Assembly: GCA_964359035.1 (NCBI GenBank)
Contig: CAYHRM010000001.1
Location: 1-35,530, forward strand
Reading direction: 5' to 3'
Length of the DNA stretch: 35,530 nucleotides
Source of the DNA: an uncultured Planctomycetales bacterium
GTDB lineage: Bacteria; Omnitrophota; Gorgyraeia; Gygaellales; Profunditerraquicolaceae
Made by a program: the position numbers and the translations under genes. Position 1 is the stretch's first letter. Every line of letters begins with the position of its first letter. This document shows positions 1-35,530 of the stretch, in pieces. The notes beneath the pieces are model-generated. The model worked only from the letters and a program-made list of their open reading frames with translations, searched no databases and had not been told where the DNA came from.

Positions 1-462
1 TCGAGAGTCATAATGAGAACAAGTAATTATGCCTTGGGCTTTCCGACATGAGCTAGGAGAAAAAAATCCGAAAGATATCCTTTCCGGAATGCTGTAATGC
101 GAAGCATGGGAATTACAAGAAACATCCCAGCAGCCAATAACGGTCTTGGGGCAATACGATAACAGCGGAGCCGAATACCAAGGCGCAAAAAACAAATCCA
201 GTTTTGCTTTTTTAACCGCAAAAGGCATAAGTAGCTGTTCTCCTAGGATTCTGCGGCTTTTCAATAATTTCGGACCTTTAATTAATACGCTCTCAAATAA
301 ACTGTTTTTCAAGAATACATCGGACGGAATACGGTTTTGAAAAAATAGCACATACCTATGTTTTTTCGACATCCGAGGCCATAGTTTGAGCATATTAATT
401 AAATACCTAGTAACTCCTCCGATATTCCATTCCAGGCATCTAGCATCAATTCCTATTCTCAT
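1..462 (-). CDS. Glycosyltransferase, GT-B fold / family 4-like; N-terminal 154 codons, gene continues past the window start
   Basis: The frame is open from the ATG at 462 to the window edge, so it has no stop and is missing from the supplied track. My translation is MRIGIDARCLEWNIGGVTRYLINMLKLWPRMSKKHRYVLFFQN...AKLDLFFAPWYSAPLLSYCPKTVIGCWDVS... This is the usual N-terminal layout of GT4 (RfaG/WbdA-like) enzymes. Purine-rich AAGAGGAAGAA lies directly upstream. The ATG is 13 nt after the methyltransferase stop. Confidence 0.7.
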   Translation of the reverse strand, partial: MRIGIDARCLEWNIGGVTRYLINMLKLWPRMSKKHRYVLFFQNRIPSDVFLKNSLFESVLIKGPKLLKSRRILGEQLLMPFAVKKAKLDLFFAPWYSAPLLSYCPKTVIGCWDVSCNSHASHYSIPERISFGFFSPSSCRKAQGIITCSHYDSR

Positions 463-475
463 TTCTTCCTCTTAA

Positions 476-1300
476 TTATGCTTTGATTCCGTAAATTGTA
501 TAAGTTATTCCTAAGTTTTTGGTAAATAAATTTTTAGTTGCATTGAATTTACGCCAATATGGAGTAAGCTTCTGCATCAGGTTAACATAAACTCTTTGAA
601 GCGAAAGCGGTAAAGCCAAAACGGGAAAAGGTGAAGTGACTAAACCAACCACAGAATTTAATCCGGCATTTCTACACATGTCAAGATAACCCTTTAAAGG
701 TAATGCACTCACCTTATAATCAGTGGGAATGTTTCTGACCATTCTAAAAACATCATTAAATCTTCCTCTAAATAAATTCATTGCTGAACAAGCAACGGTC
801 CTCTCAACATCTGCTATCGTCTGAATACTAAATTTATTTGGTACCAAGTTAGCCGCAAAGATTCCCCCCGGCTTTAAAACACGCACCATTTCATCAATTG
901 GTTTTTGAGCATTATCAAAAAATTCCAATACCCCTCCGCTAAAAACTATATCAAATTGCTTTTCCTTAAGACAAAGATTGTTCATATCTGAAATAATAAA
1001 CCGAGCTCCTAAAAATAACCGGTTAAGGTTAGCTTCGGCTTGTTTCAGTGCCGTTTCAGAATAGTCAAGCAAAGTACATTGGTAACCGCGCTGGGCCATA
1101 TACCCAGAAACATTGGCGCTGCCGCATCCGCATTCAAGCATTTTTTTTCCAGAAGCTAACTTTACAAATATATCAAACCAGTATTCGCAGGCCATTCTGC
1201 GGACTAAATCACTATACGGATGGCAAATGCTTTCAGTAAATACAGCTGAAGAAGATTGTTTTGACCAAAAGCCTTCCCACCATTCTTTAGTATTACTCAT
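476..1300 (-). CDS. Class I SAM-dependent methyltransferase
   Basis: 274 aa. Motif I is LECGCGSANVSGYMAQRG, the acidic loop is LLDYSE and the post-II motif is VLKPGGIFAAN. The ATG shares 1 nt with the upstream stop (TAATG). Confidence 0.85.
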   Translation of the reverse strand: MSNTKEWWEGFWSKQSSSAVFTESICHPYSDLVRRMACEYWFDIFVKLASGKKMLECGCGSANVSGYMAQRGYQCTLLDYSETALKQAEANLNRLFLGARFIISDMNNLCLKEKQFDIVFSGGVLEFFDNAQKPIDEMVRVLKPGGIFAANLVPNKFSIQTIADVERTVACSAMNLFRGRFNDVFRMVRNIPTDYKVSALPLKGYLDMCRNAGLNSVVGLVTSPFPVLALPLSLQRVYVNLMQKLTPYWRKFNATKNLFTKNLGITYTIYGIKA

Positions 1301-2418
1301 TATCCCCGCTTCTCAGATATAATTGCCTCTACCGCCGAAACGACCTCATCTATTTGTGTTTCTTTAAGCGCAAGTCCAGATGGTAAATATAAACCTTGCG
1401 CCGAGATTTTTTCTGTTACTGGATAATTTTGGCCCTTAAATAAACCTAAGTTTTGCAGAACCGGCTGCTGATGCATCCCGATGAAAAATGGCCGTGCTTC
1501 AATGCCTCTTTGTTTAAGCGCAGTAATCATCTCATCCGCATTAATACCTAAACAATCAGCTAATTCTATACAATACATCCAGTAAACAGTTTTAGCCCAA
1601 GATTTTTCAACCTGTGTTTTTATTCCTTTAATCGAAGAAAATCTCTTTTTATAATATTGCCCCAGTCTTCTCTTGATTTTAATAAATTCATCAATCCGCC
1701 CCATTTGAGCCACGCCAATTGCCGCTTGCAAATTGGTTATCCGGTAATTATTACCCAATTCTGTATGATAGAATCTTCTTTCTGGCTTAAAACAAAGATT
1801 TCGATATGATTTGGCCCTTTCTGACATCTTCTTATTCCTCGTAATGACCATCCCGCCTTCACCGGTAGTAATAATTTTGTTCGCAAAAAATGAGAATGCG
1901 GCAATATCGCCGATACTGCCGCACTTTCTGTTCTTATACTCTGCTCCGTGAACTTCTGCGGCATCTTCAATAACAATCAAATTATGTTTTTTGGCTATTT
2001 GCATAACCGGATCCATATCCACCGGATGGCCATAAATATGAACAGGCATTATCCCCTTGGTCTTACGAGTAATCTTTGATTCAATCTGCGTTACATCCAT
2101 ATTCCAAGTATCCGACTCAGCATCAACCAAAACAGGAATAGCTCCTAGTCGTAAGATTGCTAAGACACATGAAATAATAGTAAAAGATGGTAAAATAACC
2201 TCATCTCCTTTACCAATACCTGCAGCAAACAAAGCTGTTTCAAGAGCTGCTGTACCATTACAAACAGCTATTCCGTAATCTACTCCGATATAAGAAGAAA
2301 ACAATTGTTCAAATTTACAGACAAAAGGTCCGTCAGAAGATATCCACCCTGAATTAATACATTCGGCTAATAATTCTTTTTCGCGTCCGTTTAATAATGG
2401 CTGATTTACCGGTATCAT
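1300..2418 (-). CDS. DegT/DnrJ/EryC1-family PLP sugar aminotransferase, perosamine-synthase-like
   Basis: 372 aa with NGTAALETAL, EDAAEVHGA and the PLP-lysine box FSFFANKIITTGEGGMV. It lies two genes downstream of gmd, so a GDP-4-keto-6-deoxymannose aminotransferase is the best guess. The specificity is inferred, not shown. Confidence 0.85.
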   Translation of the reverse strand: MIPVNQPLLNGREKELLAECINSGWISSDGPFVCKFEQLFSSYIGVDYGIAVCNGTAALETALFAAGIGKGDEVILPSFTIISCVLAILRLGAIPVLVDAESDTWNMDVTQIESKITRKTKGIMPVHIYGHPVDMDPVMQIAKKHNLIVIEDAAEVHGAEYKNRKCGSIGDIAAFSFFANKIITTGEGGMVITRNKKMSERAKSYRNLCFKPERRFYHTELGNNYRITNLQAAIGVAQMGRIDEFIKIKRRLGQYYKKRFSSIKGIKTQVEKSWAKTVYWMYCIELADCLGINADEMITALKQRGIEARPFFIGMHQQPVLQNLGLFKGQNYPVTEKISAQGLYLPSGLALKETQIDEVVSAVEAIISEKRG

Positions 2419-2423
2419 AACGA

Positions 2424-2828
2424 TTAATCCTTTTCCTTCTGGAACTTTTCTTTATCCTCAATATAAGGACCGTTTTTTACTTCAATAATCGTAGCTGCTT
2501 CCAAAATCTTAATTCCATGACCTCCTTCAACCAATAAAATTACATCTCCAGCCGATAATTTTCTGCTCTCCAGATAAGTTTTATCAGCTAAATAAAAATC
2601 AATCTCGATTACTCCGCTTTTAACAAAAAGCACTTCATGGGTTCCCAAAGTATTCCTGGTCACAAGCTTATGGATATGCGGTTTCACCTCATGCCCTGCC
2701 GGGTGGCTCAAATAACCCAATTGCAATTGGGCGTTGTTATCCGTAAGGAAAGAAATTCCTTCATTATGGAAATCTTTCCGCAGAATTATTGCGATTAATT
2801 TATTTTGATATACAATTCTCTCAATCAT
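2424..2828 (-). CDS. Small cupin-fold protein (WbuC / sugar ketoisomerase-like), function unresolved
   Basis: 134 aa with a single cupin signature, HPAGHEVKPHIH ... GDVILLVEGGHG. It overlaps the gmd stop by 8 nt. This is a family-level call only. Confidence 0.55.
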   Translation of the reverse strand: MIERIVYQNKLIAIILRKDFHNEGISFLTDNNAQLQLGYLSHPAGHEVKPHIHKLVTRNTLGTHEVLFVKSGVIEIDFYLADKTYLESRKLSAGDVILLVEGGHGIKILEAATIIEVKNGPYIEDKEKFQKEKD

Positions 2829-3876
2829 CTATACTAATATAGCGAGACAACGTTTTTCTTTCATCCGGATAATTTATCGCATCCCACGGAAACCGCTCTC
2901 CTTTTTGCCATCCTTCCCAGCGCTTAATATCCTCCTTAACCATTATTTCAACTAATTGCTTAAACGCAACTTTAGGAGTCCAACCTAAAATCTTTTTTGC
3001 TTTTGTAGAATCACCACATAGCTTATGAACCTCTAAAGGTCTAAAAAACTTTTTATCAATCACGATATATTTTTTATAATCCAAATTAACATGTTTAAAA
3101 GCAACGTCTAAAAGCTCTTCTATGGAATGCATCTGTCCTGTGGCAATTACAAAATCCTGAGGTTTATCCTGTTGTAAAATCATCCACATTGATTCCACAT
3201 AATCTACAGCAAAACCCCAGTCTCTTTGCGCATTAATATTACCCAATGTTATATTTTTACTAAACCCAAGTTGAATCTTGGCAACCGCATTAGTAATCTT
3301 ACGGGTTACAAATTCCAGCCCCCTTAACGGAGACTCGTGATTAAAAAGAATCCCATTGGCCGCAAACAAACCATAAGCCTCCCGATAAATCCTAGTTGTC
3401 CAGTAGCCATACAACTTAGCAGCCGCATAAGGACTCCGCGGATGAAAAGGAACTTCTTCATTTTGCTTATAATCATAAATGCCACCGTATAATTCGCTTG
3501 TAGAAGCCTGATAAAATTTAATTTTGGGGTTTATCTGCCTGATTATTTCCAGAATCCTAGTTGTCGCCATACCAGAAACATCCGTAGTATTAATCGGTTG
3601 CTCAAAAGATGCGCCGACAAAACTCTGGGCAGCAAGATTATATATCTCATCCGGTCCAGAAATTCTAATTGCTTCAAACAAAGAAGCGCTATCTGAAAGT
3701 TCTGCCGGGATTAGTTCAATTTTATCAAAAATATTTAAATACTGTAGCCTCCAAAAATTAGGAGAAGAAAGCCTGCGGTAAGTACCATATACTTTATAAC
3801 CTTTATTAAGTAAAAATTGGGCAAGGTAAGAACCGTCCTGCCCCGTTATCCCGGTGATTAGTGCTTTTTTATACAT
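2821..3876 (-). CDS. gmd: GDP-mannose 4,6-dehydratase
   Basis: 351 aa. ALITGITGQDGSYLAQFLLNKGYKVYGTYRR and YAAAKLYGYWTTRIYREAYGLFAANGILFNHESPLRG are textbook Gmd motifs. Confidence 0.93.
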   Translation of the reverse strand: MYKKALITGITGQDGSYLAQFLLNKGYKVYGTYRRLSSPNFWRLQYLNIFDKIELIPAELSDSASLFEAIRISGPDEIYNLAAQSFVGASFEQPINTTDVSGMATTRILEIIRQINPKIKFYQASTSELYGGIYDYKQNEEVPFHPRSPYAAAKLYGYWTTRIYREAYGLFAANGILFNHESPLRGLEFVTRKITNAVAKIQLGFSKNITLGNINAQRDWGFAVDYVESMWMILQQDKPQDFVIATGQMHSIEELLDVAFKHVNLDYKKYIVIDKKFFRPLEVHKLCGDSTKAKKILGWTPKVAFKQLVEIMVKEDIKRWEGWQKGERFPWDAINYPDERKTLSRYISIDD

Positions 3877-5284
3877 ATGATATTCCTTTCAATAATGTCG
3901 TAAATTTTTTATAAGTGCCGCTTATCCCCTCATTAATTAGTTTATTCTTCACTAAACCTAAAGCATATAAAGGATGTTTTTTCATATAATTTAATCGTAT
4001 TCTATTTTCCGACCAAATCCTTAATCTATTCAATTCTTCAGGTTCAAAAGAAGTAAAATTAACCAGAGTAGGGGCATCAGACATATATCCGCCTTCGAGA
4101 TTTTCGAGAAAAGTTACCTCATCTTTAATTATTTTGTTATTAACACAATCATCCCAAAGCGGGCTTCCCGGCAATGGCGTTATGGGCGAAAATTCAACGA
4201 AAGGCTCATCAACTCTTCTAAAAAATTCAATTGTTTCTTTGATCGTTAACATATCTTCCCCAGGATACCCAAATGTAAATTGTAAAACCGGTTTTAATCC
4301 AGCCTTCTTGGTAAATTTGATAATTTCTTCTGCTTTCTTTATTTCAATCTTTTTATTCATGGCATTCAAAATTTTTTGGCTGGCTGATTCTATGCCATAT
4401 CCGATTGAGGTGCATCCAGACTGTTTCATCTTTCTTAGGATCTCTTCATCAATTAAATTAATTCTTCCCTGGCAACTCCAGCTAACCTTTAAAGGAGAAA
4501 TATTTTCGCAAATCTCCAATATCCTGTTTTTATTAGTAATTAATAATTCATCGCTAAAAAAAATCCGCCTTACTCCGTATTTGGTTTTAAGAAATGAGAT
4601 TTCTTCCATAATATCCTTTATCGGCCTTAGCCTGATACCGGAAAATGATTTGGAACAAAAAGTACACTCATAAGGGCATCCTCTGCCACATGATATATTC
4701 AATGTCTTTTGGCCCTGGCTTAACCCGGAATGCGAAAGTTTATCGATATAGATATCCATCGGGAATATTTCATATGGAATACGGGGCAAACTATGCAAAT
4801 CTTTTATATATTCCCTCGGAGGATTTACCTCTATCTCAACGCCGCTCTTATAGGCAATACCCTTTACTCCGGAAAGATTATTTAAATTTGCCAATAATTC
4901 CTTGATAGTATTTTCACCTTCGCCTATCACGCATATATCCACATCCGTAGTCTCAAGAACAATCTTAGCGCTATACGTTGCCAATACCCAACCAAGAATT
5001 ATTTCCTTATCTTTATGCAATTCTTTAATTTTTGATGCCAACCATTTGACGTATTTATACTGTGTGCTCATAGCACTGATGCCTATAACATCAAACACAT
5101 TATCCTTAATAATGCTCATAACTTTTTCATCCGATAAACCCAAAGCATAAATATCCAGAATCTCAACTTCATGCCTTGCTTCTAGAATTGCCCCGGCTAC
5201 GTATCCTAAACCCACAGGAAAGAAAACTTCTTTACGGGTTTTATCTTGATACCTATTAGGAAGATTTATAAGAAGTATTTTCAT
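3869..5284 (-). CDS. Cobalamin (B12)-binding-domain radical SAM enzyme (class B-like)
   Basis: 471 aa. The N-terminus has a Rossmann-like B12-binding layout (KILLINLP...FPVGLGYVAGAILEARHEVEILD...DVIGISAMS). The CxxxCxxC cluster motif CGRGCPYECTFC follows. It overlaps both neighbouring genes (1 nt and 8 nt). Confidence 0.85.
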   Translation of the reverse strand: MKILLINLPNRYQDKTRKEVFFPVGLGYVAGAILEARHEVEILDIYALGLSDEKVMSIIKDNVFDVIGISAMSTQYKYVKWLASKIKELHKDKEIILGWVLATYSAKIVLETTDVDICVIGEGENTIKELLANLNNLSGVKGIAYKSGVEIEVNPPREYIKDLHSLPRIPYEIFPMDIYIDKLSHSGLSQGQKTLNISCGRGCPYECTFCSKSFSGIRLRPIKDIMEEISFLKTKYGVRRIFFSDELLITNKNRILEICENISPLKVSWSCQGRINLIDEEILRKMKQSGCTSIGYGIESASQKILNAMNKKIEIKKAEEIIKFTKKAGLKPVLQFTFGYPGEDMLTIKETIEFFRRVDEPFVEFSPITPLPGSPLWDDCVNNKIIKDEVTFLENLEGGYMSDAPTLVNFTSFEPEELNRLRIWSENRIRLNYMKKHPLYALGLVKNKLINEGISGTYKKFTTLLKGISYV

Positions 5285-6753
5285 TATAAAACTATCTCAC
5301 TTTTTTTATTTAATAAGGTTTTAATCGTTGTAAAAATCCCCTTATATTGCGCCTGAAACAATGCCGCAAAAATAAGGGTTATTACCAAAGCGCTGATAAA
5401 AGCCATAATAAATTCTGAGTAATTTAAAATATTAAATAATAATTTTAACAAAATTATTATTACCCCACCCAAGATAAACGGCAAAAACAGTCTAAAAATC
5501 GACTTAAATATTTCAAGATAACCGTCCCCAACATACCTGAATGCGCAAGAAATGATGAATATACTATAAAGAGAAAACAAAAACGCGGTTACAACAGCAA
5601 CGCCGGTTATATTATTTGTAAATTTTATGACAAAATAATTCCCGGTTAACATCAGGATAATTCCAATAGCTTGAGCCAGGATAATAACCCTCTGTTTATT
5701 TACTGCCACCAGAAAATTTCCAGTAATTGTTGCCAAAGAAATAAAAAATACCCCGATAATTATGAAGTTAGCCGATTTTATTCCCGCTAGATACTTATAA
5801 AAAAAAGTTTTATACATAAACGGCAGAGATGCTATCAAAAGGCAACTGGTCAAGGCAACAATATAGCTCATTAATGCCATTACTTTATGAATATACAATT
5901 TAAATTTTAGCAGGTCATTATCTTTACCAAACTTTTCGCGTATCAACGGAAAAATTACATAAGCAAATACAGACATCATCCCAAATAAAAGATTCGAAAT
6001 TGATACACCAAAAGCATAATAACCTAATTGGGATTTCTCCAAGTATTTTGCAATCACCCAGCGGTCAATACTCGTGAATATCGTAAACCCAATACCGATA
6101 ATAACCAAAGGAAAACCCGTATGAATAATCCTTATTAACCTGCTGACGCTCAAATTAATTTTAAAGGTCAGTTTTGAACGTAACATACAAAATAGGAGAG
6201 AGATTGCATATGCCATAATTAAAGCTACCAGCGTAGCATATAATTTATTAAAAACAGATTTATAAGCCAGAAGCAACAGTAAGACCGAAGAAACTGCCAA
6301 TACCGCATTTGTTATGCCTATGGTACCGAATTTTTTATCTGCTCTTAACACCGTCAGATAAAAATTTTGCAGTGCAGACGTAAAAACTAATACTGACAAT
6401 AACCTTACGCCTACATTAACTTCGCTTGAATGCGAGAAAAACGGGAAAAATGATACTACTAATAAAGTTACGGCCAAAGCTAAATACGCAATATTAAACC
6501 AGGTAAATGCTACATTCTTTACATTGGCGACTTCTTCATAATTTAATTTCCCTCTTAAAAAAGGGATTGTTTTATCCATACCAGAAAGTATCCCTAACTC
6601 ACACCAAAGACCATAAGAAAGAATTACTGTAAATAAATTAAACACGCCATAGATTGCCGGATCCAAAGCCCTAGCAATTATAAATACCTTTGCAATATTA
6701 AAAGGGTATGAAATGATGTTCCCGGTTAATACTTTTATTGATCCTTTAATCAT
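5284..6753 (-). CDS. Wzx-type polysaccharide flippase (MOP superfamily)
   Basis: 489 aa, very hydrophobic, with roughly 12-14 hydrophobic segments by eye. Size and context are typical of O-unit or EPS flippases. Family-level call. Confidence 0.75.
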   Translation of the reverse strand: MIKGSIKVLTGNIISYPFNIAKVFIIARALDPAIYGVFNLFTVILSYGLWCELGILSGMDKTIPFLRGKLNYEEVANVKNVAFTWFNIAYLALAVTLLVVSFFPFFSHSSEVNVGVRLLSVLVFTSALQNFYLTVLRADKKFGTIGITNAVLAVSSVLLLLLAYKSVFNKLYATLVALIMAYAISLLFCMLRSKLTFKINLSVSRLIRIIHTGFPLVIIGIGFTIFTSIDRWVIAKYLEKSQLGYYAFGVSISNLLFGMMSVFAYVIFPLIREKFGKDNDLLKFKLYIHKVMALMSYIVALTSCLLIASLPFMYKTFFYKYLAGIKSANFIIIGVFFISLATITGNFLVAVNKQRVIILAQAIGIILMLTGNYFVIKFTNNITGVAVVTAFLFSLYSIFIISCAFRYVGDGYLEIFKSIFRLFLPFILGGVIIILLKLLFNILNYSEFIMAFISALVITLIFAALFQAQYKGIFTTIKTLLNKKSEIVL

Positions 6754-6756
6754 TAT

Positions 6757-7416
6757 TTATCCAATTTTTTTAAGTAAAATAAAGGCCTCAGCAAAACGGC
6801 AACCAGCAGTTGCGCCTCTATATGTAGCCAGTGCGAGAATATTATCAACGCTACGTGGAAAAGGAACAGGGCCCAATTCATTCTTATAGTTTCTGACTAT
6901 TTTTATTTTTTTACTCATAAATTCAGAGATATCGATAAAATAATTTGGAACAAACCCGTTTTCACTACTAGCAAAATCAGTTTCAGATAAAATTTCCATC
7001 ATAAGGACTTCTTTAATGAACGGCATACGAAAAACCTTTGTGCATGAATACACAACTTCGAAAACAATCCTGTGATCAGAATGTACATCACTTTTAAATG
7101 GCAGAATAATAACCGAGGGTTTTACAGTATTCAATATATTTTTTACTTTATCAATCAATTCTGCTTTAGGATACTCTGACAAGCTGCAGGGCTTTAAAGC
7201 AAAATTATAAAACTTATCAAAAAAATACGCTTTTATTACTTTCTTTATTTGGCACCTTCTTCTATTCACCTCATTAGCAGGATATCCATATTCCTGGCTC
7301 ATATCGGTAAAATTAAGCCAGAATATCTTATTGCCTTCTTTCTTAAATTTTAAAAGAGAACCTCCGGCACCTAAAGTTTCATCATCAGGATGCGGCGAAA
7401 TAACTAATATCTTCAT
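6757..7416 (-). CDS. PIG-L/LmbE-family N-acetyl-sugar deacetylase
   Basis: 219 aa with VISPHPDDETLGAGG and the metal-binding box DVHSDHRIV. An ATGA overlap joins it to the upstream formyltransferase. Confidence 0.85.
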   Translation of the reverse strand: MKILVISPHPDDETLGAGGSLLKFKKEGNKIFWLNFTDMSQEYGYPANEVNRRRCQIKKVIKAYFFDKFYNFALKPCSLSEYPKAELIDKVKNILNTVKPSVIILPFKSDVHSDHRIVFEVVYSCTKVFRMPFIKEVLMMEILSETDFASSENGFVPNYFIDISEFMSKKIKIVRNYKNELGPVPFPRSVDNILALATYRGATAGCRFAEAFILLKKIG

Positions 7417-8297
7417 AGATAATCCCCCTTGTTGATAGGCAAATCCACATCTACTTTAATCAAAATGCAATTATCCCCGGCTTTAATCAAAAACCTCTTT
7501 TTAGAATAAGCCCGGAGTACTTTCCCCGGCTCTATGTTGGCACACCCGAAAAGTTTTACTTCCTTAGCATTCCAAACCTTAACCTCTTCGCCCTTATATA
7601 TAAAATGCGCGCCAGGATACGGATGAGTTAGCGCCCTTACTAGATTATATATAGAAAACGAGGACATCCGCCAATCAATTACCCCGTCATTTATTGTTCT
7701 TTTACGCCAATAAGTTGCCTTAACGTTATTTTGTTTTATCTTGATAATTTTATTACCCTTCAATAACGGCAAGAACTCCGTTAGTTGCTGAGCCGCCGAA
7801 GAAGCTATCTTAATATACAAGCTTGCGGCATCATCTTGATAAGAAATCCTTACTTTACGTTGAGACAAAATATCTCCGTTATCCGCTCCTTTTTTCATAA
7901 AGAAAAAGGTTGACCCTGTTTCCCGCAAGCCCAAGACTAAGGCCCAAATCAACGGATGGCGGCCGCGGTTTTGCGGAAGCAATGCCGGATGGTACCCAAT
8001 AACGCCCATTTTAGGAATACGCAATAATTCCGGCTTAAGTAATTCCGACCAGCCAAAACAGAATACTGCATCTGGCGCTATGTTTTTAATCAAATCTATG
8101 TTTTGCTTTAGATTAATGGATCGAACATAGCTATAGGGAATACCGGCTTCTCTGCAGAATGTTCTCAAATCAGTAAAATCGGAATTAAGGGTTGAAGCTT
8201 GCTTGGTAAAAACATGCGCCACCTCAGCTTTCAAACCAACTAATTTCCTTAACATTATTTCCGAAAATCTTACCGTACCTATAAAAACTATCTTCAT
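7413..8297 (-). CDS. Formyltransferase (Fmt/ArnA N-domain-like), probable sugar N-formyltransferase
   Basis: 294 aa with the N10-formyl-THF transferase core GYHPALLPQNRGRHPLIWAL ... ADNGDILSQ and a C-terminal Fmt-like domain. It has ATGA overlaps at both ends. Confidence 0.82.
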   Translation of the reverse strand: MKIVFIGTVRFSEIMLRKLVGLKAEVAHVFTKQASTLNSDFTDLRTFCREAGIPYSYVRSINLKQNIDLIKNIAPDAVFCFGWSELLKPELLRIPKMGVIGYHPALLPQNRGRHPLIWALVLGLRETGSTFFFMKKGADNGDILSQRKVRISYQDDAASLYIKIASSAAQQLTEFLPLLKGNKIIKIKQNNVKATYWRKRTINDGVIDWRMSSFSIYNLVRALTHPYPGAHFIYKGEEVKVWNAKEVKLFGCANIEPGKVLRAYSKKRFLIKAGDNCILIKVDVDLPINKGDYL

Positions 8298-9466
8298 ATA
8301 TTGAATTTTATATCAAAAAACTTCTTTTTCATCTCCGTGATTACCTTTTGCTTTCTTTCAATTATTCTAACAATTCTTTTTGCCGTCCGGCCATCTCCAT
8401 AAGGATTCTTTAGATTACCGCATCTTCGCTTAAACTCCGCAGAAAAAACCTTGTTCAGTGCAGCCAAAATAGCTGGCGTTTTAGAGAGGCAGTCAATAAC
8501 GTTACCTGCCTTTAACCTGCCCCGTTGACGATCGCCAATATTTATCGTTGGCTTCTTAAAAGACGGAGTTTCAATTATCCCGCTTGAAGAATTTCCCAAT
8601 ACCACATCAATATATTTTAATGTGGAAAGATACCGGACCCTTCCTAGCGAAACGAAAACCACGGCACGCTGCGAATTATTTTTTACAAAATTATGGATAA
8701 GCTTTATGATAATGCGGCCATCGGTATCAGAATTTGGCATTGTAAAAATTACTCTTAAATCTTTGCGCGCTTCTAAGGCGGATAAAATCTCCATAAAATG
8801 AACCTTAGAACTTCTCTTCTCCAATGTCACAGGATTAAAAGTTACAAGTATTGACTTTGCTCCAAATTCAAAATTTAAGTTTCGCTCTAAATCCTTTTTC
8901 GATATATAGTCAAGATTCCTGATATTATCGATGCCTAATGCGCCCACATTAAAAACCCGATTCGGCTCCTCTCCAAGCTGAATGACCCGCCTTCTATAAA
9001 CTTCTGTTGAAACAAAATGTAACAGGCTCATTTTTGTTATGGAATGCCTTATGGCGTCATCAATAAGCCCTTCAGTCAATTCTCCGCCATGCAAATGAAT
9101 TATCGGAATATTAGCGATGAAAGCGGATATTGCTGCAGCAAAAATTTCAAACCTATCCCCCAATACAATAACCATATCCGGGTTTAAACTTTTAAAAGCA
9201 TCCGCGAAACCCGCACAACCTAGGCTAATCGACTTAGTAATCGCAACCGCTGAATCTTGAGTGGATAAAACCCTGATTTTCTTTGCGATTTTAAACCCAT
9301 CAGCCTCAATCTCTTTATAAGTGGAACCAAACTCAGAAGATAGATGCATCCCGGTAGCCACTATTTGCAACTTAAATGCGGCTGTTAACGAAAGAACCTT
9401 AATCAAAGGATAAAGCAGCCCATATTCAGCCCTGCTCCCCGTAATAACACAAATAGTCTTTTTCAT
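8294..9466 (-). CDS. legG: Hydrolysing NDP-N-acetylhexosamine 2-epimerase (NeuC/LegG family)
   Basis: 390 aa with TGSRAEYGLLYPLIKVL, IIHLHGGELTEGLIDDAIRHSITKMSLLHF and GNSSSGIIE. Confidence 0.88.
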   Translation of the reverse strand: MKKTICVITGSRAEYGLLYPLIKVLSLTAAFKLQIVATGMHLSSEFGSTYKEIEADGFKIAKKIRVLSTQDSAVAITKSISLGCAGFADAFKSLNPDMVIVLGDRFEIFAAAISAFIANIPIIHLHGGELTEGLIDDAIRHSITKMSLLHFVSTEVYRRRVIQLGEEPNRVFNVGALGIDNIRNLDYISKKDLERNLNFEFGAKSILVTFNPVTLEKRSSKVHFMEILSALEARKDLRVIFTMPNSDTDGRIIIKLIHNFVKNNSQRAVVFVSLGRVRYLSTLKYIDVVLGNSSSGIIETPSFKKPTINIGDRQRGRLKAGNVIDCLSKTPAILAALNKVFSAEFKRRCGNLKNPYGDGRTAKRIVRIIERKQKVITEMKKKFFDIKFNI

Positions 9467-10467
9467 ATCCTGATTATCTCATCCTGATAAAAATTTTTCT
9501 TTGCAATCTTATCCAACAGAAAATCCCAGCGCATAGGGCTTATCCCTGTGCCCGGCCTTTTAACAGCAATATTTTTTTCAGTAAAATACTCCTCTTTTTT
9601 AATATTTGCCCTGGCAACAATGCTTTTCCGAACCACATTAATATTGGCCCTTTCGGATGGCGAAGGCCGCTTAACACCGGACCCCATAGCTTCCTCAATA
9701 TTACGCACAGCTTTTATCATGTACTTTAATTCTTCCGGCTCAAGGCTAGCCCTATGGTCAGGCCCAGTCATATTTTTATCAAGAGTAAGATGTTTTTCAA
9801 TCACGCTGGCGCCTAAGGCTATTGCGGCAAACACAATTTCTGTCCCCAGGGTATGATCGGAATAGCCCACCGCTACGCCCAGTGTGTTTTTCATGGTAAC
9901 CATGGCCAGCAGATTAGCGTCTTTAAAGGGCGTAGGATATTCAGTATTACAATGCAAAACTACAATATTTTTCTTTTTTGTACCGCTCTTTATTAAAACG
10001 CTTAAAGCGACTTTTACTTCAGATAGCGAAGACATCCCGGTAGACATAATAATTTTTTTGCCTAAAGACCCGATCTTGCGCAGATAAGGCAAATTGGTTA
10101 TTTCGCCGGAAGGTATTTTAAAAGTTCTTAGCCCCAAACCCACCAACAGATCAATACTTTCTAAATCAAATGCCGAAGAAAGAAATATGATTCTTTTCTT
10201 CCGGCAATAACTAAGTAACTCTTTATGCGCCTTAGCATCCAGCTCTAACTTTTTAAGCATTTCAAGTTGATTTTCATTCTTGTCTGTAGCTTTTTCCTGG
10301 TATACAGCTTTAGGTGAATATTTCGAAGCTAATGATTCCGCCTTAAAACTCTGGAATTTAACTGCATCTGCACCTGCATATACCGCTGCATCAACAAGCC
10401 GCTTAGCAGTTTTTAATGAACCATTATGATTTACCCCAGCTTCAGCAATAATGAATACTTTAGGCAT
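9463..10467 (-). CDS. legI: Nonulosonic acid synthase (NeuB/LegI family) with C-terminal SAF domain
   Basis: 334 aa with IAEAGVNHNGSLKTAKRLVDAAVYAGADAVKFQ and GYSDHTLG. The SAF-like tail is VRKSIVARANIKKEEYFTEKNIAVKRPGTGISP. Confidence 0.92.
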   Translation of the reverse strand: MPKVFIIAEAGVNHNGSLKTAKRLVDAAVYAGADAVKFQSFKAESLASKYSPKAVYQEKATDKNENQLEMLKKLELDAKAHKELLSYCRKKRIIFLSSAFDLESIDLLVGLGLRTFKIPSGEITNLPYLRKIGSLGKKIIMSTGMSSLSEVKVALSVLIKSGTKKKNIVVLHCNTEYPTPFKDANLLAMVTMKNTLGVAVGYSDHTLGTEIVFAAIALGASVIEKHLTLDKNMTGPDHRASLEPEELKYMIKAVRNIEEAMGSGVKRPSPSERANINVVRKSIVARANIKKEEYFTEKNIAVKRPGTGISPMRWDFLLDKIAKKNFYQDEIIRI

Positions 10468-11107
10468 TTTTTCTTATTTCTTTACAAGGATTTCCATAGA
10501 CAATAACCCTACTATGAACATTCTTGGTAACCACGCTTCCAGCCCCCACTAATGACTCTTCGCCAATTCTCACATCTTGAGTAATAATGCTTCCTATACC
10601 AATATGGCTATTTTTGCCTACCCAGACGCCTCCGCTTAATAAAGATCCAGGAGAAAGATGAACAAAATCACCTATCTCACAATCATGCTCGATAATTGCG
10701 GCTGTGTTAATAATACAGTTATCGCCGATTTTAACGCCAGAATTAATAATTGTTCCCGAGGCGACATAATTGCCTTGCCCTAAAATAACACTGGGAGATA
10801 TTACAGCCAAAGGGCTGATTAAATTCGGAAATCTAAAACCGATTTTTTTAGCAAGCTTACATAACTTAATGCGTAATCTGGGAATACCGATGCTTCCTAC
10901 CGAAATAAAACAATCTTTTATCCCTGATTTGAAAATTTTAGCCAAATTATCGTCGGTTCCAATAACTGGAACTCCACAAACTTTATTCCCCAGCTGCGCT
11001 TTTAAATCAACTATGCCAGCTATTTCATAATTTTTAATACTAAAAAGCAAATCTAGGATTACCCTGCAATGACCGCCACCGCCAATAAGCAATATTTTTC
11101 TTTTCAT
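10460..11107 (-). CDS. legH: NeuD/PglD-family hexapeptide-repeat N-acetyltransferase
   Basis: 215 aa. The N-terminal Rossmann-like segment is ILLIGGGGHCRVILDLL. Left-handed beta-helix repeats follow (IGDNCIINTAAIIEHDCEIGDFVHLSPGSLLSGGVWVG...). Confidence 0.85.
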   Translation of the reverse strand: MKRKILLIGGGGHCRVILDLLFSIKNYEIAGIVDLKAQLGNKVCGVPVIGTDDNLAKIFKSGIKDCFISVGSIGIPRLRIKLCKLAKKIGFRFPNLISPLAVISPSVILGQGNYVASGTIINSGVKIGDNCIINTAAIIEHDCEIGDFVHLSPGSLLSGGVWVGKNSHIGIGSIITQDVRIGEESLVGAGSVVTKNVHSRVIVYGNPCKEIRKNA

Positions 11108-11116
11108 TTTCTTAGG

Positions 11117-12175
11117 TTAGATTTCAAACTTTTTAAAGGTTTCCTGAAGGGCCTCAAATTGCCCCATGTCCAGCCAGGATTTATCCGAAACCGGATAAAC
11201 CCCCACTTTTTCACCACGACCAAGATAATCATTTATAAGGTCTGTAATATTATAAAATTGATTCTTGGGAACATCATTAATAACCGATTTCTCTAAAACA
11301 TACATTCCTGTATTTACTAGAAAATCGTACTCTGGCTTCTCGCGAATATTATTCAGTATCCCCCCTTTTTCAATTTCGCATACTCCGTAGGGGATAGTAA
11401 AATTCTTCATTGAACTGACCAAGGTGATCTTATTTTTTTTCTGCTTATGAAATTTAAGTATATCCGCGTAATTAGCCTCAATAAGAATATCGCAATTACT
11501 TACAAAAAATGTCTTTTTGATATGCTTTTTAAGCAAATAAAGGCTGCCAGCAGTACCCAAGGGCTTAGTCTCTAAGATATAATTGATTTTATATTTGTGA
11601 TCAGTATCGTTAAAATATGCCTTGATTATATTTGACTTATAGTTTAATGAAAGATAAAAATCATTGCATCCGTAATCAAAAAACCTATTAATAATTACTT
11701 CAATAACCGGCTTATCTCCGATCGGCATCAAGGGCTTTGGAATAATCTTGGTAAAAGGGTGTAGCCTAGCCCCTTCTCCTCCGGCCATAATCACTACTGG
11801 CGTATTTAATGATTTTAGTGTCTTCTGCTTATTCTTAAAAAGATCCACCCACCAAACAGCAGCAACAACGTTTTTATCGCTATTTATAACCGGCAAACAT
11901 TCAACCTTTTTATTAACCATGATAGCTTTGGCGATTTCCTGCTCATAATTCTCTTTCAAACTCAAAGGCGCAGAATTCATGACATTTGAAACAGCTACAA
12001 GCAAGCTCTTACCTTTAAGGATCCATCTTCTGATGTCTCCATCTGTAACGGTTCCCAAAAGCCGGGTTTCTTTATCAACGACAAACATGGTCTTTTCTCC
12101 GACCGTATCCATATGCCTTAATACATGTTTGATCGTTTGTTCCGGACTTATAAGTATCCTCTTAAGCCTTTCCAT
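11117..12175 (-). CDS. ptmE: CBS-domain sugar-phosphate nucleotidyltransferase (PtmE-like)
   Basis: A tandem CBS region (VVDKETRLLGTVTDGDIRR ... LPVINSDKNVVAAV) is followed by the NTP-transferase motif VVIMAGGEGARLHPFTKIIPKPLMPIG. I place the start at the ATG at 12175 (MERLKRIL), 1 nt after the legC stop and with GGGGGA upstream. I do not use the TTG at 12214 from the track. Confidence 0.78.
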   Translation of the reverse strand: MERLKRILISPEQTIKHVLRHMDTVGEKTMFVVDKETRLLGTVTDGDIRRWILKGKSLLVAVSNVMNSAPLSLKENYEQEIAKAIMVNKKVECLPVINSDKNVVAAVWWVDLFKNKQKTLKSLNTPVVIMAGGEGARLHPFTKIIPKPLMPIGDKPVIEVIINRFFDYGCNDFYLSLNYKSNIIKAYFNDTDHKYKINYILETKPLGTAGSLYLLKKHIKKTFFVSNCDILIEANYADILKFHKQKKNKITLVSSMKNFTIPYGVCEIEKGGILNNIREKPEYDFLVNTGMYVLEKSVINDVPKNQFYNITDLINDYLGRGEKVGVYPVSDKSWLDMGQFEALQETFKKFEI

Positions 12176-12176
12176 T

Positions 12177-13349
12177 TTAATTATCCCCCTGTAAATCCCG
12201 TATAACCGAAACAATATATTTTATCTGATTTACTTCCAGATTTGTGCTACAAGGAAAATTCAAAACATCTCTCCAGAACCTAGGAGCTTTTTCAATTTTA
12301 TATTTCTGATTACTCTTATAAGGCCGTTGAAGATGATTTAATCGCCATATAGGTCTGGTTTGAATATCTTTTAACTGCAAGCGCTTCATAACTGCATCCC
12401 TATTCATACCAAATTCACCCTTATTAATAAGCAGAGAATAAAACCAATAGTTGGGTGCTGTTCCTTCCGGAATACCTAAAATCTTAAGACCCTTTATTCC
12501 TCTAAGAAGTTCATGATATAATTTATAATTTTTCTTTTTAATCTTTATAAAACTTTTTAACCGTTCCAGTTGCGCCAAACCTAAAGCCGCCTGTAAATTT
12601 GTCAAACGAAAGTTATAACCTATTTCATTGTGAATGCTCTTTACAGGGTCATCCTTAGCCTGATTAGTTAAATATCGGACTTTATCAGCCAAGGCTTTGT
12701 TATTAGTTACAATCATTCCCCCGCCACCTGAGGTAATTATTTTGTTACCATTAAAAGAATAGACGCCCACATCGGAAACGGTCCCGGTAAACTTATTTTT
12801 AAAAATACCGGCAGTATAGTATGAACCTAGACTTTCAGTAGCATCTTCAACAACTTTTAAATGGTATTTTCGGGCAATGCTCGTAATCTTTTCCATATTG
12901 CAGGGGTTACCGAAAATATGGACAGGAATAACTGCCCGGATAGTTTTACCGGTCTTCTTATTTTGCAGCCCCGATTTAGTGAGCCGGCATTCATGTCTGC
13001 AGAATTCGCTTAATTTCTCAGGATCGATATTCATATAATCATCACAGTCCATGAAAATCGGTTCCGCACCAGCGTATTTAATAACATTAACGGTAGCAAT
13101 AAATGTAAGCGTAGGAACAATTACTTCATCTTTAGGCCTAATACCGCAAACTTTAAGCGCAATATACAAACCAGAAGTTCCATTTACACAAGCAATAGCA
13201 AATTTCGAGCCGGTGTATTTAGAAATGGCTTTTTCAAAATCCGTAACAAATTTTCCTGCAGAAGATACCCAGTTAGAAGTTATACAGCGCTTAACATATT
13301 CTAACTCTTTACCCTCTAAATTCGGTACAGATAACGGTATGCTTTTCAT
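12177..13349 (-). CDS. legC: DegT-family aminotransferase, LegC-like
   Basis: PLP-lysine box YSFNGNKIITSGGGGMIV. I place the start at the ATG at 13349 (MKSIPLSVPNLEGKELEYV), 4 nt after the legB stop. The track ORF start at 13550 would overlap legB by about 200 nt and adds non-homologous sequence. Confidence 0.85.
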   Translation of the reverse strand: MKSIPLSVPNLEGKELEYVKRCITSNWVSSAGKFVTDFEKAISKYTGSKFAIACVNGTSGLYIALKVCGIRPKDEVIVPTLTFIATVNVIKYAGAEPIFMDCDDYMNIDPEKLSEFCRHECRLTKSGLQNKKTGKTIRAVIPVHIFGNPCNMEKITSIARKYHLKVVEDATESLGSYYTAGIFKNKFTGTVSDVGVYSFNGNKIITSGGGGMIVTNNKALADKVRYLTNQAKDDPVKSIHNEIGYNFRLTNLQAALGLAQLERLKSFIKIKKKNYKLYHELLRGIKGLKILGIPEGTAPNYWFYSLLINKGEFGMNRDAVMKRLQLKDIQTRPIWRLNHLQRPYKSNQKYKIEKAPRFWRDVLNFPCSTNLEVNQIKYIVSVIRDLQGDN

Positions 13350-13353
13350 AATT

Positions 13354-14343
13354 TTATATATTATAAATTCCGTCCTTATAAATATTTCTATTTTTCTTAA
13401 ACCATTCGATTGTCTTGTGCAGTCCTTTTTCCAGAGTATATTTCGGAGTCCATTTAAAAATTCTTTTGGCTTTTGAATTATCAGCCAATAATCTTTTGAC
13501 TTCGCTTTTCTGCGGTCTCTTACGTTGAAGCTCAGATTCAATCTTGGCACTACTTCCCAAATATTTAGTAATCAAGCCAACTAATTCTTTAATCGAAATT
13601 TCCGAGTTGCTGCCAAGATTAATAACTTCGCCAATAGCTGCCGAACTTTTCATACAGCAAATAAAACCTTCAACTGTATCCTCAACATAAGTTAAATCAC
13701 GAGTTGGAGACAAGGCTCCAAGTTTTATTTTCTTTCTACCACTAAGAATCTGCGTAATAATTGTGGGAATTATCGCTCGCGCTGACTGACGTGGACCGTA
13801 AACATTAAACGGACGAACAACAGCAACTGGTAGATCAAAAGAACGGTAAAATGACAACGCTATAAAATCAGCAGCAGACTTAGTTGCTGCATAAGGCGAT
13901 TGCGGATTCACCGGATGAGCTTCAGTAATCGGGACGAACTGTGCAGATCCGTAAACTTCGCTCGTAGAAGTATGAATAATTCTACTAACGCCAAGATCTT
14001 TTGCTGCCTGCAAAACATTAAGCGTCCCTTTTATGTTCGTTTCAACATACGCTTCAGGAGAATAATAAGAGTAAGGAATACCGATTAGTGCTGCCAGATG
14101 AAAAACAGTATCTACTTTGTGCATCGCCAGGCGTACGATATCAGCATCCCGAATGTCTCCAGAAATTACTTCTATTTCATCTTTATACATTGAGCTTTCC
14201 AGCCAACCCCATGAATTCCTTGAATTATAATGCACAAATGCTTTCACTTTATACCCCAGAGCTGCCAACCTATCAACCAGATGGCTGCCGATAAATCCGC
14301 CTGCGCCTGTTACCATAACTGATTTTTTATTTTTTTTATTCAT
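13354..14343 (-). CDS. legB: NAD-dependent NDP-GlcNAc 4,6-dehydratase, LegB-like SDR
   Basis: 329 aa with VTGAGGFIGSHLVDRL, HTSTSEVYG, SPYAATKSAAD and RPFNVYGPRQSARAIIPTIITQ. As I recall Campylobacter LegB, this matches it closely. Confidence 0.82.
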   Translation of the reverse strand: MNKKNKKSVMVTGAGGFIGSHLVDRLAALGYKVKAFVHYNSRNSWGWLESSMYKDEIEVISGDIRDADIVRLAMHKVDTVFHLAALIGIPYSYYSPEAYVETNIKGTLNVLQAAKDLGVSRIIHTSTSEVYGSAQFVPITEAHPVNPQSPYAATKSAADFIALSFYRSFDLPVAVVRPFNVYGPRQSARAIIPTIITQILSGRKKIKLGALSPTRDLTYVEDTVEGFICCMKSSAAIGEVINLGSNSEISIKELVGLITKYLGSSAKIESELQRKRPQKSEVKRLLADNSKAKRIFKWTPKYTLEKGLHKTIEWFKKNRNIYKDGIYNI

Positions 14344-14345
14344 TT

Positions 14346-15041
14346 TTAATTTTTAAGCCTCTTTCTTAATGCTATCCCGGCAAATTCTAAATCTGTCACA
14401 GTATCAATATCAATAGAATTTTCAGGCGTCATTATTAATGGCCTTGTGTCCTTACCTAAAATACTTTTTTGATTAATCAAGACACTGCGCTTAAACACAT
14501 AGATAGCTCCATTCATTCTATATACTTTAGGTAAATCCTGTCTACGCAAGTATTGCCGCGATTTAATAAATGGATGGACTTTATCCTTTTTGATGATGCG
14601 CATCCAATAAGGAGAATGTTCCGCTAAACAAAGACTTACTACAGAATCAGCTTTAGAATTTATAAGTTTAACTACAGCTTTATCAATATCAATAGCTGTT
14701 CTTAACGGGGAGGTCGGCTGCAGAATTAGAATGATATTAAACTTTTCCCCCTTCTTTTCAAGGTAATCAACTGCATGCCTTATTACCGGATACATACCAG
14801 TTTTGTCTGTCGCTAAATTCTTGGGACGCAAAAAAGGAGCTTCTGCTCCTAACTGTAAAGCAATAGTTTTTATTTTCTTTGAATCAGTAGAAACAATAAG
14901 CTTATCAATAAATTTAGATTTTTTCGCTTCTTTGATGGAATAATAAATCAGAGGCTTGCCGTTTAATCTTTTAATATTCTTATCCTTTATCCCCTTTGAA
15001 CCGCTACGCGCCGGGATTATGGCTAAACAGTAATTTTTCAT
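14346..15041 (-). CDS. legF: Acylneuraminate cytidylyltransferase family (CMP-nonulosonate synthetase)
   Basis: 231 aa with AIIPARSGSKGIKDKNI and LQPTSPLR. An ATGA overlap joins it to wzz. Confidence 0.88.
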   Translation of the reverse strand: MKNYCLAIIPARSGSKGIKDKNIKRLNGKPLIYYSIKEAKKSKFIDKLIVSTDSKKIKTIALQLGAEAPFLRPKNLATDKTGMYPVIRHAVDYLEKKGEKFNIILILQPTSPLRTAIDIDKAVVKLINSKADSVVSLCLAEHSPYWMRIIKKDKVHPFIKSRQYLRRQDLPKVYRMNGAIYVFKRSVLINQKSILGKDTRPLIMTPENSIDIDTVTDLEFAGIALRKRLKN

Positions 15042-15865
15042 TTTTCTTTATTTTTATTCCAAAATTCCATAAAAAAAGCTAAAAATACACCCAACATTAA
15101 ACTGAGCATCCCAGCAATAAAAACTTTTTGTACCTTATTAGGCCCTACGGAATTCGTAGTCTTAATTGGCGCATCGAAAACCTTAAAATCCTTAGAATTA
15201 GCAAGTAAAATTTGAAAGTCATTTCTTTGGTTTCTAAGATTAGTAAGATTATTTTCATATTGAGGAAGGGTATTTTGAAGAATAATCATTCTTGATGATA
15301 CTTCTGCTTGCGAAATATCTTTAGAGCTTGGAATACCCATAATCAGGTTTTGTGTCCTAACTATATCTTCTTCAGCATTCTTAACTGCTCCCTGTAGTTC
15401 CTTTAAACGCCCATTCATAATAAATTCCCGCTCCTTGTACATATTTTGCCCTTGGACAATAAGTAGATTTACTATGGCATCATTAATCTTAAAAGCCACA
15501 TCAATACTAGGATAAGTTATATTTATTTTTAATAAATTGGTGCCTTTTACATCACTGATTTTAATAATTTTCTTAAGGTCCTCAACAGTAATCTTAAGAT
15601 TTAAATCATTTATTATAGTTAAAAGTGAATTTTGATTCAGCATTATCGATTTCGCTTCTTCATTGTTAATTAAAGGCTCATTAATGCTTCCAAGCTGAAT
15701 AATAGAAGTAATTTCATAAATCTTGGGCATACGAAGGCTAACTATGGAAGCAATGACCACTGAAAGCAAAAATATGATTAAAATAAACTTTTTTCTTTTA
15801 ATTATGACATTGACATATTCTTTGATGTCGATTTCGTCTTTTTGAATGTATTGTTGGTTTTCCAT
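15038..15865 (-). CDS. Wzz-like polysaccharide co-polymerase / chain-length determinant
   Basis: 275 aa. The N-terminal TM segment is FILIIFLLSVVIASIVSL and the C-terminal TM segment is VFIAGMLSLMLGVFLAFFMEFW. The middle looks coiled-coil-like. A strong AGGAGG SD lies upstream. Confidence 0.7.
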   Translation of the reverse strand: MENQQYIQKDEIDIKEYVNVIIKRKKFILIIFLLSVVIASIVSLRMPKIYEITSIIQLGSINEPLINNEEAKSIMLNQNSLLTIINDLNLKITVEDLKKIIKISDVKGTNLLKINITYPSIDVAFKINDAIVNLLIVQGQNMYKEREFIMNGRLKELQGAVKNAEEDIVRTQNLIMGIPSSKDISQAEVSSRMIILQNTLPQYENNLTNLRNQRNDFQILLANSKDFKVFDAPIKTTNSVGPNKVQKVFIAGMLSLMLGVFLAFFMEFWNKNKEK

Positions 15866-15877
15866 GCGTTCCTCCTG

Positions 15878-16213
15878 TTAAGCACCGCTTTTACTACTCA
15901 ATGAATGCTCCATCTCTTGCTTCAATTGATTGTATTCTACTTCTTTAGTTTGTAAAAAATGTTGAAGAAGCTTGAATCTTTCTTCCAAGCCCTTCTCGGT
16001 TAAAAAATAATTGATTTTCTTTAGTTTTCCGGGGTGAATAGTAAAACTTTTGGCTTTGATAGAACCCCTTAAAATAAGCTCACGTAGAAGATAGTTAGTT
16101 TTACCTAAAGAGATGTTTAAACGCGCTGAAATATCCCGCTGAGTAACATTTGGGTTGGCTTCTAACTCCTTGAAAATAAAGAGAGTTTCTTCTTTTTTGG
16201 GCTGTTCAGTCAT
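15878..16213 (-). CDS. EPS-associated MarR-family winged-helix regulator
   Basis: 111 aa with TQRDISARLNISLGKTNYLLRELILRGSIKAKSF ... INYFLTEKGLEE. It is the first gene of the glycan operon. Confidence 0.7.
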   Translation of the reverse strand: MTEQPKKEETLFIFKELEANPNVTQRDISARLNISLGKTNYLLRELILRGSIKAKSFTIHPGKLKKINYFLTEKGLEERFKLLQHFLQTKEVEYNQLKQEMEHSLSSKSGA

Positions 16214-16222
16214 TGAACAAAT

Positions 16223-16250
16223 ATTATAACCAAGCGAGAGGAAAAGTCAA
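16223..16250 (-). promoter_or_regulatory. Sigma70-type promoter for the glycan operon: TTGACT-16 nt-TATAAT
   Basis: The minus strand reads TTGACTtttcctctcgcttggtTATAATatttgttcaATG. The -35 is at 16245..16250, overlapping the peptidase stop codon. The -10 is at 16223..16228. Only 9 nt separate the -10 from the ATG and there is no SD. Confidence 0.55.
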
Positions 16251-17041
16251 GAAATATGATGGGTTTTTGCAAGATTCTTTGCAAGAATTTTGGGGTTTTC
16301 AATCAAATCCGTAGCACTCCAGGCATCACTACAGTATTTCTTCATGTATACATAAGGCAGATATCCGTATCCATTGTTTCCCCAATTCGCGCCCCAGGAG
16401 TTCTTAAATTTAAAGATACTTAATTTATCATCATAGCCCACGATACAGATAGCATGTCCGCCAACTGAATTTTCCTTAGGCTTAGGCATCGGAATCAGGC
16501 CGCTACTTTGTACTTTTTTAGTAAACCAAGATTCAAAGACCTTTACTCCCGCCACAAAAGGCCCATTGACTAATAAACTACGTTTCATTTCGAGCTGAGA
16601 GTTAATTCGGGCATAGGCTTTAATCTTAAACTTTATGGCATCCTTATCCGCACCCGCTCGAGGAAGGTTTTTTTTCTGCGCAATATAAGGCCAGAATGAT
16701 TCATGACAAACGCCATAATTTAATAAAACCTTCATCGCAATACGCGGATAAGTGCCTTCTTCAAAAGGAATGCCATCAAATTTTTTACACAAATTATAAA
16801 GAAAACGGGGTGAAAGTCTCTCCAGCCGATGATATTCTTTTTTATCCTGAAACTCTTTAACTCCAGTAACCGAGGCAAACGCCACACAGGTTCCTTCGCT
16901 TCCCTGATTTCTAACCGGGCTCATTAATTTGGTAAAATCAAAACTGACTGGGACAACAACTATAGGCAGAACCAAGCCCATGGGGATATCCCGAGAGTCT
17001 TTGGGATCTTTAAAACAACCTAAAGATAAACGTATATTCAT
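16247..17041 (-). CDS. Papain-like cysteine peptidase (family C1)
   Basis: The catalytic Cys box is NQGSEGTCVAFAS, the His box is GGHAICIVGYDD and the Asn/Trp box is KNSWGANWGNNGYGYL. I place the start at the ATG at 17041 (MNIRLSL), not at the TTG at 17059 used by the track. Confidence 0.85.
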   Translation of the reverse strand: MNIRLSLGCFKDPKDSRDIPMGLVLPIVVVPVSFDFTKLMSPVRNQGSEGTCVAFASVTGVKEFQDKKEYHRLERLSPRFLYNLCKKFDGIPFEEGTYPRIAMKVLLNYGVCHESFWPYIAQKKNLPRAGADKDAIKFKIKAYARINSQLEMKRSLLVNGPFVAGVKVFESWFTKKVQSSGLIPMPKPKENSVGGHAICIVGYDDKLSIFKFKNSWGANWGNNGYGYLPYVYMKKYCSDAWSATDLIENPKILAKNLAKTHHIS

Positions 17042-17047
17042 AGAGAA

Positions 17048-17056
17048 ATTATAACA
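17048..17056 (-). promoter_or_regulatory. Extended -10 promoter (TGtTATAAT), 6 nt before the peptidase ATG
   Basis: The minus strand reads tgTGTTATAATttctctATG. There is no convincing -35 and no SD, so the geometry suggests a leaderless mRNA. Confidence 0.4.
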
Positions 17057-17060
17057 CAAA

Positions 17061-17149
17061 ATTAGGGGACGCTTCTATTTTTTAAAATAATTGTAGCGGA
17101 GGTTTAAACCTCCGCTACTTAATCATAATAAATAGAAACGTCCCCTAAT
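17061..17149. repeat. Family-A inverted repeat, copy A1 (20-nt arms, 49-nt spacer)
   Basis: The arms are ATTAGGGGACGCTTCTATTT (17061..17080) and AAATAGAAACGTCCCCTAAT (17130..17149), complementary at 19 of 20 positions. The right arm includes the stop codon of the upstream gene. Confidence 0.85.
17093..17118. repeat. Family-B perfect palindrome, copy B1
   Basis: GTAGCGGAGGTTTAAACCTCCGCTAC is a 26-nt perfect palindrome centred on GTTTAAAC. It sits inside the spacer of A1. Confidence 0.85.
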
Positions 17150-17892
17150 TAAAACGGAATACTGACACCTGCTTCAATTGCCTGTTCTTTTTGGCGGGAT
17201 TTTAGTCTTAAGAAAACTTCAGCATCGAGATGCTCTAGGAATTTATGAGTCATGATGAGAGTTATGCCTACGGATTTGCCTAATTCATTTTTAAGCGCAA
17301 AGATAACTTTGTTAGGGCCAAAAGTTACCGTTGCGCCAAATTCTATCGATTTAATATTGCCTTGGCCATAATCCATTTGGAAAGTTAACCCTAAGTTGCG
17401 GCCGAATTTCCATTCGCCAAAAAGAATAATCAGCTGACCAGGTGCTGTCAGGCGACTTTGACGCAGGCCTACGCCAATACGATAACGAATCTCTCCTTTT
17501 TTTGGATAAAACGTGGGTGATTCAAGTTGGACCTTGAATTCAAAACGCGAAGTCGAGCTGCCTTCAAGAAAATAAACCAGGCAATTAGCTGAAGATATGT
17601 TCCAATAGCCCTTAAAGGTTAATGAGTCGCGGCCATCTTCAGATGTATATTCAATCTGCTGATATTTGTTTAGTTTCCAGCTTCCCTTAAAGATATAAGT
17701 CTCCGGTGGGCCTTTGTGGCCAGTAACTTCAAAACAAAGTTCATTGTAATCATTGGCGCGCCAAGTGCCTTTAAGTTTAAGTATGCGCAGGCTTTGGCGA
17801 TGAGTTAAAGAATCAGTTTGGATGGTTTCAAGGACCAGGGAATTTGATTCAGCTACGATAAAACGCTTACGAATGCTGATTTTGGGCTTCAT
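17149..17892 (-). CDS. Hypothetical protein with internal KGxW repeats
   Basis: 247 aa. There are four spaced copies of the motif: LKLKGTWRAN, YIFKGSWKLN, LTFKGYWNIS and LILFGEWKFG. The composition suggests an all-beta protein. The C-terminus is ...EAGVSIPF. There is no N-terminal hydrophobic signal, and I recognise no family. The ATG lies 26 nt inside the upstream gene. Confidence 0.6.
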   Translation of the reverse strand: MKPKISIRKRFIVAESNSLVLETIQTDSLTHRQSLRILKLKGTWRANDYNELCFEVTGHKGPPETYIFKGSWKLNKYQQIEYTSEDGRDSLTFKGYWNISSANCLVYFLEGSSTSRFEFKVQLESPTFYPKKGEIRYRIGVGLRQSRLTAPGQLIILFGEWKFGRNLGLTFQMDYGQGNIKSIEFGATVTFGPNKVIFALKNELGKSVGITLIMTHKFLEHLDAEVFLRLKSRQKEQAIEAGVSIPF

Positions 17893-18925
17893 AAATTTCT
17901 TTAATTGTATCTTCTACTCCATGCATACAACTCCAAGCAGGATAATGCGTTTTGAATTTAGAAGCATCACTAATCCACCAAATGTGGTCACCAATACGGT
18001 GGTTATCAATATATTCATAATTAAACTTCTCACCGGTTAATTTCTCACACATTTTAATTGCCTCTAAAATAGAAACACTTGCTGACCTGCCAGAGCCGAT
18101 ATTGTAAACCTCGCCACAACGCGGATTCTTAAAATAATGGTCAAACGCGCTCACCAGGTCAAATGAATGAATATTATCCCTAACCTGTTTTCCTTTATAA
18201 CCAAAAATTCTATATTTACGTTTTGTTACAGCACATTTAACTAAGTAAGACAAAAAACCGTGTAATTCGGCACCAGAATGCGCCGGGCCAGTCAGGCATC
18301 CTCCTCTGAATATTCCTGTCTTAAGCTGGAAATATTTCCCATACTCCTGCGTCATAATATCCGCAGCAATTTTTGATGCACCAAAAATTGAGTGTAAGCT
18401 ATTGTCAATGCTCATAGACTCATCGATCCCCTGGTAATATCTATGGTCCTTCGCCAGATCAAAACGATGATCATTTTCAATATAAGACAAGTGATTTGGA
18501 GAATCACCATAAACCTTACTCGTAGAAGTAAAAATAAAAACCGCCTGAGGGGAGAATTTGCGCAGAGCCTCAAGCATAATTAACGTACCTTGAGCATTAA
18601 CTCCAAAATCAACCAGCGGAGCCTTAACCGCCCAATCATGAGATGGCTGGGCCGCGACATGCACAATCAAAGCGATATCTTTATTGTATTTCTTAAATAT
18701 TGAATTTATTTTACCCTGATTGCGAATATCCACAGAATAATGCTGGTAATTTTTATAAAGCTTTTGCAGGCGTTTCTTATTCCAAAGAATTGAGCCGTCT
18801 GCGCCAAAAAAGCTTTTGCGCATATTATTATCAATCCCGACGATATCAAAGCCTTTGGCCGCAAAGAAACTCACCGTTTCAGAACCAATTAAACCACAAG
18901 AACCTGTAACAATAATAACGGACAT
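17867..18925 (-). CDS. NAD-dependent sugar-nucleotide epimerase/dehydratase (extended SDR, CDP-paratose-2-epimerase-like)
   Basis: 352 aa with IIVTGSCGLIGSETVSFF and FTSTSKVYGD. The catalytic YxxxK equivalent is FGASKIAAD. The TAATG junction shares 1 nt with the fic stop. Confidence 0.82.
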   Translation of the reverse strand: MSVIIVTGSCGLIGSETVSFFAAKGFDIVGIDNNMRKSFFGADGSILWNKKRLQKLYKNYQHYSVDIRNQGKINSIFKKYNKDIALIVHVAAQPSHDWAVKAPLVDFGVNAQGTLIMLEALRKFSPQAVFIFTSTSKVYGDSPNHLSYIENDHRFDLAKDHRYYQGIDESMSIDNSLHSIFGASKIAADIMTQEYGKYFQLKTGIFRGGCLTGPAHSGAELHGFLSYLVKCAVTKRKYRIFGYKGKQVRDNIHSFDLVSAFDHYFKNPRCGEVYNIGSGRSASVSILEAIKMCEKLTGEKFNYEYIDNHRIGDHIWWISDASKFKTHYPAWSCMHGVEDTIKEIYEAQNQHS

Positions 18926-19827
18926 TATATTCCTCTCAATAAATTATACCCTTTAATTACGCTATCGCAGATCATTTGAGCCATGTTTTTAAAATCACCC
19001 AGATCTCCTTTACCTAAAGCCATATAATATTTATAACGATCACTCAATTGAATAATGGCAGGAGCATAGCCTTTGTTTAAAAGCTGAGTAATTAAAATAA
19101 GCCTCCCCACCCGGCCATTTCCATCAAAAAAAGGATGTATGGCTTCAAAAACATAGTGATCACTAGCAACTTTGCCTATCGGATCCTTACCATAGCTGTT
19201 AATTTTAGCTATAAATTTACGCATTTCCAATGGCACTGCTTGAGCCGAAGGCAACTTCTTTTCTGTATTCGTCAAATTAACGTACCTCGTGCGATATTTA
19301 CCGGGAAGCTTATCATTAAAATTATACATAATAATTGAATGTAATTTTAAAATATAATTTTCATTGATTTTAAAACCCGGCTTTATTTCCTCCAATAAAA
19401 ACTCCAAGGCATTTTTATGATTAACCGCCTCAAAAACCTCAAAAATTTCCTTACCCTTTACTTTTTCACCTTTAAACGCCGCCGCAGTTTCTTTTAATGT
19501 CATCCGGCTACCTTCAATGGCATTTGAATTGTAAGTCATCTCAAGAATAAACTTAGCGCGAATCTCCCCAGAACCCCTAAGCATCTTAATTGGATCACCT
19601 AAATCAACCTTAAGTTTATTTACTAATTCCCTTAAATCTACATATTCTTTAAATAATTCATCAATTTTATGGGATTCGGCTCTATGCGGAAGGACAGACT
19701 TATCTAACCAGCGATAAACTGTCTTATAACTTACCTCAATAAGGCGAGCAAGCTCCGAACGGCTAATTTTAGCTTGTTTAATTATACTTTCTAATTTCTC
19801 TTTATCTGAAATAGAAACCGGTTTCAT
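18925..19827 (-). CDS. Fic-family protein with N-terminal HTH and Fic_N-type inhibitory motif
   Basis: 300 aa. The HTH is SRSELARLIEVSYKTVYRWLD. The inhibitory (S/T)xxxE(G/N) motif is SNAIEG. The Fic core is HPFFDGNGRVGRLI. The SD is GGGGAG. Confidence 0.9.
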   Translation of the reverse strand: MKPVSISDKEKLESIIKQAKISRSELARLIEVSYKTVYRWLDKSVLPHRAESHKIDELFKEYVDLRELVNKLKVDLGDPIKMLRGSGEIRAKFILEMTYNSNAIEGSRMTLKETAAAFKGEKVKGKEIFEVFEAVNHKNALEFLLEEIKPGFKINENYILKLHSIIMYNFNDKLPGKYRTRYVNLTNTEKKLPSAQAVPLEMRKFIAKINSYGKDPIGKVASDHYVFEAIHPFFDGNGRVGRLILITQLLNKGYAPAIIQLSDRYKYYMALGKGDLGDFKNMAQMICDSVIKGYNLLRGI

Positions 19828-19837
19828 GTTTCTCCCC

Positions 19838-19925
19838 TATAGGACATAATCTATATTTAATCTACACAATAAGTATACCATATGTCCTAGACAATGCAAT
19901 AGATATTACGCCATAATGTCCTATA
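19838..19925. promoter_or_regulatory. Three ATGTCCTA/TAGGACAT operator-like boxes
   Basis: Plus-strand TAGGACAT is at 19840..19847. ATGTCCTA is at 19882..19889 and 19916..19923. The outer boxes extend to a 13-nt inverted pair, TATAGGACATAAT and ATAATGTCCTATA, matching at 12 of 13 positions. Confidence 0.5.
19872..19899 (-). promoter_or_regulatory. Sigma70-type promoter for fic: TTGCAT-16 nt-TATACT
   Basis: The minus strand reads TTGCATtgtcTAGGACATatggTATACT. The -35 is at 19894..19899 and the -10 at 19872..19877. One TAGGACAT box lies in the spacer. Confidence 0.5.
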
Positions 19926-19953
19926 ACTTAAACCGAGACAACGGCCGCTATCA

Positions 19954-20976
19954 TTATTTATAAAACTTATCCACATCACCTAACTTACTTTTAAGCCAAG
20001 CCTGATGCTTAAGCGACCAATCCGCTGTAAACTTAAGCCCCTGAAGAAGCTTAGCGCTCGGTTTCCAGCCAAGCTCTTGAGTAACTTTTTTAAAATTCAG
20101 GCTATATCTTAAATCATGGCCTAAACGATCCTTAACAAACTCAAATCTATCCTGGCTAACATGCATAATTTTTAACAATAATTTAACTGTATCCATATTC
20201 TTACTTTCACAGGCACTGCCTAAATTATAAATCTGCCCGATTCTGCCTTTATTCATAATTGTCAATATACCTTGCACGCAATCATCGACGTAAAGCCATT
20301 CACGCACATTTTGGCCGCGCCCATAAACTAGAATGTTTTCACCCTTTAATATTCTCAAAATAGCCAAAGGAATAAGTTTTTCCGGATACTGCCAAGGCCC
20401 ATAATTATTTGATGGCCGGATAATTATAGCAGGAAATTTATACGTTCGAACATATGACTGCACCAAAAGATCTGCGGCCGCCTTAGAAGCCGCGTAAGGG
20501 CTGTTTGGCTTAATTGGCGAATTCTCATTGAATTTACCCTTGGGGATCTCTCCATAAACTTCATCCGTAGAGATATGTATAAATTTACTTACTTTATATT
20601 TACGGCTAGCGTCCAGAAGTACTTGAGTTCCCTTAATGTTCGTATCGATAAACGGCGTGGCGTCATCAATGCTACGGTCCACGTGGCTTTCCGCAGCAAA
20701 ATGTAAAACTATTTCCGGTTTTTCTTTGGCAAAAATTAAATCAATTTGCTTTTTATGGCAAATATCAATTTTATAAAATTTAAATTTATTTTTTATTTCT
20801 TCAAGACGCTGAAGATCACCAGCATAGGTGAGTTTGTCGACAATAACAATATTAGATTGCTTCGGCGCTACGCGCCTCGCAATGACAGATGGATTGCCAA
20901 TGACGAGCCTTACAAAAGCGCTACCGATAAATCCTGCGCCGCCCGTAATTAAGATTTTAGGTATTCTTTTACGCAT
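19954..20976 (-). CDS. rfbB: dTDP-glucose 4,6-dehydratase
   Basis: 340 aa with ILITGGAGFIGSAFV, VDKLTYAGDL, HFAAESHVDRSI, HISTDEVYG and SPYAASKAAAD. It carries an extra segment, VIARRVAPKQS, in the loop after helix 1 (see findings). Confidence 0.92.
   Translation of the reverse strand: MRKRIPKILITGGAGFIGSAFVRLVIGNPSVIARRVAPKQSNIVIVDKLTYAGDLQRLEEIKNKFKFYKIDICHKKQIDLIFAKEKPEIVLHFAAESHVDRSIDDATPFIDTNIKGTQVLLDASRKYKVSKFIHISTDEVYGEIPKGKFNENSPIKPNSPYAASKAAADLLVQSYVRTYKFPAIIIRPSNNYGPWQYPEKLIPLAILRILKGENILVYGRGQNVREWLYVDDCVQGILTIMNKGRIGQIYNLGSACESKNMDTVKLLLKIMHVSQDRFEFVKDRLGHDLRYSLNFKKVTQELGWKPSAKLLQGLKFTADWSLKHQAWLKSKLGDVDKFYK
20855..20886 (-). repeat. Family-C repeat unit embedded in the rmlB coding sequence
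   Basis: The minus strand reads GTCATTGCGAGGCGCGTAGCGCCGAAGCAATC. It is identical at 29 of 32 positions to 25718..25749. Confidence 0.85.
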
Positions 20977-21770
20977 TCATCTAATACTAAATTAATGTTT
21001 CTTACTTTAAAACCTGATTTTTCAAGCTTACGAGTAGATAAAATCAGGTTGGTCCTGATTAGGCCCAACTTAACTGGGTCAACCACCGAATATTTAAATG
21101 CAGGTACATACTTTTGATATACCTGCATCAATCTCGAGTAACGCAGGCCACCCTTATTTACCAGATTATACACTCCCCGGGCGTCAATCTTTATCAAATG
21201 CTTGATTGCCTGGATAGCATCCGGAAGATAAGTTACAGAATTTGCTAAATCAATCACCTTTCCATGCTTAATAAGTTTATCTAAAATATTTTTAGGATGC
21301 TTAACATCAAGCAGCGGAATACGCATTCTCACAATGAGTATATTATAATCCCGGGCTAATGGCTCAATCGCCCTCTCCGCGTAAATTTTACTTCGGCTAT
21401 AAAATAACCTAAAAAAATAATCCTCACCATCTTCTTTTATCGATAAATTCTTTTGATAATCAAAATTAAATATGCAACCCGTACTAATCTGCACTAATTT
21501 GAGATGATTTCGCAGCGCAACTTCTGCCAGAATCAAGGGGATAAAACTATTGGAGAATAACGTTGCATCTTTTTCTAATTCACAATCATCAACATTACGC
21601 TTGCCGGTAATACCAATACAATTAATGATTACTTTAGGATTATATTTTTTAATCAGCTTTTGAGCATCGCTAAAACATTTTATCCTAGCGCCATCAATAC
21701 TACAATCCAGGCCTTTTTGCAGCCTTTGGCCCATAAAACCTTTTCCTAAAATCAAAATCTTTTTATTCAT
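20949..21770 (-). CDS. RmlD-like NAD(P)-dependent sugar-nucleotide reductase (dTDP-4-dehydrorhamnose reductase family)
   Basis: 273 aa with ILILGKGFMGQ, NCIGITGKRNVDDCE and QISTGCIF, plus the YxxxK motif YSRSK. It lies between rmlA and rmlB. Confidence 0.68.
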   Translation of the reverse strand: MNKKILILGKGFMGQRLQKGLDCSIDGARIKCFSDAQKLIKKYNPKVIINCIGITGKRNVDDCELEKDATLFSNSFIPLILAEVALRNHLKLVQISTGCIFNFDYQKNLSIKEDGEDYFFRLFYSRSKIYAERAIEPLARDYNILIVRMRIPLLDVKHPKNILDKLIKHGKVIDLANSVTYLPDAIQAIKHLIKIDARGVYNLVNKGGLRYSRLMQVYQKYVPAFKYSVVDPVKLGLIRTNLILSTRKLEKSGFKVRNINLVLDECVKEYLKS

Positions 21771-22629
21771 GCTTAAGCAAATTTTTTAAATAAACACCAT
21801 AACTAGTCGGTGTTTGATCGGCAAGCTTTAGCAATTGCAACTTATTAATATACCCCTTACGATAAGCTATTTCCTCGATACAACCAATTTTTAGACCCTG
21901 CCTATCTTCTATGGTTTTAATAAAAATTGAGGCATCAATTAGCGATTCATAAGTTCCGGTATCCAACCAGGCATATCCCCGGCCCAATAATTTAACCTTA
22001 AGCAACCCACGTTTTAAATATTCTTTATTTAAATCATTAATTTCTATTTCATTTCTTTTAGACGGTTTTAGTTTTTTAGCAATCTTTGACGCAAGATTAT
22101 CATAAAAATACATCCCACAAGTTACCCAATTAGATTTTGGTTTTTTAGGCTTCTCCTCAAGTGAAACTACATTAGAATCTTTATCAAAGCCAATCACCCC
22201 ATACCGCTGTGGATCTTTAACATAATAACCAAAAATTAAAGCACCATCTTTTAGCCTCGCCGCCTCCTGCACCAATGTCACCAGTTGATCACCATAAAAT
22301 ATATTATCTCCCAAGGCCAGGCAAACACTAGCATCACCAATAAATTTTTCTCCAATCACTAGGCTCTGAGCAATACCCTGAGGTTCTTTTTGAACAGCAT
22401 AAGAAATCTCCAAGCCCAACTCTTTTCCATCACCCAATAGCTCTTTAAATCTCGGTAAATCTTTAAACGTAGAAATAATCAAAATTTCCCGCATACCCGC
22501 CAACATCAGTACGGAAAGCGAATAATAAATCATCGGCTTATCATAAATCGGCAGCATCTGCTTACATACACCTTTGGTAATCGGATAAAGTCGCGTAGCT
22601 TTGCCACCCGCCAGAATTATCCCTTTCAT
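21763..22629 (-). CDS. rfbA: Glucose-1-phosphate thymidylyltransferase
   Basis: 288 aa with MKGIILAGGKATRLYPITKGVCKQMLPIYDKPMIYYSLSVLMLAGMREILIIS. A strong AAGGAGG SD lies upstream. Confidence 0.93.
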   Translation of the reverse strand: MKGIILAGGKATRLYPITKGVCKQMLPIYDKPMIYYSLSVLMLAGMREILIISTFKDLPRFKELLGDGKELGLEISYAVQKEPQGIAQSLVIGEKFIGDASVCLALGDNIFYGDQLVTLVQEAARLKDGALIFGYYVKDPQRYGVIGFDKDSNVVSLEEKPKKPKSNWVTCGMYFYDNLASKIAKKLKPSKRNEIEINDLNKEYLKRGLLKVKLLGRGYAWLDTGTYESLIDASIFIKTIEDRQGLKIGCIEEIAYRKGYINKLQLLKLADQTPTSYGVYLKNLLKHE

Positions 22630-22904
22630 TTAGCTACCTCCTTGCCTGCCGCCAAGCAAGCCATATTTAAAATATAAAAATATAAGCACCGCCAATGTAA
22701 TTAAAGTTACAATATTGGCAATTATAATTATGGGATCCTTCCGGGCAATTCCATAAACCAGCCACAAACACCCGCGGAAAGTTGAAATAAAGTAACCGGG
22801 CTAACATCCTTAACCGAGCGGGTCTTCAGCGACCGGAATATCTGCGGAACAAAAGAAAACATGGTTAGCGTAGCTGCTAGCGCGCCGATTACGGTCCAAA
22901 TCAT
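22630..22904 (-). pseudogene. SemiSWEET (PQ-loop) sugar transporter gene interrupted by an apparent 1-nt deletion
   Basis: Not in the ORF track. The first frame (22904..22728) gives [46 protein letters not shown]... The second frame (to the stop at 22630) gives ...CLWLVYGIARKDPIIIIANIVTLITLAVLIFLYFKYGLLGGRQGGS. Together these make a typical three-TM SemiSWEET of about 91 aa. The span is 275 nt, which is not a multiple of 3. The frames switch at the T3 run at 22766..22768. Confidence 0.65.
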
Positions 22905-24073
22905 AATATTATTTTTAGGAATCTGCGGGAGCCGGCTTTAATGATACCGGGTTCAAGCGGGATAAAATCATCTTTTTGGATCTTTACATCATTAAAACTA
23001 ACTGCCCCCTGCTGAATAAGCCTGCGCGCTTCATTACCGCTAGCCACCAGCTTACTTTCAACAAGTATAGCCAAAATATTCTTCTTGCCATCAGTTTTAA
23101 ACTTTAGCATATCGGCAGGCACTTCTTTCTGAGAAAATACGCGACTAAACTCCTCCGCCTCTTTTTCTGCAGCTTGCACAGAATGATATTGCGCAATTAT
23201 GATCTTGGCTAAATTAACTTTTGCCTCTTTAGGGTGCAGCTGTTTAACTTTAATCAAATCTTCATCCGTAAGCAGTTCATAATATTTAAGCATTAGCTCA
23301 TCAGAAATGGACATGATCTTGCCAAACATCTCTTTTGCGGATTCATTGATCGCAATATAATTGCCAAAAGATTTGCTCATTTTGGCCACGCCATCAGTAC
23401 CTTCAAGTAACGGCATAGTGATAACCACCTGCTGTGGTTGATCATAATCCTTTTGTATCTCTCTGCCCATCAAAAGATTAAATTTCTGGTCAGTCCCACC
23501 CAATTCTACATCTGCCTTAAGTTCTACGGAATCATAACCCTGGATCAAAGGATATAAAAACTCTAGAATAGAAATATCTTCTCCGTTGGCATAACGTTTT
23601 TTAAAATCTTCTCGGGCCAACATCTGAGCAACGCTAGAATGCGTTGTTAAATCCAATAATCCTAATATATTAATTTTCTTAAACCACTCACTATTAAATC
23701 TAATTTCAAGTTTTTTACGATTAATATCTAGAACTTTAGCAACTTGCCTCTTATATGATTCCGCGTTACTAAGAACTTCTTTCGTAGTAAGTCGTTTTCT
23801 TTTTTCCGAACGACCAGTAGGATCTCCAATTTGACCAGTAAGATCACCAATAAGAAAAGTAACCTTGTGGCCACAATCCTGAAACTGACGCAGTTTGCGT
23901 AAAAGCACCGTATGGCCTAAATGTAAATCCGGCGCCGTCGGATCAAAGCCGGCTTTAATTTTTAAGGGGCGCTTAAATTTAATGCTCTGCGCCAGCTTCT
24001 TACGAAGCTCCTCTTCAGAGATTATCTCTACAGCGCCCCTTTTAATTATTTCTAATTGCTTTTCGATATCCAT
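22901..24073 (-). CDS. tyrS: Tyrosyl-tRNA synthetase (short form with C-terminal S4-like domain)
   Basis: The HIGH motif is DLHLGHTV and the KMSKS motif is AKMSKSFGN. The S4-like tail is [18 protein letters not shown] place the start at the ATG at 24073 ([18 protein letters not shown]), by comparison with known TyrRS N-termini. The track start at 24121 is a TTG inside repeat A2. Confidence 0.9.
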
Positions 24074-24083
24074 ATTTAAATCT

Positions 24084-24141
24084 GGGACCGTTTCTATTTT
24101 TCTAGGAACTGCCCCCATCAAATAAAAATAGAAACGGTCCC
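24084..24141. repeat. Family-A inverted repeat, copy A2 (18-nt perfect arms, 22-nt spacer)
   Basis: The arms are GGGACCGTTTCTATTTTT (24084..24101) and AAAAATAGAAACGGTCCC (24124..24141). The element fills the gap between the rpsA stop (24148) and the tyrS ATG (24073). Confidence 0.85.
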
Positions 24142-24147
24142 TTTTAA

Positions 24148-25689
24148 TTATAGCCGTGCTGTCAGGCCAATCTTTGCCTGCTCCACATCCACCTTAATTA
24201 CTTTTACCTTTATTTTATCTCCAGGCTTAAGATTAGCAACAGTTTCTTTTTCAATCTCGCTAGAATAAATCAAGCCCTCCAACTCATCATCAATCTTAGC
24301 AAATACTCCGAATTCAGTAAGGCTGGAAACCTCTGCCTCTAATTGCGTATCCAGCGGATAACGCTCAGCAATTTTTGCCCAAGGATTCTCCTGCAATTGC
24401 TTTAACCCTAAAGCAATCCGCCGATTTGTCGCATCCACTGACAAAATAGAAACATCAATCTTCTGCCCCTTCTTTAAAACATCCTGAGGATGGCCGATTC
24501 TTTTGGTCCAGGAAATATCGGAAACATGAATCATCCCTTCCAGATTAGAATCCAACTCCACAAACGCCCCATACTCTGTGAAACCGCGCACCTTACCGGA
24601 CACGCTAGAGCCCACCAAATACTTGCTCTCTGCTTCCAGCCAAGGATTCTGCTCCAACTGTTTTAGACTCAATGAAATCCTGCGAGAATCTTTTTCTACG
24701 CTTAAGATCTGAGTTTCTACCATGTCTCCGACGGCAAACATCTCCCCCGGATTATTCACACGCTTAGTCCAGGAGATTTCAGAAACATGGATTAAGCCTT
24801 CAATCCCTTTTTCCAGCTCCACAAAAACTCCGTAAGGTAAAATATTAACCACTTTACCTTTTACCTTTGAACCGATGGTAAACTTGCCTTCAATATCTTT
24901 CCAGGGATCAGACAATCTTTGCTTAAGGCCTAAAGAAACTTTGCCAGAAGCCTGGTCAAGATTTAAGATCATTACTTCAATCTTATCTCCGAGTGCCACA
25001 ATTTCAGATGGGTGGCTAATCTTGGACCAAGACATATCTGTAATATGTAACAGGCCATCTAATCCACCTAAATCAATAAAGGCGCCAAAATCCGTAATCG
25101 CCTTGACTAACCCGGGATAGATATTACCAATCTTTAATTCACCCCAAATTTTACCCTTAGCCACATCTCGATCCGCCTGCACTGCCTCGCGGCGGCTGAC
25201 AATAATACTCCGCCGTAAATTATTCACCTTAACAATCTTAAACTTGAATATCTTATACAAGATATCTTTGTCCGCAATATTCCTAAAAGAAGAAAGCGAG
25301 CTCGGCAAAAACCCTTCAATCCCCATAATATCTACTAGGAACCCACCCTTAACCTTCTTTACCGGTTTCCCATCGACCAATGTTCCATCATTAGATAACT
25401 TAACAATTTTATCCCAGCCCTGCATGCGCATAGCTTTTTCACGCGACAGGGTCATTACCCCGAAATCATTTTCCATGGTCTCCAGCAAAAACTCCATCTC
25501 TTTGCCAATCTCCAAATCCTCGGTGCTGAATTCAGCAATGGGGACGATACCTTCTGATTTAAAACCCACATCCACTAAAACTTCTTTAGTTTTAATTTCA
25601 ACAATTTTACCACTGACAACTTGGCCTTCTTTTAAAACCTTAATACTTTGGTTATACAATAACTCTAATTCTGATCTTGAATCTGACAT
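24148..25689 (-). CDS. rpsA: 30S ribosomal protein S1
   Basis: 513 aa with six S1 (OB-fold) repeats, for example [33 protein letters not shown] and [26 protein letters not shown] lies 8 nt upstream of the ATG. Confidence 0.93.
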
Positions 25690-25716
25690 TTTAAAATCTC
25701 CTTATAATTTTTAACA

Positions 25717-25786
25717 CGTCATTGCGAGGCACGAAGTGCCGAAGCAATCCCGTTAGAGAGATTGCTTCGCTTCGCTCGCAATGACG
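25717..25786. repeat. Family-C repeat: two units in inverted orientation
   Basis: The left unit is GTCATTGCGAGGCACGAAGTGCCGAAGCAATC (25718..25749). The right unit (25760..25785), reverse-complemented, reads GTCATTGCGAGCGAAGCGAAGCAATC. A 10-nt centre separates them. Confidence 0.85.
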
Positions 25787-25923
25787 GTAATTTGAACAGT
25801 AATATATTTAATTGTTTTCTTTATCTTAATCGTTAAACAAAATAGCCAAAGTCAACCGCTTTAATTTCATGACTTGGCTCCCCCTTTCTATGCGAATTTG
25901 TTCGTAGTATAAACCTCTCGATA

Positions 25924-27312
25924 TTATACCCCATCTTTTAAAATTATTTCTTTACCCAGCGCCAACAACTTCTTAGCCTGAGCAAGGCTTTTAGCCTCAG
26001 CATAAGTACGCATAATCGGCTCAGTGCCTGAACCGCGAAACATCAGCCAACTCTGATCCTGGCAAATAAGCTTAATTCCGTCGTAATCCTTAACCTCAAC
26101 AACTTTTTTTCCTAATAATTCCTTAGGCAGATTTTCTTTTTTTGGCTCAACGCGCTTAGCCAAATGAAAATCCTGGCGCACATAATAAAATTTACCAAAC
26201 TGTTTTTCCGTTTCATTAAGAATCTTTAGGATATTTTTATTGCGATAAACCATCATTTCAATTAACAAAAGCCCGGCCATGGTTCCGTCGCGCTCAGGGA
26301 TATAATTCTTAACTCCCATCCCGCCTGCTTCTTCACCGCCGGCAACAATATCCTGGGTTTCCATAAGATCCGAGATGTATTTAAAACCAACAGGAGTCTC
26401 ATAAAGTTTAATCCCTAAAAATTTAGCGATATTATCCATCATCGTAGAGCCACAAATAGTTTTAACTAAACCCCCGCTCCAATGCCGGTCCTGATTCAAA
26501 TGCAACGCTAACAGGCCCAAAATCTTCTGGGGATGAATAAATACGCCACCCGGAGCCACGGCCGCAATCCGATCTGCATCTCCATCCAGAGCAATACCTA
26601 AATCAAACTTTTCATTTTTTACCCGCGCTTTTAACTGTTCTAAATTTTCCTCTACCGGTTCAGGACGGCCACCATCAAAAGAAGGATTAATCGTGTTACG
26701 CATAAACTCTAATTTTATTTTACTGCCCTTAAGCACCTGGGCCATAAAACTATCCCCTGAGCCATACATCGAATCCACTAAAACCTTAAATTTTTTATTT
26801 TTAATTTTCTTTAAATCAATATAATTACGGATAAATTTTATATAATCCTTAATTATATCCACTACCTCAATGGATTCAACTAAAGCGGAATCTTTTACTA
26901 AAGTTACCCCCAGCAGGCTCTCAACTTTCTGGGTCAATTCTTGGCTCGCTCCGCCGCCAGCAGCATTCTTAATTTTAAAACCATTATATTCTGCCGGATT
27001 ATGCGAAGCCGTAATCATGATCCCTAAATCCAATTTACGCGCTTTAACAATAAAACTTAATGCCGGAGTAGGTGTAGGCCGATCAGAAAGAAGTACTTCT
27101 AAGCCATTGCTTTTTAGAACAATGGCGGCAGTTTGTGCAAATTTAGCCGACATAAAACGCGTATCATATCCTACGGCAACCTTTTTACCGGCACCTAAAA
27201 AATCCGCTACTGCCTGGGTAAGGATTTTAACATTTTCTAAAGTATAAGTATCCGCAATAATTGCTCTCCAGCCGTCCGTGCCAAACTTAATTTGTGAAAC
27301 CGCATTACTCAT
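25924..27312 (-). CDS. Phosphoglucomutase/phosphomannomutase-family phosphohexomutase
   Basis: 462 aa. The active-site serine loop is TASHNPAEYNGFK, the Mg loop is ALDGDADRIAAV and the sugar loop is GGEEAGG. The SD is GAGGAG. Confidence 0.9.
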   Translation of the reverse strand: MSNAVSQIKFGTDGWRAIIADTYTLENVKILTQAVADFLGAGKKVAVGYDTRFMSAKFAQTAAIVLKSNGLEVLLSDRPTPTPALSFIVKARKLDLGIMITASHNPAEYNGFKIKNAAGGGASQELTQKVESLLGVTLVKDSALVESIEVVDIIKDYIKFIRNYIDLKKIKNKKFKVLVDSMYGSGDSFMAQVLKGSKIKLEFMRNTINPSFDGGRPEPVEENLEQLKARVKNEKFDLGIALDGDADRIAAVAPGGVFIHPQKILGLLALHLNQDRHWSGGLVKTICGSTMMDNIAKFLGIKLYETPVGFKYISDLMETQDIVAGGEEAGGMGVKNYIPERDGTMAGLLLIEMMVYRNKNILKILNETEKQFGKFYYVRQDFHLAKRVEPKKENLPKELLGKKVVEVKDYDGIKLICQDQSWLMFRGSGTEPIMRTYAEAKSLAQAKKLLALGKEIILKDGV

Positions 27313-27358
27313 CGTACTTTCTCCTCTTCTTAAATAATCCCATAAACCTTCATATCCA

Positions 27359-27394
27359 CACCAGTAGTGGGGGTTTAAACCCCCACTACTGGTG
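27359..27394. repeat. Family-B perfect palindrome, copy B2
   Basis: CACCAGTAGTGGGGGTTTAAACCCCCACTACTGGTG is a 36-nt perfect palindrome between the rpe stop and the mutase start. No U-tract follows it on the transcribed strand. Confidence 0.85.
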
Positions 27395-27407
27395 GAAGAT
27401 AACTTGC

Positions 27408-28043
27408 CTATCTTAAACTATCGATTGCCTGTTTAATATCTTTTGAGCCAAAAATGTAAGAGCCGGCCACCAAAATATTTGCCCCCGCCTGCTTTACCAG
27501 TTTAGCAGTTTTAAAATTAATCCCGCCATCCACAGCGATATCCCGCGTAAAAATTGCGCGCAGTTGCCTTATCTTTTCTATAGCTTTAGGAATAAACGCC
27601 TGCCCGCCAAAACCAGGTTTTACCGACATAACTAAAACAAAATCTACTAAACCCAAAACCGGCTTAATTTTAGCTAATGCCGTACCCGGATTTAAAGAGA
27701 TTCCCAATTTAACTTTGCTTTTTTTTAATTTTCTAGCAATCGCTTGCAGCTGACTCAAACTCACTGTTTCAATATGTACAGTAATCATGTCACTACCGGC
27801 TTTAACAAAAGCCTCCACATATTTAGCCGGATGCTGAATCATTAAATGCACATCTAATGCCAAAGAAGTTGACTGACGCATAAATTTTACCACCATCGGG
27901 CCAATAGTAATATTCGGTACGAAGTGGCCATCCATCACATCTACATGCACTAAATCTGCGCCGGCCAATTTCACTTTTTCTAGCTCTAGGCCCAACTGGC
28001 TAAAATTTGCCGATAATATCGACGGAGCAATCTTTATTTTCAT
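27408..28043 (-). CDS. rpe: Ribulose-phosphate 3-epimerase
   Basis: 211 aa with IAPSILSANFSQLGLELEKV, HVDVMDGHFVPNITIGP and VDGGIN. Confidence 0.93.
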   Translation of the reverse strand: MKIKIAPSILSANFSQLGLELEKVKLAGADLVHVDVMDGHFVPNITIGPMVVKFMRQSTSLALDVHLMIQHPAKYVEAFVKAGSDMITVHIETVSLSQLQAIARKLKKSKVKLGISLNPGTALAKIKPVLGLVDFVLVMSVKPGFGGQAFIPKAIEKIRQLRAIFTRDIAVDGGINFKTAKLVKQAGANILVAGSYIFGSKDIKQAIDSLR

Positions 28044-28606
28044 TTATAAAGCTTCCTCTTCTTAATATAATCAAAAACTTTATCCGTAACTAAATAACCA
28101 AATGATTTATTTTGAAACACACACTGGCGCACCTCAAAACCGGAAACATCCACCGCCCGAATCGGTAAAGTTTGAATATGGCACGGTATCTTTTCCAACG
28201 CATACCCCGGACGAGTTGCCGCGACAAATTTTACCATACTCAATATCTGGCTTAAATCCTTCCAATCACTTAGATATTTAAGCAGATCCGAACCAATAAT
28301 AAAATAAAGCTCATCTTGGCTATATTTAGCTCTAAATTCTTTTAAGGTATCAATAGTATAAGAACGCCCCTGCCGCTTAATCTCGGCGTCGGAAACGGAA
28401 AAAAACTTATTCGAAGCAACCGCTAACTTTAACATCTTTAAGCGGTCTTTAGCCGGAGCAATATTTAAATTATCTTTATGCGGCGGTAAAGCCGTAGGCA
28501 CAAAAATAATTTTATCCAATCCTAATTTTTCCCTTACCTCTTCGGCTAAAATTAAATGCCCAATATGCACCGGGTTAAAAGTTCCGCCCAGAATGCCAAT
28601 CTTCAC
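28040..28606 (-). CDS. nadD: Nicotinate-nucleotide adenylyltransferase
   Basis: 188 aa with IGILGGTFNPVHIGHL. The GTG start overlaps the proA stop (GTGA). Confidence 0.9.
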   Translation of the reverse strand: MKIGILGGTFNPVHIGHLILAEEVREKLGLDKIIFVPTALPPHKDNLNIAPAKDRLKMLKLAVASNKFFSVSDAEIKRQGRSYTIDTLKEFRAKYSQDELYFIIGSDLLKYLSDWKDLSQILSMVKFVAATRPGYALEKIPCHIQTLPIRAVDVSGFEVRQCVFQNKSFGYLVTDKVFDYIKKRKLYK

Positions 28607-29859
28607 TCTCTAACCTGGCCAGCGCCGTAAACCATATATTTATAAGTAGTCAATTCCTCAAGCCCCATCGGGCCGCGGGCATGTAATTTATCGGTAGAAA
28701 TACCAATCTCCGCGCCCATGCCAAACTGCCCTCCGTCAGTAAAACGGGTTGAGGCATTCAAATAGACGCAAGCGGAATCTACTTGCTTTAAAAATTTATC
28801 CGCGGCGTTGCGGTCATCTGTAACAATACTATCCGAGTGATGCGAACCGTACTGATTAATATGCGCAATCGCCGCATCCAGGCTATCCACAACCTTCACC
28901 GATAAAATTAAATCCGCATATTCCGTGCGATAATCTTTCTCTGTGGCCGGCTTAACCCATTTGGCAATTTTCTGAGTAAATGCGCATCCACGAATCTGAA
29001 CCTTCGCCTGGTTAAACTTTTTAAGCATTCCTGGCAAAAACCTAACAGCAACATCACGATGGACCAACATGCTTTCCATAGCATTACAAACTCCCGGACG
29101 CTGACACTTAGCATTCCAACAAATACTCTGGGCCATATTCAAATCCGCGTCTTCATCCACATAAACATGGCAAATTCCTTTATAATGCTTAATCACCGGT
29201 ATGCGCGAAGAACTAACTACTTTTTTAATTAATTCTTCTCCGCCTCGAGGAATAACCAGATCAATATAATTATTTAATTTAAGCAGATAATCTATCGCCT
29301 GATGATTAGTAGTAGTAACCAAATTAATCACACCCTCTGCTAAGTTATGTTTTTGCATAACCTCATGAAACAGATTAAAAATTGCCCGATTAGAGTTTAA
29401 AGCTTGGCTTCCACCGCGTAAAATCACGCTGTTACCGGATTTAAAACAAAGCCCGATACAATCCGCAGTGACATTCGGACGAGACTCATAAATAATCGAC
29501 ACCACACCGATCGGAACACGCACCTTCTGAATGCTTAAACCCACAGGCGTATTCCAGGCATGCATGACCTCACCTACCGGGTCTTTAAGCTTAGCGATCA
29601 TGAGTAAAGAATCCGCCATCTGTCCTATTCTTGCCTCATCCAAACTAAGCCGGTCAATAAAAGCCTTACCTCTACTTTTAGCGGCCTGAATATCTTTTCT
29701 ATTCGCTTTTAAAATAACTGCTTTATCACTCAATAAAACAGCGGCCAAATCTACAAGCACGGCATTCTTAATAGCCGAAGATAAAATCGCCAACGGCCCC
29801 GCCGCCGCCTTAGCTTGTTTGGCAATATTTTCTATTTCTTTTTTAAGATTTTTATTCAT
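28603..29859 (-). CDS. proA: Gamma-glutamyl phosphate reductase
   Basis: 418 aa with IYESRPNVT, ILRGG and NASTRFTDGGQFGMGAEIGIST. Confidence 0.93.
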   Translation of the reverse strand: MNKNLKKEIENIAKQAKAAAGPLAILSSAIKNAVLVDLAAVLLSDKAVILKANRKDIQAAKSRGKAFIDRLSLDEARIGQMADSLLMIAKLKDPVGEVMHAWNTPVGLSIQKVRVPIGVVSIIYESRPNVTADCIGLCFKSGNSVILRGGSQALNSNRAIFNLFHEVMQKHNLAEGVINLVTTTNHQAIDYLLKLNNYIDLVIPRGGEELIKKVVSSSRIPVIKHYKGICHVYVDEDADLNMAQSICWNAKCQRPGVCNAMESMLVHRDVAVRFLPGMLKKFNQAKVQIRGCAFTQKIAKWVKPATEKDYRTEYADLILSVKVVDSLDAAIAHINQYGSHHSDSIVTDDRNAADKFLKQVDSACVYLNASTRFTDGGQFGMGAEIGISTDKLHARGPMGLEELTTYKYMVYGAGQVRE

Positions 29860-30623
29860 TTAGCGAGAAATATAGTACCCTGGCAAAAAGGATTATTAGC
29901 CAGCTGACTAATAATTTTAGATTTTCCCCCATCAGCAATCACGCAAGGCAATCCACCCTCAACCGCAATCCGCGCCGCCTCAATTTTAGTAATCATGCCA
30001 CCCACACAAATCTTTTTATTAGTCGAGCAAGCCAATGATTTTATCTGTTGCGTAATTTTATCAACTTGACGGATAACTTTTTTGTTTTTATCCAACAGGC
30101 CTTCGACATCAGAAAGAATAATTAAAAGATCCGCTCCCACCAATATAGAAACTAAGGCGCTCAAACGATCATTATCGCCAAACTTAATTTCTTCAGTAGC
30201 CACGGTATCATTCTCATTGATAATTGGCACGGTTTTTAGTTTTAACAAAGTATTCAAAGTATGCTTAGCATTTGTATAACGTGCCCCTAAAAAATCATCC
30301 CAAGTTAAAAGTAGCTGCGCACAATTCAATTTATATTTATGCAGCGCCAGTTTATAAACATGCATCAGTTCATGCTGGCCAATCGCTGCAATCGCCTGTA
30401 GGTCCTGCAATTGCTTGGGCCGATTAGTTAATTTCAAAATGGCCATACCCAAAGCAATCGCTCCGGAGGAAACCACCACTACCTCTTTGCCCTGCCCGAT
30501 TAACTCCGAGATCTGCCCAGCGATATGCCTAATTAAAGCCATATCTAATTTATGATTATCTCTAGCAAACAGGCTGGAACCAATCTTGACGACGATTCTT
30601 TTATAATTTTTCTGCGACAGCAT
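29856..30623 (-). CDS. proB: Glutamate 5-kinase (no PUA domain)
   Basis: 255 aa with RIVVKIGSSLF, VVSSGAIALG and INENDTVA. Confidence 0.9.
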   Translation of the reverse strand: MLSQKNYKRIVVKIGSSLFARDNHKLDMALIRHIAGQISELIGQGKEVVVVSSGAIALGMAILKLTNRPKQLQDLQAIAAIGQHELMHVYKLALHKYKLNCAQLLLTWDDFLGARYTNAKHTLNTLLKLKTVPIINENDTVATEEIKFGDNDRLSALVSILVGADLLIILSDVEGLLDKNKKVIRQVDKITQQIKSLACSTNKKICVGGMITKIEAARIAVEGGLPCVIADGGKSKIISQLANNPFCQGTIFLAK

Positions 30624-31554
30624 CGATCAACTCCTCTAGCCCTTGTTTATTTAACGCCGAAATCGGATAAACTGTTTTCTTAATTAATTTTTTAAAGCGC
30701 TTTAAATTTTCTTGGGCGCCGGCAAGATCCATTTTATTCGCACAAATAATCTGCGGCTTTTTATAAACTATCTTATTATAATTCTTTAACTCTAAATTAA
30801 TGTTTTTATAATCCTCTACCGGATCCCGGCCTTCAAAACCGGCCATATCAATTAAATGAATTAAAATCTTAGTGCGCTCAACATGCTTTAGAAATTGATC
30901 CCCCAGCCCACGGCCGACAGAGGCTCCGGGAATCAACCCGGGAATATCCGCAATCACAAATTTTCGATGCGTACTAGATGCCACCCCTAAAATCGGCCCC
31001 GTAGTCGTAAACGGATAAGCGGCAACCTTTGGATGCGCATTAGAAATTACAGAGATCAGTGTAGATTTACCAGCATTAGGAAAACCTACTACTCCAACAT
31101 CCGCCAACAGCTTTAAATCCAGAACAATTATTTTTTCTTCACCCGGCACGCCCAGAGTGGCTTCTTTACGATGCCAATTACCAATACCACCTTGGCCGCC
31201 ACGGGCCACAATTACCTGTTCACCATCAACATCTAGATCGCGCAAAATAGATCCAGTAGCAAAATCTTTGATCGTAGTGCCCAAGGGAACACGAACAATT
31301 ACATCCGCAGAGCCTTTACCTTTTTTATGATTACTTGAACCATGCCCACCATGAGCACCAAAAAAATGACGATGATGCTGAAAATCTAAAAGGGTAAGCA
31401 GATTACGGTCTGCGCGTATAATAATATCCGCCCCCTTGCCGCCATCTCCACCATCTGGAATCCCCTGACGTTGATACTTATCCCGGTGAAGGCTTTGACA
31501 GCCTTTACCACCAGAACCAGCGCGAATATTAATTTTAGCCCCGTCGATAAACAC
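30601..31554 (-). CDS. obg: GTPase Obg/CgtA (short, no C-terminal extension)
   Basis: The Obg fold is MFIDGAKINIRAGSGGKGCQSLHRDKYQRQGIPDGGDGGKGADI. G1 is GFPNAGKST, G3 is DIPGLI and G4 is NKMD. The start codon is GTG. Confidence 0.92.
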   Translation of the reverse strand: MFIDGAKINIRAGSGGKGCQSLHRDKYQRQGIPDGGDGGKGADIIIRADRNLLTLLDFQHHRHFFGAHGGHGSSNHKKGKGSADVIVRVPLGTTIKDFATGSILRDLDVDGEQVIVARGGQGGIGNWHRKEATLGVPGEEKIIVLDLKLLADVGVVGFPNAGKSTLISVISNAHPKVAAYPFTTTGPILGVASSTHRKFVIADIPGLIPGASVGRGLGDQFLKHVERTKILIHLIDMAGFEGRDPVEDYKNINLELKNYNKIVYKKPQIICANKMDLAGAQENLKRFKKLIKKTVYPISALNKQGLEELIDAVAEKL

Positions 31555-31558
31555 TTTT

Positions 31559-31876
31559 TTATAAGCCTAAAACAATCGCCTTAATCTTTAACTCCGTAAG
31601 CTGCGCACGATGTCCTTTTTCCCAATGTGAATTCTTGCGCCGACGATGTTTGTAAGCCGTGGTTTTTTCACCTAAAATCTGTTTTAAAACTGTTGCTTCC
31701 ACCTTAGCCCCCGAAACATAAGGCTGGCCAATCTGAACTTTTTTACCATCAGAGACTAATAAAACCTTATCAATACTGATATTATCGCCTTTCGCCAGGA
31801 TCTGTTTATTCACTTCAATAATATCATCCTTAGTTACACTGTACTGTTTTGATCCAACTTCAATTATGGCATACAT
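31559..31876 (-). CDS. rplU: 50S ribosomal protein L21
   Basis: 105 aa beginning MYAIIEVGSKQYSV. AAGGAGG lies upstream. Confidence 0.93.
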   Translation of the reverse strand: MYAIIEVGSKQYSVTKDDIIEVNKQILAKGDNISIDKVLLVSDGKKVQIGQPYVSGAKVEATVLKQILGEKTTAYKHRRRKNSHWEKGHRAQLTELKIKAIVLGL

Positions 31877-31925
31877 TTGACTCTCCTCCTTAAAGGTAAT
31901 TAAATAATCAATTCATGAATTTAAT

Positions 31926-31954
31926 ATTATATACCTGGTAGATTTAAGGGTCAA
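31926..31954 (-). promoter_or_regulatory. Sigma70 consensus-like promoter for the rplU operon: TTGACC-17 nt-TATAAT
   Basis: The minus strand reads TTGACCcttaaatctaccaggtaTATAAT. The -35 is at 31949..31954 and the -10 at 31926..31931. A leader of about 45 nt ends in AAGGAGG. Confidence 0.6.
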
Positions 31955-31975
31955 GCTAAAAAATAGACAAATAAC

Positions 31976-32011
31976 CAGTAGTAGTGTGGGTTTAAACCCA
32001 CACTACTACTG
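31976..32011 (-). terminator. Family-B perfect palindrome, copy B3; plausible intrinsic terminator after rng
   Basis: CAGTAGTAGTGTGGGTTTAAACCCACACTACTACTG has a 15-bp stem. On the minus strand it is followed by GTTATTTGTCTATTTTTTAG. Confidence 0.55.
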
Positions 32012-32044
32012 TTAATAACTAGCTACCTCTGCCTACTTTTATTA

Positions 32045-33487
32045 TTAGCTGAATTTTATGTCTTCTAGATGCGCGGTAGGGTTAGAAATAAGGTTGACCT
32101 TAATCCGGTATTTATGCTCAATCGCGCGCAGGGCCTCCTTATCTTTTAAGATTTCATCAATCACAGGCGGTGCCAAGGTAAGCGAAGCCTGTTTTAAGGT
32201 TTTGCCCTTAAGATAACGCTTAAGCTCTTTTAAAGCAAAAATTCCTAAGGTTTGAGGTGAACGCAACTTGCCTTTGCCCTTACAATATGGACAAGGCTGA
32301 AAAGAAAGCATCTGCACTGTCTTGTGAATACGTTCTCGAGTCATCTCTACTATACCAAACTTAGAAATCTCCAAAATATCATATTTTGCCCGGTCACCAG
32401 ACAAAGCATTTTTCAAGATATTCAATAACTCCCGGCGATGCCCTTCACGTTCCATATCAATAAAATCAATGACAATAATTCCGCCCAAATCCCGCAACAC
32501 AAGCTGCCGGGCAATCTCTACCGCCGCCTCAGCGTTAACTTTAAAAGCCATATCCTCTTGATTAACCTTTTTCTTAAACCCACCGCTATTTACATCAATC
32601 ACCACCAAGCCTTCCGTGGGTTCGATAATTAAATAAGCTTTAGATTTCATATAAACATGGCTTTCAAAAATATGGTTAATCTGCTTCTCCACATCTTTTG
32701 CGCCAAATAAATCATCACCCCGATAAAGCTCGACTTTTTTAGACAGATAACTTAAAAAAGTGCGCATAAAATGTTGAATCCGATAAAATTCAGGTTTAGA
32801 ATCAACAATCAGTTTAGAAACATCCTCAGTAAAAGAATCGCGAATTGCCCGCAACGCCAAATCATACTCTTCATAAACCAAAGCCGGAGCCTGTTTACCC
32901 TGCGCCGTCTTCTCCAGGCGCTTCCATAATTTATAAAGAAACTGTGCATCGCGGATTAACTCCTGCTTAGATCTTCCGCTAGCTGCCGTGCGCACAATAA
33001 ACCCGACTGGATCAGGAAATTTAAGTTCTTTAAATATCTCACGTAAACGCCTTCTTTCAGGTTCATCCTCAATACGCCTAGAGATACCCCCTTGCTTATC
33101 CAGCGGCATAATCACTAAATACCGGCCAGCTAAACCAATCTCCGTAGAAAGCCGCGGCCCCTTAGTACCGAAAGACTCTTTAACTACCTGAACCAAAACC
33201 TCTTGGCCTTTTTTTACTTCTTTGATCGGAGTTTGTTGCGGCGCTTCGATAGACTCATAGGCAGATTCGATTTCAGATAAATAAAGAAAACCATTTTTAG
33301 CTAAACCAATATCAACAAATGCTGCGCCGATAGACGGCATAACCGCCTCAATGCGGCCTTTATAGATATTCCCCACGATAGTGCGGTCCTGCGGGCGCTC
33401 AATATGAAACTCTAAAAGCTGGCCGTTTTCAACGATTGCAACGCGCTTCTCCTGAGCTTCTGCATTAATTAAAATTTCCTTGGACAT
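32045..33487 (-). CDS. rng: Ribonuclease E/G family (RNase G-sized)
   Basis: 480 aa. The S1 domain includes GNIYKGRIEAVMPSIGAAFVDIG. The catalytic region includes IDVNSGG and VIDFIDM. The Zn-link motif is CPYCKGKG. Confidence 0.9.
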   Translation of the reverse strand: MSKEILINAEAQEKRVAIVENGQLLEFHIERPQDRTIVGNIYKGRIEAVMPSIGAAFVDIGLAKNGFLYLSEIESAYESIEAPQQTPIKEVKKGQEVLVQVVKESFGTKGPRLSTEIGLAGRYLVIMPLDKQGGISRRIEDEPERRRLREIFKELKFPDPVGFIVRTAASGRSKQELIRDAQFLYKLWKRLEKTAQGKQAPALVYEEYDLALRAIRDSFTEDVSKLIVDSKPEFYRIQHFMRTFLSYLSKKVELYRGDDLFGAKDVEKQINHIFESHVYMKSKAYLIIEPTEGLVVIDVNSGGFKKKVNQEDMAFKVNAEAAVEIARQLVLRDLGGIIVIDFIDMEREGHRRELLNILKNALSGDRAKYDILEISKFGIVEMTRERIHKTVQMLSFQPCPYCKGKGKLRSPQTLGIFALKELKRYLKGKTLKQASLTLAPPVIDEILKDKEALRAIEHKYRIKVNLISNPTAHLEDIKFS

Positions 33488-33770
33488 CTTTTACTTCAAT
33501 CCCTTCTGGTAATTTTTTTTGCAACCTATTTTTAAAGTCATCCGGCTCAACCGGAAATCTTAAAACGATCGAAGCCTCCTCGTGTTCACTTTCCAATCCT
33601 AATTTTAAGGCTCTTTTTAAACTTAATTTAGGATGCGGGGAAAAACCTTCTGACATTTTAAGCGGCAACTCTGCCCGGCGCATAGCGCGCATAAATAGGC
33701 GCATCAGGTCTAAATGCGAAATATACCGCATCAGGCCTTTCTTAGAAAAACTAAAATTTACTCTATACAT
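33465..33770 (-). CDS. DUF2344 (radical-SAM-linked) family protein, N-terminal-domain-only version
   Basis: 101 aa with MRYISHLDLMRLFMRAMRRAELPLKMSEGFSPHPKLSLKRALKLGLESEHE, which matches the family N-terminus as I recall it. It overlaps the rng start by 23 nt. Confidence 0.65.
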   Translation of the reverse strand: MYRVNFSFSKKGLMRYISHLDLMRLFMRAMRRAELPLKMSEGFSPHPKLSLKRALKLGLESEHEEASIVLRFPVEPDDFKNRLQKKLPEGIEVKDVQGNFN

Positions 33771-33782
33771 ATTTTAAAATCT

Positions 33783-33838
33783 AGGGGCCGTTTCTATTTT
33801 TAATCCTAATCTAACCAAGAAAAGTAGAAACGGCCCCT
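33783..33838. repeat. Family-A inverted repeat, copy A3 (18-nt arms, 20-nt spacer)
   Basis: The arms are AGGGGCCGTTTCTATTTT (33783..33800) and AAAGTAGAAACGGCCCCT (33821..33838), complementary at 17 of 18 positions. The element lies between the secretin stop and the DUF2344 ATG. Confidence 0.85.
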
Positions 33839-33850
33839 GATTTCACAATT

Positions 33851-35530
33851 TTATTTCTTCTTCTTAGCCTCTGCTAAAGGACCTTTTCTAGATTTAGTAA
33901 TTGATGGCTGTTCCTTAATCTCAAACACTGCAGTGCGGCCTAATCTCTTTTCTAACTTAGCCAACTCCTCAGGAGTATATTCATCTTCCCGAACAATTCT
34001 AGCAGTAATAAAAATTAAAAGATCAATTTTGGTTACAGTATTGGTCTCTCGCCCAAAAAGCTTTCCTAACCAAGGAATGTCTTTTAAAAAAGGTATGCCA
34101 ATAACTTCTATCCCCTTAACATCCTTAAGCAAACCACCAATTACAATCGTCTCTTTATCTTTTAATAAAACTTGCGTCTGAACTTCGCGCACATCAATAA
34201 TCGGATACAAAGTGGTCGTAGCATCCGTCGAGCTGCCGGCAGTAGAAGTAGCCGTAACGTTAGAATTAGAAGAGGTAATACTCGGGTGGATGATCATATT
34301 GATGTAACCCTCTTCACTTATCTGAGGCACCACGTTTAACCGAATACCAATCTCCTGATAATAATCTAAAGTCTGAGTAATTGTAGAATTAGTCCCGGTA
34401 GTCCCAGCAGTAATCGTAGATGCAAGTATCGGTGTATGATAACCTACCAGCATCGATGCTTCTTGATTATCCAATGTAAGTATGCTGGGAGCAGAAAGAG
34501 TGTTGGTATCGGCAGCATCTTCTAAGGCATGAATAACCGCCTCAAACTTAGTACCGGTTAACTTTTGAAAAATAAATTCCGCACCCGCGTTATAAGGCTC
34601 ATAACCTAAAATTCCCGTCGATGCTGGGCCAAATAATGAAGGCACCAGCGAGGAACTACCCGTAGCAATCGTACCCGCGTGGCCTCCGGTAGCAGTACCT
34701 GTTTCCGCCCCCTGTGGCGTAATGGCATTGGTTCTGGCAGAATTAGTTCCCGAACCCATACCCCAGTCCAAACCAATATCTCTTAATTTATCCCGGCTTA
34801 CCTCAATTATTTTCGTTTCAATTAAAACCTGTTTCGGCTTAATATCAATTTTAGGTAAAATTATATTGTGTATCCGATCCAAAGTACTAGCCGTATCCGT
34901 AATTACCAACATTTTGGATTTCACTGAGGGGTCAAACTCCGCTTTTTTCATCACTGTATCTCCCGCGGCATTTTTTTCATAAGAAACTGTCTCAGACCTA
35001 GTGGTTCCTGCTATTTCTTTTACCAAGGCGGCGCTAGAAGAAGAATCCCGGCCAATTTTAAAAGTACCAAACTGCCAACCTTTCTGCCCGCGGGTATATA
35101 GAACTGAGATCTTTCCTCTTGGTGAAAGCAAGGGAATAAGAATTTTCTGCGCATCCTGCGCATCCAGAAATCTTAAGGTGATAATCTCAGTTTGCAAGGG
35201 CTCCTCGGCGGCAATTTTAGCGACATTTTCTATCTTGGTGACTAAAATAACATTACCCTGCCGCTGATAACCAAACCCATAAGTCTTTAAGATCACGTCC
35301 ATGGCAATCTCCCAGGGAACATCACTCAAGCGCACTGAAACATTACCAATCACATCCGGAGTTGTAACAATATTCATTCCAGATTTATAAGAAATTATCT
35401 TTAGAACATTATTAATATCTGCTTCTTTAAAATCCAAAGTAACATTACCCGCAGAAGTTAAATTTTGCTCAGTATTTACAGGCACAACCGGAGCCTCTGT
35501 TAGTTGTACTTGAGCCGCCAGAGTACTAGG
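33851..35530 (-). CDS. Secretin (PilQ/GspD family), N-terminus beyond the window edge
   Basis: The secretin N-domain begins VTLDFKEADINNVLKIISYKSGMNIV. The C-terminal secretin core includes GIPFLKDIPWLGKLFG...IDLLIFITARIV. T/S/G-rich linkers are present. The frame stays open upstream of the GTG at 35485 to position 35530, and no signal peptide is visible, so the gene is partial. Confidence 0.85.
   Translation of the reverse strand, partial: PSTLAAQVQLTEAPVVPVNTEQNLTSAGNVTLDFKEADINNVLKIISYKSGMNIVTTPDVIGNVSVRLSDVPWEIAMDVILKTYGFGYQRQGNVILVTKIENVAKIAAEEPLQTEIITLRFLDAQDAQKILIPLLSPRGKISVLYTRGQKGWQFGTFKIGRDSSSSAALVKEIAGTTRSETVSYEKNAAGDTVMKKAEFDPSVKSKMLVITDTASTLDRIHNIILPKIDIKPKQVLIETKIIEVSRDKLRDIGLDWGMGSGTNSARTNAITPQGAETGTATGGHAGTIATGSSSLVPSLFGPASTGILGYEPYNAGAEFIFQKLTGTKFEAVIHALEDAADTNTLSAPSILTLDNQEASMLVGYHTPILASTITAGTTGTNSTITQTLDYYQEIGIRLNVVPQISEEGYINMIIHPSITSSNSNVTATSTAGSSTDATTTLYPIIDVREVQTQVLLKDKETIVIGGLLKDVKGIEVIGIPFLKDIPWLGKLFGRETNTVTKIDLLIFITARIVREDEYTPEELAKLEKRLGRTAVFEIKEQPSITKSRKGPLAEAKKKK

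Follow-up and report, generated by a model that had tools for sequence, protein, structure and literature searches.

Gene content and organization of the locus

All open reading frames in the window (the whole 35,530-nt stretch of DNA that was analysed) lie on the minus strand. A series of 18 minus-strand genes runs from 16213 to 1, from a MarR-type regulator to a GT4 glycosyltransferase fragment. These genes, and the promoter-like match that precedes them, are as follows.

16223–16250, minus: sigma-70-like promoter match (TTGACT, 16-nt spacer, TATAAT), 11 of 12 positions, best of 73 matches
15878–16213, minus: MarR-family EPS-associated regulator, 111 aa, first gene (TIGR04176 MarR_EPS 91.9 bits, cut-off 88; Pfam HTH_24, MarR_2)
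15038–15865, minus: Wzz-like chain-length determinant, 275 aa (Pfam Wzz, E = 7.8e-9, N-terminal part only)
14346–15041, minus: CMP-nonulosonate synthetase, LegF role, 231 aa (Pfam CTP_transf_3, E = 2.5e-28)
13354–14343, minus: LegB, NAD-dependent GDP-GlcNAc 4,6-dehydratase, 329 aa (TIGR04180 488.5, cut-off 475)
12177–13349, minus: LegC aminotransferase, 390 aa from ATG 13349 (TIGR04181 482.4, cut-off 420)
11117–12175, minus: PtmE-like CBS and nucleotidyltransferase protein, 352 aa, presumed GlcNAc-1-P guanylyltransferase (Pfam CBS, NTP_transferase)
10460–11107, minus: LegH-type left-handed beta-helix N-acetyltransferase, 215 aa (TIGR03570 NeuD/PglB/VioB 223, cut-off 160.8; Pfam PglD_N, Hexapep)
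9463–10467, minus: LegI nonulosonate synthase, 334 aa (TIGR03569 486.4, cut-off 399.65)
8294–9466, minus: LegG hydrolysing NDP-sugar 2-epimerase, 390 aa (TIGR03568 NeuC_NnaA 474.7, cut-off 235.9)
7413–8297, minus: N-formyltransferase, 294 aa, N- and C-terminal domains (Pfam Formyl_trans_N, Formyl_trans_C)
6757–7416, minus: PIG-L/LmbE-type zinc de-N-acetylase, 219 aa (Pfam PIG-L, E = 9e-21; HPDDE and HSDH motifs intact)
5284–6753, minus: Wzx-type flippase, 489 aa (Pfam Polysacc_synt_3, Polysacc_synt)
3869–5284, minus: B12-binding radical SAM enzyme, 471 aa, CPYECTFC (Pfam B12-binding, Radical_SAM)
2821–3876, minus: Gmd1, GDP-mannose 4,6-dehydratase, 351 aa (TIGR01472 413.8, cut-off 415; TSELYG and YAAAK intact)
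2424–2828, minus: cupin-fold protein of unnamed family, 134 aa, candidate GDP-4-keto-sugar isomerase/epimerase (AF2 model)
1300–2418, minus: perosamine-synthase-like GDP-ketosugar aminotransferase, 372 aa (Pfam DegT_DnrJ_EryC1, E = 2.7e-117)
476–1300, minus: class I SAM-dependent methyltransferase, 274 aa, N- or O-methylation (Pfam Methyltransf_11, E = 2.8e-22)
1–462, minus: GT4 glycosyltransferase, N-terminal 154 of 373 aa, the rest on contig C79 (Pfam Glycos_transf_1, in the C79 part)

Junction spacings were computed with two over-extended starts moved, LegC to ATG 13349 from GTG 13550 and the PtmE-like gene to ATG 12175 (with GGGGGA just 5') from TTG 12214. At each of the 17 junctions, the neighbouring genes either overlap by 1, 4, or 8 nt or are separated by at most 13 nt (from MarR to GT4: +12, -4, +2, +4, +1, +9, -8, -4, -4, -4, +3, -1, -8, -8, +5, -1, +13), which bears out the ATGA, TAATG, or 8-nt overlaps and gaps of 13 nt or less described in a first-pass annotation of this DNA. 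Its statement that no hairpins intervene holds at the junctions, which are too short for any, but not within genes, as a terminator-like hairpin lies inside the aminotransferase gene at 1925–1895 (-22.7 kcal/mol, z = -4.1, followed by a T-run). The closest relative has a far weaker version of it (z = -1.3). The gene families named in that annotation were all recovered by Pfam or NCBIfam except the cupin, for which Pfam, NCBIfam, and PDB sequence searches returned no match.

The locus continues leftwards past the window start, as had been proposed. The terminal 98 nt of contig C79 match window positions 1–98 at 97 of 98 positions and complete the GT4 fragment, yielding a 373-aa protein with 84% identity to its orthologue in locus L004, end to end (373/373 aa). 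Glycan genes in the same direction continue on three more contigs (C79, C127, and C12) and extend the locus to ~33 co-directional genes over ~35 kb. The joins relied on terminal overlaps of 98 and 31 nt, and C79 was joined to C127 on collinearity with L004 only. The extension encodes a sugar 3-C-methyltransferase with a Gmd paralogue, a candidate nonulosonate transferase, a Wzy_C protein, and GT-C enzymes. An initiating phosphoglycosyltransferase is encoded elsewhere in the genome, on C68.

Predicted legionaminic acid block

Profile searches support a predicted GDP-type legionaminic acid (Leg) pathway in the first block (15041–6757), rather than a Neu5Ac or pseudaminic acid (Pse) pathway. LegB, LegC, LegG, LegI, and LegH pass curated cut-offs, and the CMP-synthetase is identified by Pfam; to our knowledge, no Leg-specific model exists for this enzyme. 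A pseudaminic acid pathway was considered and rejected, with all Pse models below their cut-offs when searched against the window proteins (PseB 84 against 408, PseC 245 against 423.5, PseI 273 against 340, and PseF 184 against 205.7). The Leg pathway call is upheld by the profile comparison of Leg, Pse, and Neu enzymes that the first-pass annotation had called for, and a CBS and NTP_transferase protein occurs at the position expected for PtmE. PtmE-like orthologues of 353–358 aa are present in the Leg blocks of loci L008 and L010–L013.

By analogy with the GDP-linked pathway of Campylobacter jejuni, GDP-GlcNAc would come from the PtmE-like enzyme, after which LegB would dehydrate it at C4/C6 and LegC would aminate C4. 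LegH would acetylate the C4 amine, LegG would release GDP with 2-epimerization, LegI would condense PEP onto the LegG product, and the cytidylyltransferase would activate the resulting nonulosonate.

Formyltransferase and deacetylase genes

The first-pass annotation had assigned the formyltransferase and PIG-L deacetylase to the second half of the operon. Gene context instead indicates that the pair belongs to the Leg block and not to the GDP-sugar block. In Thermoanaerobacterium xylanolyticum LX-11, the order is LegB-LegC-LegG-Fmt(294 aa)-PIG-L-NeuB-PglD-CBS/NTP-CTP_transf_3, adjoining Maf and flagellar genes with GDP-mannose genes absent nearby. L011 has the same Leg block, including the pair (identity to the window of 94% for LegG, 88% for the formyltransferase, and 84% for LegI). 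The two genes are ATGA-coupled to legG in the window, and formyltransferase orthologues adjoin PIG-L in L008 and L011. Loci L004 and L006, which keep the GDP block and lack Leg genes, have neither.

The formyltransferase retains the catalytic His and Asp but has Gly (IGYHP) where ArnA, Fmt, and PurN carry the catalytic Asn. Both aligned orthologues (L011 and T. xylanolyticum) share this substitution, which is probably characteristic of the subfamily. The formyltransferase activity is putative. Among solved structures, the ArnA formyltransferase domain is the best match (135 bits). The PIG-L subfamily comprises >2,300 clusters and lies within nonulosonate clusters in 5/5 other loci inspected. 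In L009, L010, and L012, it stands beside a GNAT (Acetyltransf_9) in place of the formyltransferase, with a 3-hydroxyacyl-CoA dehydrogenase or an AMP-ligase and carrier protein; these sets follow a deacetylate-then-reacylate logic.

Precedents exist in two other organisms. Halorubrum PV6 has 5-N-formyl-Leg, and its legG adjoins a formyltransferase gene (PMC6137143). In Ca. Kuenenia, a Leg-type cluster includes both a deacetylase and a formyltransferase, and the CMP-nonulosonates measured there bear a single formyl group and a single free amine; a 2026 preprint ties the pair to these formylated and de-acetylated products (bioRxiv 10.64898/2026.04.20.719630). In the window, PIG-L would strip one N-acetyl group, most plausibly the GlcNAc-derived one that becomes N5, after which formyl would replace it or part of the pool would stay as the free amine. 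CMP-Leg5Fo7Ac, or something closely related, is the product expected from these steps, and because the Kuenenia products bear a free amine, Leg5Fo7Ac may not be the only one. The legionaminic acid of the surface chain would probably be N-formylated.

Predicted GDP-mannose-derived sugar

Gmd1 falls 1.2 bits short of the equivalog cut-off, but with its motifs intact and 1RPN as best solved relative (395 bits), it is predicted to be a true Gmd. The aminotransferase has Caulobacter perosamine synthetase (3BN1/3DR4) as its best solved relative (E = 7e-97, 328 bits), which fits the GDP-6-deoxyhexosamine module proposed earlier. The cupin lies directly before the aminotransferase gene in 12/12 loci examined, and the methyltransferase follows in L004, L011, L012, and L031. 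The cupin family comprises 2,244 representative clusters at E <= 1e-10, with H51, H53, E65, and H104 invariant. Its AlphaFold model is confident (pLDDT 93.4), and Foldseek gave only weak cupin matches (best E = 0.04, TM about 0.4), including 3,4-ketoisomerases of the same size.

The B12-radical SAM protein scored far under cut-off for all NCBIfam models. Its best solved relatives are AprD4 (79 bits), CysS, and TokK, and it adjoins Wzx in 5/6 loci. On C79, the sugar 3-C-methyltransferase (best solved relatives MtmC, TcaB9, and KijD1, all sugar 3-C-methyltransferases) is paired with Gmd2, a Gmd paralogue that lacks the catalytic Glu and has TSNMFG in 5/5 orthologues near the C-methyltransferase. 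We infer that Gmd1 would form GDP-4-keto-6-deoxymannose, the cupin would isomerize or epimerize it, the aminotransferase would aminate it (at C3 or C4), and the Methyltransf_11 enzyme would methylate the product. The C-methyltransferase and Gmd2 may then add a C-methyl branch or make a second, branched 6-deoxy sugar.

Assembly, export, and regulation

The GT4 enzyme, a GT-B protein, Wzx, the Wzy_C protein, and Wzz would build and export the glycan. Wzz-like orthologues open loci L004, L010, and L011. The TagB/BFO_1060-like GT-B protein scored 76.6 against the BFO_1060 model (cut-off 200) and resembles generic GT-B/2-epimerase structures by fold. Its sole specific match is to the nonulosonate transferase family of Tannerella protein O-glycans (PMC5420450), which makes it a candidate nonulosonate transferase. 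Among genes for precursor supply and the envelope, the genome carries a ManC fragment and Kdo and KdtA genes elsewhere, and a PGM/GlmM-like mutase lies in the window. The host is a small-genome uncultured (Omnitrophota-type) bacterium and, given the Kdo genes, probably makes LPS.

The -10 hexamer of the promoter match ends 9 nt 5' of the MarR ATG, so the transcript would have little or no leader. The match is to the consensus only, and the sigma-70 consensus may not be the rule in the host's phylum. From gene structure, we infer that the 18 genes form a single operon.

The locus is a genuine, tightly packed surface-glycan cluster of a kind already known, in which several enzymes are uncharacterised. 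Our main reading (probability of roughly 0.78 for the whole explanation) is that the 18 genes form the half nearest the promoter of a long Wzx/Wzy/Wzz-type surface-glycan locus whose genes are co-directional and translationally coupled. It would yield a surface sugar chain containing a sialic-acid-like legionaminic acid and an unusual GDP-mannose-derived sugar.

Alternative readings

Two alternatives concern the sugars. The formyltransferase, with or without PIG-L, could serve the GDP branch to give GDP-N-formylperosamine, leaving the nonulosonate as Leg5Ac7Ac. Brucella WbkC, which makes GDP-N-formylperosamine, is one of the solved proteins related to the formyltransferase (73 bits), Gmd and the perosamine-synthase-like aminotransferase share its operon, and the 476–3876 region has no other N-acyltransferase for an amino sugar. 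We consider this improbable given the stronger ArnA-type similarity, the coupling to legG, the association with Leg genes in T. xylanolyticum, the absence of the pair from L012 and L013 as well as L004 and L006, all of which keep the cupin-aminotransferase genes, and the Halorubrum and Kuenenia precedents. Less remote, though still doubtful, is that the cupin is a GDP-4-keto-6-deoxymannose 3,4-ketoisomerase acting with a C3 aminotransferase to give a mycosamine-type 3-amino-3,6-dideoxyhexose, with the C-methyltransferase and Glu-less Gmd making a separate branched 6-deoxy sugar. The strict gene adjacency resembles fdtA-fdtB and qdtA-qdtB; the cupin is FdtA-type in size, with its HxH at 51/53 against the catalytic His 49/51 of FdtA (2PAM entry title), and its same-size Foldseek matches are WlaRA, WlaRB, FdtD, QdtA, and FdtA. 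A quaternary 3-C-methyl carbon is incapable of 3,4-isomerization, which would fit two separate branches; two Gmd-family genes are present. However, the structural matches have E >= 0.04 and an rmsd of about 14 Å and also include RmlC-type epimerases, the aminotransferase is nearer the C4 enzyme perosamine synthase than QdtB (211 bits), and the L011 order (Gmd, C-methyltransferase, a different cupin, aminotransferase, methyltransferase) resembles one linear pathway without Gmd2.

The acceptor and the transcript were weighed in the same way. The glycan may be linked to S-layer proteins, pilins, or some other surface protein instead of forming LPS O-antigen or capsule, which we regard as possible but the lesser prospect. 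O-oligosaccharyltransferases are found within the Wzy_C family, and two GT-C enzymes of the PMT_2 type are encoded downstream; in T. xylanolyticum, flagellin glycosylation uses the identical Leg/Fmt/PIG-L block, and the one specific match of the GT-B protein is to a protein-O-glycan family. Against this, Wzz, Wzx, and Wzy_C under a MarR_EPS regulator are typical of polymerised O-antigen/EPS, the Kdo and KdtA genes point to LPS, and a Maf protein is absent. A division of the Leg block, flippase/rSAM genes, and GDP block into more than one transcription unit by internal promoters or attenuators seems about as tentative. The blocks have different evolutionary partners and may each bring their own signals; terminator-like patterns (27 versus 14.5 ± 3.6 in shuffles) and promoter-like hexamer pairs (73 versus 61 ± 7 expected, in AT-rich DNA) are in excess, and the hairpin with its T-run lies inside the aminotransferase gene. 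That hairpin, however, falls within coding sequence for a conserved PLP motif and has only a weak counterpart in the nearest relative, about ten of the tight junctions are overlaps, and the sole 11/12 promoter match stands right upstream of the MarR gene.

Comparison with known systems

The fusion of the two blocks reported by the first-pass annotation is real in that both are present together, but the combination recurs in other metagenomic loci, where the blocks are mosaic in their partners, and it is therefore a recurrent architecture and not unique. That annotation could name no cluster matching the tailoring set, yet part of it matches T. xylanolyticum, Ca. Kuenenia, and Halorubrum PV6. 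A formyltransferase gene lies beside legG in Halorubrum PV6, as in the window. [quoted passage not shown]

Gene organization and limits of the locus

The coding strand of the entire 35.5-kb window is minus, and 18 open reading frames (ORFs) run from a MarR-type gene to base 1. The 17 junctions from MarR to the GT4 gene measure +12, -4, +2, +4, +1, +9, -8, -4, -4, -4, +3, -1, -8, -8, +5, -1, and +13 nt when revised starts are used for LegC and the CBS-nucleotidyltransferase, both of whose listed starts are over-extended. LegC is placed at ATG 13349, 4 nt past the legB stop (390 aa; orthologues have 385-389 aa), and the CBS-nucleotidyltransferase at ATG 12175, preceded by GGGGGA (352 aa). These values agree with the first-pass annotation, which had described every junction as an overlap or a gap of 13 nt or less.

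Features of the window
17059-16247, minus strand: papain-like peptidase gene (Peptidase_C1), upstream of the MarR gene
16213-15878, minus strand: MarR-type gene, first gene of the locus
7413-8297: formyltransferase gene
3876-2821, minus strand: Gmd1, predicted GDP-mannose 4,6-dehydratase, with TSELYG and YAAAK (Thr/Glu/Tyr/Lys)
2418-1300, minus strand: aminotransferase; nearest solved structure, Caulobacter GDP-perosamine synthase (E = 7e-97)

The top sigma-70-like site in the whole 18 kb, TTGACT-16-TATAAT at 16250-16223 (11 of 12 positions, a consensus match only), stops 9 nt before the MarR ATG. This ATG has no Shine-Dalgarno sequence, so the mRNA would be leaderless or nearly so. The TGA stop of the peptidase gene falls within the -35 hexamer of this site. 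Between the peptidase gene and a 247-aa ORF lies a GC-rich hairpin (17118-17093; 11 bp, -20.8 kcal/mol, z = -7.5), and the peptidase gene together with this very stable upstream hairpin makes ~16.2 kb a reasonable 5' limit of the unit. Positions 16247-22629, which precede the MarR gene, hold, on the same strand, rmlA, a weak rmlD-like gene, rmlB, a Fic-domain/HTH gene, an SDR epimerase gene, the gene for the family-less 247-aa protein, and the peptidase gene; a Fic gene amid sugar genes is odd.

Within the unit, the aminotransferase gene contains a 14-bp hairpin at 1895-1925 (minus strand), followed by CTCATTTTTT, with a folding energy of -22.7 kcal/mol and z = -4.1. The hairpin overlaps codons of the conserved GDIAAFSFF PLP motif, and the homologous stretch folds weakly in the closest relative (z = -1.3). 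It is probably a chance product of coding sequence, with an internal attenuator the less probable reading.

A predicted legionaminic acid pathway

Profile scores of the nonulosonate block (block 1) and the MarR-type protein against NCBIfam equivalog models
LegB: TIGR04180, score 488.5, cut-off 475
LegC: TIGR04181, score 482.4, cut-off 420
NeuC-type hydrolysing 2-epimerase (LegG): TIGR03568, score 474.7, cut-off 235.9
NeuB/LegI-type synthase: TIGR03569, score 486.4, cut-off 399.65
NeuD/PglB/VioB acetyltransferase (LegH role): TIGR03570, score 223, cut-off 160.8
MarR_EPS: TIGR04176, score 91.9, cut-off 88

The proposal that this block makes legionaminic (Leg) rather than pseudaminic (Pse) or neuraminic (Neu) acid passed a profile test: LegB, LegC, LegG, and LegI exceeded their cut-offs, and the Pse models stayed below theirs on block 1 proteins (PseB 84; PseC 245, cut-off 423.5; PseI 273.4, cut-off 340.25). 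TIGR03569 does not tell NeuB from LegI, and the Leg call for the synthase follows from the neighboring LegB and LegC. The cytidylyltransferase in the LegF role matches Pfam CTP_transf_3 (E = 2.5e-28) and falls under the PseF cut-off; no LegF model exists. The PtmE-type candidate has a CBS plus NTP_transferase architecture and a conserved position, but its family has no equivalog model, and its role as a GlcNAc-1-P guanylyltransferase is putative. Pse pathways lack a NeuC-type epimerase, and LegB, LegC, and the CBS-nucleotidyltransferase are not needed for Neu5Ac. Judged by its protein families, block 1 is a GDP-type legionaminic acid pathway, with a 5,7-diamino-3,5,7,9-tetradeoxy-D-glycero-D-galacto-nonulosonate as predicted product.

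Deacetylation and formylation of the nonulosonate

The formyltransferase and the PIG-L deacetylase had been grouped with the second half of the operon, but gene context assigns both to the Leg block, where they are embedded among leg genes and ATGA-coupled. The same context speaks against a WbkC-like perosamine formyltransferase role, which was rejected. The 219-aa PIG-L subfamily is well conserved (>2,300 clusters; 53-70% identity across Firmicutes, Pseudoalteromonas, and Bacteroidota), and a nonulosonate cluster surrounded its members in every context opened. In Thermoanaerobacterium xylanolyticum LX-11, a Leg block adjoining flagellar genes has the order Maf, LegB, LegC, LegG, formyltransferase (294 aa), PIG-L, NeuB, PglD-like, CBS/NTP, and cytidylyltransferase; it shares a nine-gene set with the window at 40-64% amino-acid identity (formyltransferase 56%, PIG-L 58%). 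A GNAT (Acetyltransf_9) gene sits beside PIG-L instead of the formyltransferase in a Pseudoalteromonas genome and two metagenomic loci, and comes with a 3-hydroxyacyl-CoA dehydrogenase or with an AMP-ligase and carrier protein. The predicted logic shared by these loci is removal of one N-acetyl group and addition of another acyl group. Neither PIG-L nor the formyltransferase occurs in the Leg-less loci that retain the GDP-sugar genes, namely L004 (GCA_028712375.1, the closest relative) and L006 (a WOR-1/Saganbacteria-type contig).

The PIG-L motifs HPDDE and HxDH are present. ArnA, Fmt, and PurN have an Asn-His-Asp catalytic triad; the formyltransferase of the window retains His and Asp and has Gly for Asn (IGYHP, residues 100-104). 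This replacement was seen in all three aligned proteins (the window, T. xylanolyticum, and L011, a 42.6-kb contig) and looks like a trait of a nonulosonate-associated formyltransferase subfamily.

Two described systems bear on the product. Halorubrum sp. PV6 displays 5-N-formyl-legionaminic acid, and its legG adjoins a predicted formyltransferase gene (PMC6137143). In Ca. Kuenenia stuttgartiensis, a Leg-type cluster holds a deacetylase and a formyltransferase, and the CMP-nonulosonates measured carry one formyl group and one free amine, so the modifications are made at the nucleotide-sugar stage (bioRxiv 10.64898/2026.04.20.719630, 2026 preprint). In the window, LegH would add an acetyl group to the C4 amine, the later N7, and PIG-L and the formyltransferase would swap acetyl for formyl at the future N5, giving Leg5Fo7Ac. 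The classic PIG-L target is the 2-acetamido group of GlcNAc-type substrates; because LegH serves the C4 amine, formylation at N5 is the favored inference. The tailoring set had been thought to match no cluster that could be named. This no longer holds for Leg tailoring, which has precedents in T. xylanolyticum, Kuenenia, and Halorubrum.

The GDP-mannose-derived sugar block

Gmd1 aligns with Pseudomonas aeruginosa Gmd (1RPN) at 395 bits and scores 413.8 against TIGR01472, just below the cut-off of 415; with its catalytic residues in place, it is by sequence a bona fide GDP-mannose 4,6-dehydratase. A Methyltransf_11 enzyme is encoded directly after the aminotransferase, which is related to perosamine synthase (Per). 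The 134-aa protein between Gmd1 and the aminotransferase had zero matches in Pfam, NCBIfam, and PDB sequences. Its model, built from a 48-sequence alignment, is all-beta (pLDDT 93.4), and its PDB matches in Foldseek were all cupins and weak (best E = 0.04, TM ~0.4). Those of similar size were the NDP-sugar 3,4-ketoisomerases WlaRA, WlaRB, FdtD, QdtA, and FdtA, together with RmlC. Residues H51, H53, E65, and H104 are invariant, and a family profile search collected 2,244 representative clusters at E <= 1e-10. Some family members carry an additional SDR, GT2, or methyltransferase domain as a fusion, which fits sugar chemistry and does not separate the candidate functions.

A Per-like aminotransferase directly follows the cupin in all 12 loci with a visible downstream gene (the window, L004, L006, L007, L012, L013, L023-L027, and L031). 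This constancy suggests that the cupin is an obligate partner of the aminotransferase, working on a 4-keto sugar ahead of amination. Like the FdtA/QdtA/WlaRA ketoisomerases, it is paired with an aminotransferase and has a similar size and HxH position. The resemblance stops there, with no Pfam FdtA match and no close fold match found. As a test of function, Foldseek was set aside, as its weak cupin matches do not separate an isomerase from an epimerase.

The block continues on contig C79 of the same metagenome-assembled genome (MAG) with two further sugar enzymes.

Sugar enzymes on contig C79
C79: sugar 3-C-methyltransferase, 402 aa; best solved relatives MtmC, TcaB9, and KijD1, aligned over the full length
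C79 2790-3782, minus strand: Gmd2, a Gmd paralogue, 330 aa

Gmd2 reads TSNMFG where true Gmd reads TSELYG, replacing the catalytic Glu with Asn, and retains YxxxK. The Glu-less state is common to its aligned orthologues in L004, L006, L012, and L013. The Gmd2 gene invariably comes right behind that of the TylC3-like C-methyltransferase; in the four other loci a NUDIX gene separates the two, and its absence here leaves a gap of 27 nt. A reductase (Rmd) role for Gmd2 was rejected on similarity: the solved structures closest to it are of dehydratases and do not include 2PK3. Similar 3-C-methyltransferases serve dTDP routes to sibirosamine- and kansosamine-type 4-amino-3-C-methyl sugars. A TylC3/MtmC/TcaB9-type enzyme is also used in the proposed GDP route to virenose in Coxiella (PMC3539893).

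The B12-binding radical SAM enzyme (B12-rSAM) combines the two Pfam domains with a CX3CX2C motif, CPYECTFC, at residue 203 (class B layout), and it matches no curated NCBIfam subfamily. Its best solved relative, AprD4, is a sugar dehydratase, so methylation by this enzyme is not assured. Its gene adjoins Wzx in five of six loci and overlaps gmd1 by 8 nt here and in L030, another comparison locus. Neither L004, with only the GDP-sugar block, nor T. xylanolyticum, with only the Leg block, has this gene. We considered whether the gene belongs to the exchanged nonulosonate block. Its absence from L004 favored this, and two loci weakened it: L030 has the order Wzx-rSAM-Gmd1 with no Leg genes in view, and L031 carries GDP-sugar genes on a contig that ends just upstream of the rSAM gene, with the Leg region out of view. 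The glycan loci of L006 and L030 each hold three to four B12-binding radical SAM paralogues amid glycosyltransferases, and the L006 cluster includes a cupin-aminotransferase-C-methyltransferase-NUDIX-Gmd2 core; such lineages may commonly use radical SAM enzymes to modify their surface sugars.

To our knowledge, no enzyme has been assigned GDP-4-keto-6-deoxymannose 3,4-ketoisomerase activity. We propose, at odds of about one in five and so as an unlikely outcome, that the cupin/Per-like pair, the 3-C-methyltransferase/Glu-less Gmd pair, and the B12-rSAM make an undescribed branched, methylated GDP-amino-6-deoxyhexose, displayed with N-formyl Leg, and that the cupin family is a new class of GDP-ketosugar isomerase. 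If so, this family (~2,200 representative clusters, no Pfam model) could supply that activity.

Extension of the locus, assembly, and export

The window is an entire contig of a MAG (1.31 Mb, 188 contigs, completeness 86%). C79 5694-5791 and window 1-98 agree at 97 of 98 positions, and C79 completes GT4 to 373 aa; four genes follow, for the 3-C-methyltransferase, Gmd2, a 509-aa GT-B protein, and a Wzy_C protein. Contig C127, which comes after C79 if the locus is collinear with that of the closest relative, encodes the C-terminus of Wzy, a 499-aa GT-C of the PMT_2 type, a DegT aminotransferase, and a GNAT. Its end overlaps the start of contig C12 by 31 nt, where genes for an SDR, a GT2, a second GT-C, a GT2, an SDR, a methyltransferase, an AsnB-like amidotransferase, and a GT4 follow. 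Pieced together from these contigs, the whole unit is a predicted ~35 kb of about 33 co-directional, close-set genes. As the first-pass annotation had held, the operon continues past the window start, with glycan genes carrying on over C79, C127, and C12. The two GT2 and PMT_2-type GT-C pairs downstream of Wzy, with DegT, GNAT, SDRs, and the AsnB-like amidotransferase, look like Arn/Gtr-style polyprenyl-phosphate-sugar decoration systems added to the glycan unit.

A Wzx flippase, Wzz, and a Wzy_C protein (C79, E = 2e-16) are all in the locus, as expected of Wzx/Wzy-dependent assembly. Leftward extension had been expected to recover the remaining glycosyltransferases, the polymerase, and the initiating transferase. 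It recovered glycosyltransferases and the Wzy_C protein; no initiating phosphoglycosyltransferase was present in the 35 kb followed, and one Bac_transf initiating transferase is encoded on a different contig, C68. A ManC fragment and Kdo and KdtA genes occur elsewhere in the genome. Another contig (C160, 1-2023) encodes a PseC-like aminotransferase (356 bits, partial protein) and then a PseI-like synthase (312 bits, cut-off 340), and a pseudaminic-type sugar may be a further product of the host or of a co-binned strain.

The 509-aa GT-B protein is a candidate nonulosonate transferase. It matches the conserved C-terminal (CMP-binding) region of the BFO_1060 family (E = 2e-21) and keeps the HP motif (KPHPAD), and it lacks the D/E-D/E-G motif. 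Its full score against that family is weak (76.6, cut-off 200), as is a match to TIGR04396. PDB sequence searches gave no usable match for it or for the cupin, and Foldseek returned generic GT-B/2-epimerase folds for its model with no sialyltransferase signal. The Tannerella forsythia nonulosonate transferases Tanf_01245 and TFUB4_00887 belong to the BFO_1060 family (PMC5420450).

Recurrence and mosaicism

The two-block combination is not unique to the window. L011 has the order LegB-LegC-PtmE-LegH-LegI-LegG-Fmt-PIG-L-CMP synthetase-B12 rSAM-Wzx-Gmd-C-methyltransferase-cupin-aminotransferase-methyltransferase-GT-B-GT4, and L012 and L013 join a Leg block to the same GDP-sugar genes as the window. 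Among 401 sampled genomes of the phylum, LegB exceeded its cut-off in 52 and the cupin was found in 29; the two lie <=18 kb apart in at least four genomes from different families.

Sequence identities are mosaic. The GDP-sugar block is 83-96% identical to that of L004, the closest Omnitrophica relative (Gmd1 96%, Gmd2 92%, C-methyltransferase 89%), whose nonulosonate block is a non-orthologous set. That unusual ulosonic-acid module (L004 1-8916) encodes CTP_transf_3, NeuB, a LegH-like 202-aa protein, AP_endonuc_2, a CBS-DegT fusion (482 aa), Wzx, rSAM/SPASM, and GFO_IDH_MocA proteins. Against L011, identity reaches 94% for LegG, 88% for the formyltransferase, and 84% for LegI, and is only 31-65% in the GDP-sugar block. 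These mosaic identities indicate that the blocks were swapped independently between lineages. The assembly is interrupted three times within the glycan locus, one break being the 98-nt overlap with its single mismatch, a pattern expected if the population holds variant cassettes of the locus. Independent exchange fits these breaks and also a preprint describing hyper-variable polysaccharide cassettes in Omnitrophota, with Gmd among the laterally transferred cargo (10.64898/2026.05.20.726742).

Significance

A literature search on Omnitrophota and nonulosonic acids found nothing specific. Nonulosonic acids influence the recognition of cells by phages, predators, and hosts. This genome of ~1.5 Mb gives roughly 35-43 kb (2%-3%) to one glycan super-locus, and surface glycans are thus a major investment of these very small cells. 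One pathway context unites three uncharacterized enzyme groups, namely the Pfam-less cupin family, the Glu-less Gmd paired with a C-methyltransferase, and a sugar-cluster B12-rSAM enzyme, and the locus offers enzymologists a compact gene set to co-express. The first-pass finding is real and its reading was essentially right.

Comparison with known systems

The locus is of a known kind, a glycan locus of the Wzx/Wzy type that contains an established nonulosonate pathway. Precedents exist for the Leg tailoring. No one has characterized the enzyme families on which the GDP-sugar block depends, and the predicted glycan is undescribed. The GDP-linked Leg pathway of Campylobacter jejuni, as reportedly set out by Schoenhofen et al. 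in 2009, consists of PtmE, LegB, LegC, LegH, LegG, LegI, and LegF. Candidates for all seven roles are found here, with an identical CBS-nucleotidyltransferase architecture. The C. jejuni genes lie in a flagellin glycosylation island with PtmG/PtmH acetimidoyl tailoring, whereas here they lie in a Wzx/Wzy/Wzz polysaccharide locus with PIG-L and a formyltransferase, and the PtmA/PtmF/PgmL supply genes are absent from the operon. T. xylanolyticum shares the tailoring pair within its nine-gene set. Halorubrum PV6 likewise has LegG beside a formyltransferase, although its account mentions no deacetylase, and Kuenenia has both enzymes amid leg genes, although LegH is missing from its account, in which the products carry a free amine. 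All three clusters differ from this locus in host phylum and glycan context and have no linked GDP-mannose-derived block.

The GT-B protein resembles the T. forsythia transferases in its C-terminal region, HP motif, and nonulosonate locus setting. It is longer, differs in its N-terminal half, and scores far under the family cut-off, and its orthologue persists in L004 despite a different nonulosonate block. The GDP-sugar block follows the logic of branched-sugar pathways (dehydratase, C-methyltransferase, cupin, aminotransferase, methyltransferase), but it presumably uses GDP as the nucleotide, constantly pairs the C-methyltransferase with a Glu-less Gmd, and includes no dedicated 4-ketoreductase. 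With the GDP-perosamine pathway of Caulobacter, Vibrio cholerae O1, Brucella, and E. coli O157, it shares a true Gmd and a Per-related aminotransferase. Here, unlike there, a cupin of an unnamed family always lies between or next to Gmd and the aminotransferase, and the neighbors are a methyltransferase, a 3-C-methyltransferase, a Glu-less Gmd, and a B12-rSAM in place of PerB/WbkC.

Follow-up and report, generated by a model that had tools for sequence, protein, structure and literature searches.

Across the Omnitrophota, a single surface loop of the dTDP-glucose 4,6-dehydratase RmlB carries the remnants of at least six families of palindromic repeats, whereas six neighbouring gene families are without them, a result that we believe to be new. 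In the window (by which we mean the whole 35,530-nucleotide stretch analysed here), the loop holds a 32-nt palindrome that is translated in frame, and the best explanation, which we regard as probable, is an old in-frame insertion of a non-autonomous REP-class palindrome into an insertion hotspot.

By sequence and by predicted structure, the host gene (19954..20976, minus strand) is a bona fide dTDP-glucose 4,6-dehydratase gene: its 340-aa product scores 410.5 bits against TIGR01181 (cut-off 365.1) and matches RmlB homologues in the PDB with E ~1e-86, the AF2 model agrees with RmlB structures at TM 0.77-0.81, and the catalytic and NAD motifs are invariant among the 50 orthologues compared. Just upstream lies an rmlD-like gene (20949..21770, minus strand), recognised from the list of open reading frames and from a Pfam RmlD_sub_bind match to the L205 orthologue; its last 28 nt, stop included, overlap the beginning of rmlB, as is also the case in most related loci.

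The intragenic REP unit occupies 20853..20887 on the minus strand and consists of a TGTC head (20887-20884), a 32-mer (20886-20855), GTCATTGCGAGGCGCGTAGCGCCGAAGCAATC, and a CTA tail (20855-20853). As the first-pass annotation had claimed, the 32-mer lies within rmlB and is read in frame, giving VIARRVAPKQS at residues 31-41 of the 340-aa open reading frame; it recurs, identical at 29 of 32 positions (three mismatches), at 25718-25749 on the plus strand, where shuffled sequences lead one to expect 0 matches; and it is predicted to fold into an outer stem of 5 bp, an internal loop, an inner stem of 5 bp and a triloop, with a predicted energy of -14.3 kcal/mol (z = -3.1).

That this segment is an insertion follows from its absence elsewhere, from its composition and from its place in the protein. 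The RmlBs of B. anthracis, E. coli and P. horikoshii are gapped by 8-10 residues opposite the repeat-encoded stretch, confirming that the residues are extra, and a search for presence/absence polymorphism found that 34 of 69 related loci have a basal segment of 16 residues from GFIGS to DKLTYAG where the window has 27. The repeat segment is foreign in its base composition, with a GC content of 62.5% against 38% for the window and a GC3 of 0.64 against 0.345 in the remainder of rmlB. In the AlphaFold model, residues 28-42 form a loop between a helix (16-27) and a strand (43-46), as had been expected of the extra residues, and pLDDT falls below 50 at residues 33-38; the translated repeat makes up an 11-residue surface loop that is probably disordered. 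The earlier proposal that an intergenic-type hairpin element had entered a surface loop of RmlB and left the frame intact is therefore supported. Scarcely credible, by comparison, is the idea that there was no insertion, and that the loop is a lineage-specific extension with a chance likeness to the repeat, or an assembly artefact: the element is certainly short, which is the one point in favour, but the shuffles lead one to expect no match at all, the same element is found in the same loop in several other metagenomes, the family occurs in many phyla, and the exact 340-aa protein is encoded in four independent assemblies, so the insertion is not an artefact of assembly.

The second copy recognised at the outset, upstream of rpsA, is indeed present, but it is not a single unit: the site is an inverted doublet. 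Unit 1 (25717..25751, plus strand) has a CGTC head, the core GGCACGAAGTGCC and the tail CCC, with a predicted fold energy of -12.8 kcal/mol (z -3.6). Unit 2 (25758..25786, minus strand) is a short-core variant, GTCATTGCGAGCGAAGCGAAGCAATC, also with a CGTC head, whose inverted, short-core repeat (25761-25785, minus strand; GTCATTGCGAGCGAAGCGAAGCAAT) is a third copy that had been missed. Together the units form a tags-outside ('HH') doublet between a pgm-like gene and rpsA, which folds, by prediction, into one long hairpin (-43.9 kcal/mol, z -7.1); L126 and L205 carry the doublet in synteny, and it is absent from L206 and others.

Palindromes of other families, listed without strand, are also present in the window. 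At 17058..17150, the two arms of a GGGGnCGTTTCTATTTT doublet (family c) enclose a GTAG...CTAC palindrome of what we term family d, and in some frames this stretch translates to RGRFYF, SGGLNLRY and KNRNVP, which are peptides of the RmlB loop in other orthologues. A single family-c element lies between rpsA and tyrS (24078..24106), two further family-d palindromes are found at 27359..27394 (GTAG-TGGGGGTTTAAACCCCCA-CTAC) and 31971..32016, and a family-c inverted doublet is located at 33777..33843. The covariance models of Rfam 15, applied to the whole window at the gathering score, gave no match, and a search of the doublet region at E <= 10 returned chance-level matches only (E >= 0.09).

The rmlB repeat and its relatives, family a, are abundant beyond the two sites first recognised, with 3 copies in the 35.5-kb window, 20 in Omnitrophota DNA (the window and related loci) and 172 spread over 120 loci of many other phyla, all of these last having in common GTCATTGCGAG...GAAGCAATC around a variable core of 4-20 nt. 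This occurrence in many bacterial phyla, as judged from such matches, is likewise a new result. GTC is preceded by C in 109 of the 172 copies and by T in 57, giving a CGTC/TGTC head (TGTC, CGTC and CGTC in the window copies). The stem starts with AT (ATTGC...GCAAT), and the outer helix is invariant, although it was fixed by the search pattern. After GCAAT comes C, then C (107/172) or T (54/172), then A (91/172) or C (67/172), and the window copies end in CTA, CCC and CTC. Units are 24-40 nt long, with an outer stem of 5 bp, a 2x3 internal loop (GA/GAA) and an inner stem of 2-6 bp; the inner helix shows compensatory changes at four of its five pairs, a value reached by 0 of 500 shuffles. Dimers with tags outside, tags inside and in tandem (HH:TT:HT) number 38:4:2 among the copies from other phyla; the Omnitrophota counts are 4:0:0. 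A full-text literature search with CATTGCGAG and related strings returned primer matches only, and one for Omnitrophota together with palindromic repeats found nothing relevant.

The first-pass annotation had stated that it knew of no assigned function or mobility mechanism for the element, which was fair as stated but incomplete, as the element fits the published CGTC-tagged REPs (Di Nocera, De Gregorio and Rocco, 2013, BMC Genomics 14:522; PMC3733652). This superfamily includes Rickettsia RPE-4 and RPE-6, is reported from inside genes too, with documented in-frame intragenic copies, and has no known transposase; a TGTC or CCTC tag is allowed, there is an unpaired 3-nt tail near CCA, and HH dimers predominate, TT dimers being rare and HT dimers negligible (PMC3733652). 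Family a resembles it in being a short palindrome dispersed in many copies, with CGTC/TGTC unpaired at its head and an A-T stem start; in its dimers, which are mostly HH and often of unlike partners; in its in-frame intragenic units; and in its hosts, which overlap with the published list (Bradyrhizobium, Micavibrio, Novosphingobium and other sphingomonads). A CCA-like 3-nt tail and the lack of a linked transposase may be further points in common. It differs in two respects. The first is its geometry, as the published CGTC-1 to CGTC-4 have a continuous stem of 8-9 bp and a loop of 4-5 nt (PMC3733652), whereas the window element has a 5-bp outer stem, an internal loop and a variable inner hairpin, a distinction drawn against the published description. 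The second is its spread, which is much wider than the five phyla reported and includes Omnitrophota. Matching most features, the 32-mer is best viewed as a structural variant of the CGTC-tagged superfamily and not as a member of families 1-4 as defined.

Palindromic repeats that lie in frame in housekeeping genes and are translated, at positions that the fold is presumed to accommodate, are also the hallmark of the RPEs, first reported as elements of ~150 bp from Rickettsia only (reviewed in PMC10969869); the classic members of the Rickettsia families RPE-1 to RPE-10 measure ~100-150 bp. Here, too, the translated insert is in frame in an apparently functional gene, with the open reading frame intact, the catalytic motifs conserved and the insert in a loop. 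However, the window unit is 32 nt long, RPE insertions are scattered over many unrelated genes, and repeated colonisation of one loop by several families is not described in the sources consulted. The GTAG REPs and REPINs associated with RAYT in E. coli and Pseudomonas are similar to family a in size class, hairpin shape and the formation of inverted doublets, but the family-a tag is CGTC/TGTC and not GTAG, and no RAYT gene was found near copies at the six loci inspected. GTAG REPs have been proposed to move as single-stranded hairpins, and family d of the window, with its GTAG...CTAC ends, may belong among them. Assignment to the MITEs (70-300 bp, with terminal inverted repeats and a target-site duplication) was rejected on the length of the unit and on the lack of a visible duplication at the rmlB or spacer junctions.

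The window insert is one of many. Among the 120 orthologues nearest to the query, a sample slightly biased toward the query's own insert type, 102 have an RmlB loop that is longer by at least five residues, and in these 120 proteins indels are confined to residues ~25-41 and ~57-65, bar single C-terminal differences; E. coli RmlB shows that indels of 2 to ~11 residues can be accommodated in three other loops. Of 24 inserts at the main site, 21 are predicted hairpins, and the loop inserts correspond to families found intergenically in the window; in L135, L142 and L196 the loop holds composite or half elements. The peptide VIARSEATKQS, a form of which the first-pass annotation had named as a trace of the element, is found literally in L125 and L146. 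On the same contigs, insertions of at least five residues are present in none of the rmlD (n=61), rmlA (53), tyrS (24), epimerase (21), rpsA (20) and pgm (15) genes. A position as the first permissive site after an overlapping gene is weakened as the sole cause of the hotspot, since rmlD overlaps its own upstream gene and yet is without insertions. The closest precedent is the recB gene, in which the related species Xanthomonas campestris and X. oryzae carry unlike REPs at roughly one and the same coding position (PMC3733652). That is a single, anecdotal site in two species, whereas in RmlB at least six families are represented among the loop inserts of 102 of 120 orthologues, nested and half elements occur, and there is a second, minor hotspot.

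In the model that we favour, a non-autonomous REP-class palindrome inserted in frame into the DNA for the loop that joins helix 1 to strand 2 in the Rossmann fold. In the textbook geometry of this fold, that loop and the NAD site are on opposite sides of the sheet, which would explain why the enzyme tolerates the insert. Once a first palindrome was in place, palindromes of other families would land in it or beside it while older ones were partly deleted, leaving composite and half elements, and selection would retain only those inserts that are free of stops and a multiple of three in length. The rmlB copy seems to be old, as its core and right junction are common to the window, L126, L205 and L206 lineages.

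An alternative is that family a inserted independently in each lineage at the same nucleotide position, guided by a target sequence in rmlB. The cores do differ between lineages, with compensatory changes (GGCGC/GCGCC, GGAGC/GCGAC, GGTG/CACC), the left junctions all read TC(C/T)|GT(C/T)ATTGCGAG, and in a neighbor-joining tree of the 120 orthologues, with loops masked, the insert types are intermixed. Yet such similar proteins are poorly resolved in this tree, too poorly for independent events to be counted; the core and right junction common to the window, L126, L205 and L206 fit descent; and basal loops have no conserved target motif, all of which makes independent insertion unlikely. Composite remnants and the contrast with neighbouring genes speak for a landing pad, but one ancient insertion with later gene conversion, or recombination of the N-terminal segment between genomes, could produce a similar picture.

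Once inserted, the element appears to have been kept as nucleic acid. Between the window and L126, it is identical at 33 of 33 nucleotides and at all 11 third positions, whereas the remainder of the gene is identical at 76% of nucleotides and 54% of third positions; by our arithmetic the chance of 11 identical third positions out of 11 at 54% is 0.54^11, or ~0.001. In all ten pairwise comparisons, 8-11 of the 11 third positions of the element are identical, against 39-57% elsewhere, even as the core amino acids differ by lineage (RRVAP, RSEAT, RCETP). L205 and L206 have the window's core, with one and three changes in the element, respectively. Decayed copies exist in L206 and several orthologues (VIASPKGAKQS, VIATRQSS..KQS), so the conservation is not universal, but in the lineages compared it is far above what codons need; we consider this retention beyond codon needs to be a further new result. 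The persistence of a GC-rich hairpin at the nucleotide level in a 38%-GC genome points to constraint or homogenisation acting on the nucleic acid and not on the peptide.

It is conceivable that such constraint reflects exaptation, with the hairpin kept in rmlB for a role in RNA or DNA. By analogy with the intergenic REPs that follow open reading frames, it could serve as a stabiliser or processing site within the operon, after the overlapping rmlD gene, and the coding loop would then be the first place able to accommodate a hairpin. Besides conservation of the element's nucleotides while the peptide varies, and of a GC-rich hairpin in an AT-rich genome, this reading draws on the 28-nt overlap in most loci, which leaves no intergenic space; on the position of the intragenic REP ~60 nt downstream of the rmlD-like stop codon; on the location of both hotspots within the first 65 of 340 residues; and on the report that REPs lie mostly just downstream of open reading frames (PMC3733652). 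We nevertheless think it rather unlikely, as rmlA and rmlD overlap too, yet no insertion is seen in rmlD (n=61), half of the wider orthologue set is without any hairpin, decayed copies exist, and loci with an intergenic gap before rmlB are not clearly different. A combined possibility, which we entertain only tentatively, is that unrelated REP families (CGTC-tagged, GTAG-tagged and others) home to existing palindromes, that a single chance insertion in frame made the loop a self-reinforcing landing pad throughout the Omnitrophota, and that the hairpins are kept for an RNA or DNA role in rmlA-rmlD-rmlB.

A separate question concerns the 13-mer GTCATTGGCAATC (20892..20904, minus strand; codons V25-I-G-N-P29), which resembles the ends of the element. 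Its sequence and its position 5 nt upstream in the mRNA were correctly described; its interpretation as an 'empty copy', whether a target site left unfilled, a footprint of excision, or a partial duplication or tandem copy without the 19-nt core, is not supported, as the orthologous site varies freely, and we now consider that the 13-mer most likely represents host loop codons. There are reasons to take the relic seriously: the 13-mer matches the 7 + 6 terminal nucleotides exactly, is unique in the window (~0.03 matches expected at <=1 mismatch), and has its head after the Leu24 codon, exactly where P0004, P0010, P0016 and P0074 have the head of a full element. Its GTCATTG and the head of the element form a 7-nt direct repeat, and L206 has the window sequence without the 18 nt that separate the two GTCATTG repeats, a pattern suggestive of slippage from one to the other; a 9-nt palindrome is retained in the L126 version, ATCGGCGAT. 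However, the orthologous position reads GTCATCGGCGATT, ATTTTCAGTAACC, ATTTTCAATGACC and GTTCTCAAGTGTC in four sister genomes while the adjacent element is nearly invariant, and the 13-mer is not conserved in L126, L205, L146 or L150. Moreover, the 18 nt that hold it align with codons that in basal orthologues belong to the host's own loop (LVKNG), tandem (head-to-tail) dimers are rare in the family (2/44), no copy of the 13-mer exists in 875 kb from other phyla with 181 elements, and across 729 kb of Omnitrophota DNA it recurs only once, at a site that has no relation to this one (L144/L148). An element relic is thus very unlikely.

For the mobility of such elements we infer a hairpin-directed process acting in trans, which might be single-strand transposition of the IS200/RAYT type or, alternatively, repair of breaks at extruded hairpins with other copies as template. 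A search for a mobilising gene between pairs of copies at six loci found housekeeping open reading frames and one transposase-like fragment (L050, Patescibacteria), which we judge to be coincidental. As for filled and empty sites, in the pgm-rpsA spacer of 15 Omnitrophota genomes the flanks are too AT-rich and diverged for junctions to be placed, and Methylobacterium plasmids yielded no clean junction, the empty allele having a different palindrome. In these plasmids a unit of ~140 nt with a doublet is present 0, 1 or 2 times, which shows a recent change in copy number but no insertion mechanism.

Ever since the Rickettsia RPEs, palindromic repeats that are translated in frame have been on record, and a single case would be routine. 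The interest here is one of scale and contrast: in most orthologues of a conserved enzyme in a phylum, one loop bears relics of at least six hairpin families, against six insertion-free neighbouring genes, and the inserted DNA is conserved more strictly than the protein that it encodes. The RmlB loci thus offer a compact comparative dataset for the question raised in 2013 of how CGTC REPs without a known transposase move, choose targets and persist. For annotation, strings such as VIARSEATKQS, GLSPKGTVP, NKWDRFYFS and GGLNLPYG in metagenomic proteins are marks of translated repeats and not features of domains, and translated repeats inflate apparent protein diversity. If the reading that combines a landing pad with maintenance of the hairpins is true, the locus would be a natural record of how CGTC REPs choose their targets and replace one another.

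The minus-strand gene at 19954..20976 encodes the dTDP-glucose 4,6-dehydratase RmlB (TIGR01181, 410.5 bits against a cut-off of 365.1), and the AlphaFold model of its product matches RmlB crystal structures with TM values of 0.77-0.81. Within it, from 20886 down to 20855, sequence matching locates the 32-mer GTCATTGCGAGGCGCGTAGCGCCGAAGCAATC, which is translated as VIARRVAPKQS and which the first-pass annotation had read as an insertion into an RmlB loop. That reading is supported: in the alignment, the RmlB structures 6bi4, 1bxk and 2hun lack 8-10 residues precisely where VIARRVAPKQ stands, and the segment from GFIGS to DKLTYAG, 27 residues long in the window, has 16 in 34 of 69 related metagenomic loci (e.g. 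AFVRLLVKNGISPVVV). Its composition also deviates, with 62.5% GC and a GC3 of 0.64 relative to a GC3 of 0.345 in the rest of rmlB and 38% GC in the window. In the model, a loop at residues 28-42, with pLDDT <50 at residues 33-38, connects a helix (16-27) to a strand (43-46); standard Rossmann-fold geometry would put this loop at the sheet edge that is opposite the NAD site. The catalytic and cofactor motifs are unchanged in 50 RmlB orthologues. An assembly error is excluded because four independent assemblies of groundwater metagenomes encode an identical RmlB protein. Judging by the source names given for the closest homologues, the organism belongs to Candidatus Omnitrophota. Directly downstream of rmlB is a Fic-domain gene (18925-19827, minus strand), which is also found at the orthologous locus of one related genome (L205) and is absent from another (L206).

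The fold proposed for the 32-mer, a 5-bp stem, an internal loop, a second 5-bp stem and a triloop, proved exact (-14.3 kcal/mol, z = -3.1). The near-identical plus-strand copy of this element (family a) at 25718-25749 is indeed there, with three mismatches, and shuffled sequence gave no comparable 32-mer matches; what had been overlooked is an inverted third copy with a short core (25761-25785, minus strand), which was found with a looser pattern and forms an inverted doublet with the second. The doublet folds as one long hairpin (-43.9 kcal/mol, z = -7.1), and the original sequence observation is confirmed.

The 13-mer GTCATTGGCAATC (20892-20904, minus strand), five bases upstream of the element in the mRNA and unique in the window, had been suggested to be a relic or target of the element, a proposal that comparison does not support. 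The orthologous position reads GTCATCGGCGATT in L126, ATTTTCAGTAACC in L205, ATTTTCAATGACC in L146 and GTTCTCAAGTGTC in L150, varying freely beside an almost frozen element, and the stretch aligns with host loop codons (LVKNG) of orthologues that have the basal, insert-free loop. Tandem arrangements of family a are rare; the 13-mer was not found in 875 kb with 181 elements from other phyla, and it occurs just once more, at an unrelated site. Judged from these alignments, the 13-mer most likely belongs to the host and resembles the element ends by chance. The GTCATTG of the 13-mer recurs in the head of the element as a direct repeat, and L206 corresponds to the window minus the 18 nt between the repeats; it is plausible that replication slippage between them gave rise to the L206 form, which would explain the RL/VIAR junction of P0004, P0010 and other RmlB proteins.

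The insertion is old, as the window, L126, L205 and L206 have a common core (GGCGCGTAGCGCC, 0-1 changes) and a common right junction. The window and L126 agree at 33/33 positions of the element, including 11/11 third positions, versus 76% overall and 54% at third positions in the rest of rmlB; by our own arithmetic, the chance of 11/11 is 0.54^11, or ~0.001. Across all ten pairwise comparisons, third-position identity is 8-11/11 in the element versus 39-57% elsewhere. The element is thus conserved at the nucleotide level. Those changes that do occur alter the core amino acids (RRVAP, RSEAT, RCETP) and largely preserve the stem. Because third positions are nearly fixed, the core peptide varies and the stem is kept, constraint, or homogenisation, would appear to act on the nucleic acid, if not absolutely. 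In L206 (L206:10057-10180, P0010), the element has three substitutions and directly adjoins the Leu24 codon, and the 14.5 kb searched there contain no further family-a copy and no doublet upstream of rpsA, a state that may represent decay following the loss of family a. Several other RmlB orthologues have clearly decayed copies.

The loop is not reserved for this one element. When the N-termini of the 120 closest RmlB orthologues (72-82% identity) were compared, the loop was basal in 12, had 1-4 extra residues in six and 5-31 in 102. To judge from their sequence, these additions are the translated traces of several palindrome families: a (VIAR..KQS or, in reverse orientation, DCF..LAMT), b (GLSPKGTVP), c (NKWDRFYFS..KNRNGP), d (CRRGGLNLPYG), e (RDGSQLKAELSP..FSFGLRTVP), f (GDSSPIGLRNVP) and g (ACLPAGR, nested within other families). 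At the DNA level the inserts are palindromes, with strong hairpins in 21 of 24 at this main site, and families a, c and d are the same ones found intergenically in the window. Half and composite elements are frequent: the L142 loop translates a c arm plus a d palindrome (KEWGRFYSCRRGGLNLPYG), the same composite as at window 17058-17150, where the two arms of a family-c doublet enclose a family-d GTAG...CTAC palindrome; in the L135 loop, ATTGCGAGG precedes a b-family hairpin that itself has an insert nested in it; and L196, of basal length, contains GACGAAGCAATCTC. Another family-c element (24078-24121) separates the rpsA stop from tyrS. An ORF called mechanically from the TTG at 24121 includes this element; tyrS itself probably begins at the Met further downstream (MDIEKQ...).

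In the full alignment, all indels fall at residues ~25-41 or ~57-65, save single C-terminal differences; E. coli RmlB tolerates indels of 2 to ~11 residues in three other loops. The second, minor site (window ~20785-20810; P0068, P0099, P0107, P0118, L137 and L166) has mainly family b (DIGKRGLSPKGTVPFYK), plus a TPCEAECPL-type palindrome; in P0040 and P0066, the repeat takes the place of host residues, and the length hardly changes or stays the same. On the same contigs, no insertions of ≥5 residues were found in rmlD (61 sequences), rmlA (53), tyrS (24), an epimerase gene (21), rpsA (20) or pgm (15). Because inserts are confined to two places in RmlB and six neighbouring genes are free of them, the hotspot is real, the loop being a recurrent insertion site, and a general flood of intragenic repeats does not explain it. 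It could be argued that the operon uses the hairpin as an RNA structure right after the overlapping rmlD, given that the two genes overlap by 28 nt and that both RmlB hotspots have a 5' position, but the lack of insertions in rmlD itself weakens this idea. Family b (GLSPxGTVP) is also translated in other genes (L155:15682-15834, L154:2020-2046, L176:1917-1943, L126:16177-16953), in one case as three tandem copies mid-ORF, and, in a sample enriched for rmlB, long open frames contain 11 of the 16 strict copies.

The pgm-rpsA spacer similarly varies in palindrome occupancy: depending on the genome, one and the same position holds family a, family e or a different family, or is empty. The family-a doublet there is syntenic in three genomes (window 25717-25786, L126:4199-4270, L205:5190-5260); in L125 and L128 a family-a doublet lies between rpsA and tyrS instead. 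A motif, CATAGAAAGGGGGAGCCnnATCAnGAAA (window 25858-25900, minus strand), 100-150 nt upstream of rpsA in L125-L206, is kept in 15/15 loci examined, even with a different upstream gene; it has no match in Rfam and may act as a promoter, a small RNA or the leader of rpsA.

A scan of one genome per species placed family a in at least 120 loci, those listed including Alpha- and Gammaproteobacteria, Bacteroidota, Chloroflexota, Cyanobacteria, Patescibacteria, Planctomycetota, Desulfobacterota, Campylobacterota, Bacillota and others, with isolate genomes of Bradyrhizobium, Sphingomonas, Pedobacter, Mucilaginibacter, Sporomusa and Helicobacter rodentium. The at least 172 copies listed have common arms, GTCATTGCGAG and GAAGCAATC, around a core of 4 to 20 nt (most frequently CGAAGC), are preceded by C (109) or T (57) and are followed by bases that favour C-A-G or T-C. 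Even single hits have the pyrimidine that precedes GTC and the inner hairpin, the inner helix covaries at 4/5 pairs, and dimers in the listed loci are overwhelmingly of the tags-outside type (38:4:2). This agrees with most traits of the published CGTC-tagged REPs, which have a CGTC/TGTC head, A-T pairs opening the stem, a tail near CCA, predominantly 'HH' dimers and no known associated transposase, and whose hosts include Bradyrhizobium, Micavibrio and sphingomonads (Di Nocera et al., 2013; PMC3733652). However, the published families have continuous 8-9-bp stems and 4-5-nt loops; because its stem is interrupted and its core variable, we file family a, compared by published description, as a structural variant of the superfamily rather than a member of families CGTC-1 to -4. 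No Rfam model matches the element.

How such units spread is suggested by the arrangements themselves: new palindromes would settle in or beside existing ones, older ones would be trimmed, and only stop-free inserts with a length that is a multiple of three would survive selection. Among the ORFs between pairs of family-a copies in six loci, no linked mobilising gene was found, and no clean filled/empty junction was recoverable from Omnitrophota spacers. On a Patescibacteria contig (L050:556-1838), two inverted family-a units flank a 184-aa fragment of a transposase-like ORF, a single case that is probably coincidental. In the fdhF 3' spacer of Methylobacterium plasmids (L207, L209, L210), with flanks ~95% identical, a ~140-nt unit with a CGTC doublet of the CGTCCTTGCGAG...GCAATCCAG variant occurs 0, 1 or 2 times, and the allele without it has a different palindrome in its place; copy number has therefore changed recently in this related variant, but the alleles do not reveal how.

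Translated palindromes of the REP/RPE type are a kind already known: Rickettsia RPE-4 and RPE-6 and Neisseria dRS3 have been placed in the CGTC-REP superfamily, in-frame intragenic REP units are on record, and different REPs occupy approximately the same site of Xanthomonas recB (PMC3733652). Omnitrophota is a phylum outside the 2013 survey, and here an old REP-class hairpin, inserted in frame, is translated as a probably disordered loop. What is worth following up is the combination of a hotspot for multiple families with conservation at the level of the nucleotides.

Follow-up and report, generated by a model that had tools for sequence, protein, structure and literature searches.

The three long inverted repeats that sit between genes in the 35,530-nt stretch of DNA analysed here (the window) are members of a dispersed family, family A, and we think, with a probability of roughly 85%, that this family consists of non-autonomous mobile DNA palindromes, REP/REPIN-like or of TIRtron type, tied to a RAYT-class Y1 transposase. 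In related genomes the same inverted arms bracket a Y1 gene, so that the dispersed hairpins can be understood as that unit minus its gene. Family A is, in other words, a selfish repeat of a known kind in a little-studied lineage. The REP/MITE-like nature put forward in the original prediction, beside an RNA-processing or stability element, is thereby upheld in its REP-like form, by a genome-wide census, by the turnover of hairpins at orthologous gene junctions and by the arm-bracketed RAYT-class gene.

The hairpins lie at the coordinates first given for them, and the arm figures agree once the choice of arm end is allowed for. Copy 1 is a composite (17060..17150) located between the stop of an unassigned ORF upstream (17149-17892, minus strand) and the start of a downstream minus-strand gene for a papain-type peptidase C1 (ATG at 17039-17041 or TTG at 17057-17059); an inverted-repeat search gives it arms of 25 nt at 17060-17084 and 17126-17150, 92% complementary and 41 nt apart. 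Its outer arms, AATTAGGGGACGCTTCTATTTTTTA and TAATAAATAGAAACGTCCCCTAATT, have their cores at 17065-17080 and 17130-17145, and in the loop between them is nested a hairpin of a second family, B, the GTAG-type REP GTAGCGGAGGTTTAAACCTCCGCTAC at 17093-17118. The spacer of copy 1, which contains this nested hairpin, is not arbitrary. Copy 2 (24084..24141) has arms GGGACCGTTTCTATTTTT and AAAAATAGAAACGGTCCC at 24084-24101 and 24124-24141, 18 nt long, 100% complementary and separated by a 22-nt loop. Upstream of it is rpsA, encoding ribosomal protein S1 with six S1 domains (24148..25689, minus strand; Pfam S1, E 2.4e-80), and downstream is the tyrosyl-tRNA synthetase gene tyrS (22901..24076, minus strand; Pfam tRNA-synt_1b, E 5.6e-77). 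Read on the minus strand, the rpsA stop codon (24148-24150) is followed by the element, which starts 6 nt past that stop and ends 7 nt ahead of the tyrS ATG (24074-24076); tyrS is without a Shine-Dalgarno sequence and has the leader AGATTTAAAT. Copy 3 (33776..33845) has 19-nt core arms at 33783-33801 and 33820-33838, 95% complementary with 18 nt between them, which carry the GGGGCCGTTTCTA[T/C]TTT variant and are extended outward by AAATCTA and TGATTT. It lies, again on the minus strand, between the stop codon (33851-33853) of a GspD/PilQ-like secretin gene (33851..35485; Pfam Secretin, E 1.2e-42) and the ATG (33768-33770) of a gene for a DUF2344 protein (33465..33770; Pfam DUF2344, E 3.2e-36). 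What has to be revised is the orientation: the genes flanking all three are on the minus strand, so that upstream and downstream of the hairpins must be read on that strand. The core CGTTTCTAYTTT, allowing at most one mismatch, matches eight times in the window against 0.98 expected, and eight matches were reached in none of 100 shuffles.

The window comes from a Candidatus Omnitrophota assembly of 1.31 Mb in 188 contigs, with 38.6% G+C and 86% completeness, and in this genome the arm GGGRMCGYTTCTAYTT is present as about 22 inverted pairs, with a few unpaired arms besides. Although 93% of the DNA falls within crude gene calls, every one of the 22 pairs is outside them (among copies from other genomes, 11 of 79 fall inside crude ORFs), and about 16 of the 22 start 2-30 nt past a stop codon. 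Divergent gaps are free of copies, to which we give no weight: such gaps make up just 8% of the intergenic DNA (39 of 1185 junctions), and the absence is not significant. The gap between the 16-nt cores of a pair ranges from 4 to 76 nt, and the shortest copies are perfect palindromes of 36 nt. Three arm variants, GGGACCG (the commonest), GGGGACG and GGGGCCG, recur through the genome, and about 21 of the 22 copies bear the same variant on both arms, as had been noticed for the three in the window; since the same three variants are found in many copies, this is inheritance of sub-families by copying and not independent compensatory change.

A pool of 79 copies, drawn from the window's genome and from other genomes, defines the element more closely. 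Beyond the 16-nt core the palindrome continues outward for about 7 nt (complementarity 42-78%, against about 25% further out) and inward for 3 nt (TTY, 81-96%), which gives a unit made of one ~26-nt arm, RAAWMWW-GGGRMCGYTTCTAYTT-TTY, present as an inverted pair around a loop of about 15 nt, with a modal total length of 53-55 nt. The loops have only a faint likeness to one another. The arm itself has no internal complementarity and no GTAG, and the hairpin forms only from the pair of arms; the GGGGACG variant does have CGTC on its opposite strand, but this lies within the stem and is not an unpaired tag. Terminal inverted arms, a variable interior and a patchy distribution would also be the appearance of MITEs of a classical DDE insertion sequence, in which the arms would be terminal inverted repeats recognised by a DDE transposase and bordered by a target-site duplication. 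We consider this very improbable: the shortest copies are uninterrupted palindromes, the 7-nt flanks are inverted complements of each other instead of direct repeats, so that no target-site duplication is seen, and the sole gene found between the arms is that of a Y1 HUH transposase.

Within its genus the family is distributed very unevenly. Of 48 genomes, 12 have no arm at all and the highest count is 348, with 0-1 for a reversed-pattern control; the window's genome has 40 arms, and copy-rich congeners include G024 (348 arms), G054 (187), G023 (140), G004 (48) and G047 (28). An exact search for GGGACCGTTTCTATTT across 185,579 species genomes returned single matches in many phyla; chance alone would give about 280 such matches in 596 Gb. 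Paired matches, in the same set of genomes, are confined to Candidatus Omnitrophota MAGs and one MAG named 'uncultured Planctomycetales' (G064). The RpsA of this last genome is 46% identical to that of the window's genome, a distance equal to that of other Omnitrophota classes. It contains 26 family A arms in about 12 hairpins, and its G+C content is 67-69%; the arms are intact and AT-rich, and the loops are GC-rich like their host (for example, GCCCGCGAGACCAGAAGC). From this we conclude that the constraint on the arms travels with the element while the loops drift with the genome. A Y1 gene was sought in the G064 assembly and none was found.

These counts and positions also bear on the idea that the arms are protein-binding or uptake signals, either a palindrome bound by a global regulator as its operator or DNA-uptake sequences arranged in inverted pairs, to which the secretin gene close by, the palindromic arms and their variable spacing might lend some appeal; inverted DUS pairs past genes are indeed known in Neisseria. 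Such a role is hardly credible, given that a genome has just some 40 arms, almost all of them paired and none within called genes of the window's genome, that many congeners have no arm at all, and that the copies are placed past stop codons instead of at promoters, with a spacing that varies from 4 to 76 nt. A simple operator, which the original prediction had also set aside, and a CRISPR-like reading were rejected as well, on copy number, pairing, position and flanks.

What ties the family to a transposase is found in the relatives. In the congener G012 a family A hairpin stands 67 nt ahead of the ATG of a Y1 gene, which continues on a second contig that overlaps the first by 141 nt, and on this second contig the stop codon of the gene is within an arm (GAA AAA TAG AAACGGTTCC). 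The stop codon is within the arm in the same manner in G012, G009 and G002 (GAA AAA TAG AAC/AAACGG...), and the loop of a nearby family A copy in G012 contains some 30 nt from the 3' end of the transposase gene. Searching the genus with the G012 protein identifies a clade at 55-61% identity (G060, G009, G002, G052, G001, G017 and G005), after which identity falls to 47% or less. Seven of the eight Y1 genes of this genus clade (those of G012, G060, G009, G002, G052, G017 and G005) are bracketed by inverted family A arms, one 69-121 nt ahead of the ATG and the other 546-753 nt past it; G001 is the sole member without them, and its gene is 65 nt from a contig end. By comparison, none of 21 more distant paralogues (33-47% identity) has family A arms. 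The association extends beyond the genus, to several families of the class whose genomes contain one or two occurrences of the variant GGGGACGGTTCTATTT. A Y1 gene just 43% identical to the genus clade is bracketed by this variant in G147 and in G194, and in G129 the variant precedes a Y1 gene of that kind at a contig end. These arms are identical at 16 of 16 positions beside genes that are 43% identical, and the 5' arm abuts a TTGACA box. Some genes have single inverted arms (at -69/+672 in G002, -84/+700 in G147 and -54/+682 in G194), and in other genomes one side or both have a full hairpin. The order of the unit in related genomes is arm, promoter, transposase gene and arm, with the stop codon in or beside the distal arm. 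With seven of eight clade members and three genes from outside the genus showing arms at fixed positions, it is unlikely that arms and transposase genes are chance neighbours.

The cognate proteins are, as judged from their motifs and profile matches, RAYT-class Y1 (HUH) transposases. Proteins of the clade match Pfam Y1_Tnp with E values of about 1e-15, and the residues H60, H62, Y120, N124 and P125, which make up the HxH/HUH and Y---NP motifs, are invariant in the protein alignment; Y---NP is the signature of class 2 Y1 enzymes (PMC6006769). Their best NCBIfam model is the 'REP-associated tyrosine transposase' (NF047646), on which they score 55-60 bits, below the equivalog cut-off of 80, whereas the RAYT encoded on contig C95 of the window's genome, which is a family B gene, reaches 125.9 bits. 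With the transposase as a single query, a search of PDB sequences gave nothing at E 0.01, so that a profile was needed, and the best solved relative in a profile search is E. coli TnpA-REP (4ER8, E 2.5e-11), with IS200/IS605 transposases at 1e-6 or weaker. When three of the proteins (223-227 aa) were searched with Pfam at E <=1 for a C-terminal HTH (Bac_DnaA_C, HTH_23/28), Y1_Tnp was the only match. Their C-termini do share a conserved ...GRP.K tail.

Three Y1 genes (Pfam PF01797) are present in the window's own genome, on C95, C15 and C19, and family A arms flank none of the three. The C95 gene (G000:C95:3601-4125) is flanked by family B hairpins, of which this genome holds about 29; the C15 gene has inverted arms of its own, GGGACAGACACCTATTTTT, in two copies that are found nowhere else in the genome; and the flanks of the C19 gene belong to a further family. 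Nor does this genome encode a close relative of the cognate clade, the best matches being 35-38% identical, and the neighbourhood of birA, which is the site of the gene in G012, contains no transposase gene here. Similarly, no Y1 gene bracketed by family A arms was found in the assemblies of the copy-rich G024, G054, G023, G004 and G047. Six of the eleven cognate loci are at contig ends or on contigs shorter than 4 kb, which makes loss of the gene during short-read assembly plausible, and in the copy-rich assemblies the missing genes may have been lost at repeats in just this way. It is also possible that the gene has disappeared from the genome while the repeats survived, or that another Y1 enzyme mobilises them.

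Orthologous junctions offer a view of the family's turnover. Among 30 congeners, rpsA and tyrS overlap as TAATG in nine and are separated by a short gap of 5-14 nt in four; family A or an A-like element occupies the junction in eight (one with a nested family B hairpin and one with another nested family), family B in four and a family typified by GTCATTGCGAG (E) in three, and the remainder have family C, D or other hairpins. Set against a TyrS tree, these states change between close relatives: family A stands in the window's genome and E in its sister G059, the junction of the next genome, G003, is empty, and G047 (B) pairs with G017 (A) and G010 (empty) with G024 (A). The secretin-DUF2344 junction is likewise a gapless TAAATG in some congeners and filled by family A or other hairpin families in others, and the site of copy 1 has no element in any of the relatives. 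Presence, absence and replacement at the same gaps are in keeping with a REP-like element, and recent copying is evident too. Copy 1 and a second composite at C85:1018-1106, when aligned, agree in 85 of 89 columns, with two mismatches and a single 2-nt gap, and they cease to be alike precisely where the element stops, so the composite was copied as a unit. In other genomes too, family A loops repeatedly have other REP families nested within them.

Could the hairpins instead be RNA elements of the host, such as terminators, 3'-end stabilisers or RNase processing sites, maintained by selection and alike through a shared RNA-binding factor? There is something to be said for this. The minus-strand RNA folds of copies 1, 2 and 3 have energies of -53.5, -32.8 and -35.2 kcal/mol (z -11.1, -6.4 and -6.9), the majority of copies begin shortly after a stop codon, and the rpsA-tyrS and secretin-DUF2344 junctions are hairpin-filled in most congeners. 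In addition, the transcribed strand has short U runs 3' of the stems (UAAUUUUG, AGAUUUAAAU and UAGAUUUUAAAA). In line with the view that these are not textbook terminators, a consensus terminator scan calls none of the hairpins. The accompanying remark that a clean U-tract is wanting needs to be softened to allow for these weak runs, which amount to just 3-4 U after 2-4 nt; the stem base is GC-rich, and terminator-like sites, at 24 against 19.2 +/- 4.5 expected, show no enrichment. Rfam at gathering thresholds has no family match anywhere in the window. In the window's genome, four GGGGACG copies with a C/T difference between their arms all form G-U pairs on the transcribed strand, but the pool of 79 copies has 14 G-U pairs against 9 C-A mismatches, with no clear preference and therefore no RNA-level strand signal. 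The idea that the end of the element provides a ribosome-binding site was rejected: its transcript-3' end reads ...GGTCCC, and the downstream genes are preceded by a GGAGG of their own or by an AU-rich leader. Further evidence against a purely host-selected RNA element is that twelve congeners have no copies, that one and the same junction is in a different state between sister genomes, that the arms bracket a transposase gene, and that AT-rich arms are unchanged in a genome of 68% GC. All in all we regard it as improbable, though an RNA role may exist as a secondary, co-opted function of what is primarily a mobile element.

A more elaborate form of this idea is that interchangeable mobile hairpins (A, B, C, D or E) are maintained at rpsA|tyrS and secretin|DUF2344 in this genus, where the host uses them as intercistronic mRNA modules to uncouple or tune the neighbouring genes, with replacement between sister genomes reflecting turnover under selection for 'some hairpin here'. 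We find this doubtful. The view opposed to it is that the junctions are insertion hot spots, or that hairpins serve as landing pads for further hairpins.

Returning to the mobile palindrome tied to a RAYT-class transposase, its mechanism might run as follows. The transposase would recognise the folded pair of arms on single-stranded DNA, much as E. coli TnpA-REP does REP hairpins, and by cutting and rejoining the pair would move or copy the hairpin; we infer this step. What the sequences themselves show is the family, where it occurs, its turnover and its tie to the transposase gene. Its landing places would be the short gaps just past stop codons, which are among the few that a 93%-coding genome can tolerate. 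Once inserted, the element would be transcribed as part of an operon, and family A elements are very probably transcribed in this manner. Gene pairs that had formerly overlapped or abutted (TAATG for rpsA|tyrS, TAAATG for secretin|DUF2344) would then be split by a very stable RNA hairpin. Given that the elements divide pairs which overlap or abut in relatives, it is likely in principle that they influence mRNA decay, termination or translational coupling, presumably as a side-effect that the host may or may not have adopted.

The closest published descriptions are those of TIRYT/TIRtron (Di Nocera 2013, PMC3733652) and REPIN-RAYT (Bertels and Rainey 2011, PMC3116915). In the former (Di Nocera, De Gregorio and Rocco 2013, PMC3733652), Y1 genes are located between long inverted repeats with a GGGGWSAS-like start, some of which overlap the 3' end of the gene, and dispersed dimers are moderately abundant; TIRYT has been equated with TnpA-Y1 subclass 2.1 / RAYT group 1 (Quentin et al. 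2018, PMC6006769). Family A resembles TIRtrons in having a RAYT-like Y1 gene bracketed by long inverted repeats and not by GTAG REPs, in the G-rich start of the repeat (GGGGACG[C/T/G] against the published GGGGWSAS), in the overlap of one repeat with the 3' end of the gene, and in the scattering of repeat copies as head-to-head dimers. The differences are that position 7 of the motif is G and not A and that the commonest variant is GGGACCG; GGGGACG[C/T/G] fits the consensus at 7 of 8 positions and GGGACCG at fewer, and it is the flank of the C19 Y1 gene, GGGGACAC, that fits exactly. Moreover, the cognate protein is without a C-terminal HTH or DnaA-like domain in Pfam, and family A reaches about 170 elements per genome; the 16-mers flanking RAYT group 1 genes have some 12 occurrences on average (Bertels et al. 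2017, PMC5581495).

Like REPINs (PMC3116915, PMC5581495), family A elements are inverted doublets that form long hairpins outside genes, in which the arms are conserved better than the spacer; they have a cognate single-copy Y1 gene flanked by the same sequences, and their copy number varies strongly between relatives. They are, however, shorter (a 53-55 nt core), and the REPIN arm is a small imperfect palindrome (REP), usually GTAG-tagged, whereas the family A arm is neither; furthermore, several copy-rich assemblies lack the cognate gene. With the E. coli REP/BIME elements and TnpA-REP (REPtron; 4ER8, Messing et al. 2012, PMC3479197) there is agreement in the class of protein, HUH plus Y---NP, which for family A is read from the sequence, and in the position of the hairpins, which lie past genes in the gaps of tandem or convergent pairs; REPs are known for effects on mRNA stability and on termination (PMC3733652). 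The E. coli elements differ in that family A has no GTAG guide tetranucleotide and a stem about twice as long, and belongs to a different phylum. A further group with which family A may be compared is that of the gene-less miniatures. PATE-type miniatures are derivatives of IS200/IS605 that lack a gene and keep only the structured ends, and in this family A is alike; it differs in that IS200/IS605 ends are two different subterminal hairpins instead of inverted copies of one arm, and that IS200/IS605 transposases are class 1, whereas the family A cognate, with its Y---NP, is class 2.

What does this mean for the organism and its relatives? The window's three conspicuous hairpins, like those related to them throughout the genus, find an explanation as mobile DNA and not as regulatory signals, which should guard against their annotation as terminators or operators. 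Family A adds a well-resolved case, from the uncultured phylum Omnitrophota, in which the terminal repeats of a RAYT-like transposase have proliferated in the form of hairpin dimers, with copy numbers in a range that is usually reported only for GTAG-type REPINs. The tight junctions of a very compact genome have been hit repeatedly by unrelated hairpin families, and these insertions furnish a natural system in which to ask what such hairpins do to the expression of the operons that receive them.

Family A shares its genome with other hairpin families. One is family B, a set of GTAG-type REPs whose palindromes lie at 27359-27394 and 31971-32016 of the window and also at 17093-17118, with CACCAGTAGTGGGGGTTTAAACCCCCACTACTGGTG and CAGTAGTAGTGTGGGTTTAAACCCACACTACTACTG both perfect palindromes. 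About 29 copies are found in the genome, and doublets stand on the flanks of the family's own RAYT gene (contig C95, 3601-4125), which together with these repeats makes a textbook REPtron. Family E, with 49 units in the genome, is represented in the window by an inverted pair at 25717-25786 (unit GTCATTGCGAG...CTCGCAATGAC), and in three congeners (G059, G023 and G050) it is family E that occupies the rpsA-tyrS junction.

A further RAYT-like gene, of 227 aa, lies on contig C15 of the window's genome (10620-11400, locus L002), bracketed by inverted arms, GGGACAGACACCTATTTTT and AAAAATAGGTGTCTGTCCC, that have no occurrence elsewhere in the genome. A TTGACA box adjoins its 5' arm and its stop codon falls within an arm (GAA AAA TAG G...); gene and arms are a non-spread sister system of family A. 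In arm-bracketed RAYT loci from other families of the class (L256, 451-560, from contig C10 of G147; L257, 4-60, from contig C66 of G194), the 5' arm is likewise followed directly by a TTGACA box, with the ATG some 35-70 nt past it, and in G194 and G129 the ATG nearly adjoins a -10-like box. The arm may have a second role as an operator for the promoter of the transposase gene, whose mRNA may be close to leaderless.

Most genomes of the genus also carry a RAYT-like gene of 243 aa about 160 nt downstream of tyrS (for example G012:C60:16987-17484, G053:C1:67026-67523 and G059:C9:30786-31289), apparently inherited in place; it is absent from that position in the window, and no family A flanks it in the congeners. 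Between tyrS and the rmlA-like gene of the window there is a small ORF, putatively PQ-loop/SemiSWEET-like (22640-22900, minus strand), split over two frames (...QLSAGVCGW / LWLVYGIARKDPIIIIANIVTLITLAVLIFLYFKYG); the break, near 22775, is either an error of assembly or a frameshift of 1 nt.

Family A itself recurs on a single contig of another Omnitrophota MAG (L073; JAUYBI010000026.1, 2439-5952), where four elements, part of them doubled, occur every 0.9-1.5 kb, each preceded by an identical GATGGGAACA flank; this array may be a repeated gene cassette. About 12 family-A hairpins are found in G064 (loci L061, L100, L121, L142 and L168), a MAG of 67-69% GC labelled uncultured Planctomycetales, in which no Y1 gene was found. 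Their AT-rich arms are unchanged and their loops are GC-rich, and the case suggests that family A may have passed between very distant hosts.

Follow-up and report, generated by a model that had tools for sequence, protein, structure and literature searches.

The 70 nucleotides just upstream of rpsA in the stretch of DNA we analysed (35,530 nt, which we call the window) are, in our judgement, probably a gene-less, tail-to-tail doublet of a hairpin repeat of the CGTC-tagged REP or Ssn-related-motif (SRM) class. The full form of this repeat encloses the gene for a putative Ssn-type nuclease, and the copy beside rpsA would be there incidentally. The pair itself is far beyond chance, because the exact unit pattern occurs 33 times in the window's own genome assembly (G000; 1.31 Mb in 188 contigs, 38.6% GC), because the reversed control pattern has no occurrence in any of 401 sampled Omnitrophota genomes, and because the doublet has fold z-scores of -8.1 as DNA and -5.5 as RNA. 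The exact pattern is present in 171 of the same 401 genomes, at 1 to 173 copies each, a tally over related genomes and related repeat copies that are not independent of one another. A literature search with the unit's letters returned only unrelated primer strings.

Anatomy of the doublet and its family

As a consensus the unit reads (C/T)GTC-ATTGC-GA-(variable GC hairpin)-GAA-GCAAT-C. Its termini, (C/T)GTCATTGCGAG on the left and (C)GAAGCAATC(T/C) on the right, are nearly invariant, and the 6 to 40 nt between them vary from copy to copy. The initial annotation had described conserved termini flanking a variable core, and this description holds family-wide. It had also described two units, of 32 and 26 nt, facing each other across a 10-nt centre and ending about 27 nt upstream of the rpsA start codon, every part of which the sequence confirms (the ATG is at 25689). 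The coordinates of these and the other features discussed here are collected in Table 1.

Table 1. Features of the window and of its genome. Positions are those of the window unless a contig of G000 is named.
Feature	Position	Strand	Description
Left unit	25718-25749	+	32 nt, GTCATTGCGAG-GCACGAAGTGCC-GAAGCAATC, C in front (CGTC)
Left unit with head and tail	25717..25751	+	CGTC head, tail CCC
Doublet centre	25750-25759	.	10 nt, CCGTTAGAGA, between the two tails
Right unit	25760-25785	-	26 nt, GTCATTGCGAG-CGAAGC-GAAGCAATC, C in front
Right unit with head and tail	25758..25786	-	Minimal form
rmlB unit	20855-20886 (20853..20887 with flanks)	-	TGTC head, inner hairpin GGCGC-GTA-GCGCC
rmlB ORF	19954-20976	-	Pfam GDP-mannose dehydratase/epimerase matches
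rpsA ORF	24148-25689	-	Six S1 domains
rpsA ATG	25687-25689	-	Doublet ends 27 nt upstream
rpsA ribosome site AAGGAG	25700-25705	-	Doublet ends 11 nt upstream of AAGGAG
Promoter-like site TTAAGA-17-TATATT	25829-25801	-	Weak, consensus match only; just upstream of the doublet
plsC-type relic	25826-25900	-	Last ~25 codons of an acyltransferase gene
GTAG-type REP	17092-17119, 27363-27390, 31980-32007; G000:C95:3541-4215		
Y1 gene	G000:C95:3667-4005		RAYT-like
Third inverted-repeat family	17061-17149, 24084-24141, 33783-33838		Arm GGGGACG(C/T)TTCTA; intergenic
GIY-YIG cassette	G000:C11:17697-18065		Unit > GIY-YIG < unit
GIY-YIG gene	G000:C11:17733-18014		94 aa, single domain, exactly between two ATTGCGAG units, heads outward
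Tandem half-units	G000:C11:17635-17696		Two, ~32 nt each, beside the cassette
In-frame units	G000:C19:11266-11369		Two, inside a long ORF
Second GIY-YIG gene	G000:C143:1222-1616		81 aa, other subfamily, beside tRNA genes

Written out from 25717 to 25786, the doublet is ACGTCATTGCGAG-GCACGAAGTGCC-GAAGCAATC-CCGTTAGAGA-GATTGCTTC-GCTTCG-CTCGCAATGACGG. The left unit, whose hairpin-forming ('top') strand is the plus strand, has an outer stem of 5 bp (ATTGC/GCAAT), an internal loop (GA/GAA) and an inner hairpin (GGCAC-GAA-GTGCC), and its predicted DNA fold of -7.4 kcal/mol gives exactly that arrangement of head, outer stem, internal loop and inner hairpin. The top strand of the right unit is the minus strand, which is also the sense strand of rpsA. 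Here the core CGAAGC gives GCGAAGC, the classic DNA mini-hairpin, and the same minimal 26-nt unit recurs in four other genomes (G081, G044, G225 and G052). We dropped the idea of a conserved asymmetric spacer in the centre: other doublets have centres of 7-14 nt, counting the end bases, of the form C(T/C)(C/A)...(G/A)G with a variable A/T-rich middle, and no sequence beyond the tail extension is conserved. The third unit in the window stands alone and is translated as part of the rmlB frame. Between it and the left unit there are three differences, exactly as the initial annotation had it: an inner-stem G to A with its partner C to T, which exchanges a G:C pair for an A:T pair, and a T to A in the triloop.

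Across the whole genome we count about 45 units. Tail-to-tail doublets, whose centres are short, number 10; there are also 3 head-to-head pairs, one tandem pair and about 13 singles. Within a doublet the two cores are hardly ever the same. A rough ORF call puts 17 units inside open frames and 28 in intergenic sequence, where nearly all of them occupy short gaps with co-directional genes on either side (23 of the 24 that could be classified). To see more of the family we drew 117 units with 95 distinct cores from this genome and from fetched loci; the heads among them are CGTC (73), TGTC (36) and AGTC (7).

A position between co-directional genes would suit an intrinsic terminator, or a hairpin protecting the 3' end of the upstream mutase transcript, and stabilisation of the mRNA upstream of them is a known effect of REPs (reviewed in PMC3733652). 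The doublet has the first of these features in common with nearly all of its intergenic relatives. What follows the hairpin, however, is TGTTAAAAATTAT rather than a run of T, a terminator scan was empty at 25717-25786, and the element sits 137 nt past the mutase stop codon, right before the next ribosome site, and is not conserved among relatives. We rejected a terminator for want of the T-run, and rate this explanation, 3'-end protection included, as most improbable.

The units matter to anyone annotating such genomes. They explain spurious peptides (...VIARxxxxKQS... or ...LRSQ...), inserts that keep the frame of housekeeping genes, and places where contigs of metagenome-assembled genomes break off. 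One long ORF on contig C19 contains two units in frame, which read ...LSLRGAEGDEAN... and ...RIASGTPCPRNDE... in translation; a Y1 transposase gene lies about 600 nt away and has no units flanking it. The family also has fragmentary forms. Beside the cassette on contig C11 lie two tandem half-units, GTCATTG(C/T)GAGGCGTAA(C/T)ATGCCCATTGCTTC, with the right terminus in the opposite sense, and tandem head arrays (...CTCGCAATGAC every 25-30 nt) flank cassettes at four other loci (L041, L056, L059 and L148).

Two further repeat families share the genome. The GTAG family has the consensus (A/G)GTAGTG(G/T)GGGTTTAAACCC(C/A)CACTAC(T/C), so that this one genome holds both REP superfamilies, each with its own enzyme. 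The third, an inverted repeat with the arm GGGGACG(C/T)TTCTA, gives about 45 pattern matches in the genome with both strands counted, and it turns up in congeners at two hot spots, the rpsA site and a cupin locus to which we return below.

Folding of the unit and the rpsA site

The predicted fold of the unit leaves the head GTC unpaired, closes the outer stem ATTGC/GCAAT, opens into an internal loop with GA in its 5' arm and GAA in its 3' arm, and then closes the inner hairpin, which begins at the last G of the left terminus; the tail C-Y is unpaired. Over the 95 cores, 74% of mirror positions are Watson-Crick paired, against 30 ± 1.6% on shuffling and a maximum of 36% in 1000 shuffles. We aligned, ungapped, the 42 distinct units of equal length. 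Five of the six inner pairs have changed on both sides, double-change cells number 66 against 26 ± 3 in shuffles (0 of 500 shuffles reach 66), and the covariation score is 0.31 where slid-partner controls stay at or below 0.07. In this alignment the outer stem is invariant, and family-wide the head and tail are nearly so; the outer stems of sister families do change, in pairs (ATTCT/AGAAT, ATCCT/AGGAT and ATTCC/GGAAT). The initial annotation had taken the difference between the rmlB and rpsA copies for a compensatory change in a small hairpin under structural selection, and had proposed a covariation test on all genomic copies. The paired changes, the mirror pairing and the excess of double changes bear it out for the inner hairpin, which covaries strongly, and find the outer stem fixed within the family. 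The compensatory change it had noticed is no rare double substitution: cores vary throughout the family as long as the fold is kept, and this is one instance.

Is the structure one of RNA or of single-stranded DNA? Both had been put forward, and we think that single-stranded DNA, on one strand, is the more likely. Triloops of the C-GNA-G kind close 35 of the 95 cores (GAA 19, GCA 6, GTA 6, GGA 4) and are the commonest loops; GCGNAGC and GNA loops closed by C-G are known as very stable DNA mini-hairpins (PMC13037366, PMC3201870). Where mirror positions of the top strand are not Watson-Crick pairs, they are A·G or G·A 100 times and C·T or T·C 15 times, the latter being the form that a G·A pair of the opposite strand would take; from this imbalance we place the tandem purine pairs on the head-bearing strand only, with pyrimidine mismatches on its complement. 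In 85 of 100 units the head-bearing strand also folds the more stably, a figure owed partly to the constant parts that all units share and made up of counts that are not independent. The GNA triloops, the one-strand G·A pairs and the link to a nuclease described below all argue for single-stranded DNA over RNA, as do the orientation of single intergenic units relative to their flanking genes (on our reading 3 sense and 7 antisense) and the presence of units inside coding frames.

An RNA reading has been put forward for rpsA, where the pair could be a regulatory structure of the S1 mRNA leader, stabilising or autoregulatory and selected as RNA. Its hairpins covary, its RNA fold has the z-score given at the outset, and it stands between a promoter-like site and the nearby ATG. 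The match is weak; with a start from that site the doublet would span about +8 to +78 of the S1 transcript; the equivalent position in one congener (G018) has a better copy, TTGAGA-17-TATATT. If transcribed, the doublet would by prediction add a hairpin of -45 kcal/mol to the leader and leave the ribosome site AAGGAG unpaired. Any effect of the doublet on S1 expression is presumptive. Against all of this stand the loops and mismatches, which are of the DNA-hairpin kind, the excess of antisense over sense single units, and the forty-odd other copies in the genome, beside unrelated genes and inside ORFs. No Rfam family matches either: a scan of 25400-26100 at a permissive threshold gave SSRC34 as the best hit, at chance level (26 bits against a gathering threshold of 64, E 0.21).

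The comparison with congeners also counts against a leader structure. Throughout the genus the gene order mutase-rpsA is kept and the spacer between the two is not. Twenty other loci of the genus have a readable upstream region, and 19 of them lack the pair; the family is found at the rpsA spot in G023 only. There, as in the window, an ATTGCGAG doublet lies between a relic block and the ribosome site, and its core and flanking sequences differ from ours. Elsewhere the spot is occupied by a GTAG REP (G012), by other CGTC-type REPs (G024), by a GGGACG-TTCT hairpin (four congeners) or by yet another insert, beginning CGTC, at the same junction as in the window (G018). About nine genomes have nothing there. 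Relatives whose S1 is 96% identical to that of the window's genome have either nothing or a different repeat, G017 being among the empty ones. The site is thus hot, or permissive, for hairpin repeats, and the initial annotation's suggestion that the pair has a special relation to rpsA finds no support. A single genus-mate with the same family, and relatives that are empty or hold other repeats, argue against a dedicated S1 element. From these loci the doublet appears to be a recent and incidental insertion, and neither a conserved leader nor a dedicated S1 control element. The result for rpsA is therefore a negative one, no conserved leader element at the doublet site, and we consider a leader structure quite improbable.

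The site has points of its own. At least four unrelated families of hairpin repeat have settled there in the genus, next to a highly expressed gene. The conserved block upstream of the doublet is a relic, the last ~25 codons of a plsC-type acyltransferase gene that is intact between mutase and rpsA in some congeners, with its HX4D and FPEGTR motifs, and deleted in the window's genome and most close relatives. A hairpin in the relic covaries between species (GCCAAGTCA..TGACTTTGGC here, GCCTTATCAG..CTGATAATGGC elsewhere), and the piece may carry a promoter or leader signal for rpsA.

The linked GIY-YIG gene and the spread of the repeats

The initial annotation had recommended looking for a linked enzyme, a RAYT/TnpA-like protein or another nuclease. 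The second possibility stood and the first did not. Profile searches of the genome returned three Y1_Tnp genes and three GIY-YIG matches, and one of the latter, on contig C11, lies between units of the family. The upstream unit ends 13 nt before the ATG, and the TGA stop directly abuts the GATTGTTTCG... of the downstream unit. The protein matches Pfam GIY-YIG at 64.5 bits, and its Y7, Y18 and E65 are invariant in 29 relatives. With its tails pointing inward, the cassette has the layout of the rpsA doublet plus a gene.

That layout is widespread. It recurs in nearly all of the best 30 loci of the phylum, and a strict automatic test of 108 loci found units on both sides of the gene in 62 and on one side in 26. 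The 108 include Omnitrophota, Patescibacteria, Cyanobacteria, Chloroflexota, Bacteroidota, Nitrospirota, Planctomycetota, Elusimicrobiota, Alpha- and Gammaproteobacteria and others; in all, a unit-bracketed GIY-YIG gene is found in the window's genome and in relatives across more than 15 phyla, and public Omnitrophota records carry the cassette. The gene itself is patchy: a cutoff of E<=1e-8 finds it in 167 of the 401 genomes, and one of E<=1e-18 in 101. It is often present in several copies and sometimes interrupted by stops. It accompanies the repeat: 30 of the 44 genomes with at least 20 units have it, against 71 of the 357 others, giving an odds ratio of 8.6 that overstates the association, related genomes not being independent. 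The other 14 high-copy genomes have no gene of this subfamily, several of them being incomplete; three (G079, G194 and G340) have weaker matches only, one of these partial.

The protein and the repeat also vary together. Proteins with the motif K-x-G-S-R after the REKQIK block keep company with ATTGC stems, as at 121 of 126 flanking units, and xWxR proteins with ATTCT, ATCCT, ATTCC, ACCCC or ATGCT stems and never with ATTGC (10 of 10). This fits a direct reading of the outer stem by the protein, and makes the four-residue motif a testable handle on how a 94-aa nuclease may read a hairpin, a matter of some relevance to programmable cutting of single-stranded DNA. The C11 protein is 51-58% identical to homologues from Micavibrio, Bradyrhizobium and Rickettsiaceae, and two proteins 56-57% identical to it (at loci L114 and L137) are flanked by a near-canonical NTS, CGTCATTCC...GGAATCCAG. 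A PDB sequence search with the C11 protein found no close structure (the best were the I-TevI catalytic domain and UPF0213 proteins, E ~0.003), NCBIfam has no specific model for it, and a literature search found no paper joining GIY-YIG with 'repetitive extragenic palindromic'. All told, the predicted partner enzyme of the unit family is an Ssn-type GIY-YIG nuclease. Elsewhere in the genome, on contig C143, is a second and more distant GIY-YIG gene, where a piece of ~55 nt from a tRNA gene end is duplicated on both sides, other GC hairpins adjoin and a run of N follows; an assembly artefact is possible there.

Inverted hairpin doublets are also the layout of REPINs, and a genome encoding three Y1_Tnp proteins could move a REP doublet by means of a RAYT, a Y1/HUH transposase. 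The RAYT-like gene on contig C95 is instead bracketed on both sides by pairs of the GTAG-type palindrome GTAGTGTGGGTTTAAACCCACACTAC; the other two Y1 genes adjoin neither the ATTGCGAG nor the GTAG family, so that no ATTGCGAG unit lies beside any Y1 gene, and the head of the unit is CGTC, not GTAG. Given those flanks we rejected a RAYT as the partner enzyme, and a REPIN origin of the doublet has hardly any claim on our belief.

How, then, might the elements work and spread? By analogy with SsnA, the nuclease would bind the top strand in its folded, single-stranded DNA form by way of head, outer stem and tail, and its cut would fall a few nucleotides 5' of the head. Nothing but folding would be asked of the inner hairpin, which could drift by paired changes; cassettes and doublets would spread or reshuffle through single-strand events. 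A bolder reading brings these strands together. The cassette of ~370 bp would be a self-contained mobile element whose only gene encodes an Ssn-type single-stranded DNA nuclease, with no transposase, recombinase or intron. Doublets of the rpsA type would be its non-autonomous miniatures, whose movement in trans would pass through single-stranded DNA. The xGSR or xWxR motif would read head, outer stem and tail as an address, the free inner hairpin would give each copy its own 'barcode', and highly transcribed or single-strand-prone spots, such as the promoter-proximal one at rpsA, would be the landing sites that hairpin repeats prefer. We offer this combined picture tentatively, as a possibility short of an even chance.

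One locus occurs in several states. Upstream of a small cupin gene the window's genome has the cassette and its nearest relative, G004, a gene-less tail-to-tail doublet; in five congeners the site is empty and the flanking genes abut, and in two a hairpin repeat of no relation to the unit is found there. Occupation of the site thus varies, with doublet and cassette as alternatives of which either may have come first. Between the G000 cassette and the G004 doublet the cores differ and the flanks are rearranged, so descent of doublets from cassettes is not demonstrated there; the clean filled-versus-empty pair that we sought at this locus, for a doublet derived from a cassette, was not found. 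As regards a MITE, inverted arms and a gene-bearing counterpart are there, and a target-site duplication was not seen at the rpsA and cupin loci; nor did we see a clean excision footprint.

The relationship could also run the other way. The doublet would then be a target that spreads by some other route, a homing-type GIY-YIG gene would have invaded its centre, and the rpsA copy would be a target as yet uninvaded. The gene does fill the space between the tails exactly, its stop fused to the tail (TGA|GATTGC, TA|GATTGC), high-copy genomes without the gene exist, the doublet and the cassette at the cupin locus differ in their cores, and the nearest solved relative is, if weakly, the catalytic domain of I-TevI. 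Yet the protein is a single domain of 94 aa with no DNA-binding domain of the homing type, and SsnA never cuts double-stranded DNA (PMC11893778), which classical homing requires. The co-variation of motif and stem is predicted by both readings. We think invasion of a pre-existing target unlikely, and continue to favour a doublet that belongs to the nuclease's own repeat family.

Comparison with known systems

The closest known system is that of SsnA, a single-domain GIY-YIG protein of 94 aa, and its repeat NTS/dRS3, CGTCATTCCCGCGMAVGCGGGAATCYRG (Chenal et al. 2025, Nat Commun 16:2388, PMC11893778). SsnA binds and cuts the NTS as single-stranded DNA only, and on one strand only; a GTC before the palindrome governs cutting and a C after it governs binding; and ssn genes are typically flanked by the motif, as NTS-ssnA-NTS (PMC11893778). 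The likenesses, drawn with SsnA from its published description, are close. The C11 protein is of the same length and architecture, and its Y7/Y18/E65 are spaced (11 and 47 residues) as are Y6/Y17/E64 of SsnA. Its gene sits between inverted hairpin repeats, and genomes are found to have gene and repeats together. The unit's head (C)GTCAT and tail AATC-Y fall at the positions critical for cutting and binding by SsnA. The differences are in the repeat and in the host. In our unit an outer stem of 5 bp, a GA/GAA loop and a hypervariable inner hairpin take the place of the one contiguous conserved stem of an SRM; the host here belongs to a free-living candidate phylum, and the unit family reaches the CPR, Cyanobacteria, Chloroflexota, Bacteroidota and others. 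None of the 117 units fits the SRM pattern HGTCWYN(0-2)YYVSBRHN(0-5)WNVSBRGN(0-2)RNCYNB, which the NTS consensus controls do fit, although 116 of the 117 fit its head HGTCWY. We do not claim, in view of the pattern, that the units are SRMs as published; head, tail and context are what they have in common. As far as sequence can tell, repeat and nuclease very probably work as Ssn and SRM do and belong to that family, with a variant design of the repeat. The published search for Ssn-related motifs thus misses a major and very widespread design.

The repeats themselves resemble the CGTC-tagged REPs, which are headed by CGTC or TGTC, have A-T as the first pair of the stem and end in short tails, and which include the dRS3 of Neisseria and RPE-4 and RPE-6 of Rickettsia, with no dedicated enzyme reported (Di Nocera, De Gregorio, Rocco 2013, BMC Genomics 14:522, PMC3733652). 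The unit shares the CGTC/TGTC head, a stem running from A-T, T-A, and a short C-rich tail; it too forms inverted dimers, mostly heterodimers, with copies between co-directional genes and some in frame within genes. Families 1-4 of those REPs have a continuous stem of 8-9 bp and a loop of 4-5 nt, whereas our unit is bipartite, with its 5-bp outer stem and 2x3 loop, and its inner hairpins mostly end in triloops. Di Nocera's dimers are mostly head-to-head and the doublets here mostly tail-to-tail. The link to an enzyme, unreported there, is clear here, and would provide a partner for CGTC-tagged palindromic repeats that have been 'orphans' in a large uncultivated phylum and in many others.

With REP/REPIN-RAYT systems, in which doublets of hairpin repeats go with a RAYT (Bertels and Rainey 2011, PMC3116915), the likeness is one of organisation: inverted hairpin doublets, and a small gene within its own repeats that would act on single-stranded hairpins. 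A system of that GTAG type is present in the same genome. A RAYT, however, is an HUH Y1 transposase and not a GIY-YIG protein, the head tag is different, and the RAYT gene here is flanked by the other repeat family. The kind of system, a hairpin repeat with an Ssn nuclease, was thus already known from the work of 2013 and 2025. The present analysis adds the explicit link between repeat and nuclease for a very widespread unit, the bipartite design of that unit, in which the inner hairpin is hypervariable, the evidence from strand asymmetry, and the co-variation of protein motif and stem.
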